Shown here: positions 1 through 32,000 of the stretch, piece by piece
How positions within the stretch are numbered: position 1 is the first letter of the stretch
Layout: each line of letters starts with the position of its first letter
Source of the DNA: Bellilinea caldifistulae
Lineage (GTDB): Bacteria > Chloroflexota > Anaerolineae > Anaerolineales > Anaerolineaceae
Direction: 5' to 3'
Length of the DNA: 32,000 nucleotides
Assembly (NCBI RefSeq): GCF_001306055.1
Contig: NZ_LGHJ01000011.1
Span: 30,001 to 62,000, forward strand
Translations under genes and position numbers: made by a program
Notes under the pieces: model-generated
Told to the model about the DNA's origin: nothing
What the model saw: the letters and a program-made list of their open reading frames with translations, nothing else
Database searches by the model: none

Positions 1-3
1 CCG

Positions 4-3000
4 ATGAAGATTACCATACAAAACGGTTCCAATCAAAAACTAACCGAAACGATCCTCTACTACGCTTATGATGCATGGACGCCGCAGTATCCCTTCAGCA
101 CAAAAGCAGATCTTCGTATTCGCTGGGTACGAAAAGCCAGTGAAGAGAACCTGGTGTACTCTTCCAATGGATCGACCTGGACGGCATCCAAAAAATACTT
201 TTACTACGACCCGCTCCGGCAAAACGGCCAGCAATATGGCAATTTGACCAACCTGGTCGAATCATTCTGGAATGGAAGCACCTGGCAGGATTACCGCGTC
301 CATTGGTGGGGATATTATCCCAATAACTCCGGTAACCTCTACCTGGTCGGCCTGCCCGGTTATCATAATGTGTATGCCTGTCCCGGCGGTTCTCAAAACG
401 GAAATTGTTATACCATCGGTCAGGCAGGTATCTCCGCCAGCCTTGTCCATTATTCCTTGTGGTATCTATACGATAATCAAAATATGTACAATCTCTCTCC
501 AACTGCCGGGGTTCTGACCGGCCATCGGTTGCTGCTCTACTGGCAGGATCCGGTCAATCTAACCGGCCCCGTTTATCAGGACACCGCTTATTCCTACGAT
601 AGTTGGGGTAATCAAATCTCGGTCAATCGCTACATCCAGCCCAACACCTTCAACGGCTTTGCTGCCGGTTCGTTTCAGAATACATCTTCCTGTTACGGGG
701 TGGCCAATCAACCGGCCGGTTGCAACGATGACGGTTATTACACTTTCCTGAAATGGGAAAAGAACGCCCTTTCACACGTGACCACTTATCAGGATTTTGA
801 CTTCCGCATCGGCAAACCACGCCGGGTTACCGACCCCAATAACAACGATGTCTGGTTGACCTATGACAGTTTTGGCCGATTGACCAGTGAAGTCCACCCC
901 GGGGATAGCTCCACCCTGCCCACCACTCGCTATGTCCATTGCGACACCTGTTATCCCTATATGTTTGCCGTTGTTCAACGCATCGAGGCCGGGAACGACA
1001 GTCTGCTGTTCAAAAAGCGTTTCTTCTTCGATGGCTTGGGCAGGATCATCCAGACTCACATTCCCAACGCCACTTTGCAAAAACCCGACCAGAGTGGTGT
1101 TGAATCTCGCGACATCGTGGTGGATTACGATTATGATGCTTACGACCGCCTCATTCGCGAAACAGTCCCCTACGATACAAACCTTACCATGGGCTACAAA
1201 GGTCAGGCGTTCAGTGTGCAACCTTTCACCACAACCACTTACGATATACTGGGCAGACCGTTACAGATCATTCGGCCGGACGGGACGATCGAAAGCACTT
1301 ACCAGTACAACGGTTTGGAAACCTCGATCACCAATGCCAACAATCAGACCACCTACCAGACCCAGGACGTATGGGGGCGAATTATTGAGGTCAAGCCACC
1401 CACCGGGCCGAAAACTCGCTACCTGTACGACCCGCTCGACCGGTTAACCGCTGCCCAGCAGATCGAACGCAACAGCACTACCCCCTTTGCGGTAACAAAC
1501 ATTTCCTACGATTACGGCGGGCGTAAAACCTCGATGATTGACCCCGACATGGGCTACTGGAGCTATGCCTACGATGCGCTTGGTAACCTCACCCGCCAGA
1601 CCGATGCCCGCGGGCAGCGAATTTGTCTCTATTACGATCCGCTCAACCGTTTGCTCGGTAAACATTATCGCAGCGATGATGCCTGCCCATCCTCTCCAAC
1701 CTATCAAGTCAGTTTTGCCTACGATCAGGGCACAAACGGCAAAGGCCAGCGCACTTCGATGAGCGACCCCAGCGGCAGCACCAGCTGGACGTACGATGCG
1801 CGCGGTAGAATGATCTCCGAAACCAAAACCATCAGCGGGCATGGCACCTACCGCATGGAATGGGTCTATAATTCCGCTGACCAGATCCAGCAGATCAAGT
1901 ACCCCGGTGGTAACGATGGCAGTCTGGGCGAAACAGTCACCTACACCTATCATCCCCAATTGACCGTGAGTACGGTCAACGGCGCCACCCCGTATGCCCC
2001 GGAATTACGCTATGATGCTGCCGGAAGAACCGTTGAGCAGCGCTTTGGCGGCTCGGCCACTGCGCCGATGCTCAAACAAAAATTCGAATACTTCGATTGG
2101 AAAGTTTATCCCGGGGGAAACTGTCAAAATGCCGCCTCGTGTGGACGATTGAAGAATATCCTTGTCGAAAAAGTCGCTTCTCCAACAGCCGTTCACCTCA
2201 ACCTGATGTTTACCTATGACCCGACCGGTAACATCACTCGCATTGACGACTATGTGATGGGCAGCCCACAATCTCAGCAATTCGCTTACGATAGCCTGAA
2301 CCGTCTTGTATCGGCCTCTGCCAGCGGTGGCACGAACGGTCTGTATAGCGAAACCTACGCCTATGACAACATTACCGGCAATCTTTCTCGCAAAGGTGCC
2401 CCCGGTCAAGAGGGATATTACGCCTACGATCCGCTTCACAAGCACGGTGTGCAACGCGTTACCGGCATTGGCGGTAGTAACAAGACCGTCTCCATCCGGG
2501 CGCGCGGCAGTGTCGCAGGTGGGGTCTGGCCGGAGATGAAGCTGTACGTCAACGGTCAGGAAAGAGCCGTCTGGTCGGTAACCTCGACCGCCTACGCCGA
2601 CTACTCGGTTTCGACATCCCTCACCGGTCAGGATGTCTTTGAGGTCGTATTTACCAACGATGCAGTGATCAACGGTGAAGACCGCAATTTGTATGTGGAT
2701 TATGTCATCGTGGACGGACAGACCATTCAGGCCGAGGGCGGAGCGGCCATCCTCGACCGCGGTCAGGGAAGCGCTTCCTTCGACGGCGTGGATGTCATCT
2801 TTGGTCAGGAAGCCATCTACTGGAATGCCGCTCTGCGATTCGTGCGCGGCAGCCGGGCTTTTGCCTACGGTTACGACCAGAACGGCAACATGACCAGCCG
2901 CCTTCAAGATGGCGCTGCTTCGATCCTGACCTACGACGCCGACAACCGGTTAGTGCAGGTAGCGCGTAGCGGCAATGTCATCGTTTCCTTTACCTACGAC

Positions 3001-5082
3001 GGGGACGGCAAACGCGTCAAAGGAGTGGATAACGGACTGGTCACTCTATATCTGGACGATTTCTTCGAGGCCGTGCTGGCCACCCCCACACCAACCTCAA
3101 CCGCCACAGCCACCCAAACCAGCACTCCCACCCGAACCTCCACGGCAACCGCCACCCCCACAAGCACCCCCACCTCAACGTTCACCCCCACTGCTACACC
3201 GACCATAACCCCTAGCCCCACCAACACCGCAACCCCCACCGCTACCCAACCGCCCGACCTGATCTTCGCCGATGGCTTCGAAAGCGGCAACTTGAACGCC
3301 TGGTCTGCTGTGGCAGGTGGGGCAAACTTGAGCGTGACCACCCCTGCTGCCCTGCGCGGTAGTTACGGCTTGCAAGCCGTGGTCAACGACACCACCACCG
3401 CCTACCTGCAGGACAACTCCCCCACCGCCGAGCCGCGTTACCGCGCCCGCTTTTACTTCGACCCTAACTCGGCCGTGATGAGCAACGGCCACAGCCAGTT
3501 CATCTTCGTTGCCCTCGACGAGAGCCTTTCTCAGAATAACGATATTCTCCGCCTGCGGCTGAACTATCAGAACGGCTACCGTCTGCGTATTGAAGGGCGT
3601 CAGAACGACGGCAGCCTGTCCTACGGCACTTACCAGACCCTCTCCGACGAGGCTCATTTCATCGAATTCGACTGGCAAGCGGCTGCCAACGGCCGGGTGG
3701 ATGTGTACCTCGATGGGCAGCTGGTGAACACCCTCTACCTGACCACCGATCAGTTGCGAGTCGACAGCGTCCGCCTGGGGCCGCAGGTCATGACTGCCGG
3801 GGTGAGCGGTACGCTGTTTTTCGATGCTTTCGAATCGCGCCGCGCCAGTTACATCGGCCCCTCGGCCTTCCGGCCGCCTCTGACGGTGGCAGCAGGCTGG
3901 TCACCGCTCACCACCATCCTCGAACGCTTGTGGCACTGGCTGAACACTCTGTTCGCCCACTCCCCTTCAGTCCAGCAGCCCGCCCTTTTGCAGGCCGTTC
4001 CCGCCGGGCAGACCTGGCGCAACTACATCTTCATCGGCAGCCAGCGGATTGCTGTGAGGGAATACACCACCGCCGGCAGTGTCTATTTCCTGTTCGGTGA
4101 CCACCTGGGTTCGACCAGCATAGTCACCGACATCGGCGGCTCATTTCGTTCCCGCCATCTCTACAAAGCGTGGGGCGAATTGCGCTATACTACCGGTGAG
4201 TATTCCGTGCGCTACAAATTCACCGCCCAACGAGAGGAAGCCACCCCGGGACTGTACGACTACCGCGCCCGTTTCTACGACCCCCTGCTGGGACGCTTCA
4301 TCCAGCCGGACAGCCTTGTGCCGGGGGCAGGTAACCCGCTGGCATGGGACAGGTACGCCTACACCCTCAACAACCCGGTTCGGTACACCGATCCAATAGG
4401 ACATCGAGCATGTAATGGTACACACCCCCGCGATTGTGAATCAGACGCACCCCTCACTTCTTATGGCTATAAAAATGCCATCCATCATGAATTTGGATGG
4501 ACAGTCTTGGGCAATTTCTCCCTTGTCCAACTTCAAATCATTATGAAAACTGGCATTGATATTCGTGCTTATGCCGACTCACACACTGGTGGTCAGGGTG
4601 ATTATTGGATTAAGAAAAACTTGGGTAATGCGGTATTCCATGTGGGTGGGTTAATTCAGAAATATGCGTCTCTCAAGACCGGTGCGCCCACTTCACTGGT
4701 TGTACCACACCGCCATGTCTGGCTGTCAAGTTCGTTTGAGACCTTTAGGCATCCTCATCAGCACATTGCCCATGAATTGGGTCATGTTTTCGATAACAAT
4801 TTTGTCAATACGGGTATACTACCTGCCACCGTCATCGGTGGGAGTCTGGGTGATGCCGCGGTCAGATTTGCAGGCGGTATTCCGCTAGGCAAGAGATTCA
4901 ATACCCCTCCACTTCAAATTCCAGAGGATTTCAAATGGGGAAGTTTCGCTCGAAGTGGATATGGCAATGGATCAACTGCCGATTACTTCGCAGAGGCTTT
5001 TGCCTGGAGTATCTACAATCCAGAGGTTGTTCCCGGCTCGTTATCAATATGGGTCGGTGCAATCGTTTCGCTCACTCAATAG
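4..5082 (+). CDS. RHS/YD-repeat polymorphic toxin with C-terminal Zn-metallopeptidase (HExxH) toxin domain; probably 5'-truncated by the window edge
   Basis: Longest + strand ORF. It has many YD-repeat signatures (LTYDSFGRL, YDYDAYDRL, YAYDALGNL, WTYDARGRM, LRYDAAGRT, LTYDADNRL, FTYDGDGKRV). The canonical RHS core end is present: FGDHLGSTSIV...YDYRARFYDPLLGRFIQPDSL...NPVRYTDPIGH (nt ~4090-4404). An AT-richer C-terminal domain follows, with HELGH at nt 4771-4785 and ADYFAEAFA downstream (gluzincin-like third-ligand Glu). The frame is open from nt 1 and there is no secretion-type N-terminus. Confidence 0.9.
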   Translation: MKITIQNGSNQKLTETILYYAYDAWTPQYPFSTKADLRIRWVRKASEENLVYSSNGSTWTASKKYFYYDPLRQNGQQYGNLTNLVESFWNGSTWQDYRVHWWGYYPNNSGNLYLVGLPGYHNVYACPGGSQNGNCYTIGQAGISASLVHYSLWYLYDNQNMYNLSPTAGVLTGHRLLLYWQDPVNLTGPVYQDTAYSYDSWGNQISVNRYIQPNTFNGFAAGSFQNTSSCYGVANQPAGCNDDGYYTFLKWEKNALSHVTTYQDFDFRIGKPRRVTDPNNNDVWLTYDSFGRLTSEVHPGDSSTLPTTRYVHCDTCYPYMFAVVQRIEAGNDSLLFKKRFFFDGLGRIIQTHIPNATLQKPDQSGVESRDIVVDYDYDAYDRLIRETVPYDTNLTMGYKGQAFSVQPFTTTTYDILGRPLQIIRPDGTIESTYQYNGLETSITNANNQTTYQTQDVWGRIIEVKPPTGPKTRYLYDPLDRLTAAQQIERNSTTPFAVTNISYDYGGRKTSMIDPDMGYWSYAYDALGNLTRQTDARGQRICLYYDPLNRLLGKHYRSDDACPSSPTYQVSFAYDQGTNGKGQRTSMSDPSGSTSWTYDARGRMISETKTISGHGTYRMEWVYNSADQIQQIKYPGGNDGSLGETVTYTYHPQLTVSTVNGATPYAPELRYDAAGRTVEQRFGGSATAPMLKQKFEYFDWKVYPGGNCQNAASCGRLKNILVEKVASPTAVHLNLMFTYDPTGNITRIDDYVMGSPQSQQFAYDSLNRLVSASASGGTNGLYSETYAYDNITGNLSRKGAPGQEGYYAYDPLHKHGVQRVTGIGGSNKTVSIRARGSVAGGVWPEMKLYVNGQERAVWSVTSTAYADYSVSTSLTGQDVFEVVFTNDAVINGEDRNLYVDYVIVDGQTIQAEGGAAILDRGQGSASFDGVDVIFGQEAIYWNAALRFVRGSRAFAYGYDQNGNMTSRLQDGAASILTYDADNRLVQVARSGNVIVSFTYDGDGKRVKGVDNGLVTLYLDDFFEAVLATPTPTSTATATQTSTPTRTSTATATPTSTPTSTFTPTATPTITPSPTNTATPTATQPPDLIFADGFESGNLNAWSAVAGGANLSVTTPAALRGSYGLQAVVNDTTTAYLQDNSPTAEPRYRARFYFDPNSAVMSNGHSQFIFVALDESLSQNNDILRLRLNYQNGYRLRIEGRQNDGSLSYGTYQTLSDEAHFIEFDWQAAANGRVDVYLDGQLVNTLYLTTDQLRVDSVRLGPQVMTAGVSGTLFFDAFESRRASYIGPSAFRPPLTVAAGWSPLTTILERLWHWLNTLFAHSPSVQQPALLQAVPAGQTWRNYIFIGSQRIAVREYTTAGSVYFLFGDHLGSTSIVTDIGGSFRSRHLYKAWGELRYTTGEYSVRYKFTAQREEATPGLYDYRARFYDPLLGRFIQPDSLVPGAGNPLAWDRYAYTLNNPVRYTDPIGHRACNGTHPRDCESDAPLTSYGYKNAIHHEFGWTVLGNFSLVQLQIIMKTGIDIRAYADSHTGGQGDYWIKKNLGNAVFHVGGLIQKYASLKTGAPTSLVVPHRHVWLSSSFETFRHPHQHIAHELGHVFDNNFVNTGILPATVIGGSLGDAAVRFAGGIPLGKRFNTPPLQIPEDFKWGSFARSGYGNGSTADYFAEAFAWSIYNPEVVPGSLSIWVGAIVSLTQ
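3079..3255 (+). repeat. Thr/Pro-rich low-complexity linker coding region inside the RHS gene
   Basis: Translates to ATPTPTSTATATQTSTPTRTSTATATPTSTPTSTFTPTATPTITPSPTNTATPTATQPP. The DNA is an ACC/CCC/ACA-type codon reiteration. Confidence 0.85.
4219..4391 (+). repeat. RHS core-end direct repeat, copy 1 (within the main rhs gene)
   Basis: Manual alignment with 5771-5943 gives 173 bp with 4 mismatches. It encodes FTAQREEATPGLYDYRARFYDPLLGRFIQPDSLVPGAGNPLAWDRYAYTLNNPVRYTD. Confidence 0.9.
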
Positions 5083-5089
5083 GTGGTCC

Positions 5090-5746
5090 ATGAAAATTCT
5101 TCATTTTCTTCTTTTGTTTGGAATTCTCTTTCTATACCCCCTGGGCTGTACCCCACCACCCACCTCCACTCCAGAACCAGGTCAGATTATCCTTGATTCA
5201 CCTTGCTCTCCGCCTTGCTGGTATCAGATCATTCCGGGTAAAACCACCAATGCTGAGGTACCCCTCATGCTCAGTCAGATACCAGATTTAGATCAAGAAC
5301 GCTCCATAAAAATCGGCCCCTGGGGTAGTTATTCAGAGGTCTATAGACTATACTTTCTTGGAGATTATTTTAAGGGTGAGATACTCGTTAAGGATGATGT
5401 TGTGAATCGTATCGGTTTATTTGGAGATTTCAATCTGAGTTTAGAAAACACCATTGAAACCTTTGGAATACCCGATCAAGTTGTAATTTCGAGAGTCTGG
5501 GCTGGTGATATTGCCACAAAGAGCCTTTACCTGCTTTACCCTGAGATAGGATTGGTCATTCGCACGGATCAAAGTGGCTTCAAGCCAATAACGGTTGAAA
5601 GAGCTGATCAGGTAGATTTGATTTGTTTCTTGAATACCGATACTTACTTCGATTCACTCACCCAAACACCGGAAATTGTGACCTCGGAAGATCTGGCCAA
5701 ACAAATTCTCTCCTGGCCGGGGTGGGGAGCAGTGCTGGAGGATTAA
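5090..5746 (+). CDS. Putative lipoprotein, candidate cognate immunity protein for the metallopeptidase toxin
   Basis: The ATG at 5090 lies 4 nt after an AGGTGG Shine-Dalgarno (5081-5086) and 8 nt after the rhs stop. The N-terminus MKILHFLLLFGILFLYPLGCTPPP is a lipobox-like signal (L-G-C). The gene is AT-rich like the toxin domain. The ORF-track start at 4955 would overlap rhs and lacks a signal peptide. Confidence 0.7.
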   Translation: MKILHFLLLFGILFLYPLGCTPPPTSTPEPGQIILDSPCSPPCWYQIIPGKTTNAEVPLMLSQIPDLDQERSIKIGPWGSYSEVYRLYFLGDYFKGEILVKDDVVNRIGLFGDFNLSLENTIETFGIPDQVVISRVWAGDIATKSLYLLYPEIGLVIRTDQSGFKPITVERADQVDLICFLNTDTYFDSLTQTPEIVTSEDLAKQILSWPGWGAVLED

Positions 5747-5755
5747 ACGCTGTTG

Positions 5756-6604
5756 ATGAAAAATGGCCACTTCACCGCCCAACGAGAGGAAGCCACCCCG
5801 GGACTGTACGACTACCGCGCCCGTTTCTACGACCCCCTGCTGGGACACTTCATACAGCCGGACAGCCTTGTGCCGGGGGCGGGTAACCCGCTGGCATGGG
5901 ACAGGTACGCCTACACCCTCAACATCCCGGTTCGGTACACCGACCCCGGCGGGCATTTTGCCTGTGGGGATGGAGTTGATGATCCAAGATGTGAGCAGTT
6001 TGAACCTACGCTGAAGGATTCTAAAATTATTTTTCAATTTGACACTAAAGTAATTATAGAAGAATCCATACCATTTACGCCTGAACAGCTTAGAGATTGG
6101 GGAACGAATCTCAATCACTTTGCTTTGGGGGTTGACGCACTGGCAGAATTGATCGTAATTGGTCATGTGGGAGTAGGCACAACCGCAGGAACTATTTTTG
6201 AAGGTAATCCCGTCTCAGGTATTCCATCAGGATTTGCCGCTGGTTGGATATTGGGCGAAACAAATCCGATTGTCCAAAGTCTGATTACTGTTGGGAATGT
6301 TTCTGCAACCATAGCTTCAACAGCAAGTATCTTGGCCGATATGAAATCCGGTGATAGCCGTCTACAATTTCAAATTGCACAAGCACCTAAAAATATTACC
6401 ATGATGGGTAATATCTTCTTTAGCTCAAATTCCTTGGCAAGCGGCTATCTAACAATTTTGGGATGGGCAACTCGCATTGTAGAAGGCTCATTATTAATTC
6501 AAACAGCCGCTGTTGCCTTTGATCATGGGGTAATAAACACTCATATCTATAATGTGCCTCTCAATTTTCAAATATCCACCCAAGTTGTATGGTATAAGGA
6601 GTAG
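5756..6604 (+). CDS. Orphan RHS C-terminal module: conserved core end (..YDYRARFYDPLLGHFIQPDSL..VRYTDPGGH) fused to a different, hydrophobic toxin domain
   Basis: The first ~63 aa are near-identical to the main RHS core end. After DPGGH the sequence is unrelated to toxin 1 and contains Gly/Ala-rich hydrophobic stretches (LAELIVIGHVGVGTTAGTIF, GIPSGFAAGWILG, LITVGNVSATIASTASILA). Start is ATG at 5756 (alternative TTG at 5753). GGAGG at 5737-5741 is 14 nt upstream, which is a weak spacing. Confidence 0.75.
   Translation: MKNGHFTAQREEATPGLYDYRARFYDPLLGHFIQPDSLVPGAGNPLAWDRYAYTLNIPVRYTDPGGHFACGDGVDDPRCEQFEPTLKDSKIIFQFDTKVIIEESIPFTPEQLRDWGTNLNHFALGVDALAELIVIGHVGVGTTAGTIFEGNPVSGIPSGFAAGWILGETNPIVQSLITVGNVSATIASTASILADMKSGDSRLQFQIAQAPKNITMMGNIFFSSNSLASGYLTILGWATRIVEGSLLIQTAAVAFDHGVINTHIYNVPLNFQISTQVVWYKE
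5771..5943 (+). repeat. RHS core-end direct repeat, copy 2 (start of orphan module)
   Basis: 173 bp, 4 mismatches versus 4219-4391 (offset 1552 bp). Similarity ends exactly at the DPxGH junction. Confidence 0.9.
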
Positions 6605-6609
6605 TGAAG

Positions 6610-6957
6610 ATGAATTTCTGTCAAGGTTTTCCACTCTCAATTATCATAATCGCTTTAGTTATTATGATAATTGGCGCAAAGCCTTGGGAAGCACCTAAAA
6701 CGAATAAACAGCGATTGGGACGTTCCATTTTGACAGGAATCGGTACCGCTATAATTGTAATAAATGGGCTCGCCTTCATGGGAGTTAGCCAAAGTTCAGG
6801 AGATTGTGTTAGTGATTTCCTTGACTTGAATATTGGGTCGTGGGCTTGGATAACCATTCCTATTTTTGTGATGACTACAATAGGTGCTTACATTGGATAT
6901 TGCCAAATCATATGGCTGCATTCTTTTCGCAGGAAAATCGAAAAAAGGAGAAAGTAA
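6610..6957 (+). CDS. Small polytopic membrane protein, candidate immunity protein for the orphan toxin
   Basis: Begins at or overlapping the stop of the orphan toxin (GTG 6604 or ATG 6610). It has 3-4 predicted hydrophobic helices (LSIIIIALVIMIIGA, ILTGIGTAIIVINGLAFMGV, WAWITIPIFVMTTIGAYIGY) and a basic tail RRKIEKRRK. AT-rich. Confidence 0.65.
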   Translation: MNFCQGFPLSIIIIALVIMIIGAKPWEAPKTNKQRLGRSILTGIGTAIIVINGLAFMGVSQSSGDCVSDFLDLNIGSWAWITIPIFVMTTIGAYIGYCQIIWLHSFRRKIEKRRK

Positions 6958-6972
6958 TGGGTTTCTCTTTTT
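6948..6972 (+). terminator. Weak candidate intrinsic terminator after the rhs cassette array
   Basis: GAGAAA (6948-6953) pairs with TTTCTC (6962-6967), followed by TTTTT (6968-6972). The stem is short and AT-rich, so this is a weak call. Confidence 0.3.
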
Positions 6973-6996
6973 AAAAACCGATAGGAATTGATACTT

Positions 6997-7097
6997 ATCG
7001 GCAGCCAGCGGATTGCCGCACTTGCACCTGCCGCAAGTGCAGGTGTGAGGGAATACACCACCGCCGCCGGTAGTGTTTATTTCCTGTTCGGTGATCA
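6997..7097 (+). pseudogene. Decayed fragment of the RHS core (IGSQRIA..VREYTTA.GSVYFLFGDH), a recombination relic
   Basis: Matches 4033-4100 of the main gene (ATCGGCAGCCAGCGGATTGC ... TGTGAGGGAATACACCACCGCC ... TATTTCCTGTTCGGTGA). It carries a 27-nt in-frame insertion (7017-7043) and a 3-nt insertion. Similarity stops after FGDH and a stop codon follows shortly after. Confidence 0.7.
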
Positions 7098-7112
7098 TCC
7101 TAGGATCTTGAA

Positions 7113-7520
7113 TTACCCTGCTTTACTTCGATGATAAAACTTGTGAAAAATTCTCCATCCCGAAAGAATGATCAATAAAGCCCCACTCAGACTGGTGTAG
7201 GAATTAAAACCATACAAAACCCCACCAAAACTCCACTGCGGTGGTAATAACGGATACAACCACGCATATAATCCCAAAGCCAGAAGGAATAGCAAAGCCA
7301 TTACACCTGCTTTTTGTCCGGCAAAGTAGAGAAACATTCCCAAACTTACCCCCATAAAAATCAAGCTGCTCATGGCTACCACAACAAGGTGAGGAAAGAG
7401 AACAAACTCTGTTGCCATGGAATGTCGCACTACTCTGAGCAGCTGATCTAGTCCAAAGCAAACAACAGGATATAAAAACAGAAACCAAATGGCCTTTGTT
7501 TTCACATGCCTCCTATTCAT
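7113..7520 (-). CDS. Hypothetical polytopic membrane protein
   Basis: 135-aa ORF in the AT-rich island with four hydrophobic segments (AIWFLFLYPVVCFGL, LVVVAMSSLIFMGVSLGMFLYFA, VMALLFLLALGLYAWLYPLL, LSGALLIILSGW). No family recognised and no clear SD. Confidence 0.55.
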   Translation of the reverse strand: MNRRHVKTKAIWFLFLYPVVCFGLDQLLRVVRHSMATEFVLFPHLVVVAMSSLIFMGVSLGMFLYFAGQKAGVMALLFLLALGLYAWLYPLLPPQWSFGGVLYGFNSYTSLSGALLIILSGWRIFHKFYHRSKAG

Positions 7521-7544
7521 TATCCAACAATGCTTGAAAAACCA

Positions 7545-8252
7545 TTAGTCACACACTAGAGCGCTTTGTCCTAAACCAATACAGAATTGTAATGTCCAGG
7601 AACTACCTCCACGGACTAATTGGCTATACAAATGGACACCATGGTTACCTACTTCATCCTGCATATTTATAAAAACACCTCGCCATGGGGGGGTTGTAAA
7701 ATAATAAACATTCAACTGGGGAACTCCTATCCAATATTGATAGCTTGTTGAGTAAGTTCTCCCAGTTTCGCTTACCCCTGCAACTCCCGGTCTAAGGTGT
7801 GAGTTTCGAATACTCACAGTATTATCAAATTTTTGCCACATTGCAGAATAATTATCTACCGCAATATATCTAACTCCATTGATGAACTTTTCTCGATATG
7901 CCATTTGCAGGGTAGCTTTTACTGCAGACGTTTGATCCCACTTACTTACCGACTTCAAATATGATGAGGTAATTATGACTTCATAATCAACTATCTGATG
8001 GTCTGGGTCATTTTTATATCGAATATTTACAGGCAACTCTACTGTTCTTCCAGTTTCTGAGTTCCGTAGAAGTACCTTAACTCGTTCTCCCGCCGGGCCT
8101 CTTAAATACCTGCTGGCCTGTACATCTGTTTGGGGAATAGATATTTGAATCAGCAAAATCATTATCAATATGACATATATTACCGATTTTCTGTCAAATT
8201 TACACTGATGGATTAAGAACCCTTGTTGGGGTGATTTTTCTCTCATTTTCAT
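7545..8252 (-). CDS. Hypothetical secreted or membrane-anchored protein
   Basis: 235-aa ORF, AT-rich, with an N-terminal signal-anchor (VIYVILIMILLIQISIPQTDVQA). AGGAG lies ~10 nt upstream of ATG 8252. No family recognised. Confidence 0.6.
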   Translation of the reverse strand: MKMREKSPQQGFLIHQCKFDRKSVIYVILIMILLIQISIPQTDVQASRYLRGPAGERVKVLLRNSETGRTVELPVNIRYKNDPDHQIVDYEVIITSSYLKSVSKWDQTSAVKATLQMAYREKFINGVRYIAVDNYSAMWQKFDNTVSIRNSHLRPGVAGVSETGRTYSTSYQYWIGVPQLNVYYFTTPPWRGVFINMQDEVGNHGVHLYSQLVRGGSSWTLQFCIGLGQSALVCD

Positions 8253-8381
8253 TCCTTTATCACTCCTATTTTATGAATCAACATCATAGAATTTATTTCA
8301 TTATAGGAATAGCAACTTATCCATACAAGTACCCCTGGTCATAGAAGGTGGTATGACTTTCGGCATTAAGTAGATAACTGC

Positions 8382-8421
8382 AAAAAAATCATGACCGCCT
8401 GCTCATCTCGCGCAGGCGGTC
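8382..8421 (-). terminator. Rho-independent terminator ending the long minus-strand operon
   Basis: Perfect 10-bp GC-rich stem: GACCGCCTGC (8393-8402) with GCAGGCGGTC (8412-8421), 9-nt loop. On the minus strand it is followed by a T7 run (A7 at 8382-8388 on +). It sits 32 nt after the stop of the last operon gene. Confidence 0.7.
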
Positions 8422-8452
8422 TGTTTGGCTCGCTTCGGCACGCATACGGCGG

Positions 8453-8677
8453 TTACTTGATCCATTGGTCGAGCCGTCTGTCCAGCGCATACTGCCCGCT
8501 GCCGATGTACACCGCCGTCCAGATGAGACGGACAATGAACACGACAGCGAACAGCACCGCCACCACCAGCAGGACGGTATCCACAGCGGCGGTGTCCAGA
8601 CCCAAGAGGGTCTCAAAGTCCACCCCCGCCAGATACAACCCCGCTCCGGCCAACAGGAACAAAATCAAGTGTTTCAT
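8453..8677 (-). CDS. Small membrane protein (74 aa), last gene of the operon
   Basis: The internal ATG at 8677 has a strong SD (AAGGAGAG) ~6 nt upstream. Product: MKHLILFLLAGAGLYLAGV...VLLVVAVLFAVVFIVRLIW (two hydrophobic helices). The longer 122-aa version in the ORF track has an Arg/Ala-rich, non-protein-like N-terminus. Confidence 0.6.
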   Translation of the reverse strand: MKHLILFLLAGAGLYLAGVDFETLLGLDTAAVDTVLLVVAVLFAVVFIVRLIWTAVYIGSGQYALDRRLDQWIK

Positions 8678-8916
8678 GGCTGCTCTCCTTTTCGAGTGGT
8701 TTTTTGGGCTGACTGCCCTCTGACCGCCCACCCTCACGGATGAGCAGACAGAGAAGGCAGCCAGCCGCCACCCGTCCCGGCACACTGCGGGTAAGCGTGC
8801 CAGCAGAGGGAGAGCAGCCACTCCCGCCGTATTCGCCTGTCAACGAGCCACCCGGAGACCAGGAACGGGCTGATCCCCGGACGGGGAAGGGGGACGCTTC
8901 CCCCACCCCCGTCCGC

Positions 8917-10185
8917 TTACCAGCGTTCCAGCCACAACGATTCTGCCGGGGTGATGTCCACCATCTTGCGTAACTCGTCCCCGATGAAACTGAGCGACTT
9001 CAAGTCGGTGGCCACCCCGCCCAGCCGCTCCGCCTTGCAGTCCCGCACCAGTTTCTCCCGTCCCTCTTCGTTCGCCGCACACAAGGCCACCCTGCCATCG
9101 TTCAACTCGGCCAGGTTCTTCCACTTCCTGCGGCTGCCATCGCCACGCTCGACCTCGACATACCAGCGCTCGCCGTCCCGCTCCACCTGCAAGTCGGGCC
9201 GCGCAGCCCCTTCCACCTGCGGCAATATCACGGCGTCCCAGCCGCGCAGCCGGGCGTGCAGCGCAAAGGCCAGCGCCATGACGCTGTGCGCTTCCTGCGC
9301 CGCCCCCTGGTGCAGCCGTAACAGCCGCTCCCATTCGCTTTCCACGACCTGCCAGCCCCACAGGGCGCACAGGGCCTTGCCGTCTTCGGACAGCCGATAA
9401 ACCGCCAGCCCGGTCTCGAACGGTTTGTACATGCGGATGTTGTCGCTCACCAGCAGGCCGCTTTTCACCAGATCGTCCACCGGACGGCGTACCGAGTTCG
9501 TCCGCTCGGACAACCCCTCGACCACGCTCACCACCCGGTCGATCTCCATCCGGCTGCTGATGCCCCCTCTCGCCACCGCATACAGCACCAGCACCTTGCG
9601 CCGGTAGCGGATGCCCGATTCTTTCGGTTTCAACTGCGCCTTGAAGCGTTCCGGTGCGGGCGGAACGACCATCCCGCTCATCTCCTCGACCAACTTGCGC
9701 CACAGTTCGGGCAGTTCGGCAGGGGTGAGGATGCGCCCGGCTGGCCGTTTGGCTTCGCCCTTCTGCTTCGGCTTTTCCTTCGCCTTCGCCTCATCCAGCC
9801 GTTGCTGCAACTCCTCGCGGGCGCGGCGTTCCTGCGCCGCTTCCATCTGCGCCCGTTCCAGCCGCTCCCGCAGGGTGGTCAATTCGCCTTCCAGTTGCAC
9901 GATGCGCCGTTCCAGCGTTTCATACCCGTTGCCCTTCGGCTTCGTCCAGCCGCTGCCCGTCCCCACGCTGACGCCGTTCCAGAACGCCGTCCAGTCCGCC
10001 GCCGTCCAGACCTGCGGTATGGCGGGGTTGTCCCGCCTGCGGGCTTCCAACGCTTCCCCTGCCAAACGCTGGGCCAGTTCCAGCACCAGCGCCCGGTATT
10101 CCCGTGCCACCCGCTCGGCGTTCTGGCGCAGTTCCCGCTCGGCGTTCAGGATGTCCTCCAACGCCCGCTCACGGTAGGCTTCCAC
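8917..10185 (-). CDS. Coiled-coil + winged-HTH + PD-(D/E)xK-like nuclease-fold protein (Replic_Relax-like); paralogue of 30432-31202
   Basis: GTG start at 10185 with GGAGGTGA 5 nt upstream. The N-terminal ~170 aa are heptad-like and charged (LEGELTTLRERLERAQMEAAQERRAREELQQRLDEAKAKEK). The C-terminal half aligns with the 30432-31202 product, including SEWERLL..H..EAH..FALHARLRGW..PDLQVERDGERWYVEVE (PD...E-x-E/K-like core) and the identical end LWLERW. Confidence 0.8.
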   Translation of the reverse strand: MEAYRERALEDILNAERELRQNAERVAREYRALVLELAQRLAGEALEARRRDNPAIPQVWTAADWTAFWNGVSVGTGSGWTKPKGNGYETLERRIVQLEGELTTLRERLERAQMEAAQERRAREELQQRLDEAKAKEKPKQKGEAKRPAGRILTPAELPELWRKLVEEMSGMVVPPAPERFKAQLKPKESGIRYRRKVLVLYAVARGGISSRMEIDRVVSVVEGLSERTNSVRRPVDDLVKSGLLVSDNIRMYKPFETGLAVYRLSEDGKALCALWGWQVVESEWERLLRLHQGAAQEAHSVMALAFALHARLRGWDAVILPQVEGAARPDLQVERDGERWYVEVERGDGSRRKWKNLAELNDGRVALCAANEEGREKLVRDCKAERLGGVATDLKSLSFIGDELRKMVDITPAESLWLERW

Positions 10186-10609
10186 CGCTCACCTCCGCTA
10201 CCCTGCGGCTGGCTTCCGCCACCGCTTCTACTGCCCGCTCCCGGCTGTCGCCCATCGCCCAATTCCGCAGGGCTTGCGCGGCAGCCGCGACCGCTTCCCG
10301 CTGTGGCTGCAAGACGGCCTGCCCGCCTTTTGCCATCTCGTTCAGGATGCGGTCTGCCGCTACCTGCACCCGCAAGGGGTCGAGCGGCTTGTCCAGCAAC
10401 GCCGCCATCTCCTCGCAGGTCTTTTGCAAATCCCGCAGTTCCTGGCGGTAGGCGCGCTCGGCCTTGTGAATCTGCCACTCTGCGTAGGTCAGGACTTTGC
10501 CGCCTTCCGGCGTGAACAGCCAGCCCAGCACGCCCAGCAGTATCAGGACATTCACGGCCACGATAGCGGCCACAACCGAAAACTCTCTCGCGTCAATCTC
10601 GATCTCCAA
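10169..10609 (-). CDS. Membrane-anchored hypothetical protein (N-terminal TM, helical ectodomain or cytoplasmic domain)
   Basis: TTG start at 10609 with GGAG ~6 nt upstream. TM segment VVAAIVAVNVLILLGVLGWLF. The 3' end overlaps the next gene's start by 17 nt. Confidence 0.6.
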   Translation of the reverse strand: MEIEIDAREFSVVAAIVAVNVLILLGVLGWLFTPEGGKVLTYAEWQIHKAERAYRQELRDLQKTCEEMAALLDKPLDPLRVQVAADRILNEMAKGGQAVLQPQREAVAAAAQALRNWAMGDSRERAVEAVAEASRRVAEVSGGSLP

Positions 10610-10676
10610 ACCTCGCTCCTTTCTGCCCGTGCCGTGGGGCAGGCGTTCGGCCTGTGCCTTGCGCCTGCCTGCTGCC

Positions 10677-10805
10677 CTACCAGGTCAGCCCGGCGACCAT
10701 CTGGTACACCAGCACCAAGACCCGTTTGGCCAGCAGATTTCCCACGAACAGGGCGGCTGCCACCTGGATGGCAGACAGCCACAAATTGACGGCTGCACTC
10801 CTCAT
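10677..10805 (-). CDS. Small hydrophobic protein (42 aa)
   Basis: ATG at 10805 is preceded by AAAGGAGG 7 nt upstream. Product: MRSAAVNLWLSAIQVAAALFVGNLLAKRVLVLVYQMVAGLTW. The 67-aa version in the ORF track lacks an SD. Confidence 0.45.
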   Translation of the reverse strand: MRSAAVNLWLSAIQVAAALFVGNLLAKRVLVLVYQMVAGLTW

Positions 10806-10885
10806 AGGGCGGAGACCTCCTTTCGCCGAATCTGGATCTCCGCACCCTCGTGAGCTTGGCAGACCCCAGGCATCCGTCAAACTCC

Positions 10886-11326
10886 CTAACGCCGGTTGAC
10901 CCGCATCTCCGACACCGCCACCACATGCACATTCAAAGTTGGCGATGAGGGGATGAGCAGTTTCAGCCCGGCGCTGGCCGTGCAGCGCGCCACCGTTGGC
11001 GATAACAGCGATATGCCGGTCAGGGCAGGTGAATAGCCGACAATGCCCTTGTTGGCCACCGTCCCGCTGAACGCCTGCGCCGCATAAGACGCACCCAGCC
11101 CCAGATTGATTTGCCGTGCGCCGGTTCGGACAAAGGTGGGCGTATCCAATGCCTGCGCCGCTGCCTCACAGGCGGCATCCGCCGCCGCCTGCAATTGGGC
11201 ATGCAGATACAACGCCCGCACGATGTCCACCGTCAGCACCGCCAGCGGGATGACCACGAAGGTCAGCACGATCACGAAATAGGCCATTGTCTGCCCGCGT
11301 TCGCCGTTGCGGAATGTCCGTTTCAT
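10886..11326 (-). CDS. TadE/TadG-like pseudopilin
   Basis: The N-terminus ..RNGERGQTMAYFVIVLTFVVIPLAVLTVDIVRAL.. fits the TadE/G-like N-terminal hydrophobic helix. ATG at 11326 has GGAAGG 9 nt upstream (alternative ATG at 11335). It directly follows a TadE-like gene. Confidence 0.7.
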   Translation of the reverse strand: MKRTFRNGERGQTMAYFVIVLTFVVIPLAVLTVDIVRALYLHAQLQAAADAACEAAAQALDTPTFVRTGARQINLGLGASYAAQAFSGTVANKGIVGYSPALTGISLLSPTVARCTASAGLKLLIPSSPTLNVHVVAVSEMRVNRR

Positions 11327-11328
11327 GC

Positions 11329-11733
11329 CTACCATCCTTCCTGCCGGAAGGTGGCCTGCGCCTGACCCTTGAACTCCACCGCTCCGCCACCGCCCAGCAG
11401 TCCCAGCATCGAGCCGATGTAATTGGGGGCCGTCCAGTTCACCGTGACCACCACCAGCGAACCGGGACGCCCGCCGCCCGAAGCGGCTACCGAGTAATCC
11501 CCAATCATCGTCCGCGACAGTGCACTGTGGGCAGCGGAAGCCGCAGCCGCCGCTGCCCCGCCCTGCGTGACCGAGCCGACCCGTGCGCCGTAATTGGCGG
11601 CATTGGCCGCCGCTACGGACGCATACCCGGCAATGGCGAAGTTGATCAGCGCAAAGGTCAAGACCAGCACCACCGGCAGCGATACGGCGGTCTCCGCCAT
11701 CGCATTCCCAGCCTCATGCCGTCTTTTGACCAT
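11329..11733 (-). CDS. tadE: TadE-like pseudopilin
   Basis: Product begins MVKRRHEAG/NAMAETAVSLPVVLVLTFALINFAIAGY. This has the G-x4-E processing motif followed by a hydrophobic helix, as in TadE-family proteins. GGAGG lies 6 nt upstream of ATG 11733. Confidence 0.8.
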   Translation of the reverse strand: MVKRRHEAGNAMAETAVSLPVVLVLTFALINFAIAGYASVAAANAANYGARVGSVTQGGAAAAAASAAHSALSRTMIGDYSVAASGGGRPGSLVVVTVNWTAPNYIGSMLGLLGGGGAVEFKGQAQATFRQEGW

Positions 11734-11746
11734 CGCCGTCCTCCGA

Positions 11747-11908
11747 CTAGATACCGCTGGCAACCTGCATGATTTTGCCCAGAATGTTGATGCCCAAGGC
11801 CTGGAAGCCTGCCAGGGCCACCAGCAGGATCAGCGCACCGACTACGGCGTACTCGCCCATGTCGTTCGCCTCACGGCTCAGCAAGAACAGTTTGATTTTC
11901 TCGAACAT
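11747..11908 (-). CDS. flp: Flp-family type IVb pilin (53 aa), absent from the ORF track
   Basis: Hand translation of the minus strand gives MFEKIKLFLLSREANDMGEYAVVGALILLVALAGFQALGINILGKIMQVASGI*. It has a short charged leader, G-EY and a ~20-aa hydrophobic stretch. GGGAGG lies 7 nt upstream. The gene sits between the prepilin peptidase and tadE genes, the canonical position. Confidence 0.8.
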   Translation of the reverse strand: MFEKIKLFLLSREANDMGEYAVVGALILLVALAGFQALGINILGKIMQVASGI

Positions 11909-11911
11909 GAC

Positions 11912-12319
11912 TTAACCTCCCGAAATGATTTGAACTGGAATGGATAGAAACGCACCTGCTGCAAACACGGGCACTGCCGGAAAGCGTGCATCTTTCCCGT
12001 GACGCAGCCACAATCCCGCTCCGACCAGCAGCCGAAGCACCAGCGCAATCAGAAAACCTGCGGGCATGAACACCGCCATCGTTGCTAAAACCTTCCCGTC
12101 CGCTCCGCCTGTACCTCCTTTCCAGAACGAAAAGAACATGACCACGAACACCAACCCGAACAACCAGAGGGTGATTCCACCCTGCCGTACCGCCCACAAT
12201 CCTGCCAGCACAAAGGGGGGAATGGTCAGGATGTTCGGCACGCTGCGGGTGCGAATGTCGTACACCGCACAGACCACCAGCCAAACCATCACCGCTCCGG
12301 TAACCAGCCATGCCGTCAT
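11912..12319 (-). CDS. tadV: A24-family prepilin peptidase (TadV/CpaA type, no methyltransferase domain)
   Basis: Polytopic membrane protein with the two aspartate motifs AVYDIRTRSVPN and GGADGK (canonical GxGDxK). Start ATG 12319 forms an ATGA overlap with the upstream stop. Confidence 0.85.
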   Translation of the reverse strand: MTAWLVTGAVMVWLVVCAVYDIRTRSVPNILTIPPFVLAGLWAVRQGGITLWLFGLVFVVMFFSFWKGGTGGADGKVLATMAVFMPAGFLIALVLRLLVGAGLWLRHGKDARFPAVPVFAAGAFLSIPVQIISGG

Positions 12320-12861
12320 TTCTTCTCCGCCAGAGGGACACGGTAGAAATACAGCCGCTTGGGTTCGCCCCAATTGACGCCCAGCGCCTTACCCACCTGA
12401 CCGGCTTCGATGTCGAACCACTCCCCGGCGTTCAGGATCGAGCGTTCCTCCACCTGCACCTTGCCGGGATTGCGCCCCAGAAGCGGGTCAACCAGGTTGG
12501 CCACCTTGCCGTTTTTGGCTTCCAGCGGCTTCAACAGCCGTTTCAGCCGGTCGGGTGAGAAGGGCGAGACCACCAGCCGGGTGGCATTGTCGGTCAAGAA
12601 CGAAACCGCCAGAGCCTCACCCTGCACCCGCTCCACCCCGGTCAGGGTCAGGTCAAGGTGCTGCCCCAGCCAGGCCAGCGGATTGTCCACCCTGACCGCC
12701 TGGCGCTGCTTCTCCCGCTTTTCGGCAACCTGCATCAGATACCAGTCGCTCAACACCTGCTCCATCTCCCGCAGGGCGGACGCCTGACGGGAGTTGTACA
12801 GGGTGAGGATGGCACCCAGCATCAGCACGGCTGCCAGTGTCGCTGCTGCCCATAAGTCCAT
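12316..12861 (-). CDS. Membrane-anchored hypothetical protein (181 aa)
   Basis: ATG at 12861 overlaps the TAA of the upstream adhesin gene by 1 nt. N-terminal TM LWAAATLAAVLMLGAILTLY. The upstream part of the 445-aa ORF-track entry overlaps the adhesin gene and is Arg/Gly/Pro-rich, so it is treated as a shadow ORF. Confidence 0.65.
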   Translation of the reverse strand: MDLWAAATLAAVLMLGAILTLYNSRQASALREMEQVLSDWYLMQVAEKREKQRQAVRVDNPLAWLGQHLDLTLTGVERVQGEALAVSFLTDNATRLVVSPFSPDRLKRLLKPLEAKNGKVANLVDPLLGRNPGKVQVEERSILNAGEWFDIEAGQVGKALGVNWGEPKRLYFYRVPLAEKK

Positions 12862-15800
12862 TACTTCACCTCCTGCAAGTCTTTGATTCGTTCCATGCGC
12901 TCCGCCAGTTTGCGAATCGCTTTGGGTCGTTCGTCTCTCATCGCCGAGTAGCCCAGTGCCGCCGCCAGCCCGATGAGGGTCAGGAACGGCCACAAGGCCC
13001 GCCGCACCACCTCTACCGCCGCCTGCACCTCGATTTTGGGCGGCTTGACCGCCACAGTCGGCTGCGGGGTCGGCAACACCACACTCACCGCCGGGGGTGT
13101 ACGGGTCGGTTCTTCCCGTTCTTCTTCGGTTGGCGTTTGGGTCGGCGTAGCCGTGGGGGTCGGCGTGGCCGTTGGCAGGACGGCAATCACCAGCGGCTTT
13201 GTGGCAGTCGCTTCTTCCCGTTCCTCCGCCGTTGGCGTGGGTGTGGGAGCGGGGATAATCACCGTCCCGCTCGCCGTAACCGTGCGGCCTGCGATGTCCG
13301 TGACCTGCACGGTCACGGGGTACTGTCCCGGCACGGCTTGCGTGCCGTCTGGGAACTTGCCGTCCCACTGCACCGGATTGGGGATGTCCTCGATACTGTC
13401 CCCGCACCATTCCACCTTGCGGCTTTCGTCTGCCGGGTCTTGAATCGTCAGGCAGACCTGACGGATGGGCAGATCGCCGGGGGTAATGCTGACCTGCCCG
13501 CTTTCGCTGATGACCCACAGGCGGGTTATCTCCGCCGCAGGCAGGGCGTTGCTGACCAGCACATCCACGCCGGTGGTGTAGGTGTTGCCCGCTTTGTCCG
13601 TCAGGCGCAGGTACAGGCGTTTGTATCCGCCGCCGGTCTGGGTGGTGTCCCACGCATACGCCCAGCGGTCAGCGGCAAAGGGTATTTCCTGCCACTGATA
13701 GCCCATTGAGAACGAGATTTCCAGCCGCAGTAGTCCCGATAGCGCATCGGACGCATCACCCGCCAGTTCTACCGTCCCGGAGAGCAGTTCGGGCAGGGCT
13801 TCGAAGCCGCCCTGCGGCGGGGTCAGGTCAATCCCGAACGAACGCCGGATTTCCGTCACCCATCCGGCCTTGTCCTCTACCTCACCGATGACGGTATGCC
13901 AGCCTTCTGCCTCGTAGGTCTCATTTGCAGAGAGAATACCAAGACCTTGCGATTGCCCTATGCGTGCCTCCGCCAGGCCCGAAACGGCGTCCTCGCCGGT
14001 GATACTCACCTCCACCGCACTGCGGTACCAGCCCTCGACACCCGCCTCACCGGATAGGGTCATCGCTCCCACCGGCGGGGTGGTGTCCACCCGCACGGTG
14101 GCCGCCTGCGTGCTTTGGTTGCCCGCCTCATCCACCGCCCGGATGAGGACACTATGAACACCGTCCGAGAGGGTGAGATTTGGCTGCCCATTTACTTCCA
14201 CCAGCACAATTCCGCTGGTGGCATCGCTGGCCACCCCGCTCACCTCGACATCACTACGGTACCAGCCGTTGTTACCGGCTGTACCGGTCACATCCAGCCC
14301 GTTGATCGTGGGGGGTGTGGCATCCCGCCGCACGGTTGCGGTTGCCGTCTGGCTGTTCCCGGCGTTGTCCGTCACCCGCACCGTGACGGTATGCGTTCCG
14401 TCTGCGGATACGGTCAGGCCGTTCGGCTGCCATGCGCCGCTGCCCAGCCGGGCTTCCCGGCTGGCCACCCCGCTGGTAGCATCCGTACCCTGCGCCGTAA
14501 CCGCCACATCCGAGACATACCAGCCGTTCTGTCCATCCACCGGCGGGAGGGAGAGGCTGGCGGTTGGGGGCGTGGTGTCCACCCGCACGGTACTGCTGAC
14601 TGTGCTTGACCAGTGACCGGCGTTATCCTGCGCCCGTCCCTCTACCGTGTGAACGCCGTCCGTGCCAATCACGGCACTGCTCTGCCACGCCCCGCCGTTC
14701 AGCCGCACCTGGCTGATGGCCACCCCGCTGGTGGCGTCCGTTCCACCGGCGGAGACGGTGGGGTTGCTGGTAAACCAGTCGTTCTGCCCGTTGGGTGTGG
14801 GGATATTCAGGCTGGCCACCGGCGGAACGGTATCACGGCGAATCGTGGCGGCTATCGTGTTGGAGTAATTACCCGCTACATCGGCGGTTCTGGCGTTGAT
14901 ACTGTGAACCCCATCGGTTGTAATCGTGACCGGCGAATTGACCCATGAGCCGGTGTTTACTCTGATGATTGCATGAGAAAAGCCCGAACCCGGCGCAGGG
15001 TCGCTGCCGCTGGCACTCACGGTTACATTGCCGATATACCAGATACCGTTGATGGTCGGGCCGCTTTCGTTCAAACTTACCGAAGGCGGCACGCTGTCAA
15101 TGCGAAGCGTAATGCTGTCGCTGGCCGTGTTGCCCGCCACATCACTAACAGTGGCGGTTACGCTAGTCGTCCCTTGTGTCGTGATATTACAGGGATTGCT
15201 GCCGCAGGAAAGCGTCAGTCCCGCCACCCCGCTGGTGTCATCGTAAGCAAGCACATTCAACACAACAGGGCTGCGATACCAGTCCTGCTCGCCGGGCGTC
15301 CCCGAAGGATTGAAATTAATCCACGGGGCAACGCTGTCTTTACGCACCGTCACGCTGGTAGTGCTGGTATTACCCGCCCAATCCTGCGCCACCAGGTCAA
15401 TCTGGGTTATCCCGTCTGCGCTGATCGTGCAGGGGATTGAAATACACTCTAAACTGCCCGGCCCGCTGGCAGCGGCGTTGTTCAAACTATACAGGCCGGA
15501 GACTACATCGCTGGCAGTGGCACTCACGGTCACATTGCTGCGGTACCAGCCGTTCTGCCCCGCCGTTCCGCTCAATGACGGCGTGATGGACGGCGCACCC
15601 GAATCGAACTTGTAAGCCAGGCTGTTCTTGGCGCTGGTATCCCCGTAACTGGACACCGCCCAGTACCAGAACGTCCCCTGTCCCTGCGGCGGCGTAAAGC
15701 TGCAAGACGCTCCGCTGCACGACACCGCCGCCTCGTTCCCACCGGTGTAATTGCCTTCCATGCGGGTAATCGAGTAGCCGCTGACCGGCTCACTCCCGCT

Positions 15801-16187
15801 CACAATCAGGGACGCCCCAGCCCGGCACCAGCCGCCATTGCCCCATGTCGAACAGGCGAAACTGCCGCTAGCCGTCGCCGGGTTGTGAGTAACCGTAGTC
15901 GTCTGCTCACTTTCGTAGCAGGTGTACAACGCACCGTTGTTGTAGGGCACATCGCCGCAGAAGCAATAGTAGTCGTTGTCGCTGCACCGTTGACCGGGAC
16001 CGCCCATCCCGCAGCGGCATTCCAGCGTCCAGGGCGAGTTGCGATAAATCGAACGCACCCAACCGGTAACAACCTCCACCTGACGGGGTCGAATCGGGCC
16101 GGTGTAGGCGGCAATCGCCACCGTGACCGTTACCAATGCAACCGCCAACGCCACCAGGGGGGAGAGTTTGCCAGACCACCCTCGCAT
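12861..16187 (-). CDS. Large surface protein: signal/TM, Cys-rich N-domain, 8 Ig-like ~85-90-aa repeats, FlgD-Ig-like domain, T/P/E-rich stalk, C-terminal TM anchor
   Basis: GGGGAGG SD upstream of ATG 16187. Eight repeats fit the pattern D-x-x-x-P ... (N/Q)(G/D)WY-x-S-x-V ... D-x-x-SG(V/L) ... D-x-AGN ... (V/I)R(V/R), for example DTTPPTASLSLPPVDGQNGWYVSDVAVTAQGTDATSGVA...DNAGNSQTATATVRR. Then VQWDGKFPDGTQAVPGQYPVTVQVTD (FlgD-Ig-like), TPTPT/EEREE stalk repeats and the TM segment ALWPFLTLIGLAAALGYSAM. Confidence 0.85.
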   Translation of the reverse strand: MRGWSGKLSPLVALAVALVTVTVAIAAYTGPIRPRQVEVVTGWVRSIYRNSPWTLECRCGMGGPGQRCSDNDYYCFCGDVPYNNGALYTCYESEQTTTVTHNPATASGSFACSTWGNGGWCRAGASLIVSGSEPVSGYSITRMEGNYTGGNEAAVSCSGASCSFTPPQGQGTFWYWAVSSYGDTSAKNSLAYKFDSGAPSITPSLSGTAGQNGWYRSNVTVSATASDVVSGLYSLNNAAASGPGSLECISIPCTISADGITQIDLVAQDWAGNTSTTSVTVRKDSVAPWINFNPSGTPGEQDWYRSPVVLNVLAYDDTSGVAGLTLSCGSNPCNITTQGTTSVTATVSDVAGNTASDSITLRIDSVPPSVSLNESGPTINGIWYIGNVTVSASGSDPAPGSGFSHAIIRVNTGSWVNSPVTITTDGVHSINARTADVAGNYSNTIAATIRRDTVPPVASLNIPTPNGQNDWFTSNPTVSAGGTDATSGVAISQVRLNGGAWQSSAVIGTDGVHTVEGRAQDNAGHWSSTVSSTVRVDTTPPTASLSLPPVDGQNGWYVSDVAVTAQGTDATSGVASREARLGSGAWQPNGLTVSADGTHTVTVRVTDNAGNSQTATATVRRDATPPTINGLDVTGTAGNNGWYRSDVEVSGVASDATSGIVLVEVNGQPNLTLSDGVHSVLIRAVDEAGNQSTQAATVRVDTTPPVGAMTLSGEAGVEGWYRSAVEVSITGEDAVSGLAEARIGQSQGLGILSANETYEAEGWHTVIGEVEDKAGWVTEIRRSFGIDLTPPQGGFEALPELLSGTVELAGDASDALSGLLRLEISFSMGYQWQEIPFAADRWAYAWDTTQTGGGYKRLYLRLTDKAGNTYTTGVDVLVSNALPAAEITRLWVISESGQVSITPGDLPIRQVCLTIQDPADESRKVEWCGDSIEDIPNPVQWDGKFPDGTQAVPGQYPVTVQVTDIAGRTVTASGTVIIPAPTPTPTAEEREEATATKPLVIAVLPTATPTPTATPTQTPTEEEREEPTRTPPAVSVVLPTPQPTVAVKPPKIEVQAAVEVVRRALWPFLTLIGLAAALGYSAMRDERPKAIRKLAERMERIKDLQEVK

Positions 16188-16198
16188 ACCCGCCTCCC

Positions 16199-16291
16199 CT
16201 ACTGCTTCGCCGCCCAGCGCAAGAGCCGGTCAAGCACCAGCCCGGCGCAAAGCCCTGCCGCAAAGATTCCTGCCATCAAAGTCCATTCCAT
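16199..16291 (-). CDS. Candidate 30-aa single-TM micropeptide
   Basis: ATG at 16291 is preceded by AAGGAGG 6 nt upstream. Product: MEWTLMAGIFAAGLCAGLVLDRLLRWAAKQ. It exactly fills the gap between the ICMT and adhesin genes. Confidence 0.4.
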   Translation of the reverse strand: MEWTLMAGIFAAGLCAGLVLDRLLRWAAKQ

Positions 16292-16302
16292 CGCAAACCT
16301 CC

Positions 16303-16875
16303 TTACCAGACGAACGGCAGCAGCCGCCAGCGTACCCGCTGACCGTAGTCGGCGTAGCCGTCCAGAATGCGCTCTTCCCAGCCAATCCGCAGGACGAAAA
16401 CAAAGACGATTGCACAGAATAAAAGACCGTTCCATGCGTTCAGGTTGGAGAGCGTGACCGCACCGAACGAAAGCAACTCCCCGGCATACATCGGATGGCG
16501 GATGAAGCGGTACGCCCCGCCCACCACCAGCCCCCTGTCCGCCGGGGCAATCCCGAAACTCTGTCCCAGAGACGCCAGTCCCCACAGCGAAAACACCACC
16601 CCGCCAAAAGCCACAACCAGCCAGATGTTTTCCTGCGCCGCAGGCTGCAAGCCGAACGGCAAGACCGCCGCAAGCCAGGCGGTCAGTTTGCGGGTCAGGT
16701 TTGCCCCGCTCTTCTCCGCCCGGCGGGTCAGGAACAGGAAGGCCGCCAGCCCGGACTGCACCGCCAGTGGCAAAGCCATCCACGACCCTGCCGTGACCTG
16801 CGCCAGCCGGATGCCCAGCAAGAGGGCAAACACCACTGCGCCAATCCAGTCCCCGGCCTTCCAGCGTCTCCACAT
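16303..16875 (-). CDS. Isoprenylcysteine carboxyl methyltransferase (ICMT)/phospholipid methyltransferase-family membrane protein
   Basis: Multi-TM protein with the family signature GAYRFIRHPMYAGELL...EERIL. GAGGTG SD lies 5 nt upstream of ATG 16875. The overlapping 229-aa ORF in another frame is Gly/Arg-rich. Confidence 0.85.
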   Translation of the reverse strand: MWRRWKAGDWIGAVVFALLLGIRLAQVTAGSWMALPLAVQSGLAAFLFLTRRAEKSGANLTRKLTAWLAAVLPFGLQPAAQENIWLVVAFGGVVFSLWGLASLGQSFGIAPADRGLVVGGAYRFIRHPMYAGELLSFGAVTLSNLNAWNGLLFCAIVFVFVLRIGWEERILDGYADYGQRVRWRLLPFVW

Positions 16876-16884
16876 CGCCGCACC

Positions 16885-17748
16885 TCAAAAGGCACTGAAC
16901 AGAGCCAGCAAAATCGGCAAGAGGATGGCCACCATGAAGGGCGCAAAGAAGAACACGGTCATCGGCATCAAGAGGGTGTTATCCAGACTAGCCGCCGCCA
17001 TCTGCACATGCGCCCGGTACTCACGGGCAAAGCCCCTTGCCACCTCGCTCATCACCCGCGGGCCTTCCACACCCTTGCCCGCCACCTGATCCAACTGCAC
17101 CCCAAAGCGCAAGAGGGCGGGCAGGTTGTACCTTGCCAGCACTTCCAGCACCACCCCCTCCGCCGTGCCGCTGGTGAAAGCCGGGCGTCCAGAGCGGGAC
17201 GATTCGGACACGGCTTCTTTGAGGATTTTCCCCAGCGGGCCGGGTATCTCCGCTGCCCGTGAGAGGGCCTGCTCCGGGCTTGCCCCGGCCGACATCTCCG
17301 CCGCCAGTGCAGTCGCCGTTTCGGGCATCAGCCGTTGAATCTCCGCCCGCGTGTCATTGGCAGCACTGCGTACCCGCAGGATGGGGTAGTAAGCGGCAAT
17401 TGGCACGGCCAGCCAGAAGATCGGCCCCGGTTGAGTCAAGAGCAGATAGACCAGCACCGCCCCGCCGTACACCAGACTGCGGGCAAGGATACCGCCCACC
17501 GTCCAGTCGGCGTACTTACCGCCCAACTGCGCCATCTTCAGGTGGTCAACAAGGCTCCCCGGACGGGTCTTGATGTACTGCTCGCCGTAGCGGTCAAAGG
17601 CGGACTGGTTACTGCCGTCCAGCATTCCGCTTACCCGCGCCGCCGCGCCCCGCTCGAACCGAATGGTCTTTGCCATGCGGTAGGCAAAGAATGCCGCCAG
17701 TGCCGCAAGGACAAGTGCCACGATTTGCCGTACCTGATATGCGTCCAT
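16885..17748 (-). CDS. tadC: TadC-like pilus assembly inner-membrane platform protein (GspF/T2SS-F domain)
   Basis: N-terminal TM, central soluble helical domain and C-terminal TM pair (LLMPMTVFFFAPFMVAILLPILLALF), typical of TadB/TadC. It follows tadA-tadB in the canonical order. ATG 17748 is 1 nt after the upstream stop (alternative TTG 17766). Confidence 0.75.
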   Translation of the reverse strand: MDAYQVRQIVALVLAALAAFFAYRMAKTIRFERGAAARVSGMLDGSNQSAFDRYGEQYIKTRPGSLVDHLKMAQLGGKYADWTVGGILARSLVYGGAVLVYLLLTQPGPIFWLAVPIAAYYPILRVRSAANDTRAEIQRLMPETATALAAEMSAGASPEQALSRAAEIPGPLGKILKEAVSESSRSGRPAFTSGTAEGVVLEVLARYNLPALLRFGVQLDQVAGKGVEGPRVMSEVARGFAREYRAHVQMAAASLDNTLLMPMTVFFFAPFMVAILLPILLALFSAF

Positions 17749-17749
17749 C

Positions 17750-18682
17750 TCAAAATGCCTCGTCAATCAGTTTGTTCATAAAGCCCCAGCCGAACAGCAT
17801 CAGCAGGATGATTCCGGCATACGCCAGCTGCACAATCGGCTGCTGGACGGTGGCCGCCAGAGCCTCATTCCGCAGAATCAAGACCATCACAAAGGCCGTG
17901 ATTCCGGCAATCAGGCGCACGCTGCCTTTGGCACTCTTGCCGGTCGCCTGTCCCAAGACCCGCGCATCCAGCACGCCTTCCAGATTCTTGCTGGCCATCT
18001 CGAAGGCCGTCTCCCACTCCTTGCCGCCCGTCCGCCACAAGCGTCCCAGCAGAAAGACCACAATCCCCAAACTAGACGAAAGACCGAACGCTTCACGGGT
18101 CAACCCGTCCAATGCCTCGAAGCCTTCCCGCTGACAGCGCGGCAGGAACTCATCCCGCAGCCAGGTCTGCAATGCCCCACCCGCTTGCAATGTCCGCAGT
18201 TCATCCTCTACCGCTTGCAGGACGTTCGGCGTGACCTGCACGGTAGAAGATAGCCCGGTCAGAAACAGCGGGATTTCCTTCTCGATGTCCTGTTTGACCT
18301 GCGCCCAGGCCCCGTCAATCAGGCCGTTGAACAAAATCCAGCCACCCGCGAAACCAATCAGGCTGGTCAGGGTCGGCAGTCCCAAGACCGTGTTCAGGAC
18401 GATGAACACCGCCACCCCCGCCGCAATGCGGGCGACATCGCGGGCAAAGCGTTCCCGCCCGGCCACATCCAGCCCCAACTTGCGAAACGCCAGCCGCAAG
18501 CGGTGGGCTTCACTGCCGAAAGCCACTTTTTCTTCCTGCTGCTGGATACCGGTCAGGGCGGCCACCCGACTCTCCGCCCGGCTGCGCAGCTGCAAACCCA
18601 CTGCCAGCCGGTAGGCGATGAACGCCACCGCTCCCGCACCCACCAGCGGTACTACCTGCCGCACAATCGCCATCGCTTCCAT
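17750..18682 (-). CDS. tadB: TadB-like pilus assembly inner-membrane platform protein (GspF/T2SS-F domain)
   Basis: ATG 18682 with AGGAGG 5 nt upstream. TM-soluble-TM architecture similar to the next gene. It lies immediately downstream of the CpaF/TadA ATPase. Confidence 0.75.
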   Translation of the reverse strand: MEAMAIVRQVVPLVGAGAVAFIAYRLAVGLQLRSRAESRVAALTGIQQQEEKVAFGSEAHRLRLAFRKLGLDVAGRERFARDVARIAAGVAVFIVLNTVLGLPTLTSLIGFAGGWILFNGLIDGAWAQVKQDIEKEIPLFLTGLSSTVQVTPNVLQAVEDELRTLQAGGALQTWLRDEFLPRCQREGFEALDGLTREAFGLSSSLGIVVFLLGRLWRTGGKEWETAFEMASKNLEGVLDARVLGQATGKSAKGSVRLIAGITAFVMVLILRNEALAATVQQPIVQLAYAGIILLMLFGWGFMNKLIDEAF

Positions 18683-18684
18683 GC

Positions 18685-19929
18685 CTACCTCCTGCTCACC
18701 GGCTTCATGCTCTTGTCGCCAAAGGCGTACAACTGCTCGAACGCCACATTGCCGCCTTTGAGTTCGGATTGAATCTCCCACACGCCAATCAGGCGGCGTT
18801 TGTCGCCGCTGCGGGGAACGCCCACCTGCACCAGCACCTCGATACCCTGGGCAATCAGGTCTTTGGCGTTCATCCGCTCGATTTTGGCGTCCACACCCAT
18901 GATCAACGCCATGCGGGATACCATCGCCTCCGGGCCTTCGGCGTGGAAGGTCGAAAGTCCGGGATGGTCACTCATTTGCGCCCGGAACAGGGCTGCGGCG
19001 GCATCGCCGGTACGCACTTCGCCCACGATCAACCACTTGGGGGACATCCGCATGGCGTCATCTACGCCGTGCCGCAGGGTATAGTCCTGCACGCTGGTAC
19101 TGCCCAGGGGGGCTTTGCGGGCTTCGATGGTGACCACATGCGGGTGTTCCATCCAGATTTCCTCCGGGTCTTCGATTTTGACCACCCGCGCATCCTTCGG
19201 GATGGCGTTGCACATCGCCGAGAGAAAGGTCGTCTTGCCGCTGGCCGTCCCGCCGATGACCAGCATCCGCACGCCACGACTGACCGCTGCAAGCAAATCG
19301 GCGATGACATTCTCCGGGGCTACCTGCCACTCGATCAGTTTCTCCGGTTTGACCGGCGCAGGCTCGAACAGGCGGATATTGACCGAATACATGCCCGCCC
19401 GTGAAGGGACGATGGCAGGGTGCAGCACATGCACCCGCGCCCCGCCTTTCAGTCCCGGCAGCGATTCAATCCGGGGCAGTTTTGCGCTCACGGTAGGTAA
19501 TGCCTCGCTGATGCCTCTACCGGTAGGACGCAGCAACGCCTCTACCATCCGCCCACAAGATTGCTGGTCGAGGTTCATCTCCACCGGCGAAAACTGTACT
19601 GCCCCCTTTTTGAGGACAAATACCTTGCCTTCCGGGGTGATGGTGATTTCCGAAAGGTCATCCCGCCGCAGAAGCGGCAGCAACGCCCCCAGTCCGTTGA
19701 CCCGTCCCACTACCTTCTCCGCCAGGGACAGCATCACATCGCGGGGGACATCCAGCCTGCGGCGGGCCAGCACTTCGCCCACCGCCCCTACCGCCCGCTG
19801 GTTGAGGGTGTCCACATCCACCATCTGGCGGAAGGTCAGGCCATTGGCCAGGTCGTTAGCAGCGTCTTGAATGACCAGTTCCTGCTCGTCCGCCGAAAGC
19901 GTTACCTGCTGAAAGAAGTCCCACGACAT
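18685..19929 (-). CDS. tadA: CpaF/TadA-type pilus assembly ATPase (VirB11/GspE superfamily)
   Basis: Walker A LVIGGTASGKTTFL, then ARVVKIEDPEEI (Asp box), Walker B-like WLIVGEVR, and His box STFHA. The length (~414 aa) is typical for CpaF. Confidence 0.92.
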   Translation of the reverse strand: MSWDFFQQVTLSADEQELVIQDAANDLANGLTFRQMVDVDTLNQRAVGAVGEVLARRRLDVPRDVMLSLAEKVVGRVNGLGALLPLLRRDDLSEITITPEGKVFVLKKGAVQFSPVEMNLDQQSCGRMVEALLRPTGRGISEALPTVSAKLPRIESLPGLKGGARVHVLHPAIVPSRAGMYSVNIRLFEPAPVKPEKLIEWQVAPENVIADLLAAVSRGVRMLVIGGTASGKTTFLSAMCNAIPKDARVVKIEDPEEIWMEHPHVVTIEARKAPLGSTSVQDYTLRHGVDDAMRMSPKWLIVGEVRTGDAAAALFRAQMSDHPGLSTFHAEGPEAMVSRMALIMGVDAKIERMNAKDLIAQGIEVLVQVGVPRSGDKRRLIGVWEIQSELKGGNVAFEQLYAFGDKSMKPVSRR

Positions 19930-19932
19930 CGC

Positions 19933-21225
19933 TCACCCCTTGCGAATGCGAATCGGCCCCAGTTTCACCACACCTGCATCACTGCGAAAGCCGTTATCGC
20001 TGGTTTTCTGCCCGAACAGCAAATCGCCCAACTTGTGAATCGGACGGGCAAAGTTCTCCGATGCGGTGAGTACGGAACGCCCGGCGTTAGCCGTTACCGC
20101 TACTTCGGGTATCTCCGGTATCACCGCCGTGACCGGCGGGAAGGCGGTCAGTCCGGCGGATTGAGCGAACGCCCGTGCCGCCTCGTGCCACTCGTTCATG
20201 CCGAGCAGCCCATTGCGCCCCCGATTCAAGACCACAAACACATTGGACGCCCCAACCCGGTGCTGCCCGGCGAGTTTCTGGAACACCACCCGGTAGGCTT
20301 CCGCCGTGATGACCGCATGGTCAATCGTGGGGTTGGAGACCAGTACCAGCGTGTTACTGGCACTGATCGCCGAGGGATAACAACCCGAAACGGGCGTGTC
20401 GAAAATAATCACGGCATAGCCGCCGTAGGTGGCGGCAATCGCCAGGCTGTTGATACTGCTCTGCTCTTCCGGTTTTTGCAGCAAGTCCTTCTCCCGCAGG
20501 CTGTCCTGCAAACCCACCAGCACATCCAGCCCGCCAAACGACTGCACTGCCGGTTGTATGCCGTCCGCAAAGGTCGGACGGGACAGCCACAGGGACAGGT
20601 TCGGGGTGGTTTTCAGGTTCAGGAAGGTGGGCAGGGACACATCCGGCGCGCTCAACCCCACCAGCAGGGTCTTGAAGCCCCGCTGGGCAGCGTCCAGCGC
20701 CAGCGCGGTAGCAATCGTACTTTTGCCCGTCCCGCCAGCCCGGTTCCACACCGTAATCACCCGCAGCCCGCCGATGGTGGTGGCGGTCTGCTGCCAGCGT
20801 GCCTGTCCTGCCAGGGCCGGAGCTTGCGAGCGCAGCGCCCCGATTTCCGCCATGATGCGGGCGGACAGGTCGGGGATATTGACATCCCCCACGAACACAC
20901 CCTTGACGCTGGTCATCTCCCGAATCGGGCGGATGATTTCATCCGGCACGCCGCCGGGCAAGACCACATACGCCGCTCCCTGCACGCGGGTCAGGAATTG
21001 GGTCAGCGGTTCCGGCCCGCTGAAAATCGCCGCATCCAGCAGGATGACTTCGGGGTTGTAGGACAGTTTGGCCTGCAAGTCCTGCGGGTCGGTCGCCAGC
21101 GTCACCACCCGAAAGCGGCTGTCCATCTGGAACGCCTGACTCCACACCCCCAGGCGGCTGGGCGGCCCCGCCAGCAGCAGGGTCACGGCATCCTGATTGC
21201 TCTCGTTACTCGTTCCCCATGCCAT
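19933..21225 (-). CDS. tadZ: TadZ/CpaE-like protein: N-terminal receiver-like domain + ParA/MinD-type ATPase
   Basis: ATG 21225 with GAGGTGG SD. The N-terminal ~120 aa are CheY-like (VTLLLAG...VILLDAAI). The deviant Walker A is VWNRAGGTGKSTIATALA. It sits between cpaB and tadA, as in Tad loci. Confidence 0.8.
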   Translation of the reverse strand: MAWGTSNESNQDAVTLLLAGPPSRLGVWSQAFQMDSRFRVVTLATDPQDLQAKLSYNPEVILLDAAIFSGPEPLTQFLTRVQGAAYVVLPGGVPDEIIRPIREMTSVKGVFVGDVNIPDLSARIMAEIGALRSQAPALAGQARWQQTATTIGGLRVITVWNRAGGTGKSTIATALALDAAQRGFKTLLVGLSAPDVSLPTFLNLKTTPNLSLWLSRPTFADGIQPAVQSFGGLDVLVGLQDSLREKDLLQKPEEQSSINSLAIAATYGGYAVIIFDTPVSGCYPSAISASNTLVLVSNPTIDHAVITAEAYRVVFQKLAGQHRVGASNVFVVLNRGRNGLLGMNEWHEAARAFAQSAGLTAFPPVTAVIPEIPEVAVTANAGRSVLTASENFARPIHKLGDLLFGQKTSDNGFRSDAGVVKLGPIRIRKG

Positions 21226-21239
21226 AGCCCACCTCGTTG

Positions 21240-22079
21240 TTACTGCCCGGCTGCAAAGCCCAGCGGGGTCGGCGTGGGGGTCGGGGTCATCTGACGGATG
21301 ACCAGTTCCGGCAGCCACAAGCCGCTTGTGTTCATCGGTTGGGCCTCGTCCGGCATCAGATACAGCGACAATTTGACATTGTCAGCCTGGTCGAGGGCGG
21401 AGAGCAGTTCCACCGCATTGACCAGCCGTACGGCGGTGGTGGCTTCAATGCCCGATGATTGGAAGTCGTACACGACTGCCTGCGCTTTGGCAGGCACGGC
21501 CAGCACCACCACGCCCTCTTTGCTGCGCTGCCGCTGCACGGCGATGCCGGTCTGCGGGTCGGGGGTGATGATTCGTCCGGCGGCTTCCGCCGGGTCTTCC
21601 GCCTGAAAACTCGGCTGGATGTACAGCACCCGCAGGTTCTCTACGGTTGCCTTGCTGAATACGCCCTGCACGGTGTAGTCGCCGTCCGTCAGGACGGCGG
21701 TCACGCCCACCCGGTCACCGGGGCGGATGATGCCTGCCAGCCCCGCCGAATCACTCACCTGGATGGCCACCGCCCGCTCGTCCGGCTGCAAGGTAACCGG
21801 CTTTTCGCCCAGATGAGCGGTCAGAATCAGGTCGCCTGCACTGCGGTCAATCCGCAGGGCTTGACCCACTGCTTGGGAAGGGTCGGTAATTGCCCCTTCC
21901 GGCGGCAGCAAGTCCGCCGGGACGCCCTTCATCACCAGGTCACCCTCCGTCAGGATATGACCGGCAGGCAGGTCAACGGCAGCAACCGCCACCTGCGTCT
22001 GCTCGGGCGGACGCAGCATGGCTAACGCCACAAAGAAAACCAATGCGGCTAACAGGTAGGGTAGGTATTTCTTAATCAC
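21240..22079 (-). CDS. cpaB: CpaB/RcpC-like Flp pilus assembly protein (SAF + RcpC domains) with C-terminal TPTPTP tail
   Basis: N-terminal TM YLPYLLAALVFFVALAML, followed by VAVAAVDLPAGHILTEGDLVMKGVP (SAF-like). GTG start 22079 forms a GTGA overlap with the upstream stop. Confidence 0.85.
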   Translation of the reverse strand: MIKKYLPYLLAALVFFVALAMLRPPEQTQVAVAAVDLPAGHILTEGDLVMKGVPADLLPPEGAITDPSQAVGQALRIDRSAGDLILTAHLGEKPVTLQPDERAVAIQVSDSAGLAGIIRPGDRVGVTAVLTDGDYTVQGVFSKATVENLRVLYIQPSFQAEDPAEAAGRIITPDPQTGIAVQRQRSKEGVVVLAVPAKAQAVVYDFQSSGIEATTAVRLVNAVELLSALDQADNVKLSLYLMPDEAQPMNTSGLWLPELVIRQMTPTPTPTPLGFAAGQ

Positions 22080-22276
22080 GCTTCACCTCGCAGATATTGA
22101 TTTGCGCCATCGTAGATGGCCAGTGCCTCACCGAACTCACGCAAATCACAATGCACCACCCGCTGCCTGCTGCCGTCCTTTTCCGTGACAATCAACAGGA
22201 CATACTGCGGCTGAATCGGGATGGCGTTCACGATTTCGCTCAATGGAATGCGTTGATTTCGGTCTTGCTCGTTCAT
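22076..22276 (-). CDS. Small hypothetical protein (66 aa)
   Basis: ATG 22276 forms an ATGA overlap with the upstream stop. Product MNEQDRNQRIPLSEIVNAIPIQPQYVLLIVTEKDGSRQRVVHCDLREFGEALAIYDGANQYLRGEA looks soluble. The longer 111-aa ORF-track version overlaps the upstream gene. Confidence 0.5.
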   Translation of the reverse strand: MNEQDRNQRIPLSEIVNAIPIQPQYVLLIVTEKDGSRQRVVHCDLREFGEALAIYDGANQYLRGEA

Positions 22277-22524
22277 TTTGCTTTCGTCTCCGTAACGGTT
22301 GGGGTAACGGTTAGTGTCGGTTTGGGGGTCGGGGTCTTGATCTCCGTCCACCACTGCGTCCGTTCCACCTGCGGAACGGGCGTATTGGTCGAAAGAAACA
22401 CGCCCCGCCATACGGTTGCGGTGGCCAGCGGCTGCCAGCGTTCGCCGCTCATTCCCTCGCTCACCAGCAGGATGACCGCCACCATCAGCACGAAAACCAA
22501 AAGCGGTACGAAGGCTTTGCTCAC
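22273..22524 (-). CDS. Small membrane-anchored protein with T/P-rich tail (83 aa)
   Basis: GTG 22524 forms a GTGA overlap with the ATPase stop, with GGGGAGGA 7 nt upstream. TM segment FVPLLVFVLMVAVILLV. C-terminal TPTPKPTLTVTPTVTE. Confidence 0.55.
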   Translation of the reverse strand: MSKAFVPLLVFVLMVAVILLVSEGMSGERWQPLATATVWRGVFLSTNTPVPQVERTQWWTEIKTPTPKPTLTVTPTVTETKAK

Positions 22525-25500
22525 AGCGTTATCCTCCCCAGTTTCTCGGCAATCTCCGCATCGGTCGGCTCCGGTACGTCCAGCATCAGCGGACGGAACA
22601 GAATCGGCAGCTGCATCTCGCGGCTGTGGGCATACGGGAAACGCCCGATCACCATCCCGATATGCTCATCCGCCAGAAACCGCCGCCAGGGTTCGTCCAC
22701 GAAGCCCTTTTCGCTTCTCGCAATCGCCGAAAGCACGATGTCCTTGTCTTTGGGGGTTTTCAGAAAGCCCACCACCAGGTTGTTGCAGGATGAGATGATG
22801 CCCGAAGGGATGAGTGAGGGGCTTTGGGTCACCACCCCAAAGTACGCCCCGTACTTCCTCGAATCCCGGAACATATTGCTGTACTGCTCGCCCACCGTTG
22901 GCGCGCTTCTGCCCTCTGTGGCATCTCCGCCGCCTTCCAGCCCGGTGAAGATGATGTTGGCCTCTTCAAACACCATGAACAAATCCGCTTCACCCCGGTT
23001 GATTTGCTTCTCCCGCCGGGCCACCATGTCGGAGTAAATCAGCCAGCCCGCCCAGCCCAAGAGCCAGGCTTTGGCGAAGTTGTCCAGAAACTTGCCGCCT
23101 TCCAGCACCACCACGCCGTTGGGTCGGCCCAAGTCCTCTACCGGTATCGCATCCGCTCCGGGCTGGAACTGCGCCGCCGGTGCGCCCCGCACCAGCGACT
23201 TCAACCGCCACAGGATACCTTCCAGCACGCCCCGCCCTACCTGGTCGCGCGGGTTGAGCGAGTCGTATTCCCGCTCGATCTCCTCGTACAGGTCGCCCAG
23301 CCCCACCCGCTTGCTGCGCTCCACCGCCACTCTTTGGCGGTCATCCGCCGAGAGGTCGCCCAGGGGTGTGCCTTCCACCAGCCCCAGCCGGGCGGCTTCC
23401 TCCGCCGAAACCCGCCCGTACTGCGGGTCAGCCCGCACCAGCGGGTCGTCCACCATCACACCCACGCTCAGATACACCCGCCGCACCGCATCCAGCAGGC
23501 GGTGCTGCTGTTGTTTCTGCCCTAACTGCGCCACACTGCCGAAAATATCGGCAAAGGCTTTCAGTTGCGTCTCCGGGTTGATGTATGTCCCGATTTGCAG
23601 CGGGTTCCAGCGCAAAGGTCGGACGCCATCGGGACGCAGTTGGCGGATGTCCACCCGCCCTTCCAGTCCGGGGGCATTCAGCAAACTGCGCCAGGCAAAG
23701 CCAAAGTCCAGCACCACCACCCGCATGTTCCAGCGGTAGGCAATCTCATACGCCATCCGCACCGCCGCCACGCTCTTGCCCCAGCCGGTATCCCCGGCAA
23801 ACATGGTGTGCATCAGGCGGGGCTTGTCCAGTCTGACCGGCGCATTGGTCAGGTCGGCGGTATTCGGGCTGTACTGGTGCCCCAGTACCACCTCGCCGGG
23901 CATTTTCGGGTAGAAGCCCATCCCGTCCGGGATCGGGGCAATCACTTTCAGCGTGCCTTCCTGCAAGAGAGAGGGTGCGACATACGCCGCCACCTTGTCC
24001 GCCGGGAGCAGGCTGGCGTAGCGCCAGAACAACCAGCCATCGAAGGGGTCGTGCGGGTCGTTCGTCCTCGCCTTGAACGGCACGAACGCCCGTGCCGCTT
24101 CCATGACCGCCTCTCTCTCCGCCTCCGGCGGTTCGGCGGTCAAGACCGGCGTGGGTGCGCCCTCGCCGTAGAAGGCTTCCGGCACGAGGCTTGCCGCTGC
24201 CACCGCCGCCCGCTCCGAGTCGGTCAGCAGGTAGGCACTGGTCACAAAGCCCCCCGAATGAGTTGCCGTGTTCAACAGCCCCTCGAAGCCCCGCAGGATT
24301 TCCGTCAGCCGTTCGGCCACATCGTCCTCCACCTGCCAGGTGCGGTTGAGGTTGATCGCCGGGGCCAGCCCGTAGGTCAGCCCCGCCCCGGCGGTCTGTG
24401 CGCCGATACTCGAGCGGGTCTGTCCGTAGGCATCCGTCTCACCGTAGCCCCTGCCAAACCCCTGACTGCGGGTGTGCGCTTCGCCAGTGGTGTTGGTCTC
24501 GCTGTTCATGGTCGTGACCACCCGGCTGGTCGAGCGTGACCAGCCGCTGCTCTCCACCACCCCTTGCGAGGTGGCATTGCCAACCGTCTGTCCCGTGCCG
24601 CGACTCTCACCCGTGCCGGTCGTCCAGCTCTCGCCGGTGGTGTCCGCCCGTCCGTGCATCTCGCTGGTGGACTGGAAACTGCCCGATGAGGCAAACTGGC
24701 TCTGGCTTTGGGTCAGGTTCCACGATTCGCTCACGCCCATCCCGCCGCCCAGGTCGATCTTGGCCACCCCCACGTTGATTCCGCCACCGGCGTTGACGGA
24801 CTGGTTGAGGCTCGTCCCATGTCCCAAAGCCCAGCCGCTCCCGCTGCCCGCCGTCTGGCTCGTCCCGCTCGAACTGCCCCATGCGCTCGATTCGGTCTGG
24901 CTCTGCATCCGGCTGTGGCTCTGCATGGTGCTTTGGGCCTGCATGGTACTCTGACTCTCCATCTGGCTCGTCCCCTGCATCACGCTGCGGCTGCCCGATT
25001 CGCTCTCCGATTCGCCCAGACTCACGCTCGACCCTCTCGTGACCGAGTGCGAACGGCTCTCCGTGTCCGCCTCGCCCCAGTTCTGATTCCAGGCTTCCGC
25101 CTGACTGTGGGCGTGGCTGTCTGCCCGTCCGCCCGCTCCCGAATAGCCGTGCGCCAATGCGTTGAAAATCGGGATACCCACCGAAAAGCCGATGGACTTG
25201 CTGCCCTTGCGCCGGGAGGCGTAATTGCTGGCAATCCGTGCCATCTGCTCCAGGTCCCGCACCAGTTCCCCGCGCGGCACATGGTCGCTGACCACCTGAA
25301 AGACAAAGTTCTCCCGCAGTTTTGCCAGTCCTCTGAACAGAATCTCGTTCTGCTCGATGGCCAGGTCGTCCGCTTCTTCCGGCAGTGCGCCGTCTCGTCC
25401 CGTCCCCCGCCGTTTCACTCTCGGGTCGGGGTGGCCGAGTAACGCCAGCGGTTTCCTCGCACTGCTCAAAAACTCGACATACCAGCGGATGATGTCCAGA

Positions 25501-25895
25501 TCCGGCGCTCTCAATTGCGATTGGGCAAAGCCCGCCAGGGTCGCTTCGACCGCCGCCGCATCCCGCTCGGCTCTGCTAATCCCCGCCGCCACCGATTCGG
25601 CGGACACCGCCGCTCCGTACAACTGCACGATTCCGATGTGGTCGGGCTGGAAGATACCCAGTGCCGAATAGACGAAGTTCACCCCGGCGTTGTACAGCCC
25701 GGTGATGGCTGCCCACTGCTTGCCGAGTATCCCTTCACCCGCCTGCCGCCGGTTCTGCGGGTCGTCCGTGATGGCGGTCAGTTCCCGCAGGACGGCCACC
25801 CGGTAGTACCGCCGTCCGTCCTCGTCCACCAGACACCAGGCGGCGTGAAAGTGGCCGTTCCTGCTCTCGATGCCGTTGTCCAGTATTCGCAGCAT
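22521..25895 (-). CDS. 1124-aa P-loop ATPase of the HerA/FtsK/VirB4/T4CP type, with unknown N-domain and a ~250-aa S/T/G/Q low-complexity insertion
   Basis: GGAGG SD upstream of ATG 25895. Walker A is FAGDTGWGKS (aa 699-708). It is followed by VVVLDFG...RPLRWNPLQIG, which resembles the NPL motif of coupling proteins. Walker B is ADLFMVFEEAN (aa ~970-980), followed by FRDSRKYGAYFGVVTQSPS (HerA/VirB4-like arginine-finger/sensor region). aa ~252-505 are extremely Ser/Thr/Gly/Gln-rich. Confidence 0.9.
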   Translation of the reverse strand: MLRILDNGIESRNGHFHAAWCLVDEDGRRYYRVAVLRELTAITDDPQNRRQAGEGILGKQWAAITGLYNAGVNFVYSALGIFQPDHIGIVQLYGAAVSAESVAAGISRAERDAAAVEATLAGFAQSQLRAPDLDIIRWYVEFLSSARKPLALLGHPDPRVKRRGTGRDGALPEEADDLAIEQNEILFRGLAKLRENFVFQVVSDHVPRGELVRDLEQMARIASNYASRRKGSKSIGFSVGIPIFNALAHGYSGAGGRADSHAHSQAEAWNQNWGEADTESRSHSVTRGSSVSLGESESESGSRSVMQGTSQMESQSTMQAQSTMQSHSRMQSQTESSAWGSSSGTSQTAGSGSGWALGHGTSLNQSVNAGGGINVGVAKIDLGGGMGVSESWNLTQSQSQFASSGSFQSTSEMHGRADTTGESWTTGTGESRGTGQTVGNATSQGVVESSGWSRSTSRVVTTMNSETNTTGEAHTRSQGFGRGYGETDAYGQTRSSIGAQTAGAGLTYGLAPAINLNRTWQVEDDVAERLTEILRGFEGLLNTATHSGGFVTSAYLLTDSERAAVAAASLVPEAFYGEGAPTPVLTAEPPEAEREAVMEAARAFVPFKARTNDPHDPFDGWLFWRYASLLPADKVAAYVAPSLLQEGTLKVIAPIPDGMGFYPKMPGEVVLGHQYSPNTADLTNAPVRLDKPRLMHTMFAGDTGWGKSVAAVRMAYEIAYRWNMRVVVLDFGFAWRSLLNAPGLEGRVDIRQLRPDGVRPLRWNPLQIGTYINPETQLKAFADIFGSVAQLGQKQQQHRLLDAVRRVYLSVGVMVDDPLVRADPQYGRVSAEEAARLGLVEGTPLGDLSADDRQRVAVERSKRVGLGDLYEEIEREYDSLNPRDQVGRGVLEGILWRLKSLVRGAPAAQFQPGADAIPVEDLGRPNGVVVLEGGKFLDNFAKAWLLGWAGWLIYSDMVARREKQINRGEADLFMVFEEANIIFTGLEGGGDATEGRSAPTVGEQYSNMFRDSRKYGAYFGVVTQSPSLIPSGIISSCNNLVVGFLKTPKDKDIVLSAIARSEKGFVDEPWRRFLADEHIGMVIGRFPYAHSREMQLPILFRPLMLDVPEPTDAEIAEKLGRITL

Positions 25896-25898
25896 CCC

Positions 25899-26498
25899 TT
25901 ACCTCCGCTCCCATTCAAGGTTGTATAACCGTCCACTCCGTTTCTCCTCTTTGAGAAAGATGGTCGTCAGCCGCGCTTGCGGAGGTATGATTTCCGTGAC
26001 GATCTCATCCACCAGACGGTATTCCCGCGCTTGTTCCGGCAAAAGCGTCACCGTGCGGGACAAATCCGCCTCGACTTTTTCCAGCGTCTGGCCGGTTGAC
26101 TCGGCCAGCACCCGACAGATATTGCGCTGGTCGCTTTCCAGTTCGGTCAGGATGTTCCGCAACTGGTCGCCGGTGTAATTGCCCTCTTCCAGATGGGTTC
26201 GGATACCGTGTAGTAAAAAGCGCGTTTGCGGCGCAGCCAGCCGCCTTTTCCCGGCGCAGTACAACACCACCCCTATTGAATCCACTTGACCGATGTTGTA
26301 TGTCCACACTTCTATCGGCAGCCCCCTCATCAAGGCGTACAGCGTCAGGCCGTATGAAACCGATCCGCCCGGTGTGGAAAGCAGCAAATGCAACCGCTCC
26401 ACCCCTTCCAGTACGGCGTTTTGGAAAATCTCCACCAATAGTCCAAAACTCTCGCCGTTCACCGCTGAAAGAAACTGAATCCAGCGCTCTCCTCTCAT
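25899..26498 (-). CDS. ClpP/crotonase-fold serine peptidase (ClpP- or SDH-like)
   Basis: Aligns by eye to E. coli ClpP: LLLSTPGGSVSYGLTLYALM with YINSPGGVITAGMSIYDTM; IGQVDSIGVVLYCAG with MGQAASMGAFLLTAG (nucleophile Ser); and TRFLLHGI with SRVMIHQP (His). C-terminal EYRLVDEIV matches EYGLVDSIL. Confidence 0.8.
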   Translation of the reverse strand: MRGERWIQFLSAVNGESFGLLVEIFQNAVLEGVERLHLLLSTPGGSVSYGLTLYALMRGLPIEVWTYNIGQVDSIGVVLYCAGKRRLAAPQTRFLLHGIRTHLEEGNYTGDQLRNILTELESDQRNICRVLAESTGQTLEKVEADLSRTVTLLPEQAREYRLVDEIVTEIIPPQARLTTIFLKEEKRSGRLYNLEWERR

Positions 26499-26501
26499 CC
26501 C

Positions 26502-27065
26502 TTACCTCCGCTCCCTTGCCCGCTCGATGACCGTGCGGGGGTCTGCCCCGGTTGGAGCGTGCGCCAGCAGGTTCTTGATCAGCAGCCCTGCCTGCACTAC
26601 CGGCATCCCCCACAGCGCAAAGCCCGCCAGCACCGCCAGATAATTCACCCCGGCGATGAGATTGTCCGCCGCTTGGTTGTCCAATGCCCAGAACAACACC
26701 CGTGCGCCCAGTCCCACCAGGGCGTACAGGATGAGGTTCTGAATCGTCTCCCACGCCGATTCGTCCGGGCGGTAGTTGTCCACCCGCATCACGAAGCCGC
26801 CCACTCCCGCCAGCCCTGCCATGAGGTAAGGGGCAGGGTTAGGCGCAATGAGCGCCGCCGCCAGTGCCAGCCCGCCGGCGGGCAGCAGCACCTGCCGCAT
26901 CCGCCGCGCCTGCGCTTCCTGCAAACGCTGACCCAGCAGCAGGTACAGCCACACCAGCGCCGGGATGAGCAGCACCAGCGCAAGGTTGTCCACTGCCAGC
27001 CAGACCAGCGCCAGCAGGCCGTTCAAGACCCACACCAAAGGCAAAAGCAGCGTGTCCGGACTCAT
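26502..27065 (-). CDS. Polytopic membrane protein (187 aa), unknown family
   Basis: Five to six hydrophobic helices (LLLPLVWVLNGLLALVWLAV, LALVLLIPALVWLYLLL, LALAAALIAPNPAPYLMAGLAGVGGFVM, ...). Tight spacing to both neighbours. Confidence 0.7.
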   Translation of the reverse strand: MSPDTLLLPLVWVLNGLLALVWLAVDNLALVLLIPALVWLYLLLGQRLQEAQARRMRQVLLPAGGLALAAALIAPNPAPYLMAGLAGVGGFVMRVDNYRPDESAWETIQNLILYALVGLGARVLFWALDNQAADNLIAGVNYLAVLAGFALWGMPVVQAGLLIKNLLAHAPTGADPRTVIERARERR

Positions 27066-27074
27066 CCCGCCCCC

Positions 27075-28427
27075 TTACTTGATGATGGTGGTCATCATCA
27101 GGTAGGCGTCAAATTCGCCTGCCGGTATCTGGAACGAACGGGACTGTGATACCGGCGTGCCGCTGGTAATGCCCGAAAGTGTCATGGCGTAAAAGCCGGG
27201 GTCACGAATCTGCACCTTTTCCTGTACCAGCGTCCAGCGGAAGGTGTTGGACGCATCGCAGCCCTGACTGGTGGCATAGCGCCAGTTCCAGTCCGGGCGG
27301 ATGAGGGTTGCCCCCGGATACCACTGGGCCAGGTCGTTCAAAATCCAGTCCCGGCTGGACTTTTTCAGGCTCGCCGAAGCCAGCACCCGCGCCTGTTCGC
27401 AGAAGGTCTGTTCGTGCAGGACGCAGTACTCGACTTCTTCCTCTTCCTCGACATACCGGTTGGGGGCTTTGCAGTTGTCCTTGATGGGCGGCGGCAGTTC
27501 CACAAGGCTGCCGTTGGGGGCGATACAGCGTTTGTTGACCTCTTTGCGTTCTTCCAGCGTGTAGTAGCGGAAGATGGTCGGCTCGATGGTCAGGCTGAAT
27601 TGCAAATCCACCCCGCGCTTCTCCGGGTCTTGGCCGGTCACGATGGCGTAATTGGGGGCGGTCTTGACCGCCGTGCCGCTGATCCTGCCCTGCGTTACGC
27701 TCGGCGCACCGCATTTCTGCACCACCCTGTCCGGCGTGGGTGTCCTGCCGGGGATGTTGCCGTCCGGACACAGGGACGGCGGACATTGCCCCCGCCGCCG
27801 CAGTTCGTCTAGCAGGGCCTGCGGACAGCCGGTCGGCGAGTTCTGGCAGGATGAGTACAGCAGCATTACCCGGTAGAAGTTGTTGTCCTGGTTTGCAGCA
27901 CGCCTCAGAATGTCAAAGAGATTCCACGCATCGCTTTCTTTCAACACAGACCAGGCGTCTTTGCCCTGAATGATCGCATCCGCCAACTCTCTGGCGTAGG
28001 GCAGGTTCAGGACTTGCAGGACGGCGGCAATCACATCTCTGCCGCTCATGTTGCCCCCAACGATGTCGCCAACCCCCCAGATTGCATACCCCAGTCCTGT
28101 CCCCACCGAACCGTCCGAATTGACCAACCCCGATTCACGCGGGTTCATCGCCATGAAGAACAGGGTCGTGGCCGATGGCAGCAAGACGCTCTCCCCGCTC
28201 GGCAGGGCGTACATATGGTAGGTCGCTGCCCCGTCATAAATCCAGTCCGGTACCCACGCAGGCGCATCCGGCATCCAGTCCGCCGGAACTTTCTGCTCAC
28301 CCAAATCCACCACGCCCGCTTTGAGGTTGCCGTTTTCGTCAAAGAAGTCGCCCCAATCGGCTCTGGCGGGTTGAATGTTCACCGCCAACAGAACGAACAA
28401 GAGGACTGCGTACATCACCCGCTTCAT
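27075..28427 (-). CDS. Secreted Cys-rich protein (450 aa), unknown family
   Basis: Sec-type signal MKRVMYAVLLFVLLAVNIQPARA/DW. About 12 cysteines, several in close pairs (CQNSPTGC, CPPSLC). ATG 28427 forms an ATGA overlap with the upstream stop. Confidence 0.75.
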   Translation of the reverse strand: MKRVMYAVLLFVLLAVNIQPARADWGDFFDENGNLKAGVVDLGEQKVPADWMPDAPAWVPDWIYDGAATYHMYALPSGESVLLPSATTLFFMAMNPRESGLVNSDGSVGTGLGYAIWGVGDIVGGNMSGRDVIAAVLQVLNLPYARELADAIIQGKDAWSVLKESDAWNLFDILRRAANQDNNFYRVMLLYSSCQNSPTGCPQALLDELRRRGQCPPSLCPDGNIPGRTPTPDRVVQKCGAPSVTQGRISGTAVKTAPNYAIVTGQDPEKRGVDLQFSLTIEPTIFRYYTLEERKEVNKRCIAPNGSLVELPPPIKDNCKAPNRYVEEEEEVEYCVLHEQTFCEQARVLASASLKKSSRDWILNDLAQWYPGATLIRPDWNWRYATSQGCDASNTFRWTLVQEKVQIRDPGFYAMTLSGITSGTPVSQSRSFQIPAGEFDAYLMMTTIIK

Positions 28428-28933
28428 GGCTCAGCCTCCAACGCCTGCAATTCCTGCTCGAACAGAAAATGGTCGAATTTCCATTCGCCGTTCTCTCGCA
28501 CCACCAGTACCGGTATCTCGCCCCCTTTTTCCTCGCCGGTGTTCAGGTCTCGGATCGTCCCCGTGACCATCCACACCTGCCGCTCGCCCAAATCCTTACG
28601 CAGTTCCGCCGACTGCACCCGGTACTCGCTGCGCGCTTTGGTCTCCACCACCCTGTCCCAATTGGTGAACAGTTCGGCGAAGGCACAGCCGTTCTCGGTG
28701 GCCACCGCACACACCGATTGCAGCCAGGCATCGTAGCCGGTGGTCACATCCACCGAAAACAACGCCGTGAGACCGGCGATGGCGGCTTCCCGTCCGTCCG
28801 GGACGGGGGTGGGTTCGGGTTCTGCCTGGGCGGTAGTGAACATCGGCAGGATAAACCGCACGGCGGCAATTGCCGCAAAGACCACCAGCAGGATGACTAA
28901 CCCTCTTTTGACGGTTGACAGTTTGATTTCCAC
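28424..28933 (-). CDS. N-terminally membrane-anchored protein (169 aa), first gene of the operon
   Basis: GTG 28933 with GGAGG 6 nt upstream. TM LVILLVVFAAIAAVRFILPMF, then a P/E linker (AEPEPTPVPDG) and a ~120-aa globular domain. Confidence 0.7.
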   Translation of the reverse strand: MEIKLSTVKRGLVILLVVFAAIAAVRFILPMFTTAQAEPEPTPVPDGREAAIAGLTALFSVDVTTGYDAWLQSVCAVATENGCAFAELFTNWDRVVETKARSEYRVQSAELRKDLGERQVWMVTGTIRDLNTGEEKGGEIPVLVVRENGEWKFDHFLFEQELQALEAEP

Positions 28934-28954
28934 GCTTCACCTCCGGTTAACACA

Positions 28955-28986
28955 AAGCGGCTCTCCCTGACTGGGGAGAGCCGCTT
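28955..28986 (-). terminator. Strong hairpin + T-tract between promoter and first operon gene (terminator of the upstream unit and/or leader attenuator)
   Basis: AAGCGGCTCTCCC / GGGAGAGCCGCTT form a perfect 13-bp stem with a 6-nt loop. On the minus strand it is followed by TTTGTGTT and then immediately by the RBS of the 28933 gene. Confidence 0.55.
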
Positions 28987-29058
28987 AAATACAAACAGCG
29001 TTCTCACGTTTCGGGCTTCTCGTGCCCTCGGAGCCGCATGCCCCGTTCCTCGCCGATT

Positions 29059-29087
29059 ATTCTACAAAGTTATTTTTCCGTTCGCAA
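29059..29087 (-). promoter_or_regulatory. Sigma70-like promoter candidate for the long operon
   Basis: The minus strand reads TTGCGA (29087-29082), 17 nt, then TAGAAT (29064-29059). It lies in the only sizeable AT-richer intergenic gap (28934-29121) upstream of the operon. Confidence 0.45.
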
Positions 29088-29121
29088 GTGGTATTTTTCA
29101 GTCCCTTACAACACTGCAAGG

Positions 29122-29691
29122 TCAGGGGGTTTCCGCCGGTCTTTGCGGCGGCGGTAACTGGCACGGACGCCCTAACGCCGTTACCCAATACCACCATGAC
29201 TCGTTCTCGATTTGCCACCACCAGGCATCCAGAAACAGCAACTCGTCCGGTGCAATGATGCCCTTTGCCCCACGAATCCACGACTCGGCTTCTGCCGTGC
29301 CGGGCTGGGTGCGTACCACAAACACTCGCAGGAAGGGAATAACAATTTGGCGGACTGGCACAAAAATAATTGTGCCGCTGCAAACATTCTTGCCCTCAAA
29401 GTTTTGCTCGTCAATCTTCTCCCACCCGGCGAAGCGGTCTTGCCAGAACTCCCGGAAGGTCATCCCTTCCGGCGGCAGTGTCCTGGCAAAGCGCGGGTCA
29501 ATCTGCATCGGTTGATTGGCCTTGACGGCGTAGAAGTACCACCCCACCCCGCCAGCCGCCAGCACCAACACCAGCGCGGCGATTATTGTCACCCGCAGCA
29601 CCACCTCAAAAACCAACAGCAGCGCCTTGAACGGCAAGGCTACCAGGTTGCGGGCTGCCAGTTTCAACCCTTTGCGTGTGATGGCCGCCAT
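29122..29691 (-). CDS. Membrane-anchored Trp-rich hypothetical protein (189 aa)
   Basis: ATG 29691 lies 5 nt after the vapC stop. TM region LLLVFEVVLRVTIIAALVLVLAAGGVGWYFY. The C-terminal domain has LDAWWWQIENESWWYW. Confidence 0.6.
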   Translation of the reverse strand: MAAITRKGLKLAARNLVALPFKALLLVFEVVLRVTIIAALVLVLAAGGVGWYFYAVKANQPMQIDPRFARTLPPEGMTFREFWQDRFAGWEKIDEQNFEGKNVCSGTIIFVPVRQIVIPFLRVFVVRTQPGTAEAESWIRGAKGIIAPDELLFLDAWWWQIENESWWYWVTALGRPCQLPPPQRPAETP

Positions 29692-29696
29692 AGACC

Positions 29697-30128
29697 TCAC
29701 ACCCCCCCAATCCAGTGCGCCCACCCCGCCCCCTGCGCTTGCAACGCATTGACCAGCCGCTGGTCGGCGCTCCACAACTCCGCTCCGTACTGCTCCGCCA
29801 CTGCCGCATACTGGGCATCGTAGGCTTTGCTCTGTCCCAACCGCTCCGCCCAGCGCAGCGAGGATTTCAGCAAAGCAGGGGTCGGCTCCACCAGCCGCAC
29901 CCCCATTTCTGGCAGAATGTCCACCAACAAGTCGGCATCCTTCGGGGCCAGTTTGCGTTTGAACACGGCAAAGCGCAGGGCTGACACCACCTCGGCGTAC
30001 CAGTGCGCCGGTGCGTACAACACTTCACCGCTGGACTTCCAGTCGTCCAGACATCGCTCCGCCTGAACCGAGTAATCTTGAGTCAGCAGGACATTGACCA
30101 CAACGCTGGCATCTACGACAATCCCCAT
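29697..30128 (-). CDS. vapC: PIN-domain ribonuclease toxin VapC
   Basis: MGIVVDASVVV.. (first acidic residue), ..APAHWYAEVVSAL.. (Glu), ..AYDAQYAAVAEQYGAELWSADQRL (conserved Asp residues). ~143 aa, overlapping a preceding RHH antitoxin gene. Confidence 0.9.
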   Translation of the reverse strand: MGIVVDASVVVNVLLTQDYSVQAERCLDDWKSSGEVLYAPAHWYAEVVSALRFAVFKRKLAPKDADLLVDILPEMGVRLVEPTPALLKSSLRWAERLGQSKAYDAQYAAVAEQYGAELWSADQRLVNALQAQGAGWAHWIGGV

Positions 30129-30406
30129 TTCTCCTCCTGCTCCCGCTCGTATTCCTCACGCACATCCCGCAGAATGTCACCCTCATACACGCCATATTGA
30201 GCAGCAGTGCGTTCGCGAATTTCCCGCAACTTTGCCAGCGTGCGGCGGAATTGTTCACTCTCCGCCCGGCGCTGTTCTTCCAGATAGCGGCGCACCAATT
30301 CCCGCAGGATTTCAGACACGCTCTTGCCCTGTTCCTGAGCAATCTCGTGCAGTTCCAACTGGTCACTTTTGTCCAACATCACTTGCACTCGAATCAGTTC
30401 GGCCAT
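30113..30406 (-). CDS. vapB: Ribbon-helix-helix (CopG/VapB-type) antitoxin
   Basis: ATG 30406 with GAGGTG SD. The N-terminus MAELIRVQVMLDKSDQLELHEIAQEQGKSVSEILRELVRRYL fits a beta-strand/helix/helix pattern. It has an acidic C-terminal tail and overlaps vapC by 16 nt. Confidence 0.8.
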   Translation of the reverse strand: MAELIRVQVMLDKSDQLELHEIAQEQGKSVSEILRELVRRYLEEQRRAESEQFRRTLAKLREIRERTAAQYGVYEGDILRDVREEYEREQEEKWGLS

Positions 30407-30416
30407 CTCACACCTC

Positions 30417-30440
30417 GTTGTGTATAGAGTATTACACAAC
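30417..30440. promoter_or_regulatory. Palindromic operator candidate upstream of vapB
   Basis: GTTGTGTA-TAGAGTAT-TACACAAC is an 8-bp perfect inverted repeat with an 8-nt AT-rich spacer. It abuts the vapB SD and spans the stop codon of the upstream gene. Confidence 0.4.
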
Positions 30441-31202
30441 AAGGATTTTGTCAAGCCCCTGCCCGCGGTTCCAGCGTTCCAGCCACAGGTCGCTGTCCGG
30501 CTGCTTTGCCAGCGTGGTCAGTTCGGTGGCCACCCCCGCAAAGCGGGGTTTGAGATAGCGCAGGATACCCTGCATCCGTTTGGGTGTCAGGGTGCATACT
30601 GCCACCCGCCGCTGGAAGTTGTACTGATTGATCCACTTCCGCACCCATGTGTTATCCGCCCCGTCCCTGCGTTTGCGGGGATGGCGCAGGGTCTCCACCT
30701 CGACATAAATCCGCTCGCCGTCCTTCTCGACCAGCACATCCGGCTCTACCAGCGGATTGTCCACCGCTGGACAGACTTCCACCCGCCAGCCCCGCCTGCG
30801 GGCGTGGTAGGCAAACAGCAGGATGGCAAAAGCATGATTGGCGTGTTCTTCGGCGTTGTGTTTTTGGGTAAGAATGTCCCACTCTGACCGGCGGATGGGA
30901 CAACCCAGTTCTGCGGCAAACACCACACCGCTGTCGGTCAGGCGCAGGATAGCGTATTTTGTTTGACCGCTTCTGAAAAATAGCCGTTCCGCCAAATTCT
31001 GCTCAACCAGCAAGTCGAACAACCGCTTTGCCGAACCACCGTAGATACCCAATCGCTGCTCGACCTCTACTTGCAAACAAACCCCCTCTGCCAAGATTTG
31101 CACGGCGGTTTCCATCCGCCGCCATAATTCAATCCGAATCGCCCTTACCCGTTCCATAAGCACATTTTGACCATGAATTTTACAAAATCTTATCCGTACC
31201 AT
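30432..31202 (-). CDS. Winged-HTH + PD-(D/E)xK-like nuclease-fold protein (Replic_Relax-like); paralogue of the C-terminal half of 8917-10185
   Basis: Shares SEWDIL..H..EHANH..FAYHARRRGW..PDVLVEKDGERIYVEVE...GVATELTTL...LWLERW with the other paralogue. The start is uncertain: ATG 31202 lies inside an inverted-repeat arm, and the alternative is ATG 31157 (MERVRAIR..). Confidence 0.8.
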   Translation of the reverse strand: MVRIRFCKIHGQNVLMERVRAIRIELWRRMETAVQILAEGVCLQVEVEQRLGIYGGSAKRLFDLLVEQNLAERLFFRSGQTKYAILRLTDSGVVFAAELGCPIRRSEWDILTQKHNAEEHANHAFAILLFAYHARRRGWRVEVCPAVDNPLVEPDVLVEKDGERIYVEVETLRHPRKRRDGADNTWVRKWINQYNFQRRVAVCTLTPKRMQGILRYLKPRFAGVATELTTLAKQPDSDLWLERWNRGQGLDKILVV

Positions 31203-31253
31203 TCATGTGGCACCCCCCTATATTTTTCTGGCACAATGGTACGGATAAGATTT
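31185..31253. repeat. Perfect 19-bp inverted repeat with 31-nt spacer
   Basis: AAATCTTATCCGTACCATT (31185-31203) and AATGGTACGGATAAGATTT (31235-31253) are exact reverse complements. The spacer contains C6 and TATATTTTT. It lies between the WGR gene stop and the wHTH-nuclease gene start. Confidence 0.9.
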
Positions 31254-31270
31254 CCCCGCCGCACCCGTCC

Positions 31271-31501
31271 TCACCTCGCCGAAAAACGGTATCCGCGCCG
31301 AATCTTGCGCCGGGCAATCCGCTCCGCCAGTCGGCGGGCGTGGGTCTCGTCCTCGCACGGGATACAGCGCCAGCGTTCATAGCCCGAACGCAGGCTACCC
31401 CACCCGCACACCACCGCCCAAGCATCCAAGAGGGTCGCCTGAACCCCCACCACATACCAGCGGTGGATATTCCGTTCAGGGTCATTGCGGATGAGGCGCA
31501 T
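31271..31501 (-). CDS. Stand-alone WGR-domain protein (76 aa)
   Basis: NIHRWYVVGVQATLLDAWAVVCGWGSLRSGYERWRCIPCEDETHARRLAERIARRKIRRGY follows the WGR pattern (RFYxl.v...l.g.w.v...WGRiG..G......f.....A......l...K...GY). Confidence 0.7.
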   Translation of the reverse strand: MRLIRNDPERNIHRWYVVGVQATLLDAWAVVCGWGSLRSGYERWRCIPCEDETHARRLAERIARRKIRRGYRFSAR

Positions 31502-31515
31502 CAGGGCATTTTACC

Positions 31516-31980
31516 TCACGGCTCGTACTTGCGAATCTCGGCATCGAACAGCAGGTAAGTCAGGATTTGCAGGTCGAGGTACAGCAGAAAGCCGGGGTCA
31601 TCATCCGCCTCCGAACCATCCGGCAGCAGTTCCACCGCCACCCCCTCTTGATTATCACCCCGCAGGTAGAGAATGTCGGTCACCCGCCAGTCCAGCACGC
31701 TCTCGTTGACCTCACCCTGCGAGTTGCCGGTGACTACATCCACCGCCCGCTTGACCGGCAGCAGGAAGCCGTTGTCCAGAATCACCGCCGGAAGGTCGTA
31801 CTCGCCCTGACCCCGCAGGATGACATCCCGCACCATCCGCTCGGCAGCGTTCTCGTTCAGCCAGTCCAGCAGGCAGACCGGCTTTGCCTCAGCCACCACC
31901 CGCATGACGATACAGCCATGCTCCGGGCAGCGCTCGAACTCGTCCAGATTGTAGTCATGCTTGCGAAAGGCAAAACTCAT
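31516..31980 (-). CDS. Hypothetical acidic protein (154 aa)
   Basis: ATG 31980 with AAGAGG 8 nt upstream. The composition looks protein-like. No family recognised. Confidence 0.6.
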   Translation of the reverse strand: MSFAFRKHDYNLDEFERCPEHGCIVMRVVAEAKPVCLLDWLNENAAERMVRDVILRGQGEYDLPAVILDNGFLLPVKRAVDVVTGNSQGEVNESVLDWRVTDILYLRGDNQEGVAVELLPDGSEADDDPGFLLYLDLQILTYLLFDAEIRKYEP

Positions 31981-32000
31981 CCTAGCCGCCTCTTTCGCTT

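Follow-up and report, generated by a model that had tools for sequence, protein, structure and literature searches.

Thaumarchaeal ICEs carry VirB4/VirD4 together with TadC, FlaI, a prepilin peptidase and pilins, and they do so without a relaxase (PMC6563490). In ICETh1, DNA donation is driven by TdtA, a HerA-like ATPase (PMC5365140), and the CedB/CedD proteins act jointly with Ups type IV pili (bioRxiv 10.1101/2024.09.27.615246). Here, we describe a locus in which genes of a Tad/Flp pilus share one operon with a HerA/VirB4-type ATPase, found in a 32,000-nucleotide stretch of DNA (the window) whose source genome is Bellilinea caldifistulae (Anaerolineae), supporting a monoderm-type Chloroflexota host. 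All genes and signals given below with window coordinates lie on the minus strand, except for an inverted repeat, to which no strand is assigned.

Results

A co-directional chain of genes runs from position 28933 down to 8453, with frames backed by GC3 frame analysis. The original prediction read this chain as 25 consecutive ORFs; the chain itself stood, and the count was corrected to 23 supported genes, forming a tightly packed operon with a promoter-like site at one end and a strong terminator at the other. Overlaps or gaps of at most 14 nt, expected at nearly every junction, were observed at 18 of 22, and the other four gaps measure 115, 80, 67 and 239 nt. Two reading frames were rejected: the ORF at 10552-10932 was read in the wrong frame, the actual gene there being a conserved 42-aa membrane ORF, and a 229-aa frame at 16199-16888 is spurious, the gene at that place being a methyltransferase. 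The putative sigma-70-like promoter (29059..29087; TTGCGA-17-TAGAAT) lies, as anticipated, in the 188-nt gap 5' of the first gene and, as a consensus match only, scores 9/12. The predicted intrinsic terminator (8382..8421) was likewise recovered and consists of GACCGCCTGC, a 9-nt loop and GCAGGCGGTC, followed by a T7 run; its hairpin, read from 8421 to 8382, has a 10-bp GC stem, a dG of -25.9 and a z of -4.3. At this terminator, GC drops from ~0.65 to ~0.40. The operon block (0.60-0.67) is richer in GC than the rhs gene body (0.50-0.62), as had been judged by eye, and the region at 5-8.3 kb has 0.40-0.47.

Upstream of the Tad genes, the operon encodes bitopic, Cys-rich secreted and polytopic membrane proteins, a peptidase and the 1124-aa ATPase, and all five genes answer to their original description. 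The first, g1 (28424..28933), encodes a 169-aa bitopic membrane protein with a single N-terminal TM segment, and roughly half of the loci have a homologue of it ahead of g2-g3-ATPase. The 450-aa product of g2 (27075..28427), a secreted protein with 10 Cys and a signal-like N-terminus, gave no family match in family searches and keeps its synteny in roughly half of the loci. The gene g3 (26502..27065), which encodes a 187-aa polytopic membrane protein with at least four TM segments, constantly accompanies the ATPase gene on its upstream side and was found directly upstream of it in 58 of 66 loci.

Between g3 and the ATPase lies a ClpP-fold serine peptidase gene (25899..26498; PF00574, 3.6e-23), whose product scores below the ClpP equivalog cutoffs and has Ser and His residues that align with PDB 9uxt. 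An exact direct repeat of 20 bp (26496-26515 and 25893-25912) flanks the gene, which the three closest relatives (L002, L004, L005) lack, and L001, L035 and L054 have copies with 76-78% identity (tblastn) at another position. The ClpP-like gene is a cassette that was inserted recently and no core part of the module, and its proposed role as a conserved Tad-linked member was abandoned.

The 1124-aa ATPase (22521..25895) matches NCBIfam NF033849 ("serine-rich protein"), its family, at 1187 bits (cutoff, 650). In the AF2 model, an N-terminal domain (residues 1 to 230) is joined by an S/T/G-rich, low-confidence linker (~231 to 523) to a HerA/VirB4-clade ATPase domain (525 to 1124). Invariant positions include Walker A (G704/G706/K707), Walker B (E977/E978) and R1010-D-x-R-K-Y. 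Foldseek searches with the model returned HerA-NurA (3e-12), DndH (1e-11; C-domain TMt, 0.72), VirB4 (8e-9) and R388 TrwK (1e-8), the C-terminal half having a fold like those of HerA, DndH and VirB4, and NCBIfam gave weak matches to CedD and HerA. [quoted passage not shown] Two small genes follow: s83 (22273..22524), whose start overlaps the ATPase stop, encodes a bitopic membrane protein (60% in L002), and s66 (22076..22276) encodes a soluble protein that is called in L085 and conserved in L002 (83%), L004, L005 and L032.

The canonical Tad set had been predicted from the letters, and most of its parts were confirmed by Pfam: CpaB/RcpC (21240..22079; PF16976, 2.8e-13; SAF, 4.5e-9), a TadZ/CpaE-like ParA/MinD ATPase with a refined start (19933..21225; PF01656, 3.4e-8), the secretion ATPase TadA/CpaF (18685..19929; PF00437, 5.6e-27), the platform protein TadC (16885..17748; PF00482, 1.2e-6), the prepilin peptidase TadV (11912..12319; PF01478, 1e-10), the pseudopilin TadE (11329..11733; PF07811, 3.7e-7) and a TadE/TadG-like pseudopilin (10886..11335; PF13400, 2.6e-7). 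The two remaining parts are putative assignments from position, size, TM pattern and synteny. The TadB-like platform protein (17750..18682) has four TM segments, a syntenic position in all loci and no Pfam match. The Flp-type pilin candidate (11747..11908; 53 aa) lies between TadV and TadE and has one hydrophobic segment, a "...MG/EYAVV..." motif and 63-67% identity to its counterparts in L005 and L032; a scan of the whole of Pfam (E<=0.1) returned no family, PF04964 included. Secretin, TadD and RcpB, stated to be missing, were found in none of the ORFs scanned.

As predicted, the Tad genes are interrupted by a PEMT/ICMT-family membrane methyltransferase (16303..16875; PF04191, 5e-9; PF04140, 5.4e-6), kept at the same operon position in many loci, and by an adhesin-like 1108-aa surface protein (12861..16187). 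The Ig-like repeats of the latter match Big_13 (1.6e-30) and other repeat families. Its N-terminus has a TM segment or signal, a hydrophobic stretch lies close to its C-terminus, and in many loci it is followed in synteny by the bitopic protein u181 (12316..12861). After the pseudopilins comes s42 (10677..10805), the 42-aa hydrophobic ORF noted above, with 75% identity over 28 aa to a 44-aa gene of T. daxensis (L086). The bitopic coiled-coil protein u146 (10169..10609) is always located just upstream of nucP1, and tm74 (8453..8677), a small two-TM protein with homologues after nucP1 in L086 and L087, is the last gene of the operon.

The penultimate gene, nucP1 (8917..10185), was modeled by AF2 (pLDDT, 89.9) as a coiled coil, a PadR-like wHTH and a PD-(D/E)xK nuclease-like domain, and Foldseek gave weak matches to wHTH+REase proteins and PadR. 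Upstream of the operon lies its short paralogue nucP2 (30432..31202), a wHTH + PD-(D/E)xK-like protein with 32% identity to nucP1 (E, 2e-26), which aligns with the PD...EVE...KW motif conserved in the family. In this family, P330, E344, K354 and W355 are invariant, and D331 and E346 occur in at least 90% of sequences. The original reading of these proteins as paralogues with a wHTH and a nuclease fold was upheld, and the label "Replic_Relax-like" was rejected, none of 28 family members matching Replic_Relax. A perfect 19-bp inverted repeat with a 31-nt spacer (31185..31253; arms, 31185-31203 and 31235-31253) spans the nucP2 start; none is expected by chance, and it is kept in T. daxensis, where changes in one arm are mirrored in the other, making it a candidate operator or recognition site.

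The other genes noticed in this region were also verified. A VapB-type RHH antitoxin (30113..30406; PF01402, 4.7e-6; a 97-aa gene call in L084) is paired with a VapC PIN-domain toxin (29697..30128; PF01850, 1.1e-12), and 5 nt past vapC starts tm189 (29122..29691), a membrane protein with TM segments that is syntenic in L002, L004, L005 and L032. The 76-aa WGR-domain protein (31271..31501; PF05406, 4.7e-5; 23.9 bits, cutoff 22) is conserved in L004 (90%) and L005 (81%). Finally, up154 (31516..31980) encodes a conserved 154-aa element protein with no Pfam, PHROG or PADLOC match and with 95% identity in L088 and L092. In relatives (loci L001, L005, L007, L035, L047 and L088), its homologue lies directly downstream of a tyrosine integrase gene.

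The combination of pilus and ATPase is conserved across filamentous Chloroflexota. The anticipated co-occurrence of upstream genes with Tad genes was found for the ATPase and g3 in ~60 genomes; it failed for the ClpP-like gene and extends to the wHTH-nucleases in a subset of loci only. Among 61 Anaerolineae/Caldilineae loci in which at least 5 kb follow the ATPase homologue, 54 carry TadA, and two of the seven others still have TadZ-like genes, one of these also T2SSE. ATPase identity over the loci examined is 33-90%.

Beyond the right edge of the window, on the operon strand, we found HTH_17, SSB, two ParA, a replication-initiator O-like protein (PHROG, 9e-15) and PDDEXK_3. The mobility genes predicted past this edge were therefore found in part: the maintenance module is present here, and integrases and tRNA/att junctions occur only in related elements. 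In this genome, the 10 kb past the edge showed no integrase, and the 42 kb covered in all yielded no integrase, FtsK/T4CP or att remnant; among relatives, L088 and L098 carry FtsK_SpoIIIE. HTH_17 directly follows tRNA-Lys, -Asn, -Pro or -Cys in L088, L092, L098, L101, L094 and L032. The T. daxensis element ends in nucP1, Rad52, an integrase and a 48-nt stretch that repeats the 3' half of tRNA-Lys exactly, and a full tRNA is lacking at this end. For no single element could a pair of att direct repeats be recovered, and the element family as a whole yielded no relaxase. Several genomes hold 2-4 copies of the module, and in relatives the GC of the cluster is 8-12 points higher than that of its flanks.

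Discussion

The maintenance genes past the right edge, the tRNA/integrase junctions of relatives and identical blocks in Anaerolinea support the view, already put forward in the original prediction, that the operon block belongs to a horizontally mobile family of integrative elements. Those blocks, of 7.5, 1 and 2.5 kb, are 100% identical between Anaerolinea thermophila and A. thermolimosa amid segments of 70-86%. Long vertical inheritance of this operon subtype is also compatible with part of the data, since the operons of Bellilinea, Anaerolinea and Thermanaerothrix are collinear, with a nucleotide divergence of 70-85%. In the mobile-element reading, the window covers most of a ~34-kb integrated element, and the B. 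caldifistulae copy may be decayed or domesticated, possibly no longer mobile.

Our best explanation, to which we give roughly an even chance, is that the operon is the apparatus half of this ~34-kb element, from a family restricted to Anaerolineae, Caldilineae and related Chloroflexota with proposed pilus-ATPase DNA transfer. The element would enter the 3' half of a tRNA gene, its first gene being HTH_17 (excisionase/MerR-like), followed by the maintenance module (SSB, ParA, replication initiator and PDDEXK_3; in some relatives also FtsK/SpoIIIE and tyrosine integrase) and then by up154, the WGR protein, nucP2 and the toxin-antitoxin pair. The last part would be one long operon, in which g1-g3 and a hexamer-type ATPase lead unbroken into a complete, secretin-less Tad/Flp pilus, the Ig-repeat protein and nucP1. 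The Tad pilus and the adhesin could put filaments in contact, and the ATPase, docking on g3/s83 at the membrane beside the Tad platform, might pump out or take in DNA, probably in double-stranded form. The wHTH-nucleases would bind and cut specific sites, such as the conserved palindrome.

Several observations count against this explanation. The sequence matches of the ATPase to HerA, VirB4 and CedD span only a ~60-residue motif, and the protein has neither a TM segment nor a demonstrated DNA-binding module. The nucP genes lie at least 12 kb from the ATPase gene and were detected in some loci only, and of the loci whose upstream flank is complete, about two thirds show no integrase or ParA within 10 kb. 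In addition, the experimental literature on Tad clusters of Anaerolineae is limited to work that ties them to adhesion/aggregation (PMC4877987).

Beyond the observed gene content, conserved linkage, fold classes and integrative-element context in relatives, we infer that DNA is the substrate of the ATPase and that pilus and ATPase act in one process. Together, the pilus and the HerA/VirB4-type ATPase may constitute an undescribed pilus-assisted DNA-transfer machine. The proposed pump would be comparable to TdtA of ICETh1 in Thermus, to Streptomyces TraB or to CedB/CedD with the Ups pili.

Organization of the operon and its pilus genes

Gene calling combined ORFs from all six frames with a GC3 frame plot, and start codons were chosen with the help of Shine-Dalgarno sites. 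The original prediction described a chain of 25 minus-strand ORFs running from 28933 down to 8453; the chain itself is upheld, with 23 genes rather than 25 supported by the GC3 frame plot. In the same plot, ORF 10552-10932 and the 229-aa reading of 16199-16888 both proved to be frame artefacts. The junctions had been described as tight nearly throughout, and 18 of the 22 do overlap or leave a gap of at most 14 nt. The other four are wider, with 115 nt between the genes of the ICMT methyltransferase and the Ig-repeat protein, 80 and 67 nt on either side of a conserved 42-aa hydrophobic ORF (10677-10805, minus strand) lying between TadG and the small gene u146, and 239 nt between nucP1, which encodes a nuclease-fold protein, and the last small gene. 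The 42-aa ORF, which starts with MRSAAVNLWLSAIQVAAALFVGNLLAKR..., shares 75% identity, across 28 aa, with a called gene (44 aa) of Thermanaerothrix daxensis and may encode a minor pilin-like or membrane component. A called ORF of 46 aa occupies the same position in the related locus L089.

As had been predicted, the gene chain is bracketed by a sigma-70-like site upstream, at 29087-29059, and a terminator downstream, at 8421-8382, where a 10-bp GC hairpin is followed by T7 (dG -25.9, z -4.3). The flank gene tm189 starts 5 nt past vapC, so that vapBC-tm189 is contiguous with the region, yet 188 nt lie between tm189 and g1, the first gene of the chain. All operon ORFs are intact in the window copy, and an Rfam search of the whole window returned no match.

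The set of Tad pilus genes proposed originally was supported by Pfam for CpaB/RcpC, a TadZ-like ParA/MinD protein, TadA, TadC, the prepilin peptidase, TadE and TadE/G. The secretion ATPase TadA/CpaF (18685-19929) matched PF00437 at 5.6e-27 and the TadC platform protein matched PF00482 at 1.2e-6, while the prepilin peptidase matched PF01478, TadZ/CpaE PF01656/PF13614, CpaB/RcpC PF16976 and the TadE/F/G pseudopilins PF07811 and PF13400. TadB, which has four TM segments and no Pfam match, always lies between TadA and TadC across loci. The candidate Flp pilin (11747-11908, 53 aa) has a single hydrophobic segment and the motif MGEYAVV, with an atypical spacing to EY; it matched no family in a Pfam-wide scan at E<=0.1, hence PF04964 is unmatched. 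TadB and Flp are thus putative assignments, made from topology and position. Neither a secretin nor TadD was matched in any operon ORF scanned, in agreement with the original prediction and as expected of a monoderm-type Tad system (PMC6668835). Two further operon genes encode a PEMT/ICMT methyltransferase and a 1108-aa protein with Big_13 Ig-like repeats, both by Pfam match.

On the terminator side, GC falls to about 0.40; low-GC ORFs without family match come first there, then an rhs gene that has an orphan rhs tip. This left flank (4-8252) is an rhs polymorphic-toxin locus encoding an RHS-repeat protein of 1692 aa that includes a CBM60 domain; the orphan tip (5753-6604) repeats the core-end motif '...YDYRARFYDPLLG.FIQPDSLVPGAGNPLAWDRYAYTLN'. 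The small ORFs of the flank have a GC of 0.40-0.47, and three of them lie on the minus strand just beyond the terminator.

The ATPase and its conserved linkage to Tad genes

The 1124-aa ATPase (22521-25895, minus strand) belongs to the NCBIfam family NF033849, 'serine-rich protein' (ser_rich_anae_1), with 1187.4 bits against a curated cutoff of 650. The family name conveys no function. In alignments of 16 and of 46 homologues, the Walker A residues G704, G706 and K707, the Walker B residues E977 and E978, and the motif R1010-D-x-R-K-Y are invariant. An AlphaFold2 model built on the 46-sequence alignment was confident for residues 1-230 and 525-1124 and not for residues 231-523. Foldseek searches of the PDB placed the C-terminal half in the HerA/DndH/VirB4 clade, with HerA-NurA (3.4e-12), Sulfolobus solfataricus HerA (5.6e-11), the DndH C-domain (TMt 0.72), SIR2-HerA, HerA-DUF4297 and TdpA/TdpAB among the best matches. 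VirB4 (4ag5; 8.4e-9, TMt 0.65) was weaker than HerA, and R388 TrwK was matched at 1.4e-8. Taken together with the invariant motifs, these matches show a HerA-type core with Walker A and B. By sequence, the protein falls below the thresholds for HerA membership (DUF87, 18.3 bits, <23.2; NCBIfam HerA, 17-23 bits against cutoffs of 800-970); among the HerA, CedD and defence HerA models, what it matches is a motif of ~60 residues only, far under the cutoffs. The VirB4 Pfam family was not matched, no TM segment was found in the protein, and no NurA-type nuclease gene adjoins it.

The low-confidence region, at about residues 231-523, corresponds to an insert of 193-398 residues across homologues that is about 50% Ser/Thr/Gly and has a two-residue Ser/Thr periodicity, the autocorrelation being positive at even lags. 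AlphaFold2 draws it, at low confidence, as a very long beta-hairpin. A profile search of the PDB gave marginal matches in this region to the binding components of binary toxins (Iota toxin Ib, CdtB).

Homologues of the ATPase number in the hundreds, and every named one comes from Chloroflexota. The 118 loci found in one scan of species-representative genomes belong to Anaerolineae, Caldilineae and Thermoflexus-like MAGs, and some genomes hold two to four copies. The proposed association of the ATPase with Tad genes was borne out in a tblastn synteny matrix: TadA is present in 54 of the 61 loci with enough downstream DNA, and g3, the polytopic protein gene, lies directly upstream of the ATPase gene in 58 of 66. 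Association of nucP genes with Tad was seen by tblastn in a subset of loci, so this part of the proposal stands only partially. Recurring in large subsets are g1, g2 and the series ICMT, Ig protein, u181 (a small gene), TadV, Flp, TadE, TadG, u146 and nucP1. Of the seven loci that lack TadA, one carries a divergent T2SSE gene and two TadZ-like genes, a second carries a TadZ-like gene, and a group II intron disrupts a third. A recent exchange between Bellilinea and Anaerolinea thermolimosa, considered from the 91-93% amino acid identity of TadZ and TadA, was dropped given a nucleotide identity of just 75-81%.

A recently inserted ClpP-like gene

Upstream of the ATPase, g1 encodes a bitopic protein, g2 a secreted protein with 10 Cys and g3 a polytopic protein. 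The topology of g1 is VirB8-like and that of g3 VirB3/6-like, a resemblance of topology alone. Between g3 and the ATPase lies a gene for a ClpP-like peptidase, which matched PF00574 at 3.6e-23 and has a ClpP fold with catalytic Ser and His; in alignments with Clp proteases from the PDB, its GQVDSIG and LLHG segments coincide with their Ser and His motifs. The peptidase lies below the ClpP equivalog level (best NCBIfam score, 81 bits against cutoffs of 228-361), and its match begins at profile position 45, past the N-terminal axial region of ClpP. It is closer to cellular ClpP (7e-23) than to ClpP-related head-maturation proteases, which it matches weakly (NCBIfam, 1e-9 to 1e-11).

The ClpP-like gene was expected to accompany the Tad module elsewhere, and this expectation fails: it is missing from the three closest relatives, Bellilinea sp., A. 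thermolimosa and T. daxensis, whose ATPases are 89%, 72% and 68% identical to that of the window. A ClpP-like copy 76-78% identical (tblastn) is found between TadA and TadB in A. thermophila-type elements, whose other proteins are just 35-50% identical to those of the window. An exact 20-bp direct repeat, GGGAGCGGAGGTAAGGGATG, lies on both sides of the gene (26496-26515 and 25893-25912) and is a copy of the g3 end and stop region as well as of the ribosome-binding site and the start codon of the ATPase gene; through this duplication, the peptidase has therefore borrowed its C-terminus, '...WERR*'. The repeat thus marks the gene as a cassette that was recently inserted and came from an A. thermophila-type element.

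Nuclease-fold proteins and a conserved palindrome

The proteins encoded by nucP1 (8917-10185, minus strand), inside the operon, and nucP2 (30432-31202, minus strand), upstream of it, are paralogues (E 2e-26), and nucP1 is 100% identical to BECAL_03406 of Bellilinea caldifistulae. They had been called Replic_Relax-like, a label that does not hold: PF13814 is unmatched by either protein at E<=1 and is missing from the list of 25 families obtained in a scan of 28 family members. Two family members weakly matched an AHJR-like restriction-endonuclease family (0.0098), and a profile search of the PDB by sequence gave coiled-coil noise only. A high-confidence structural model of nucP1 (pLDDT 89.9) combines a winged helix and an alpha/beta domain with a long coiled coil. 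Its Foldseek matches are weak (best E 3.8e-3) and consistently point to PadR-type regulators and to proteins combining a wHTH with a PD-(D/E)xK domain, such as VC1899, Bax1, FokI, the R2 endonuclease, AF1548 and Can2. Within the family, P330, E344, K354 and W355 are invariant, and D331 and E346 occur in at least 90% of sequences. Given these weak but consistent fold matches, the conserved residues and the missing PF13814 match, both proteins are predicted to be DNA-binding, nuclease-fold proteins outside Replic_Relax.

A perfect 19-bp palindrome with a 31-nt spacer (31185-31253) spans the start of nucP2. Its T. daxensis counterpart (L005, 5101-5172) carries substitutions that are matched between both arms (GTACCATT/AATGGTAC in the window, GTAATATT/AATATTAC in T. 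daxensis). The palindrome is likely a protein-binding site, possibly for the wHTH-nuclease.

In L087, a MAG contig whose nucP1 is 85% identical, u146-nucP1-tm74 stands apart from any Tad operon (8520-11763), preceded by an IS605-type TnpB gene and sugar-metabolism genes. The nuclease module is therefore separable from Tad.

Mobile-element context in this genome and its relatives

The 10 kb of B. caldifistulae sequence past the right edge of the window (L084) carries, on the operon strand, genes for an HTH_17/MerR-like protein, SSB, two ParA-like proteins, PDDEXK_3 and a replication-initiator O/DnaD-like protein (PHROG, 9e-15). These maintenance genes are followed by up154 (a conserved 154-aa gene, 31516-31980), WGR, nucP2 and vapBC. 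The public scaffold in L084 has a 940-N gap (12274-13213) separating vapC from tm189, which the window sequence bridges without a break; the window therefore stems from another, or a gap-closed, assembly of this organism.

In A. thermophila, T. daxensis, A. thermolimosa (L035) and the loci L007, L047 and L088, a tyrosine integrase gene lies between PDDEXK_3 and up154, and in L088 and L098 there is a separate FtsK_SpoIIIE gene. HTH_17 is the first gene past a tRNA-Lys (L088), tRNA-Asn (L092, L098 and L101), tRNA-Pro (L094) or tRNA-Cys gene (L032); on the other side of the tRNA in L088 are ordinary metabolic genes. The T. daxensis element ends in the order nucP1, small membrane protein, Rad52 and integrase. 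Directly past this integrase (L086, about 14382-14429) lies a 48-nt exact copy of the 3' half of tRNA-Lys(UUU), which begins at the anticodon stem, reaches the acceptor end and does not belong to a complete tRNA; this is a classical signature of tRNA-gene integration. No att repeats of at least 17 bp were found between L005 1-5000 and L086 11000-17000 of T. daxensis. The end of L089 reads nucP1, SWIM, SSB, CoiA_N and integrase. Fragments resembling tRNA 3' ends were also seen past the integrase of L090 and of L091, and in L089 close to an integrase. In L093, a short metagenome contig (1-7657), TadE...u146, nucP1, Rad52, HTH_17 and p67 follow one another on one strand, joining the distal and proximal element ends as expected of an excised circle or a tandem array.

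A. thermophila UNI-1 and A. thermolimosa IMO-1 have 16 kb of element in common (L001 4025-20113 and L035 4025-20073), 96% identical overall. Blocks of about 7.5, 1 and 2.5 kb are 100% identical, and the segments between them, which span CpaB-TadZ-TadA, are 70-86% identical; the identical blocks would indicate recent inter-species exchange and recombination, unless they are an assembly artefact. The up154, SSB and PDDEXK_3 genes of L092 are 93-99% identical to those of the window genome, and up154 is 95% identical in both L088 and L092, yet the ATPase encoded on the L088 contig reaches an identity of only about 51%. The maintenance module is thus mosaic, recombining separately from the apparatus module.

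Thermanaerothrix-like genomes (L105/L106) harbor an SSB-bearing element of another kind. It encodes a Toprim protein, a methylase and HEPN/NTase pairs and has SAF-ParA-T2SSE (Tad-like) genes of its own. Mobile elements with Tad-type genes may be common in this lineage.

The window copy lacks several of these features. Neither an integrase nor Rad52 was found in the window, and no integrase in the 10 kb beyond its right edge; a site-specific recombinase with att repeats was likewise not found across the two. The window holds no tRNA-like fragment or T-arm-like att remnant, an FtsK remnant or coupling protein (VirD4, FtsK/TcpA-type) was absent from L084 and the window, and no relaxase family was matched in any ORF scanned (Pfam, PHROGs and NCBIfam). 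Either the element is bounded here otherwise than in its relatives, or its distal end was lost and the remainder kept for the pilus.

Proposed function and alternative explanations

Two conclusions are solid: a Tad pilus operon and a HerA/VirB4-clade ATPase module are joined in a conserved, lineage-specific manner, and this joint module travels on tRNA-integrating elements. We infer that pilus and ATPase may jointly move DNA between cells, a reading with analogies in the thaumarchaeal ICEs, in TdtA on ICETh1, in CedB/CedD and Ups, and in TraB. In its most specific form, to which we give a probability of roughly one in four, this would be an as yet unclassified kind of bacterial conjugative element of Anaerolineae and Caldilineae in which the Tad pilus forms mating pairs and the NF033849 ATPase moves DNA without a relaxase or a canonical T4SS. 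The Ser/Thr/Gly-rich insert of 190-400 residues, with its two-residue periodicity, would fold as a long polar beta-hairpin, and the hairpins of an ATPase hexamer would together form a conduit through the multilayered Chloroflexota envelope.

The main rival is a colonization island, in which an adhesive or motility Tad pilus acts with the Ig-repeat adhesin, the ATPase and g1-g3 are accessory and the element carries them as cargo, with no passage of DNA; the ATPase and g1-g3 might, for example, provide the energy to export or anchor some surface component across the multilayered envelope. We regard this as a real, if tentative, possibility. Tad loci are classically horizontally transferred adhesion islands, Tad pili have been observed on Litorilinea, and the sole experimental hints for Anaerolineae are Flp genes that are highly transcribed and tied to aggregation (PMC4877987). 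The position of the ATPase, between membrane or secreted proteins and CpaB and not beside a nuclease, also fits, as do the many loci without an integrase within 10 kb and the present copy, in which the operon is intact while mobility genes seem lost. However, ATPases of the HerA/VirB4/DndH clade translocate nucleic acid, so far as characterised (PMC5365140), canonical Tad systems do without such an ATPase, and the module is accompanied by SSB, Rad52, CoiA-like, FtsK and wHTH-nuclease genes.

There is little support for a defence system, a prophage or a purely core-genome operon. A HerA-like ATPase and PD-(D/E)xK proteins could constitute an anti-phage or anti-plasmid HerA-plus-effector system on a defence-rich island, with the Tad genes adjacent incidentally or with the system shielding a pilus that acts as phage receptor. 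We consider this improbable. The top structural matches do include SIR2-HerA, HerA-DUF4297, TdpAB and DndH, there are local PADLOC HerA matches (best E 1.7e-9), and TA modules, RM genes and HEPN/NTase genes surround related elements. Nevertheless, the PADLOC and NCBIfam matches span just about 60 residues (60-100 in PADLOC), far under family cutoffs, no effector adjoins the ATPase, and the nuclease genes lie 12 kb off and were undetected in most loci. The constant neighbours are instead membrane proteins and CpaB-TadZ-TadA (54 of 61 loci), and the extra N-terminal domain and the S/T-rich insert of 190-400 aa are unknown among defence HerA proteins. A known defence system was rejected as a candidate, PADLOC having returned only the local motif and no match for nucP1, nucP2, g1-g3 or up154.

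An ordinary, immobile Anaerolineae Tad operon beside which unrelated insertions have left mobile-element genes is less probable still and largely refuted already. The operons are collinear in three genera at 70-85% nucleotide identity, and a published description treats the cluster as a conserved feature of Anaerolineales; against this stand the tRNA-adjacent starts and the tRNA-Lys repeat past the integrase, the several copies per genome, the flanks, which are unlike between Bellilinea sp. (L002) and B. caldifistulae, the 100%-identical blocks between species and the consistent GC excess, which amounts to 8-12 points over the flanks in Bellilinea sp., L032 and L007 too. An integrated virus-like element, whose ClpP-fold protein would be a prohead protease and whose FtsK-HerA ATPase a packaging motor, is the least credible reading, since the weak match to head-maturation proteases belongs to a recent, non-conserved insertion nearer cellular ClpP, the BFVD structural matches of the ATPase to large phage ATPases are uninformative, the ATPase family is missing from 2.9 million IMG/VR contigs, and capsid, portal, terminase and tail genes are absent from all ORFs scanned.

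So far as we are aware, almost nothing is known of DNA exchange in Chloroflexota, even though filamentous members of the Anaerolineae are dominant in anaerobic digesters, sediments and hot-spring mats. A phylum-specific, tRNA-targeting element family that seems to couple a Tad pilus with a HerA/VirB4-type pump would, if it moves DNA, be a testable candidate for conjugation or DNA-exchange machinery in this phylum, and would connect bacterial Tad pili with archaeal pilus-plus-VirB4 elements and with the relaxase-free dsDNA transfer of Streptomyces and Thermus. The proposed hairpin conduit, if true, would be a new mating-pore architecture and make the element a bacterial counterpart of those archaeal elements, consistent with the archaeal origin of Tad pili. 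The data also give context and a hypothesis to a large NCBI family named merely 'serine-rich protein', and identify the 'conserved pili cluster' invoked for the adhesiveness of Anaerolineae as, at least partly, mobile DNA.

Comparison with known systems

SIR2-HerA, HerA-DUF4297, TdpAB and DndFGH resemble the present system in the ATPase domain, where they are its best structural matches. They differ in that the locus studied here has no adjoining effector, has only sub-threshold, local sequence matches and is set in a membrane and pilus context. The pilus genes themselves (CpaB-TadZ-TadA-TadB-TadC, TadV, Flp and TadE/G) are those of the canonical Tad/Flp 'widespread colonization island'. We know of no described Tad locus with a HerA/VirB4-clade ATPase and g1-g3, nor of one in which ICMT, an Ig-repeat protein and a wHTH-nuclease are fixed operon members. 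In the open literature, the Tad clusters of Anaerolineae and Litorilinea are described without the ATPase, and for Chloroflexota no account was found that ties Tad to an ATPase of the HerA type or to an integrative element. Frequent horizontal transfer and loss of the secretin in monoderms are known features of Tad systems (PMC6668835).

The TraB elements of Streptomyces share a filamentous, multicellular host and integration at tRNA genes by a tyrosine integrase. In TraB conjugation, a lone FtsK-superfamily hexamer transfers dsDNA without a relaxase, as is generally known (summarized in PMC5365140). TraB differs in that it is of the FtsK/SpoIIIE kind, has TM segments and a wHTH that binds clt, and acts with no pilus, whereas here FtsK_SpoIIIE is a separate gene found only in some relatives (L088 and L098). 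The Ced and Ups systems of Sulfolobales likewise combine VirB4/HerA-like ATPases, a polytopic membrane protein and cell-aggregating type IV pili; unlike the element described here, they are chromosomal, separate, archaeal loci that import DNA for repair (bioRxiv 10.1101/2024.09.27.615246). NCBIfam CedD is among the few sequence matches of the ATPase, but with 23.6 bits against a cutoff of 600.

TdtA of ICETh1 in Thermus thermophilus is a HerA-like hexameric ATPase on an integrative element that drives DNA donation, acts with a nuclease and needs a type-IV-pilus-type machine (PMC5365140). TdtA has about 570 aa, lies beside a NurA-like nuclease gene and uses the chromosomal competence pilus of the recipient (PMC5365140), whereas the present ATPase is twice as long, with an extra N-domain and the S/T-rich insert, has its own Tad pilus in the same operon and has no nuclease gene adjoining. 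The thaumarchaeal ICEs (Krupovic et al. 2019, PMC6563490) are likewise integrated, often at tRNA genes, and combine an FtsK-HerA-superfamily ATPase with type-IV-pilus parts: VirB4/VirD4 occur with TadC, FlaI, a prepilin peptidase and pilins, there is no recognisable relaxase, and dsDNA transfer is suspected. Theirs are archaeal, with recognisable VirB4/VirD4 and with VirB3/VirB6, whereas here the host is bacterial, the Tad set is a full bacterial one with CpaB/TadZ, no VirB3/6 or VirD4 was recognised, and the ATPase forms a distinct 1100-aa family, NF033849, nearer HerA. Integrative and conjugative elements that join a type-IV-pilus module to an FtsK-HerA transfer ATPase are, then, already known from archaea and Thermus, while the present bacterial gene set and its ATPase family appear to be undescribed.

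Follow-up and report, generated by a model that had tools for sequence, protein, structure and literature searches.

Related ATPases and amphipathic hairpins

The closest structural relatives of the ATPase described here are the HerA translocases (archaeal HerA-NurA, PDB 4d2i and 9x1m; SIR2-HerA; DUF4297-HerA), which gave the best Foldseek match to its residues ~560-1124 (E = 4.5e-11 to 1e-8, 450-520 aligned columns). Both have the Walker A and B motifs and the RKYG/TQSPS motifs in common, at a marginal overall similarity of 12-18% identity. Unlike the matched HerA chains, our protein has an additional N-terminal domain of 245 residues and a putative hairpin of 277 residues, and unlike the HerA systems it is encoded in a Tad cluster and has no NurA, SIR2 or DUF4297 partner.

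Two further ring ATPases of this superfamily to which the protein can be likened via its P-loop core are TdtA, from ICEth1 of Thermus thermophilus, and TraB, from plasmids of Streptomyces. TraB differs from our protein by its TM helices and wHTH domain. Both TdtA and TraB are membrane-associated HerA/FtsK-type hexamers whose genes lie on integrative or conjugative elements, and they export DNA from donor cells without a classical type IV secretion system (T4SS); the partner cell, in the case of Thermus, relies on a system based on type IV pili (PMC5365140). TdtA has a size of about 64 kDa and a NurA neighbour, and it contains neither the hairpin nor the N-domain (PMC5365140). The T4SS ATPases VirB4 and TrwK belong to the same superfamily as well. 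They appeared in the fold search from rank 41 (E = 3.5e-8), but none of the VirB4 models of Pfam and NCBIfam was matched by the ORF (TrbE, E = 0.16), and VirB3, VirB6 or VirB8 neighbours were found in none of the annotated loci.

In FtsK/SpoIIIE, whose ring translocase belongs to the same superfamily, a linker of variable length and biased composition connects this translocase with the anchoring part. The linker is considered flexible and is rich in Pro and Gln, whereas the segment discussed here has 0.3% Pro, a beta-register and paired arms; FtsK domains were not matched by the ORF in the Pfam search. A different kind of comparison is offered by the stems of pore-forming toxins (alpha-haemolysin, anthrax protective antigen), amphipathic Gly-rich hairpins of which each ring subunit contributes one to a common barrel. 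These stems alternate strictly in and out, with an outer face that is hydrophobic near the tip, and they have a charged turn; all these features may have their counterparts in the protein studied here. However, the toxin strands comprise about 15-35 residues instead of 90-384 per arm, and the toxins insert from the cell exterior, whereas our ATPase has no signal peptide and any barrel formed by it is putative.

A three-part protein of an uncharacterised family

The ATPase is encoded in a window of 32,000 nucleotides, and all features given below lie on its minus strand. The ORF (22521..25895) has 1124 codons and an ATG start that is in line with 120 homologues in the alignment. In the profile search the protein reached 1187.4 bits (cutoff, 650) and is a clear member of NCBIfam NF033849 (ser_rich_anae_1, 'serine-rich protein'), a family that is catalogued but uncharacterised: our literature search found the descriptive name only, no function, structure or paper, and no experiments on any member. 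Proteins of this type occur essentially only in Anaerolineae-type (filamentous) Chloroflexota. The ORF and the motifs reported in the earlier note are real and could all be located; no alpha-helical TM segment is predicted, as the note had stated (maximum 19-residue Kyte-Doolittle mean, 1.37). The protein consists of three parts, an orphan N-domain (aa 1-245), a middle segment (aa 246-522) and a HerA-clade module (aa 523-1124).

The N-terminal part (25161..25895) is modelled by AF2, in the full-length model, as an alpha/beta domain with pLDDT >90. The earlier note found nothing familiar in the first ~250 residues, and rightly so: no Pfam or NCBIfam domain matched the first ~245 residues, and PDB and BFVD contained no significant structural neighbour, matches to the N-terminal domain of VirB4 being weak and non-significant (E about 1.1, probability 0.28). 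This orphan fold is family-specific. It is found in only 264 representative clusters, the complete proteins always have 1018-1761 residues, and the alternating module described below is present in all 62 full-length representatives.

The C-terminal part (22524..24329), confidently modelled by AF2, is a translocase-type P-loop ATPase as previously proposed, with intact Walker A and B motifs, but the recognisable module begins at about aa 523 and not at aa ~690. Walker A, FAGDTGWGKS (aa 699-708, 23772..23801), has invariant G704, G706 and K707; in Walker B, LFMVFEEAN (aa 972-980, 22956..22982), E977, E978, A979 and N980 are invariant. RWNPLQIG is located at aa 762-769. The stretch MFRDSRKYGAYFGVVTQSPS (MFRDSRKYG...VVTQSPS; aa 1008-1027, 22815..22874) aligned with HerA in all sequence searches; it is probably, by analogy, the Arg-finger/sensor region, and R1010, D1011, R1013, K1014, Y1015 and Q1024 are invariant. 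Of the three affiliations suggested before (HerA, VirB4 and coupling protein), only HerA holds. HerA hexamers occupied Foldseek ranks 1-40, with VirB4 following only from rank 41, and the PDB chains matched by the family profile were exclusively HerA/DUF87. The PADLOC HerA model matched with E = 1.7e-9, and Pfam DUF87 with E = 0.0027, under the gathering cutoff. The core is thus of the HerA clade and not VirB4- or coupling-protein-like. The insert was justly called unusual, since no matched HerA, VirB4 or FtsK structure or model covers it, and no characterised ATPase family that we found carries such a hairpin module.

The middle segment has a strict two-residue register

The bias of the middle segment towards Ser, Thr, Gly, Gln and Glu is real, although 'almost purely' was somewhat overstated, as these residues make up ~63% of aa 251-505 (S 20%, G 16.5%, T 11%, Q 8%, A 8%, E 6% for the main residues). 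What characterises the segment is its order. From aa 246 to 522 (277 residues, 24330..25160), limits that replace the aa ~252-505 given before, a small residue (G/S/A/T/N/M) strictly alternates with a variable residue X. G/S/A/T/N/M/C fill 95% of the 138 small positions, and none of these is charged. All 56 D/E/K/R/H/W/Y/P residues, including all 43 charged ones, are in register, and the family as a whole has 6860 residues of these kinds in register, as against 151 out of it. The register score of 326, against 86.9 +/- 16.7 in 1000 composition-preserving shuffles (z = 14.3), is far above chance. In agreement with this, even lags give a positive and odd lags a negative S/T autocorrelation, and nearly all W-W spacings are even.

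The module is retained at 32% identity, and no DNA tandem repeat was found beneath it. Close relatives have modules of 205 to 410 residues, distant members of up to 768; one distant member has (G-x-S-x-S-x)n repeats. Most columns are poorly conserved. The Trp motifs listed in the earlier note are present, but an x-x-W periodicity is not conserved. Column conservation is confined to the two Trp residues at the boundaries, W273 (112/121) and W520 (114/121), and partly W355 (65/121); constant is the placement of Trp at X positions, in the context E-[S/G/N]-W-[G/S/A]-[E/Q/H]. We also considered a cross-strand Trp-Trp zipper, which is unsupported.

Two arms paired in one antiparallel register

There is only one central phase break, located at a Gly/hydrophobic centre, and it separates two arms. 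Arm A (aa 246 to about 375, 24771..25160) keeps a single parity register throughout; arm B (aa about 376-522, 24330..24770) has the opposite parity and runs antiparallel to arm A with i + j ~749-751. The tip zone between them (aa 363-394, 24714..24809) has the core NAGGGINVGVAKIDLGGGMGV at aa 368-388, with the phase break at ~aa 382. In the X face, hydrophobic residues account for 43-52% and G/A for 25-36% of the positions up to 15 residues from the centre, and a charged K/D turn lies in the middle. The family conserves three zones along the hairpin, a charged base, a polar middle and the hydrophobic tip; the X face carries a ladder of acid-base pairs together with Trp, His and aliphatic residues.

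The lengths of the arms co-vary across the family (r = 0.88), and in an alignment-free comparison they increase in lockstep (133/160, 137/164, 143/170, 149/176, 153/180, 159/186, 163/190, 173/200). In two independent subfamilies, an indel in one arm has a partner of equal length at the mirrored position in the other: 36/36, 26/26, 20/20, 16/16, 10/10 and 0/0 in one, and 12/12, 18/18, 24/24, 18/18 and 32/32 in the other, where the mirrored coordinates sum to 753-755. In the protein itself, the reiterated SQMESQSTMQAQSTMQSHSRMQSQ (aa 310-333, 24897..24968), one of the reiterations noticed before, includes 18 residues (aa 312-329) that lengthen arm A in a lineage-specific way and that in relatives are lost jointly with the 18-residue extension WTTGTGESRGTGQTVGNA of arm B (aa 424-441, 24573..24626).

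Charges pair in a single antiparallel register. At shift 0 we counted 752 opposite against 96 same-charge pairs, while the ratio was 0.5-1.4 at 80 other shifts, and no second contact register between the arms appeared across these. The signal is seen in the proximal, middle and distal zones, and the best register has the identical offset in 79 of 88 non-redundant sequences. As pair covariation is modest (mean MI 0.142 at the register, ~0.10 at slid registers) and acid-base swaps in both orientations occur at only two basal positions, the charge signal rests largely on conserved pairs. AF2 likewise pairs strands 256-314 with 437-495 (i + j = 751), at a low confidence (pLDDT 30-40 for the hairpin) that gives no confident 3D model.

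The strict register, the co-varying arms, the mirrored indels and the single charge register together indicate, at the level of sequence, that the segment is a giant antiparallel two-stranded beta-hairpin, whose arms have ~125 residues each in our protein and 90-384 each in its relatives. The suggested beta-solenoid was therefore right in expecting ordered beta structure, but the one two-arm pairing without a second register does not fit a solenoid.

Gene neighbourhood

Synteny was counted in 35 loci, each spanning 20 kb or more. Directly upstream of the ATPase gene in 33/35 loci is the gene of a polytopic membrane protein of 187 residues with about four TM segments (26502..27065), a candidate membrane partner. 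The window also encodes a ClpP-like serine protease that resembles the head-maturation proteases of phages (25899..26498). Its gene is an accessory one of variable presence and position: Bellilinea lacks it at the corresponding place, and in A. thermophila it comes after TadA. Further upstream are a 450-residue protein with an N-terminal hydrophobic segment (27075..28427; 20/35) and a 169-residue protein with one N-terminal TM segment (28424..28933; 15/35). Directly downstream, where all annotated loci have small genes, an 83-residue single-TM protein is encoded (22273..22524).

The downstream genes form a Tad/Flp cluster: CpaB/RcpC with SAF and RcpC domains (21240..22079; 34/35), a TadZ/CpaE-type ParA-like ATPase (19933..21318; 35/35), the secretion ATPase TadA/CpaF (T2SSE, 18685..19929; 35/35), a TM-rich TadB-like platform protein without Pfam match (17750..18781; 31/35) and a TadC-like platform protein (T2SSF, 16885..17766; 32/35). 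A 1108-residue protein with a hydrophobic stretch at aa 5-32 and Big_13/FlgD_ig domains (12861..16187; 16/35) ends it. Flp, TadE and TadG-like genes adjoin a distant member. The cluster has no secretin, and Chloroflexota Tad systems are described as lacking secretins (PMC12488501).

Of 10 annotated loci, 6-7 have hallmarks of mobile elements no more than 10 kb away (integrases and toxin-antitoxin pairs; DnaB and a Replic_Relax-like protein; primase and RecD2; SSB and a ParM-like protein). Ordinary chromosomal genes flank one side of the closest relative's locus (Bellilinea), thus mobility is not universal. RHS toxins are also encoded nearby, and a glycosyltransferase gene is near one distant member. 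The annotated contexts contain neither a NurA nuclease nor a relaxase from any known Pfam family.

Possible functions

The best explanation of the whole, to which we assign a probability of about 0.5, is that an orphan N-domain, a giant hairpin and a HerA-clade motor together drive a cell-envelope transfer apparatus. As a hairpin returns the chain to its origin, N-domain and ATPase would come together in a single globular head, with the hairpin projecting from it. We infer that the head is a HerA-type hexamer, whose six hairpins could build a stalk or tube through contacts between their uncharged small faces, and that the hydrophobic tips would engage the membrane. The hairpin would then probably function as the stalk or conduit of a transfer motor. 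In ATP-driven translocation the protein may cooperate with the 4-TM protein encoded next to it and with the pilus machinery of the Tad/Flp cluster, which has no secretin; TdtA and TraB, which pump DNA out of donor cells, are a precedent. The cargo would most probably be DNA, because the cluster often rides on integrative mobile elements. A 12-stranded barrel would be too narrow for dsDNA, which counts against a tube carrying it.

Could the segment instead be a disordered, neutrally expanding linker like that of FtsK, a mere tether between N-domain and ATPase? The low pLDDT, the hypervariable length and the poorly conserved columns and Trp positions would suit such a linker, and the earlier note named both a disordered tether and neutral low-complexity expansion, the latter to be read from a hypervariable insert without W spacing. 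Length does vary and no W spacing is conserved, but the variation is structured; with paired indels it is the opposite of neutral drift. Both proposals conflict with the strict register, which leaves one face without charges, with the compensatory indels at mirrored positions and with the charge complementarity in one register only. There is also no tandem repeat at the DNA level, and so low a Pro content is atypical of disordered linkers. We regard this explanation as very unlikely. Equally improbable is a substrate for dense O-glycosylation or phosphorylation that becomes an extended modified rod, as in the serine-rich-repeat adhesins of Gram-positives. The (S/T/G)-X periodicity, weak matches of the NCBIfam ClfA/ClfB models across SD-repeat-like sequence and the glycosyltransferase gene point in this direction, yet signal peptide, sortase motif and accessory Sec genes are absent, Gly and Ala share the 'Ser' positions, and modification alone leaves the mirrored indels and the antiparallel register unexplained. 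Silk- or amyloid-like self-assembly, with small faces stacking into the cross-beta sheets or fibrils of a scaffold or matrix, is unlikely but deserves more weight: silk-type packing resembles the alternation with a G/S/A face, the never charged small face must be buried against something, and a distant member has (G-x-S-x-S-x)n repeats. The exact arm pairing and three-zone organisation, however, suggest a defined object of set length, and the module always lies between the same two globular parts of the ATPase.

Other alternatives concern the system that is served. That the protein serves the Tad pilus as an extra motor, ruler or anchor in assembly, retraction or export of the Ig protein, with the hairpin as a distance-setting spacer, is doubtful but the most credible of these alternatives. 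No HerA-fold ATPase is known to act as a pilus motor, the cluster already has TadA, and mobile-element contexts are frequent. On the other hand, synteny with CpaB, TadZ, TadA, TadB and TadC is near-universal, the large Ig protein often ends the cluster, and the Bellilinea context is chromosomal on one side; since Chloroflexota Tad systems have no secretins (PMC12488501), further components in the envelope are to be expected. An anti-phage or conflict system on mobile islands, comparable to SIR2-HerA and DUF4297-HerA and with the ClpP-like protease or other neighbours as effectors, appears quite unlikely. The best sequence matches are PADLOC HerA models, defence HerA complexes are among the best PDB matches, and toxin-antitoxins, integrases and RHS toxins lie nearby; but the matches are weak, cover the P-loop core only and reach no family cutoff, a SIR2, DUF4297 or NurA partner is lacking, the ClpP-like gene is variable, and the constant partners are Tad genes and the membrane protein.

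For the transfer motor, the dimensions deserve a comment. A straight hairpin with 90-384 residues per arm would by our estimate be ~30-125 nm long, which is hard to square with a cytoplasmic protein without signal peptide; higher-order folding is possible. Several genomes carry multiple copies of the gene.

The ATPase and its relatives

The ATPase is encoded by an ORF of 1124 codons with an ATG start (window positions 22521-25895, minus strand). Its membership in the NCBIfam family NF033849 (ser_rich_anae_1, 'serine-rich protein') is clear, the whole-protein HMM giving 1187.4 bits and E = 0 at a curated cutoff of 650 bits, and the homologue from Anaerolinea thermophila carries the NCBI name 'serine-rich protein'. 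NF033849 is an already catalogued but uncharacterised family with a purely descriptive name, of which the query is one more member; in the literature searched there was no paper on the family, on its accession or on a cluster of Tad and HerA genes.

A search with the query among 5.8 billion proteins gave 223 matches, the best 120 of which are all 1048-1257 aa long and cover the query over its full length. Named relatives come from Bellilinea (89% identity) and A. thermophila (51%), and also from Anaerolineaceae and 'Chloroflexota' MAGs. When one genome per species was scanned, 62 loci of the family were found, nearly all of them in Anaerolineae-type Chloroflexota, and several genomes had 2-4 copies. 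A profile of the N-domain matched only 264 of 1.84 billion cluster representatives, and every complete protein among these clusters is 1018-1761 aa long. The whole cluster of ATPase and Tad genes is present in 2-4 divergent copies in several genomes (loci L004 and L033 in A. thermolimosa; L009, L013, L014 and L035 in MAG BS750m-G45; L027 and L036 in MAG-07r), which would fit either paralogous machines or the residence of more than one mobile element.

The AlphaFold2 model (82-sequence alignment) divides the query into three regions: a confident alpha/beta N-domain (aa 1 to ~230, pLDDT >90), a middle region up to aa ~520 drawn as very long paired strands at a pLDDT of only 30-40, and a confident C-terminal region (aa 520-1124). 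As the earlier note had stated, no alpha-helical TM segment is predicted (maximum 19-residue Kyte-Doolittle mean 1.37). The same note recognised nothing in the N-terminal region, and this part of the protein is indeed an orphan: it had no match in Pfam, NCBIfam, PHROGs or PADLOC, and Foldseek searches of PDB and BFVD gave none at E <= 0.001. The best PDB neighbour (E = 0.12) and the VirB4 N-domain (E about 1.1) are not significant.

A two-residue register in the alternating segment

The segment between N-domain and motor is rich in a few small and polar residues (aa 251-505: S 20%, G 16.5%, T 11%, Q 8%, A 8%, E 6%) and poor in Pro (0.3%) and Cys (0%). Throughout aa 246-522 a small residue stands at every second position. 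Of these 138 small positions 95% are G, S, A, T, N, M or C and none is charged; the other 139 positions, here called X, account for every Trp, the only Pro and all 43 charged residues. The 56 D, E, K, R, H, W, Y and P residues are without exception in register, split 28:0 in aa 246-381 and 0:28 in aa 382-522, and across the family 6860 such residues are in register and 151 out of it. The register score is 326 versus 86.9 +/- 16.7 in 1000 composition-preserving shuffles, and S/T residues are positively autocorrelated at all even lags and negatively at all odd ones. A two-residue period of this kind is the signature of a beta-strand.

It had been proposed that a recurring motif of a small residue and Trp marks a Trp-periodic array. 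This motif is a by-product of the register. Trp makes up 2.8% of the alternating segment versus 1.8% elsewhere and is found at X positions without exception, its context being E-[S/G/N]-W-[G/S/A]-[E/Q/H]. The W-W spacings are almost all even, out to more than 60 residues, but this follows from the register, and there is no W-specific period. Conserved in their columns are only W273, W520 and partly W355; the idea of a conserved Trp spacing has to be given up, since only boundary Trp residues are conserved. An origin of the segment by DNA slippage was likewise rejected: Tandem Repeats Finder gave only one weak array (9 bp x 4) and no DNA tandem repeat beneath the segment.

Pairing of the two arms

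In most sequences Viterbi segmentation revealed one central phase break, which in the query lies at aa ~382, inside NAGGGINVGVAKIDLGGGMGV. The lengths of the two arms on either side, A and B, co-vary with r = 0.88 (69 sequences). Measured without alignment they form the series 133/160, 137/164, 143/170, 149/176, 153/180, 159/186, 163/190 and 173/200, and the arms of distant representatives are 384/384, 231/230, 189/189, 236/235 and 192/191 residues long. Gap blocks are matched as well. In one subfamily they amount to 36/36, 26/26, 20/20, 16/16, 10/10 and 0/0 residues in arm A/arm B and represent 10-residue modules, HTDSRSESWA in arm A facing GSADTHGTSV in arm B. In the query's own subfamily the deletions relative to the query are 12/12 in the homologue P0005 (aa 314-325 with 430-441), 18/18 in P0006, P0007, P0009 and P0010 (aa 312-329 with 424-441), 24/24 in P0011, 18/18 in P0012 and 32/32 in P0014, and mirrored coordinates sum to 753-755. 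The STMQAQ-type reiteration pointed out in the earlier note is therefore a recent lengthening of arm A by 18 residues, to which a lengthening of arm B by 18 residues corresponds.

The charges point to a single pairing register. Among 88 non-redundant inserts with lengths of 205-410 residues, 79 have their best antiparallel register at the same offset from the anchors. At this register 752 cross pairs are of opposite and 96 of the same charge (ratio 7.8); all 80 other registers within +/-80 have charge ratios of 0.5-1.4, and the neighbouring registers accumulate same-charge pairs. The peak is seen separately in the proximal, middle and distal thirds. In the query it corresponds to i + j of 749-751, where small faces small and X faces X in 124 of 129 pairs, and it is the same register as that of the strand pairs drawn by AlphaFold2 (256-314 with 437-495, at a pLDDT of 30-40). 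Pair-specific covariation is only modest (mean MI 0.142 at the register versus about 0.10; two basal positions swap charge orientation), and the case for pairing therefore rests on the co-variation of arm lengths, the mirrored indels and the single charge register, with MI not used as primary evidence.

These results show that the two arms pair antiparallel, that a very long beta-hairpin lies between N-domain and motor, and that the geometry of this hairpin is under selection. Other arrangements were considered and rejected. For a Trp zipper, the cross-arm Trp-Trp count at the best register would have to stand out, but it is 1.57 versus 1.53 in shuffles. A coiled ribbon or a two-start solenoid finds no second contact register in the +/-80 scan, which through charge pairing detects charged contacts only.

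The composition of the hairpin changes with the distance from its centre (88 sequences). In the 15 residues nearest the centre, hydrophobic residues make up 43-52% of the X face, Gly/Ala 25-36% and charged residues 10-13%. Farther out, at 20-65 residues, S, T, N and Q predominate, and beyond 70 residues 36-46% of the X face is charged. This outer zone is the salt-bridge ladder, where roughly twelve basal positions form acid-base pairs in the majority of sequences. The small face carries no charge in any zone. The tip is an alternating hydrophobic/Gly hairpin round a K/D turn. The beta-barrel stems of pore-forming toxins are Gly-rich, and the tip may be likened to them. If fully extended, arms of ~125 residues would reach roughly 33-42 nm, and the family range of 90-384 residues would correspond to about 25-125 nm; the hairpin could also be folded to a higher order.

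An extreme member of the family, from the representative library, is P0244 (1660 aa), whose hairpin (aa 330-1097) has two arms of 384 residues made almost wholly of (G-x-S-x-S-x) hexapeptides; at lags 6, 12 and 18 its Gly residues are autocorrelated at 0.43-0.46. V, I and F are common on its X face and charges are few; thus members of the family differ in the surface chemistry of the stalk. Left-handed beta-helices have their interior pattern at positions 1/5. Such a fold was rejected for the hexapeptides of P0244, as their small invariant class is at 2/4/6 and the arms pair antiparallel.

The motor is a HerA-clade ATPase

All motifs quoted in the earlier note are present in the ORF: Walker A FAGDTGWGKS at aa 699-708 (GxxGxGKS at aa 701-708), RWNPLQIG at aa 762-769, Walker B LFMVFEEAN at aa 972-980 and MFRDSRKYGAYFGVVTQSPS at aa 1008-1027. 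As the Walker A Lys, the Walker B Glu pair E977/E978 and the block R1010/R1013/K1014/Y1015/Q1024 are invariant in 82 sequences, the ATPase looks catalytically competent.

The core had been described as HerA/VirB4/coupling-protein-like, and only the first of these three names was upheld. In Foldseek searches with the C-terminal region, HerA hexamers occupied ranks 1-40, among the matches being T. kodakarensis HerA-NurA (E = 4.5e-11), S. solfataricus HerA and the SIR2-HerA, DUF4297-HerA and TdpAB complexes, and VirB4/TrwK structures entered only from rank 41. The PDB chains matched by the family profile were HerA/DUF87 only, none of them VirB4, FtsK or VirD4. An N-terminal HAS-barrel ahead of the ATPase is a trait of the HerA clade; in the AlphaFold2 model strands at aa 549-700 precede Walker A, and the Foldseek alignments, which come without residue ranges, extend over approximately whole HerA chains. 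DUF87 (PF01935), the sole Pfam match of the query, reached 18.3 bits (E = 0.0027) at a cutoff of 23.2, and the NCBIfam HerA models gave 10-23 bits versus cutoffs of 800-970; one distant family member has a precomputed PF01935 match.

For VirB4 there was only a TrbE match of E = 0.16 (9.9 bits versus a cutoff of 1020), and no VirB3, VirB6 or VirB8-type genes were present among the neighbours. FtsK/SpoIIIE/TraB proteins are characterised by an FtsK_SpoIIIE domain, N-terminal TM helices and a C-terminal wHTH (gamma) domain; the query has no FtsK_SpoIIIE match in Pfam and no TM helix, and no FtsK chain was among the profile-versus-PDB matches at E <= 0.01. VirD4/TraG proteins, with a T4SS-DNA_transf/TraG domain and an N-terminal TM anchor, were not matched in the Pfam, NCBIfam or PDB searches. 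The ATPase is a member of the HerA clade of the well-known FtsK-HerA superfamily.

A constant association with Tad genes

The ATPase gene lies 4 bp downstream of a ClpP-like gene (25899-26498, minus strand) in the same direction, and this is preceded by the gene for a 187-aa protein with ~4 TM segments (26502-27065, minus strand). Downstream of the ATPase follow an 83-aa single-TM protein, CpaB/RcpC, TadZ, TadA, a TadB-like protein, TadC and a 1108-aa Ig-domain protein. By Pfam, CpaB/RcpC, TadZ, TadA (T2SSE) and TadB/TadC (T2SSF) occur together in the window, as in Tad/Flp systems. Among 35 related loci of at least 20 kb each, the 4-TM protein is directly upstream of the ATPase in 33, and CpaB (34), TadZ (35), TadA (35), TadB (31) and TadC (32) are downstream. 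A 450-aa protein with an N-terminal hydrophobic segment was found upstream in 20 loci and the Ig protein at the end of the cluster in 16. These data show the ATPase to be a core component of an Anaerolineae-specific Tad-type gene cluster.

A regex scan of the window yielded no convincing Flp pilin candidate; in related loci Flp, TadE and TadG-like genes and an A24 peptidase do occur. The association persists in distant members: upstream of one lie TadE, a TadG-like gene and two genes for Flp, a second is accompanied by a TadZ-like gene, and in a 32%-identical member CpaB follows. Secretins are missing from the Tad systems of Chloroflexota, which agrees with a monoderm envelope (PMC12488501).

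The ClpP-like gene is accessory; among the relatives it is absent at this position in Bellilinea and stands after TadA in A. thermophila and another locus. The best matches of its product are ClpP subunits, well under the family cutoffs, and phage head-maturation proteases, and no ClpX/ClpA partner is encoded near it. It might process a component of the cluster. A prophage origin, suggested by the PHROG head-maturation protease matches, was rejected: the window contains no capsid, portal or terminase gene, and the position of the gene varies between genomes.

Several smaller features of the clusters were also noted. The ORFs 8917-10185, with weak coiled-coil-type Pfam matches, and 30432-31202 (both minus strand) flank the cluster on opposite sides, and in tblastn searches the two have one upstream region as their common match in A. 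thermophila, A. thermolimosa, T. daxensis and others; they may share a domain or be paralogues. In one subfamily a protein of 650-690 aa with faint WD40/beta-propeller matches is encoded ~2.5-4 kb upstream of the ATPase (L001 5615-7615, L003 4440-6404, L069 5477-7558), and the subfamily of the window has a 169-aa and the 450-aa protein instead. Several loci have an ICMT/PEMT-type membrane methyltransferase after TadC (L002 19122-19688, L003 19620-20258, L066 19578-20147, L071 22661-23209); ORF 16199-16888 (minus strand), at the equivalent position in the window, had no Pfam, NCBIfam or PHROG match. In L070 an IS605 OrfB/Cas12f-like TnpB gene (14734-16044, minus strand) is inserted between CpaB and TadZ.

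Hallmarks of mobile elements were present within 10 kb of the ATPase in 6-7 of ten annotated contexts. These comprised, in one context each, an integrase with toxin-antitoxin genes and an ImmA-like regulator; an integrase with transposases; an integrase with several toxin-antitoxin pairs and an amidase; DnaB with a faint Replic_Relax match; DnaG primase with RecD2 helicase; SSB with a ParM-like actin; and, in L070, HNH, IS605 and an RHS toxin. No NurA, VirB-type gene or classical relaxase was seen in the ten contexts. No integrase was found in the window, and the Bellilinea locus has ordinary chromosomal genes on one side.

Possible function

We propose that the ATPase drives translocation in a transfer apparatus associated with the pilus, to which the hairpin would contribute a stalk or conduit. 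It would assemble into a hexameric ring, as other HerA proteins do. Since an antiparallel hairpin brings the chain back to its origin, the hairpins would project from this head; their charge-free small faces could pack against each other or line a narrow lumen, and the hydrophobic tip might engage a membrane. DNA export would be the most likely function, as the cluster often seems to be carried by integrative elements and HerA/FtsK-type hexamers are known DNA-donation pumps, i. e. TraB of Streptomyces and TdtA of Thermus, which works with a type IV pilus-dependent uptake system (PMC5365140). A stalk of 30-125 nm on a cytoplasmic protein remains a topological problem for the proposal. In its most specific form, to which we assign a chance of roughly one in eight, six hairpins would form a 12-stranded, hydroxyl-lined beta-nanotube of 25-100 nm, coaxial with the channel of the HerA hexamer and inserted into a membrane by its toxin-like Gly/hydrophobic tip, an ATP-driven conduit that works with a Tad pilus and carries ssDNA or unfolded protein across the envelope or between neighbouring cells of the filament. 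A barrel of 12 strands would have room for ssDNA or unfolded protein but would be too narrow for dsDNA. If this were true, it would be a previously unrecognised conjugation or injection apparatus on integrative elements of multicellular Chloroflexota.

Other explanations each fit part of the data. The ATPase could have a role specific to the pilus, which would agree with the Tad genes around it but less well with the frequent mobile-element hallmarks. The hairpins could self-assemble as cross-beta structures, a reading to which the strict alternation lends itself and which has to be set beside the antiparallel pairing within one chain. A HerA of the defence type is suggested by the resemblance to SIR2-HerA and DUF4297-HerA; among the Pfam-annotated neighbours of ten loci and in the window there was no NurA nuclease and no SIR2 or DUF4297 effector. 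The segment could also be a modified Ser-rich spacer, as its composition suggests. Serine-rich or SD-repeat adhesins (SRRP, MSCRAMM) are recognised by a signal peptide, a cell-wall anchor and accessory Sec or glycosyltransferase genes; the query lacks the N-terminal hydrophobic segment, its C-terminus is the ATPase, and ClfA/ClfB matched weakly over the repeat (9-15 bits versus cutoffs of 999-1150). Finally, a plain disordered linker would account for the variable length and the low pLDDT. Disorder and neutral expansion, both raised in the earlier note, are the readings most clearly rejected by the evidence: the register, the mirrored indels and the single charge register indicate an ordered, paired beta structure.

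Ring translocases of the HerA/FtsK/VirB4 type are the motors behind DNA repair and chromosome segregation, and likewise behind conjugation, the packaging of viruses and defence against phages. To our knowledge, all characterised motors of this type reach the membrane via helices or partner proteins, and a motor that carries a fused beta-hairpin with arms of 90-384 residues would represent a novel architecture. The hairpin module, with its strict register, variable length, compensation by paired indels and toxin-like tip, is a new element; neither among the families matched nor in the literature searched did we find a counterpart to it and its constant coupling to Tad. Its length evolves through matched insertions in both strands, and few regular beta-hairpins inferred in any protein would be longer. 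Its unvarying association with a secretin-less Tad system and the apparently frequent carriage on integrative elements suggest an undescribed route of horizontal gene or protein transfer. Such a route would matter, since Anaerolineae abound in anaerobic digesters, sediments and hot springs but the literature searched contained no conjugation machinery for them. The simple sequence rules of the hairpin (alternation of small and X positions, salt-bridge ladder, modular extensions of 6 or 10 residues) could help in designing beta-ribbons or nanotubes of programmable length. Even a mundane function would leave a testable structural model in place of the uninformative name 'serine-rich protein'.

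The remainder of the window

At the start of the window a 1692-aa RHS-repeat protein (4-5082, plus strand) has RHS_repeat, CBM60 and DUF6443 matches. It is followed by a stretch of low GC content (5000-8500, 39-42% versus about 62% elsewhere), and positions 4-8500 look like a polymorphic-toxin locus with downstream cassettes. In L070 an RHS/YD-shell toxin adjoins the Tad-HerA cluster. Between 8.9 and 32 kb almost every credible gene is encoded on the minus strand, and the many long plus-strand ORFs that overlap these genes are high-GC artefacts. The GC skew is negative in almost every 1-kb bin of the window (1-32000).
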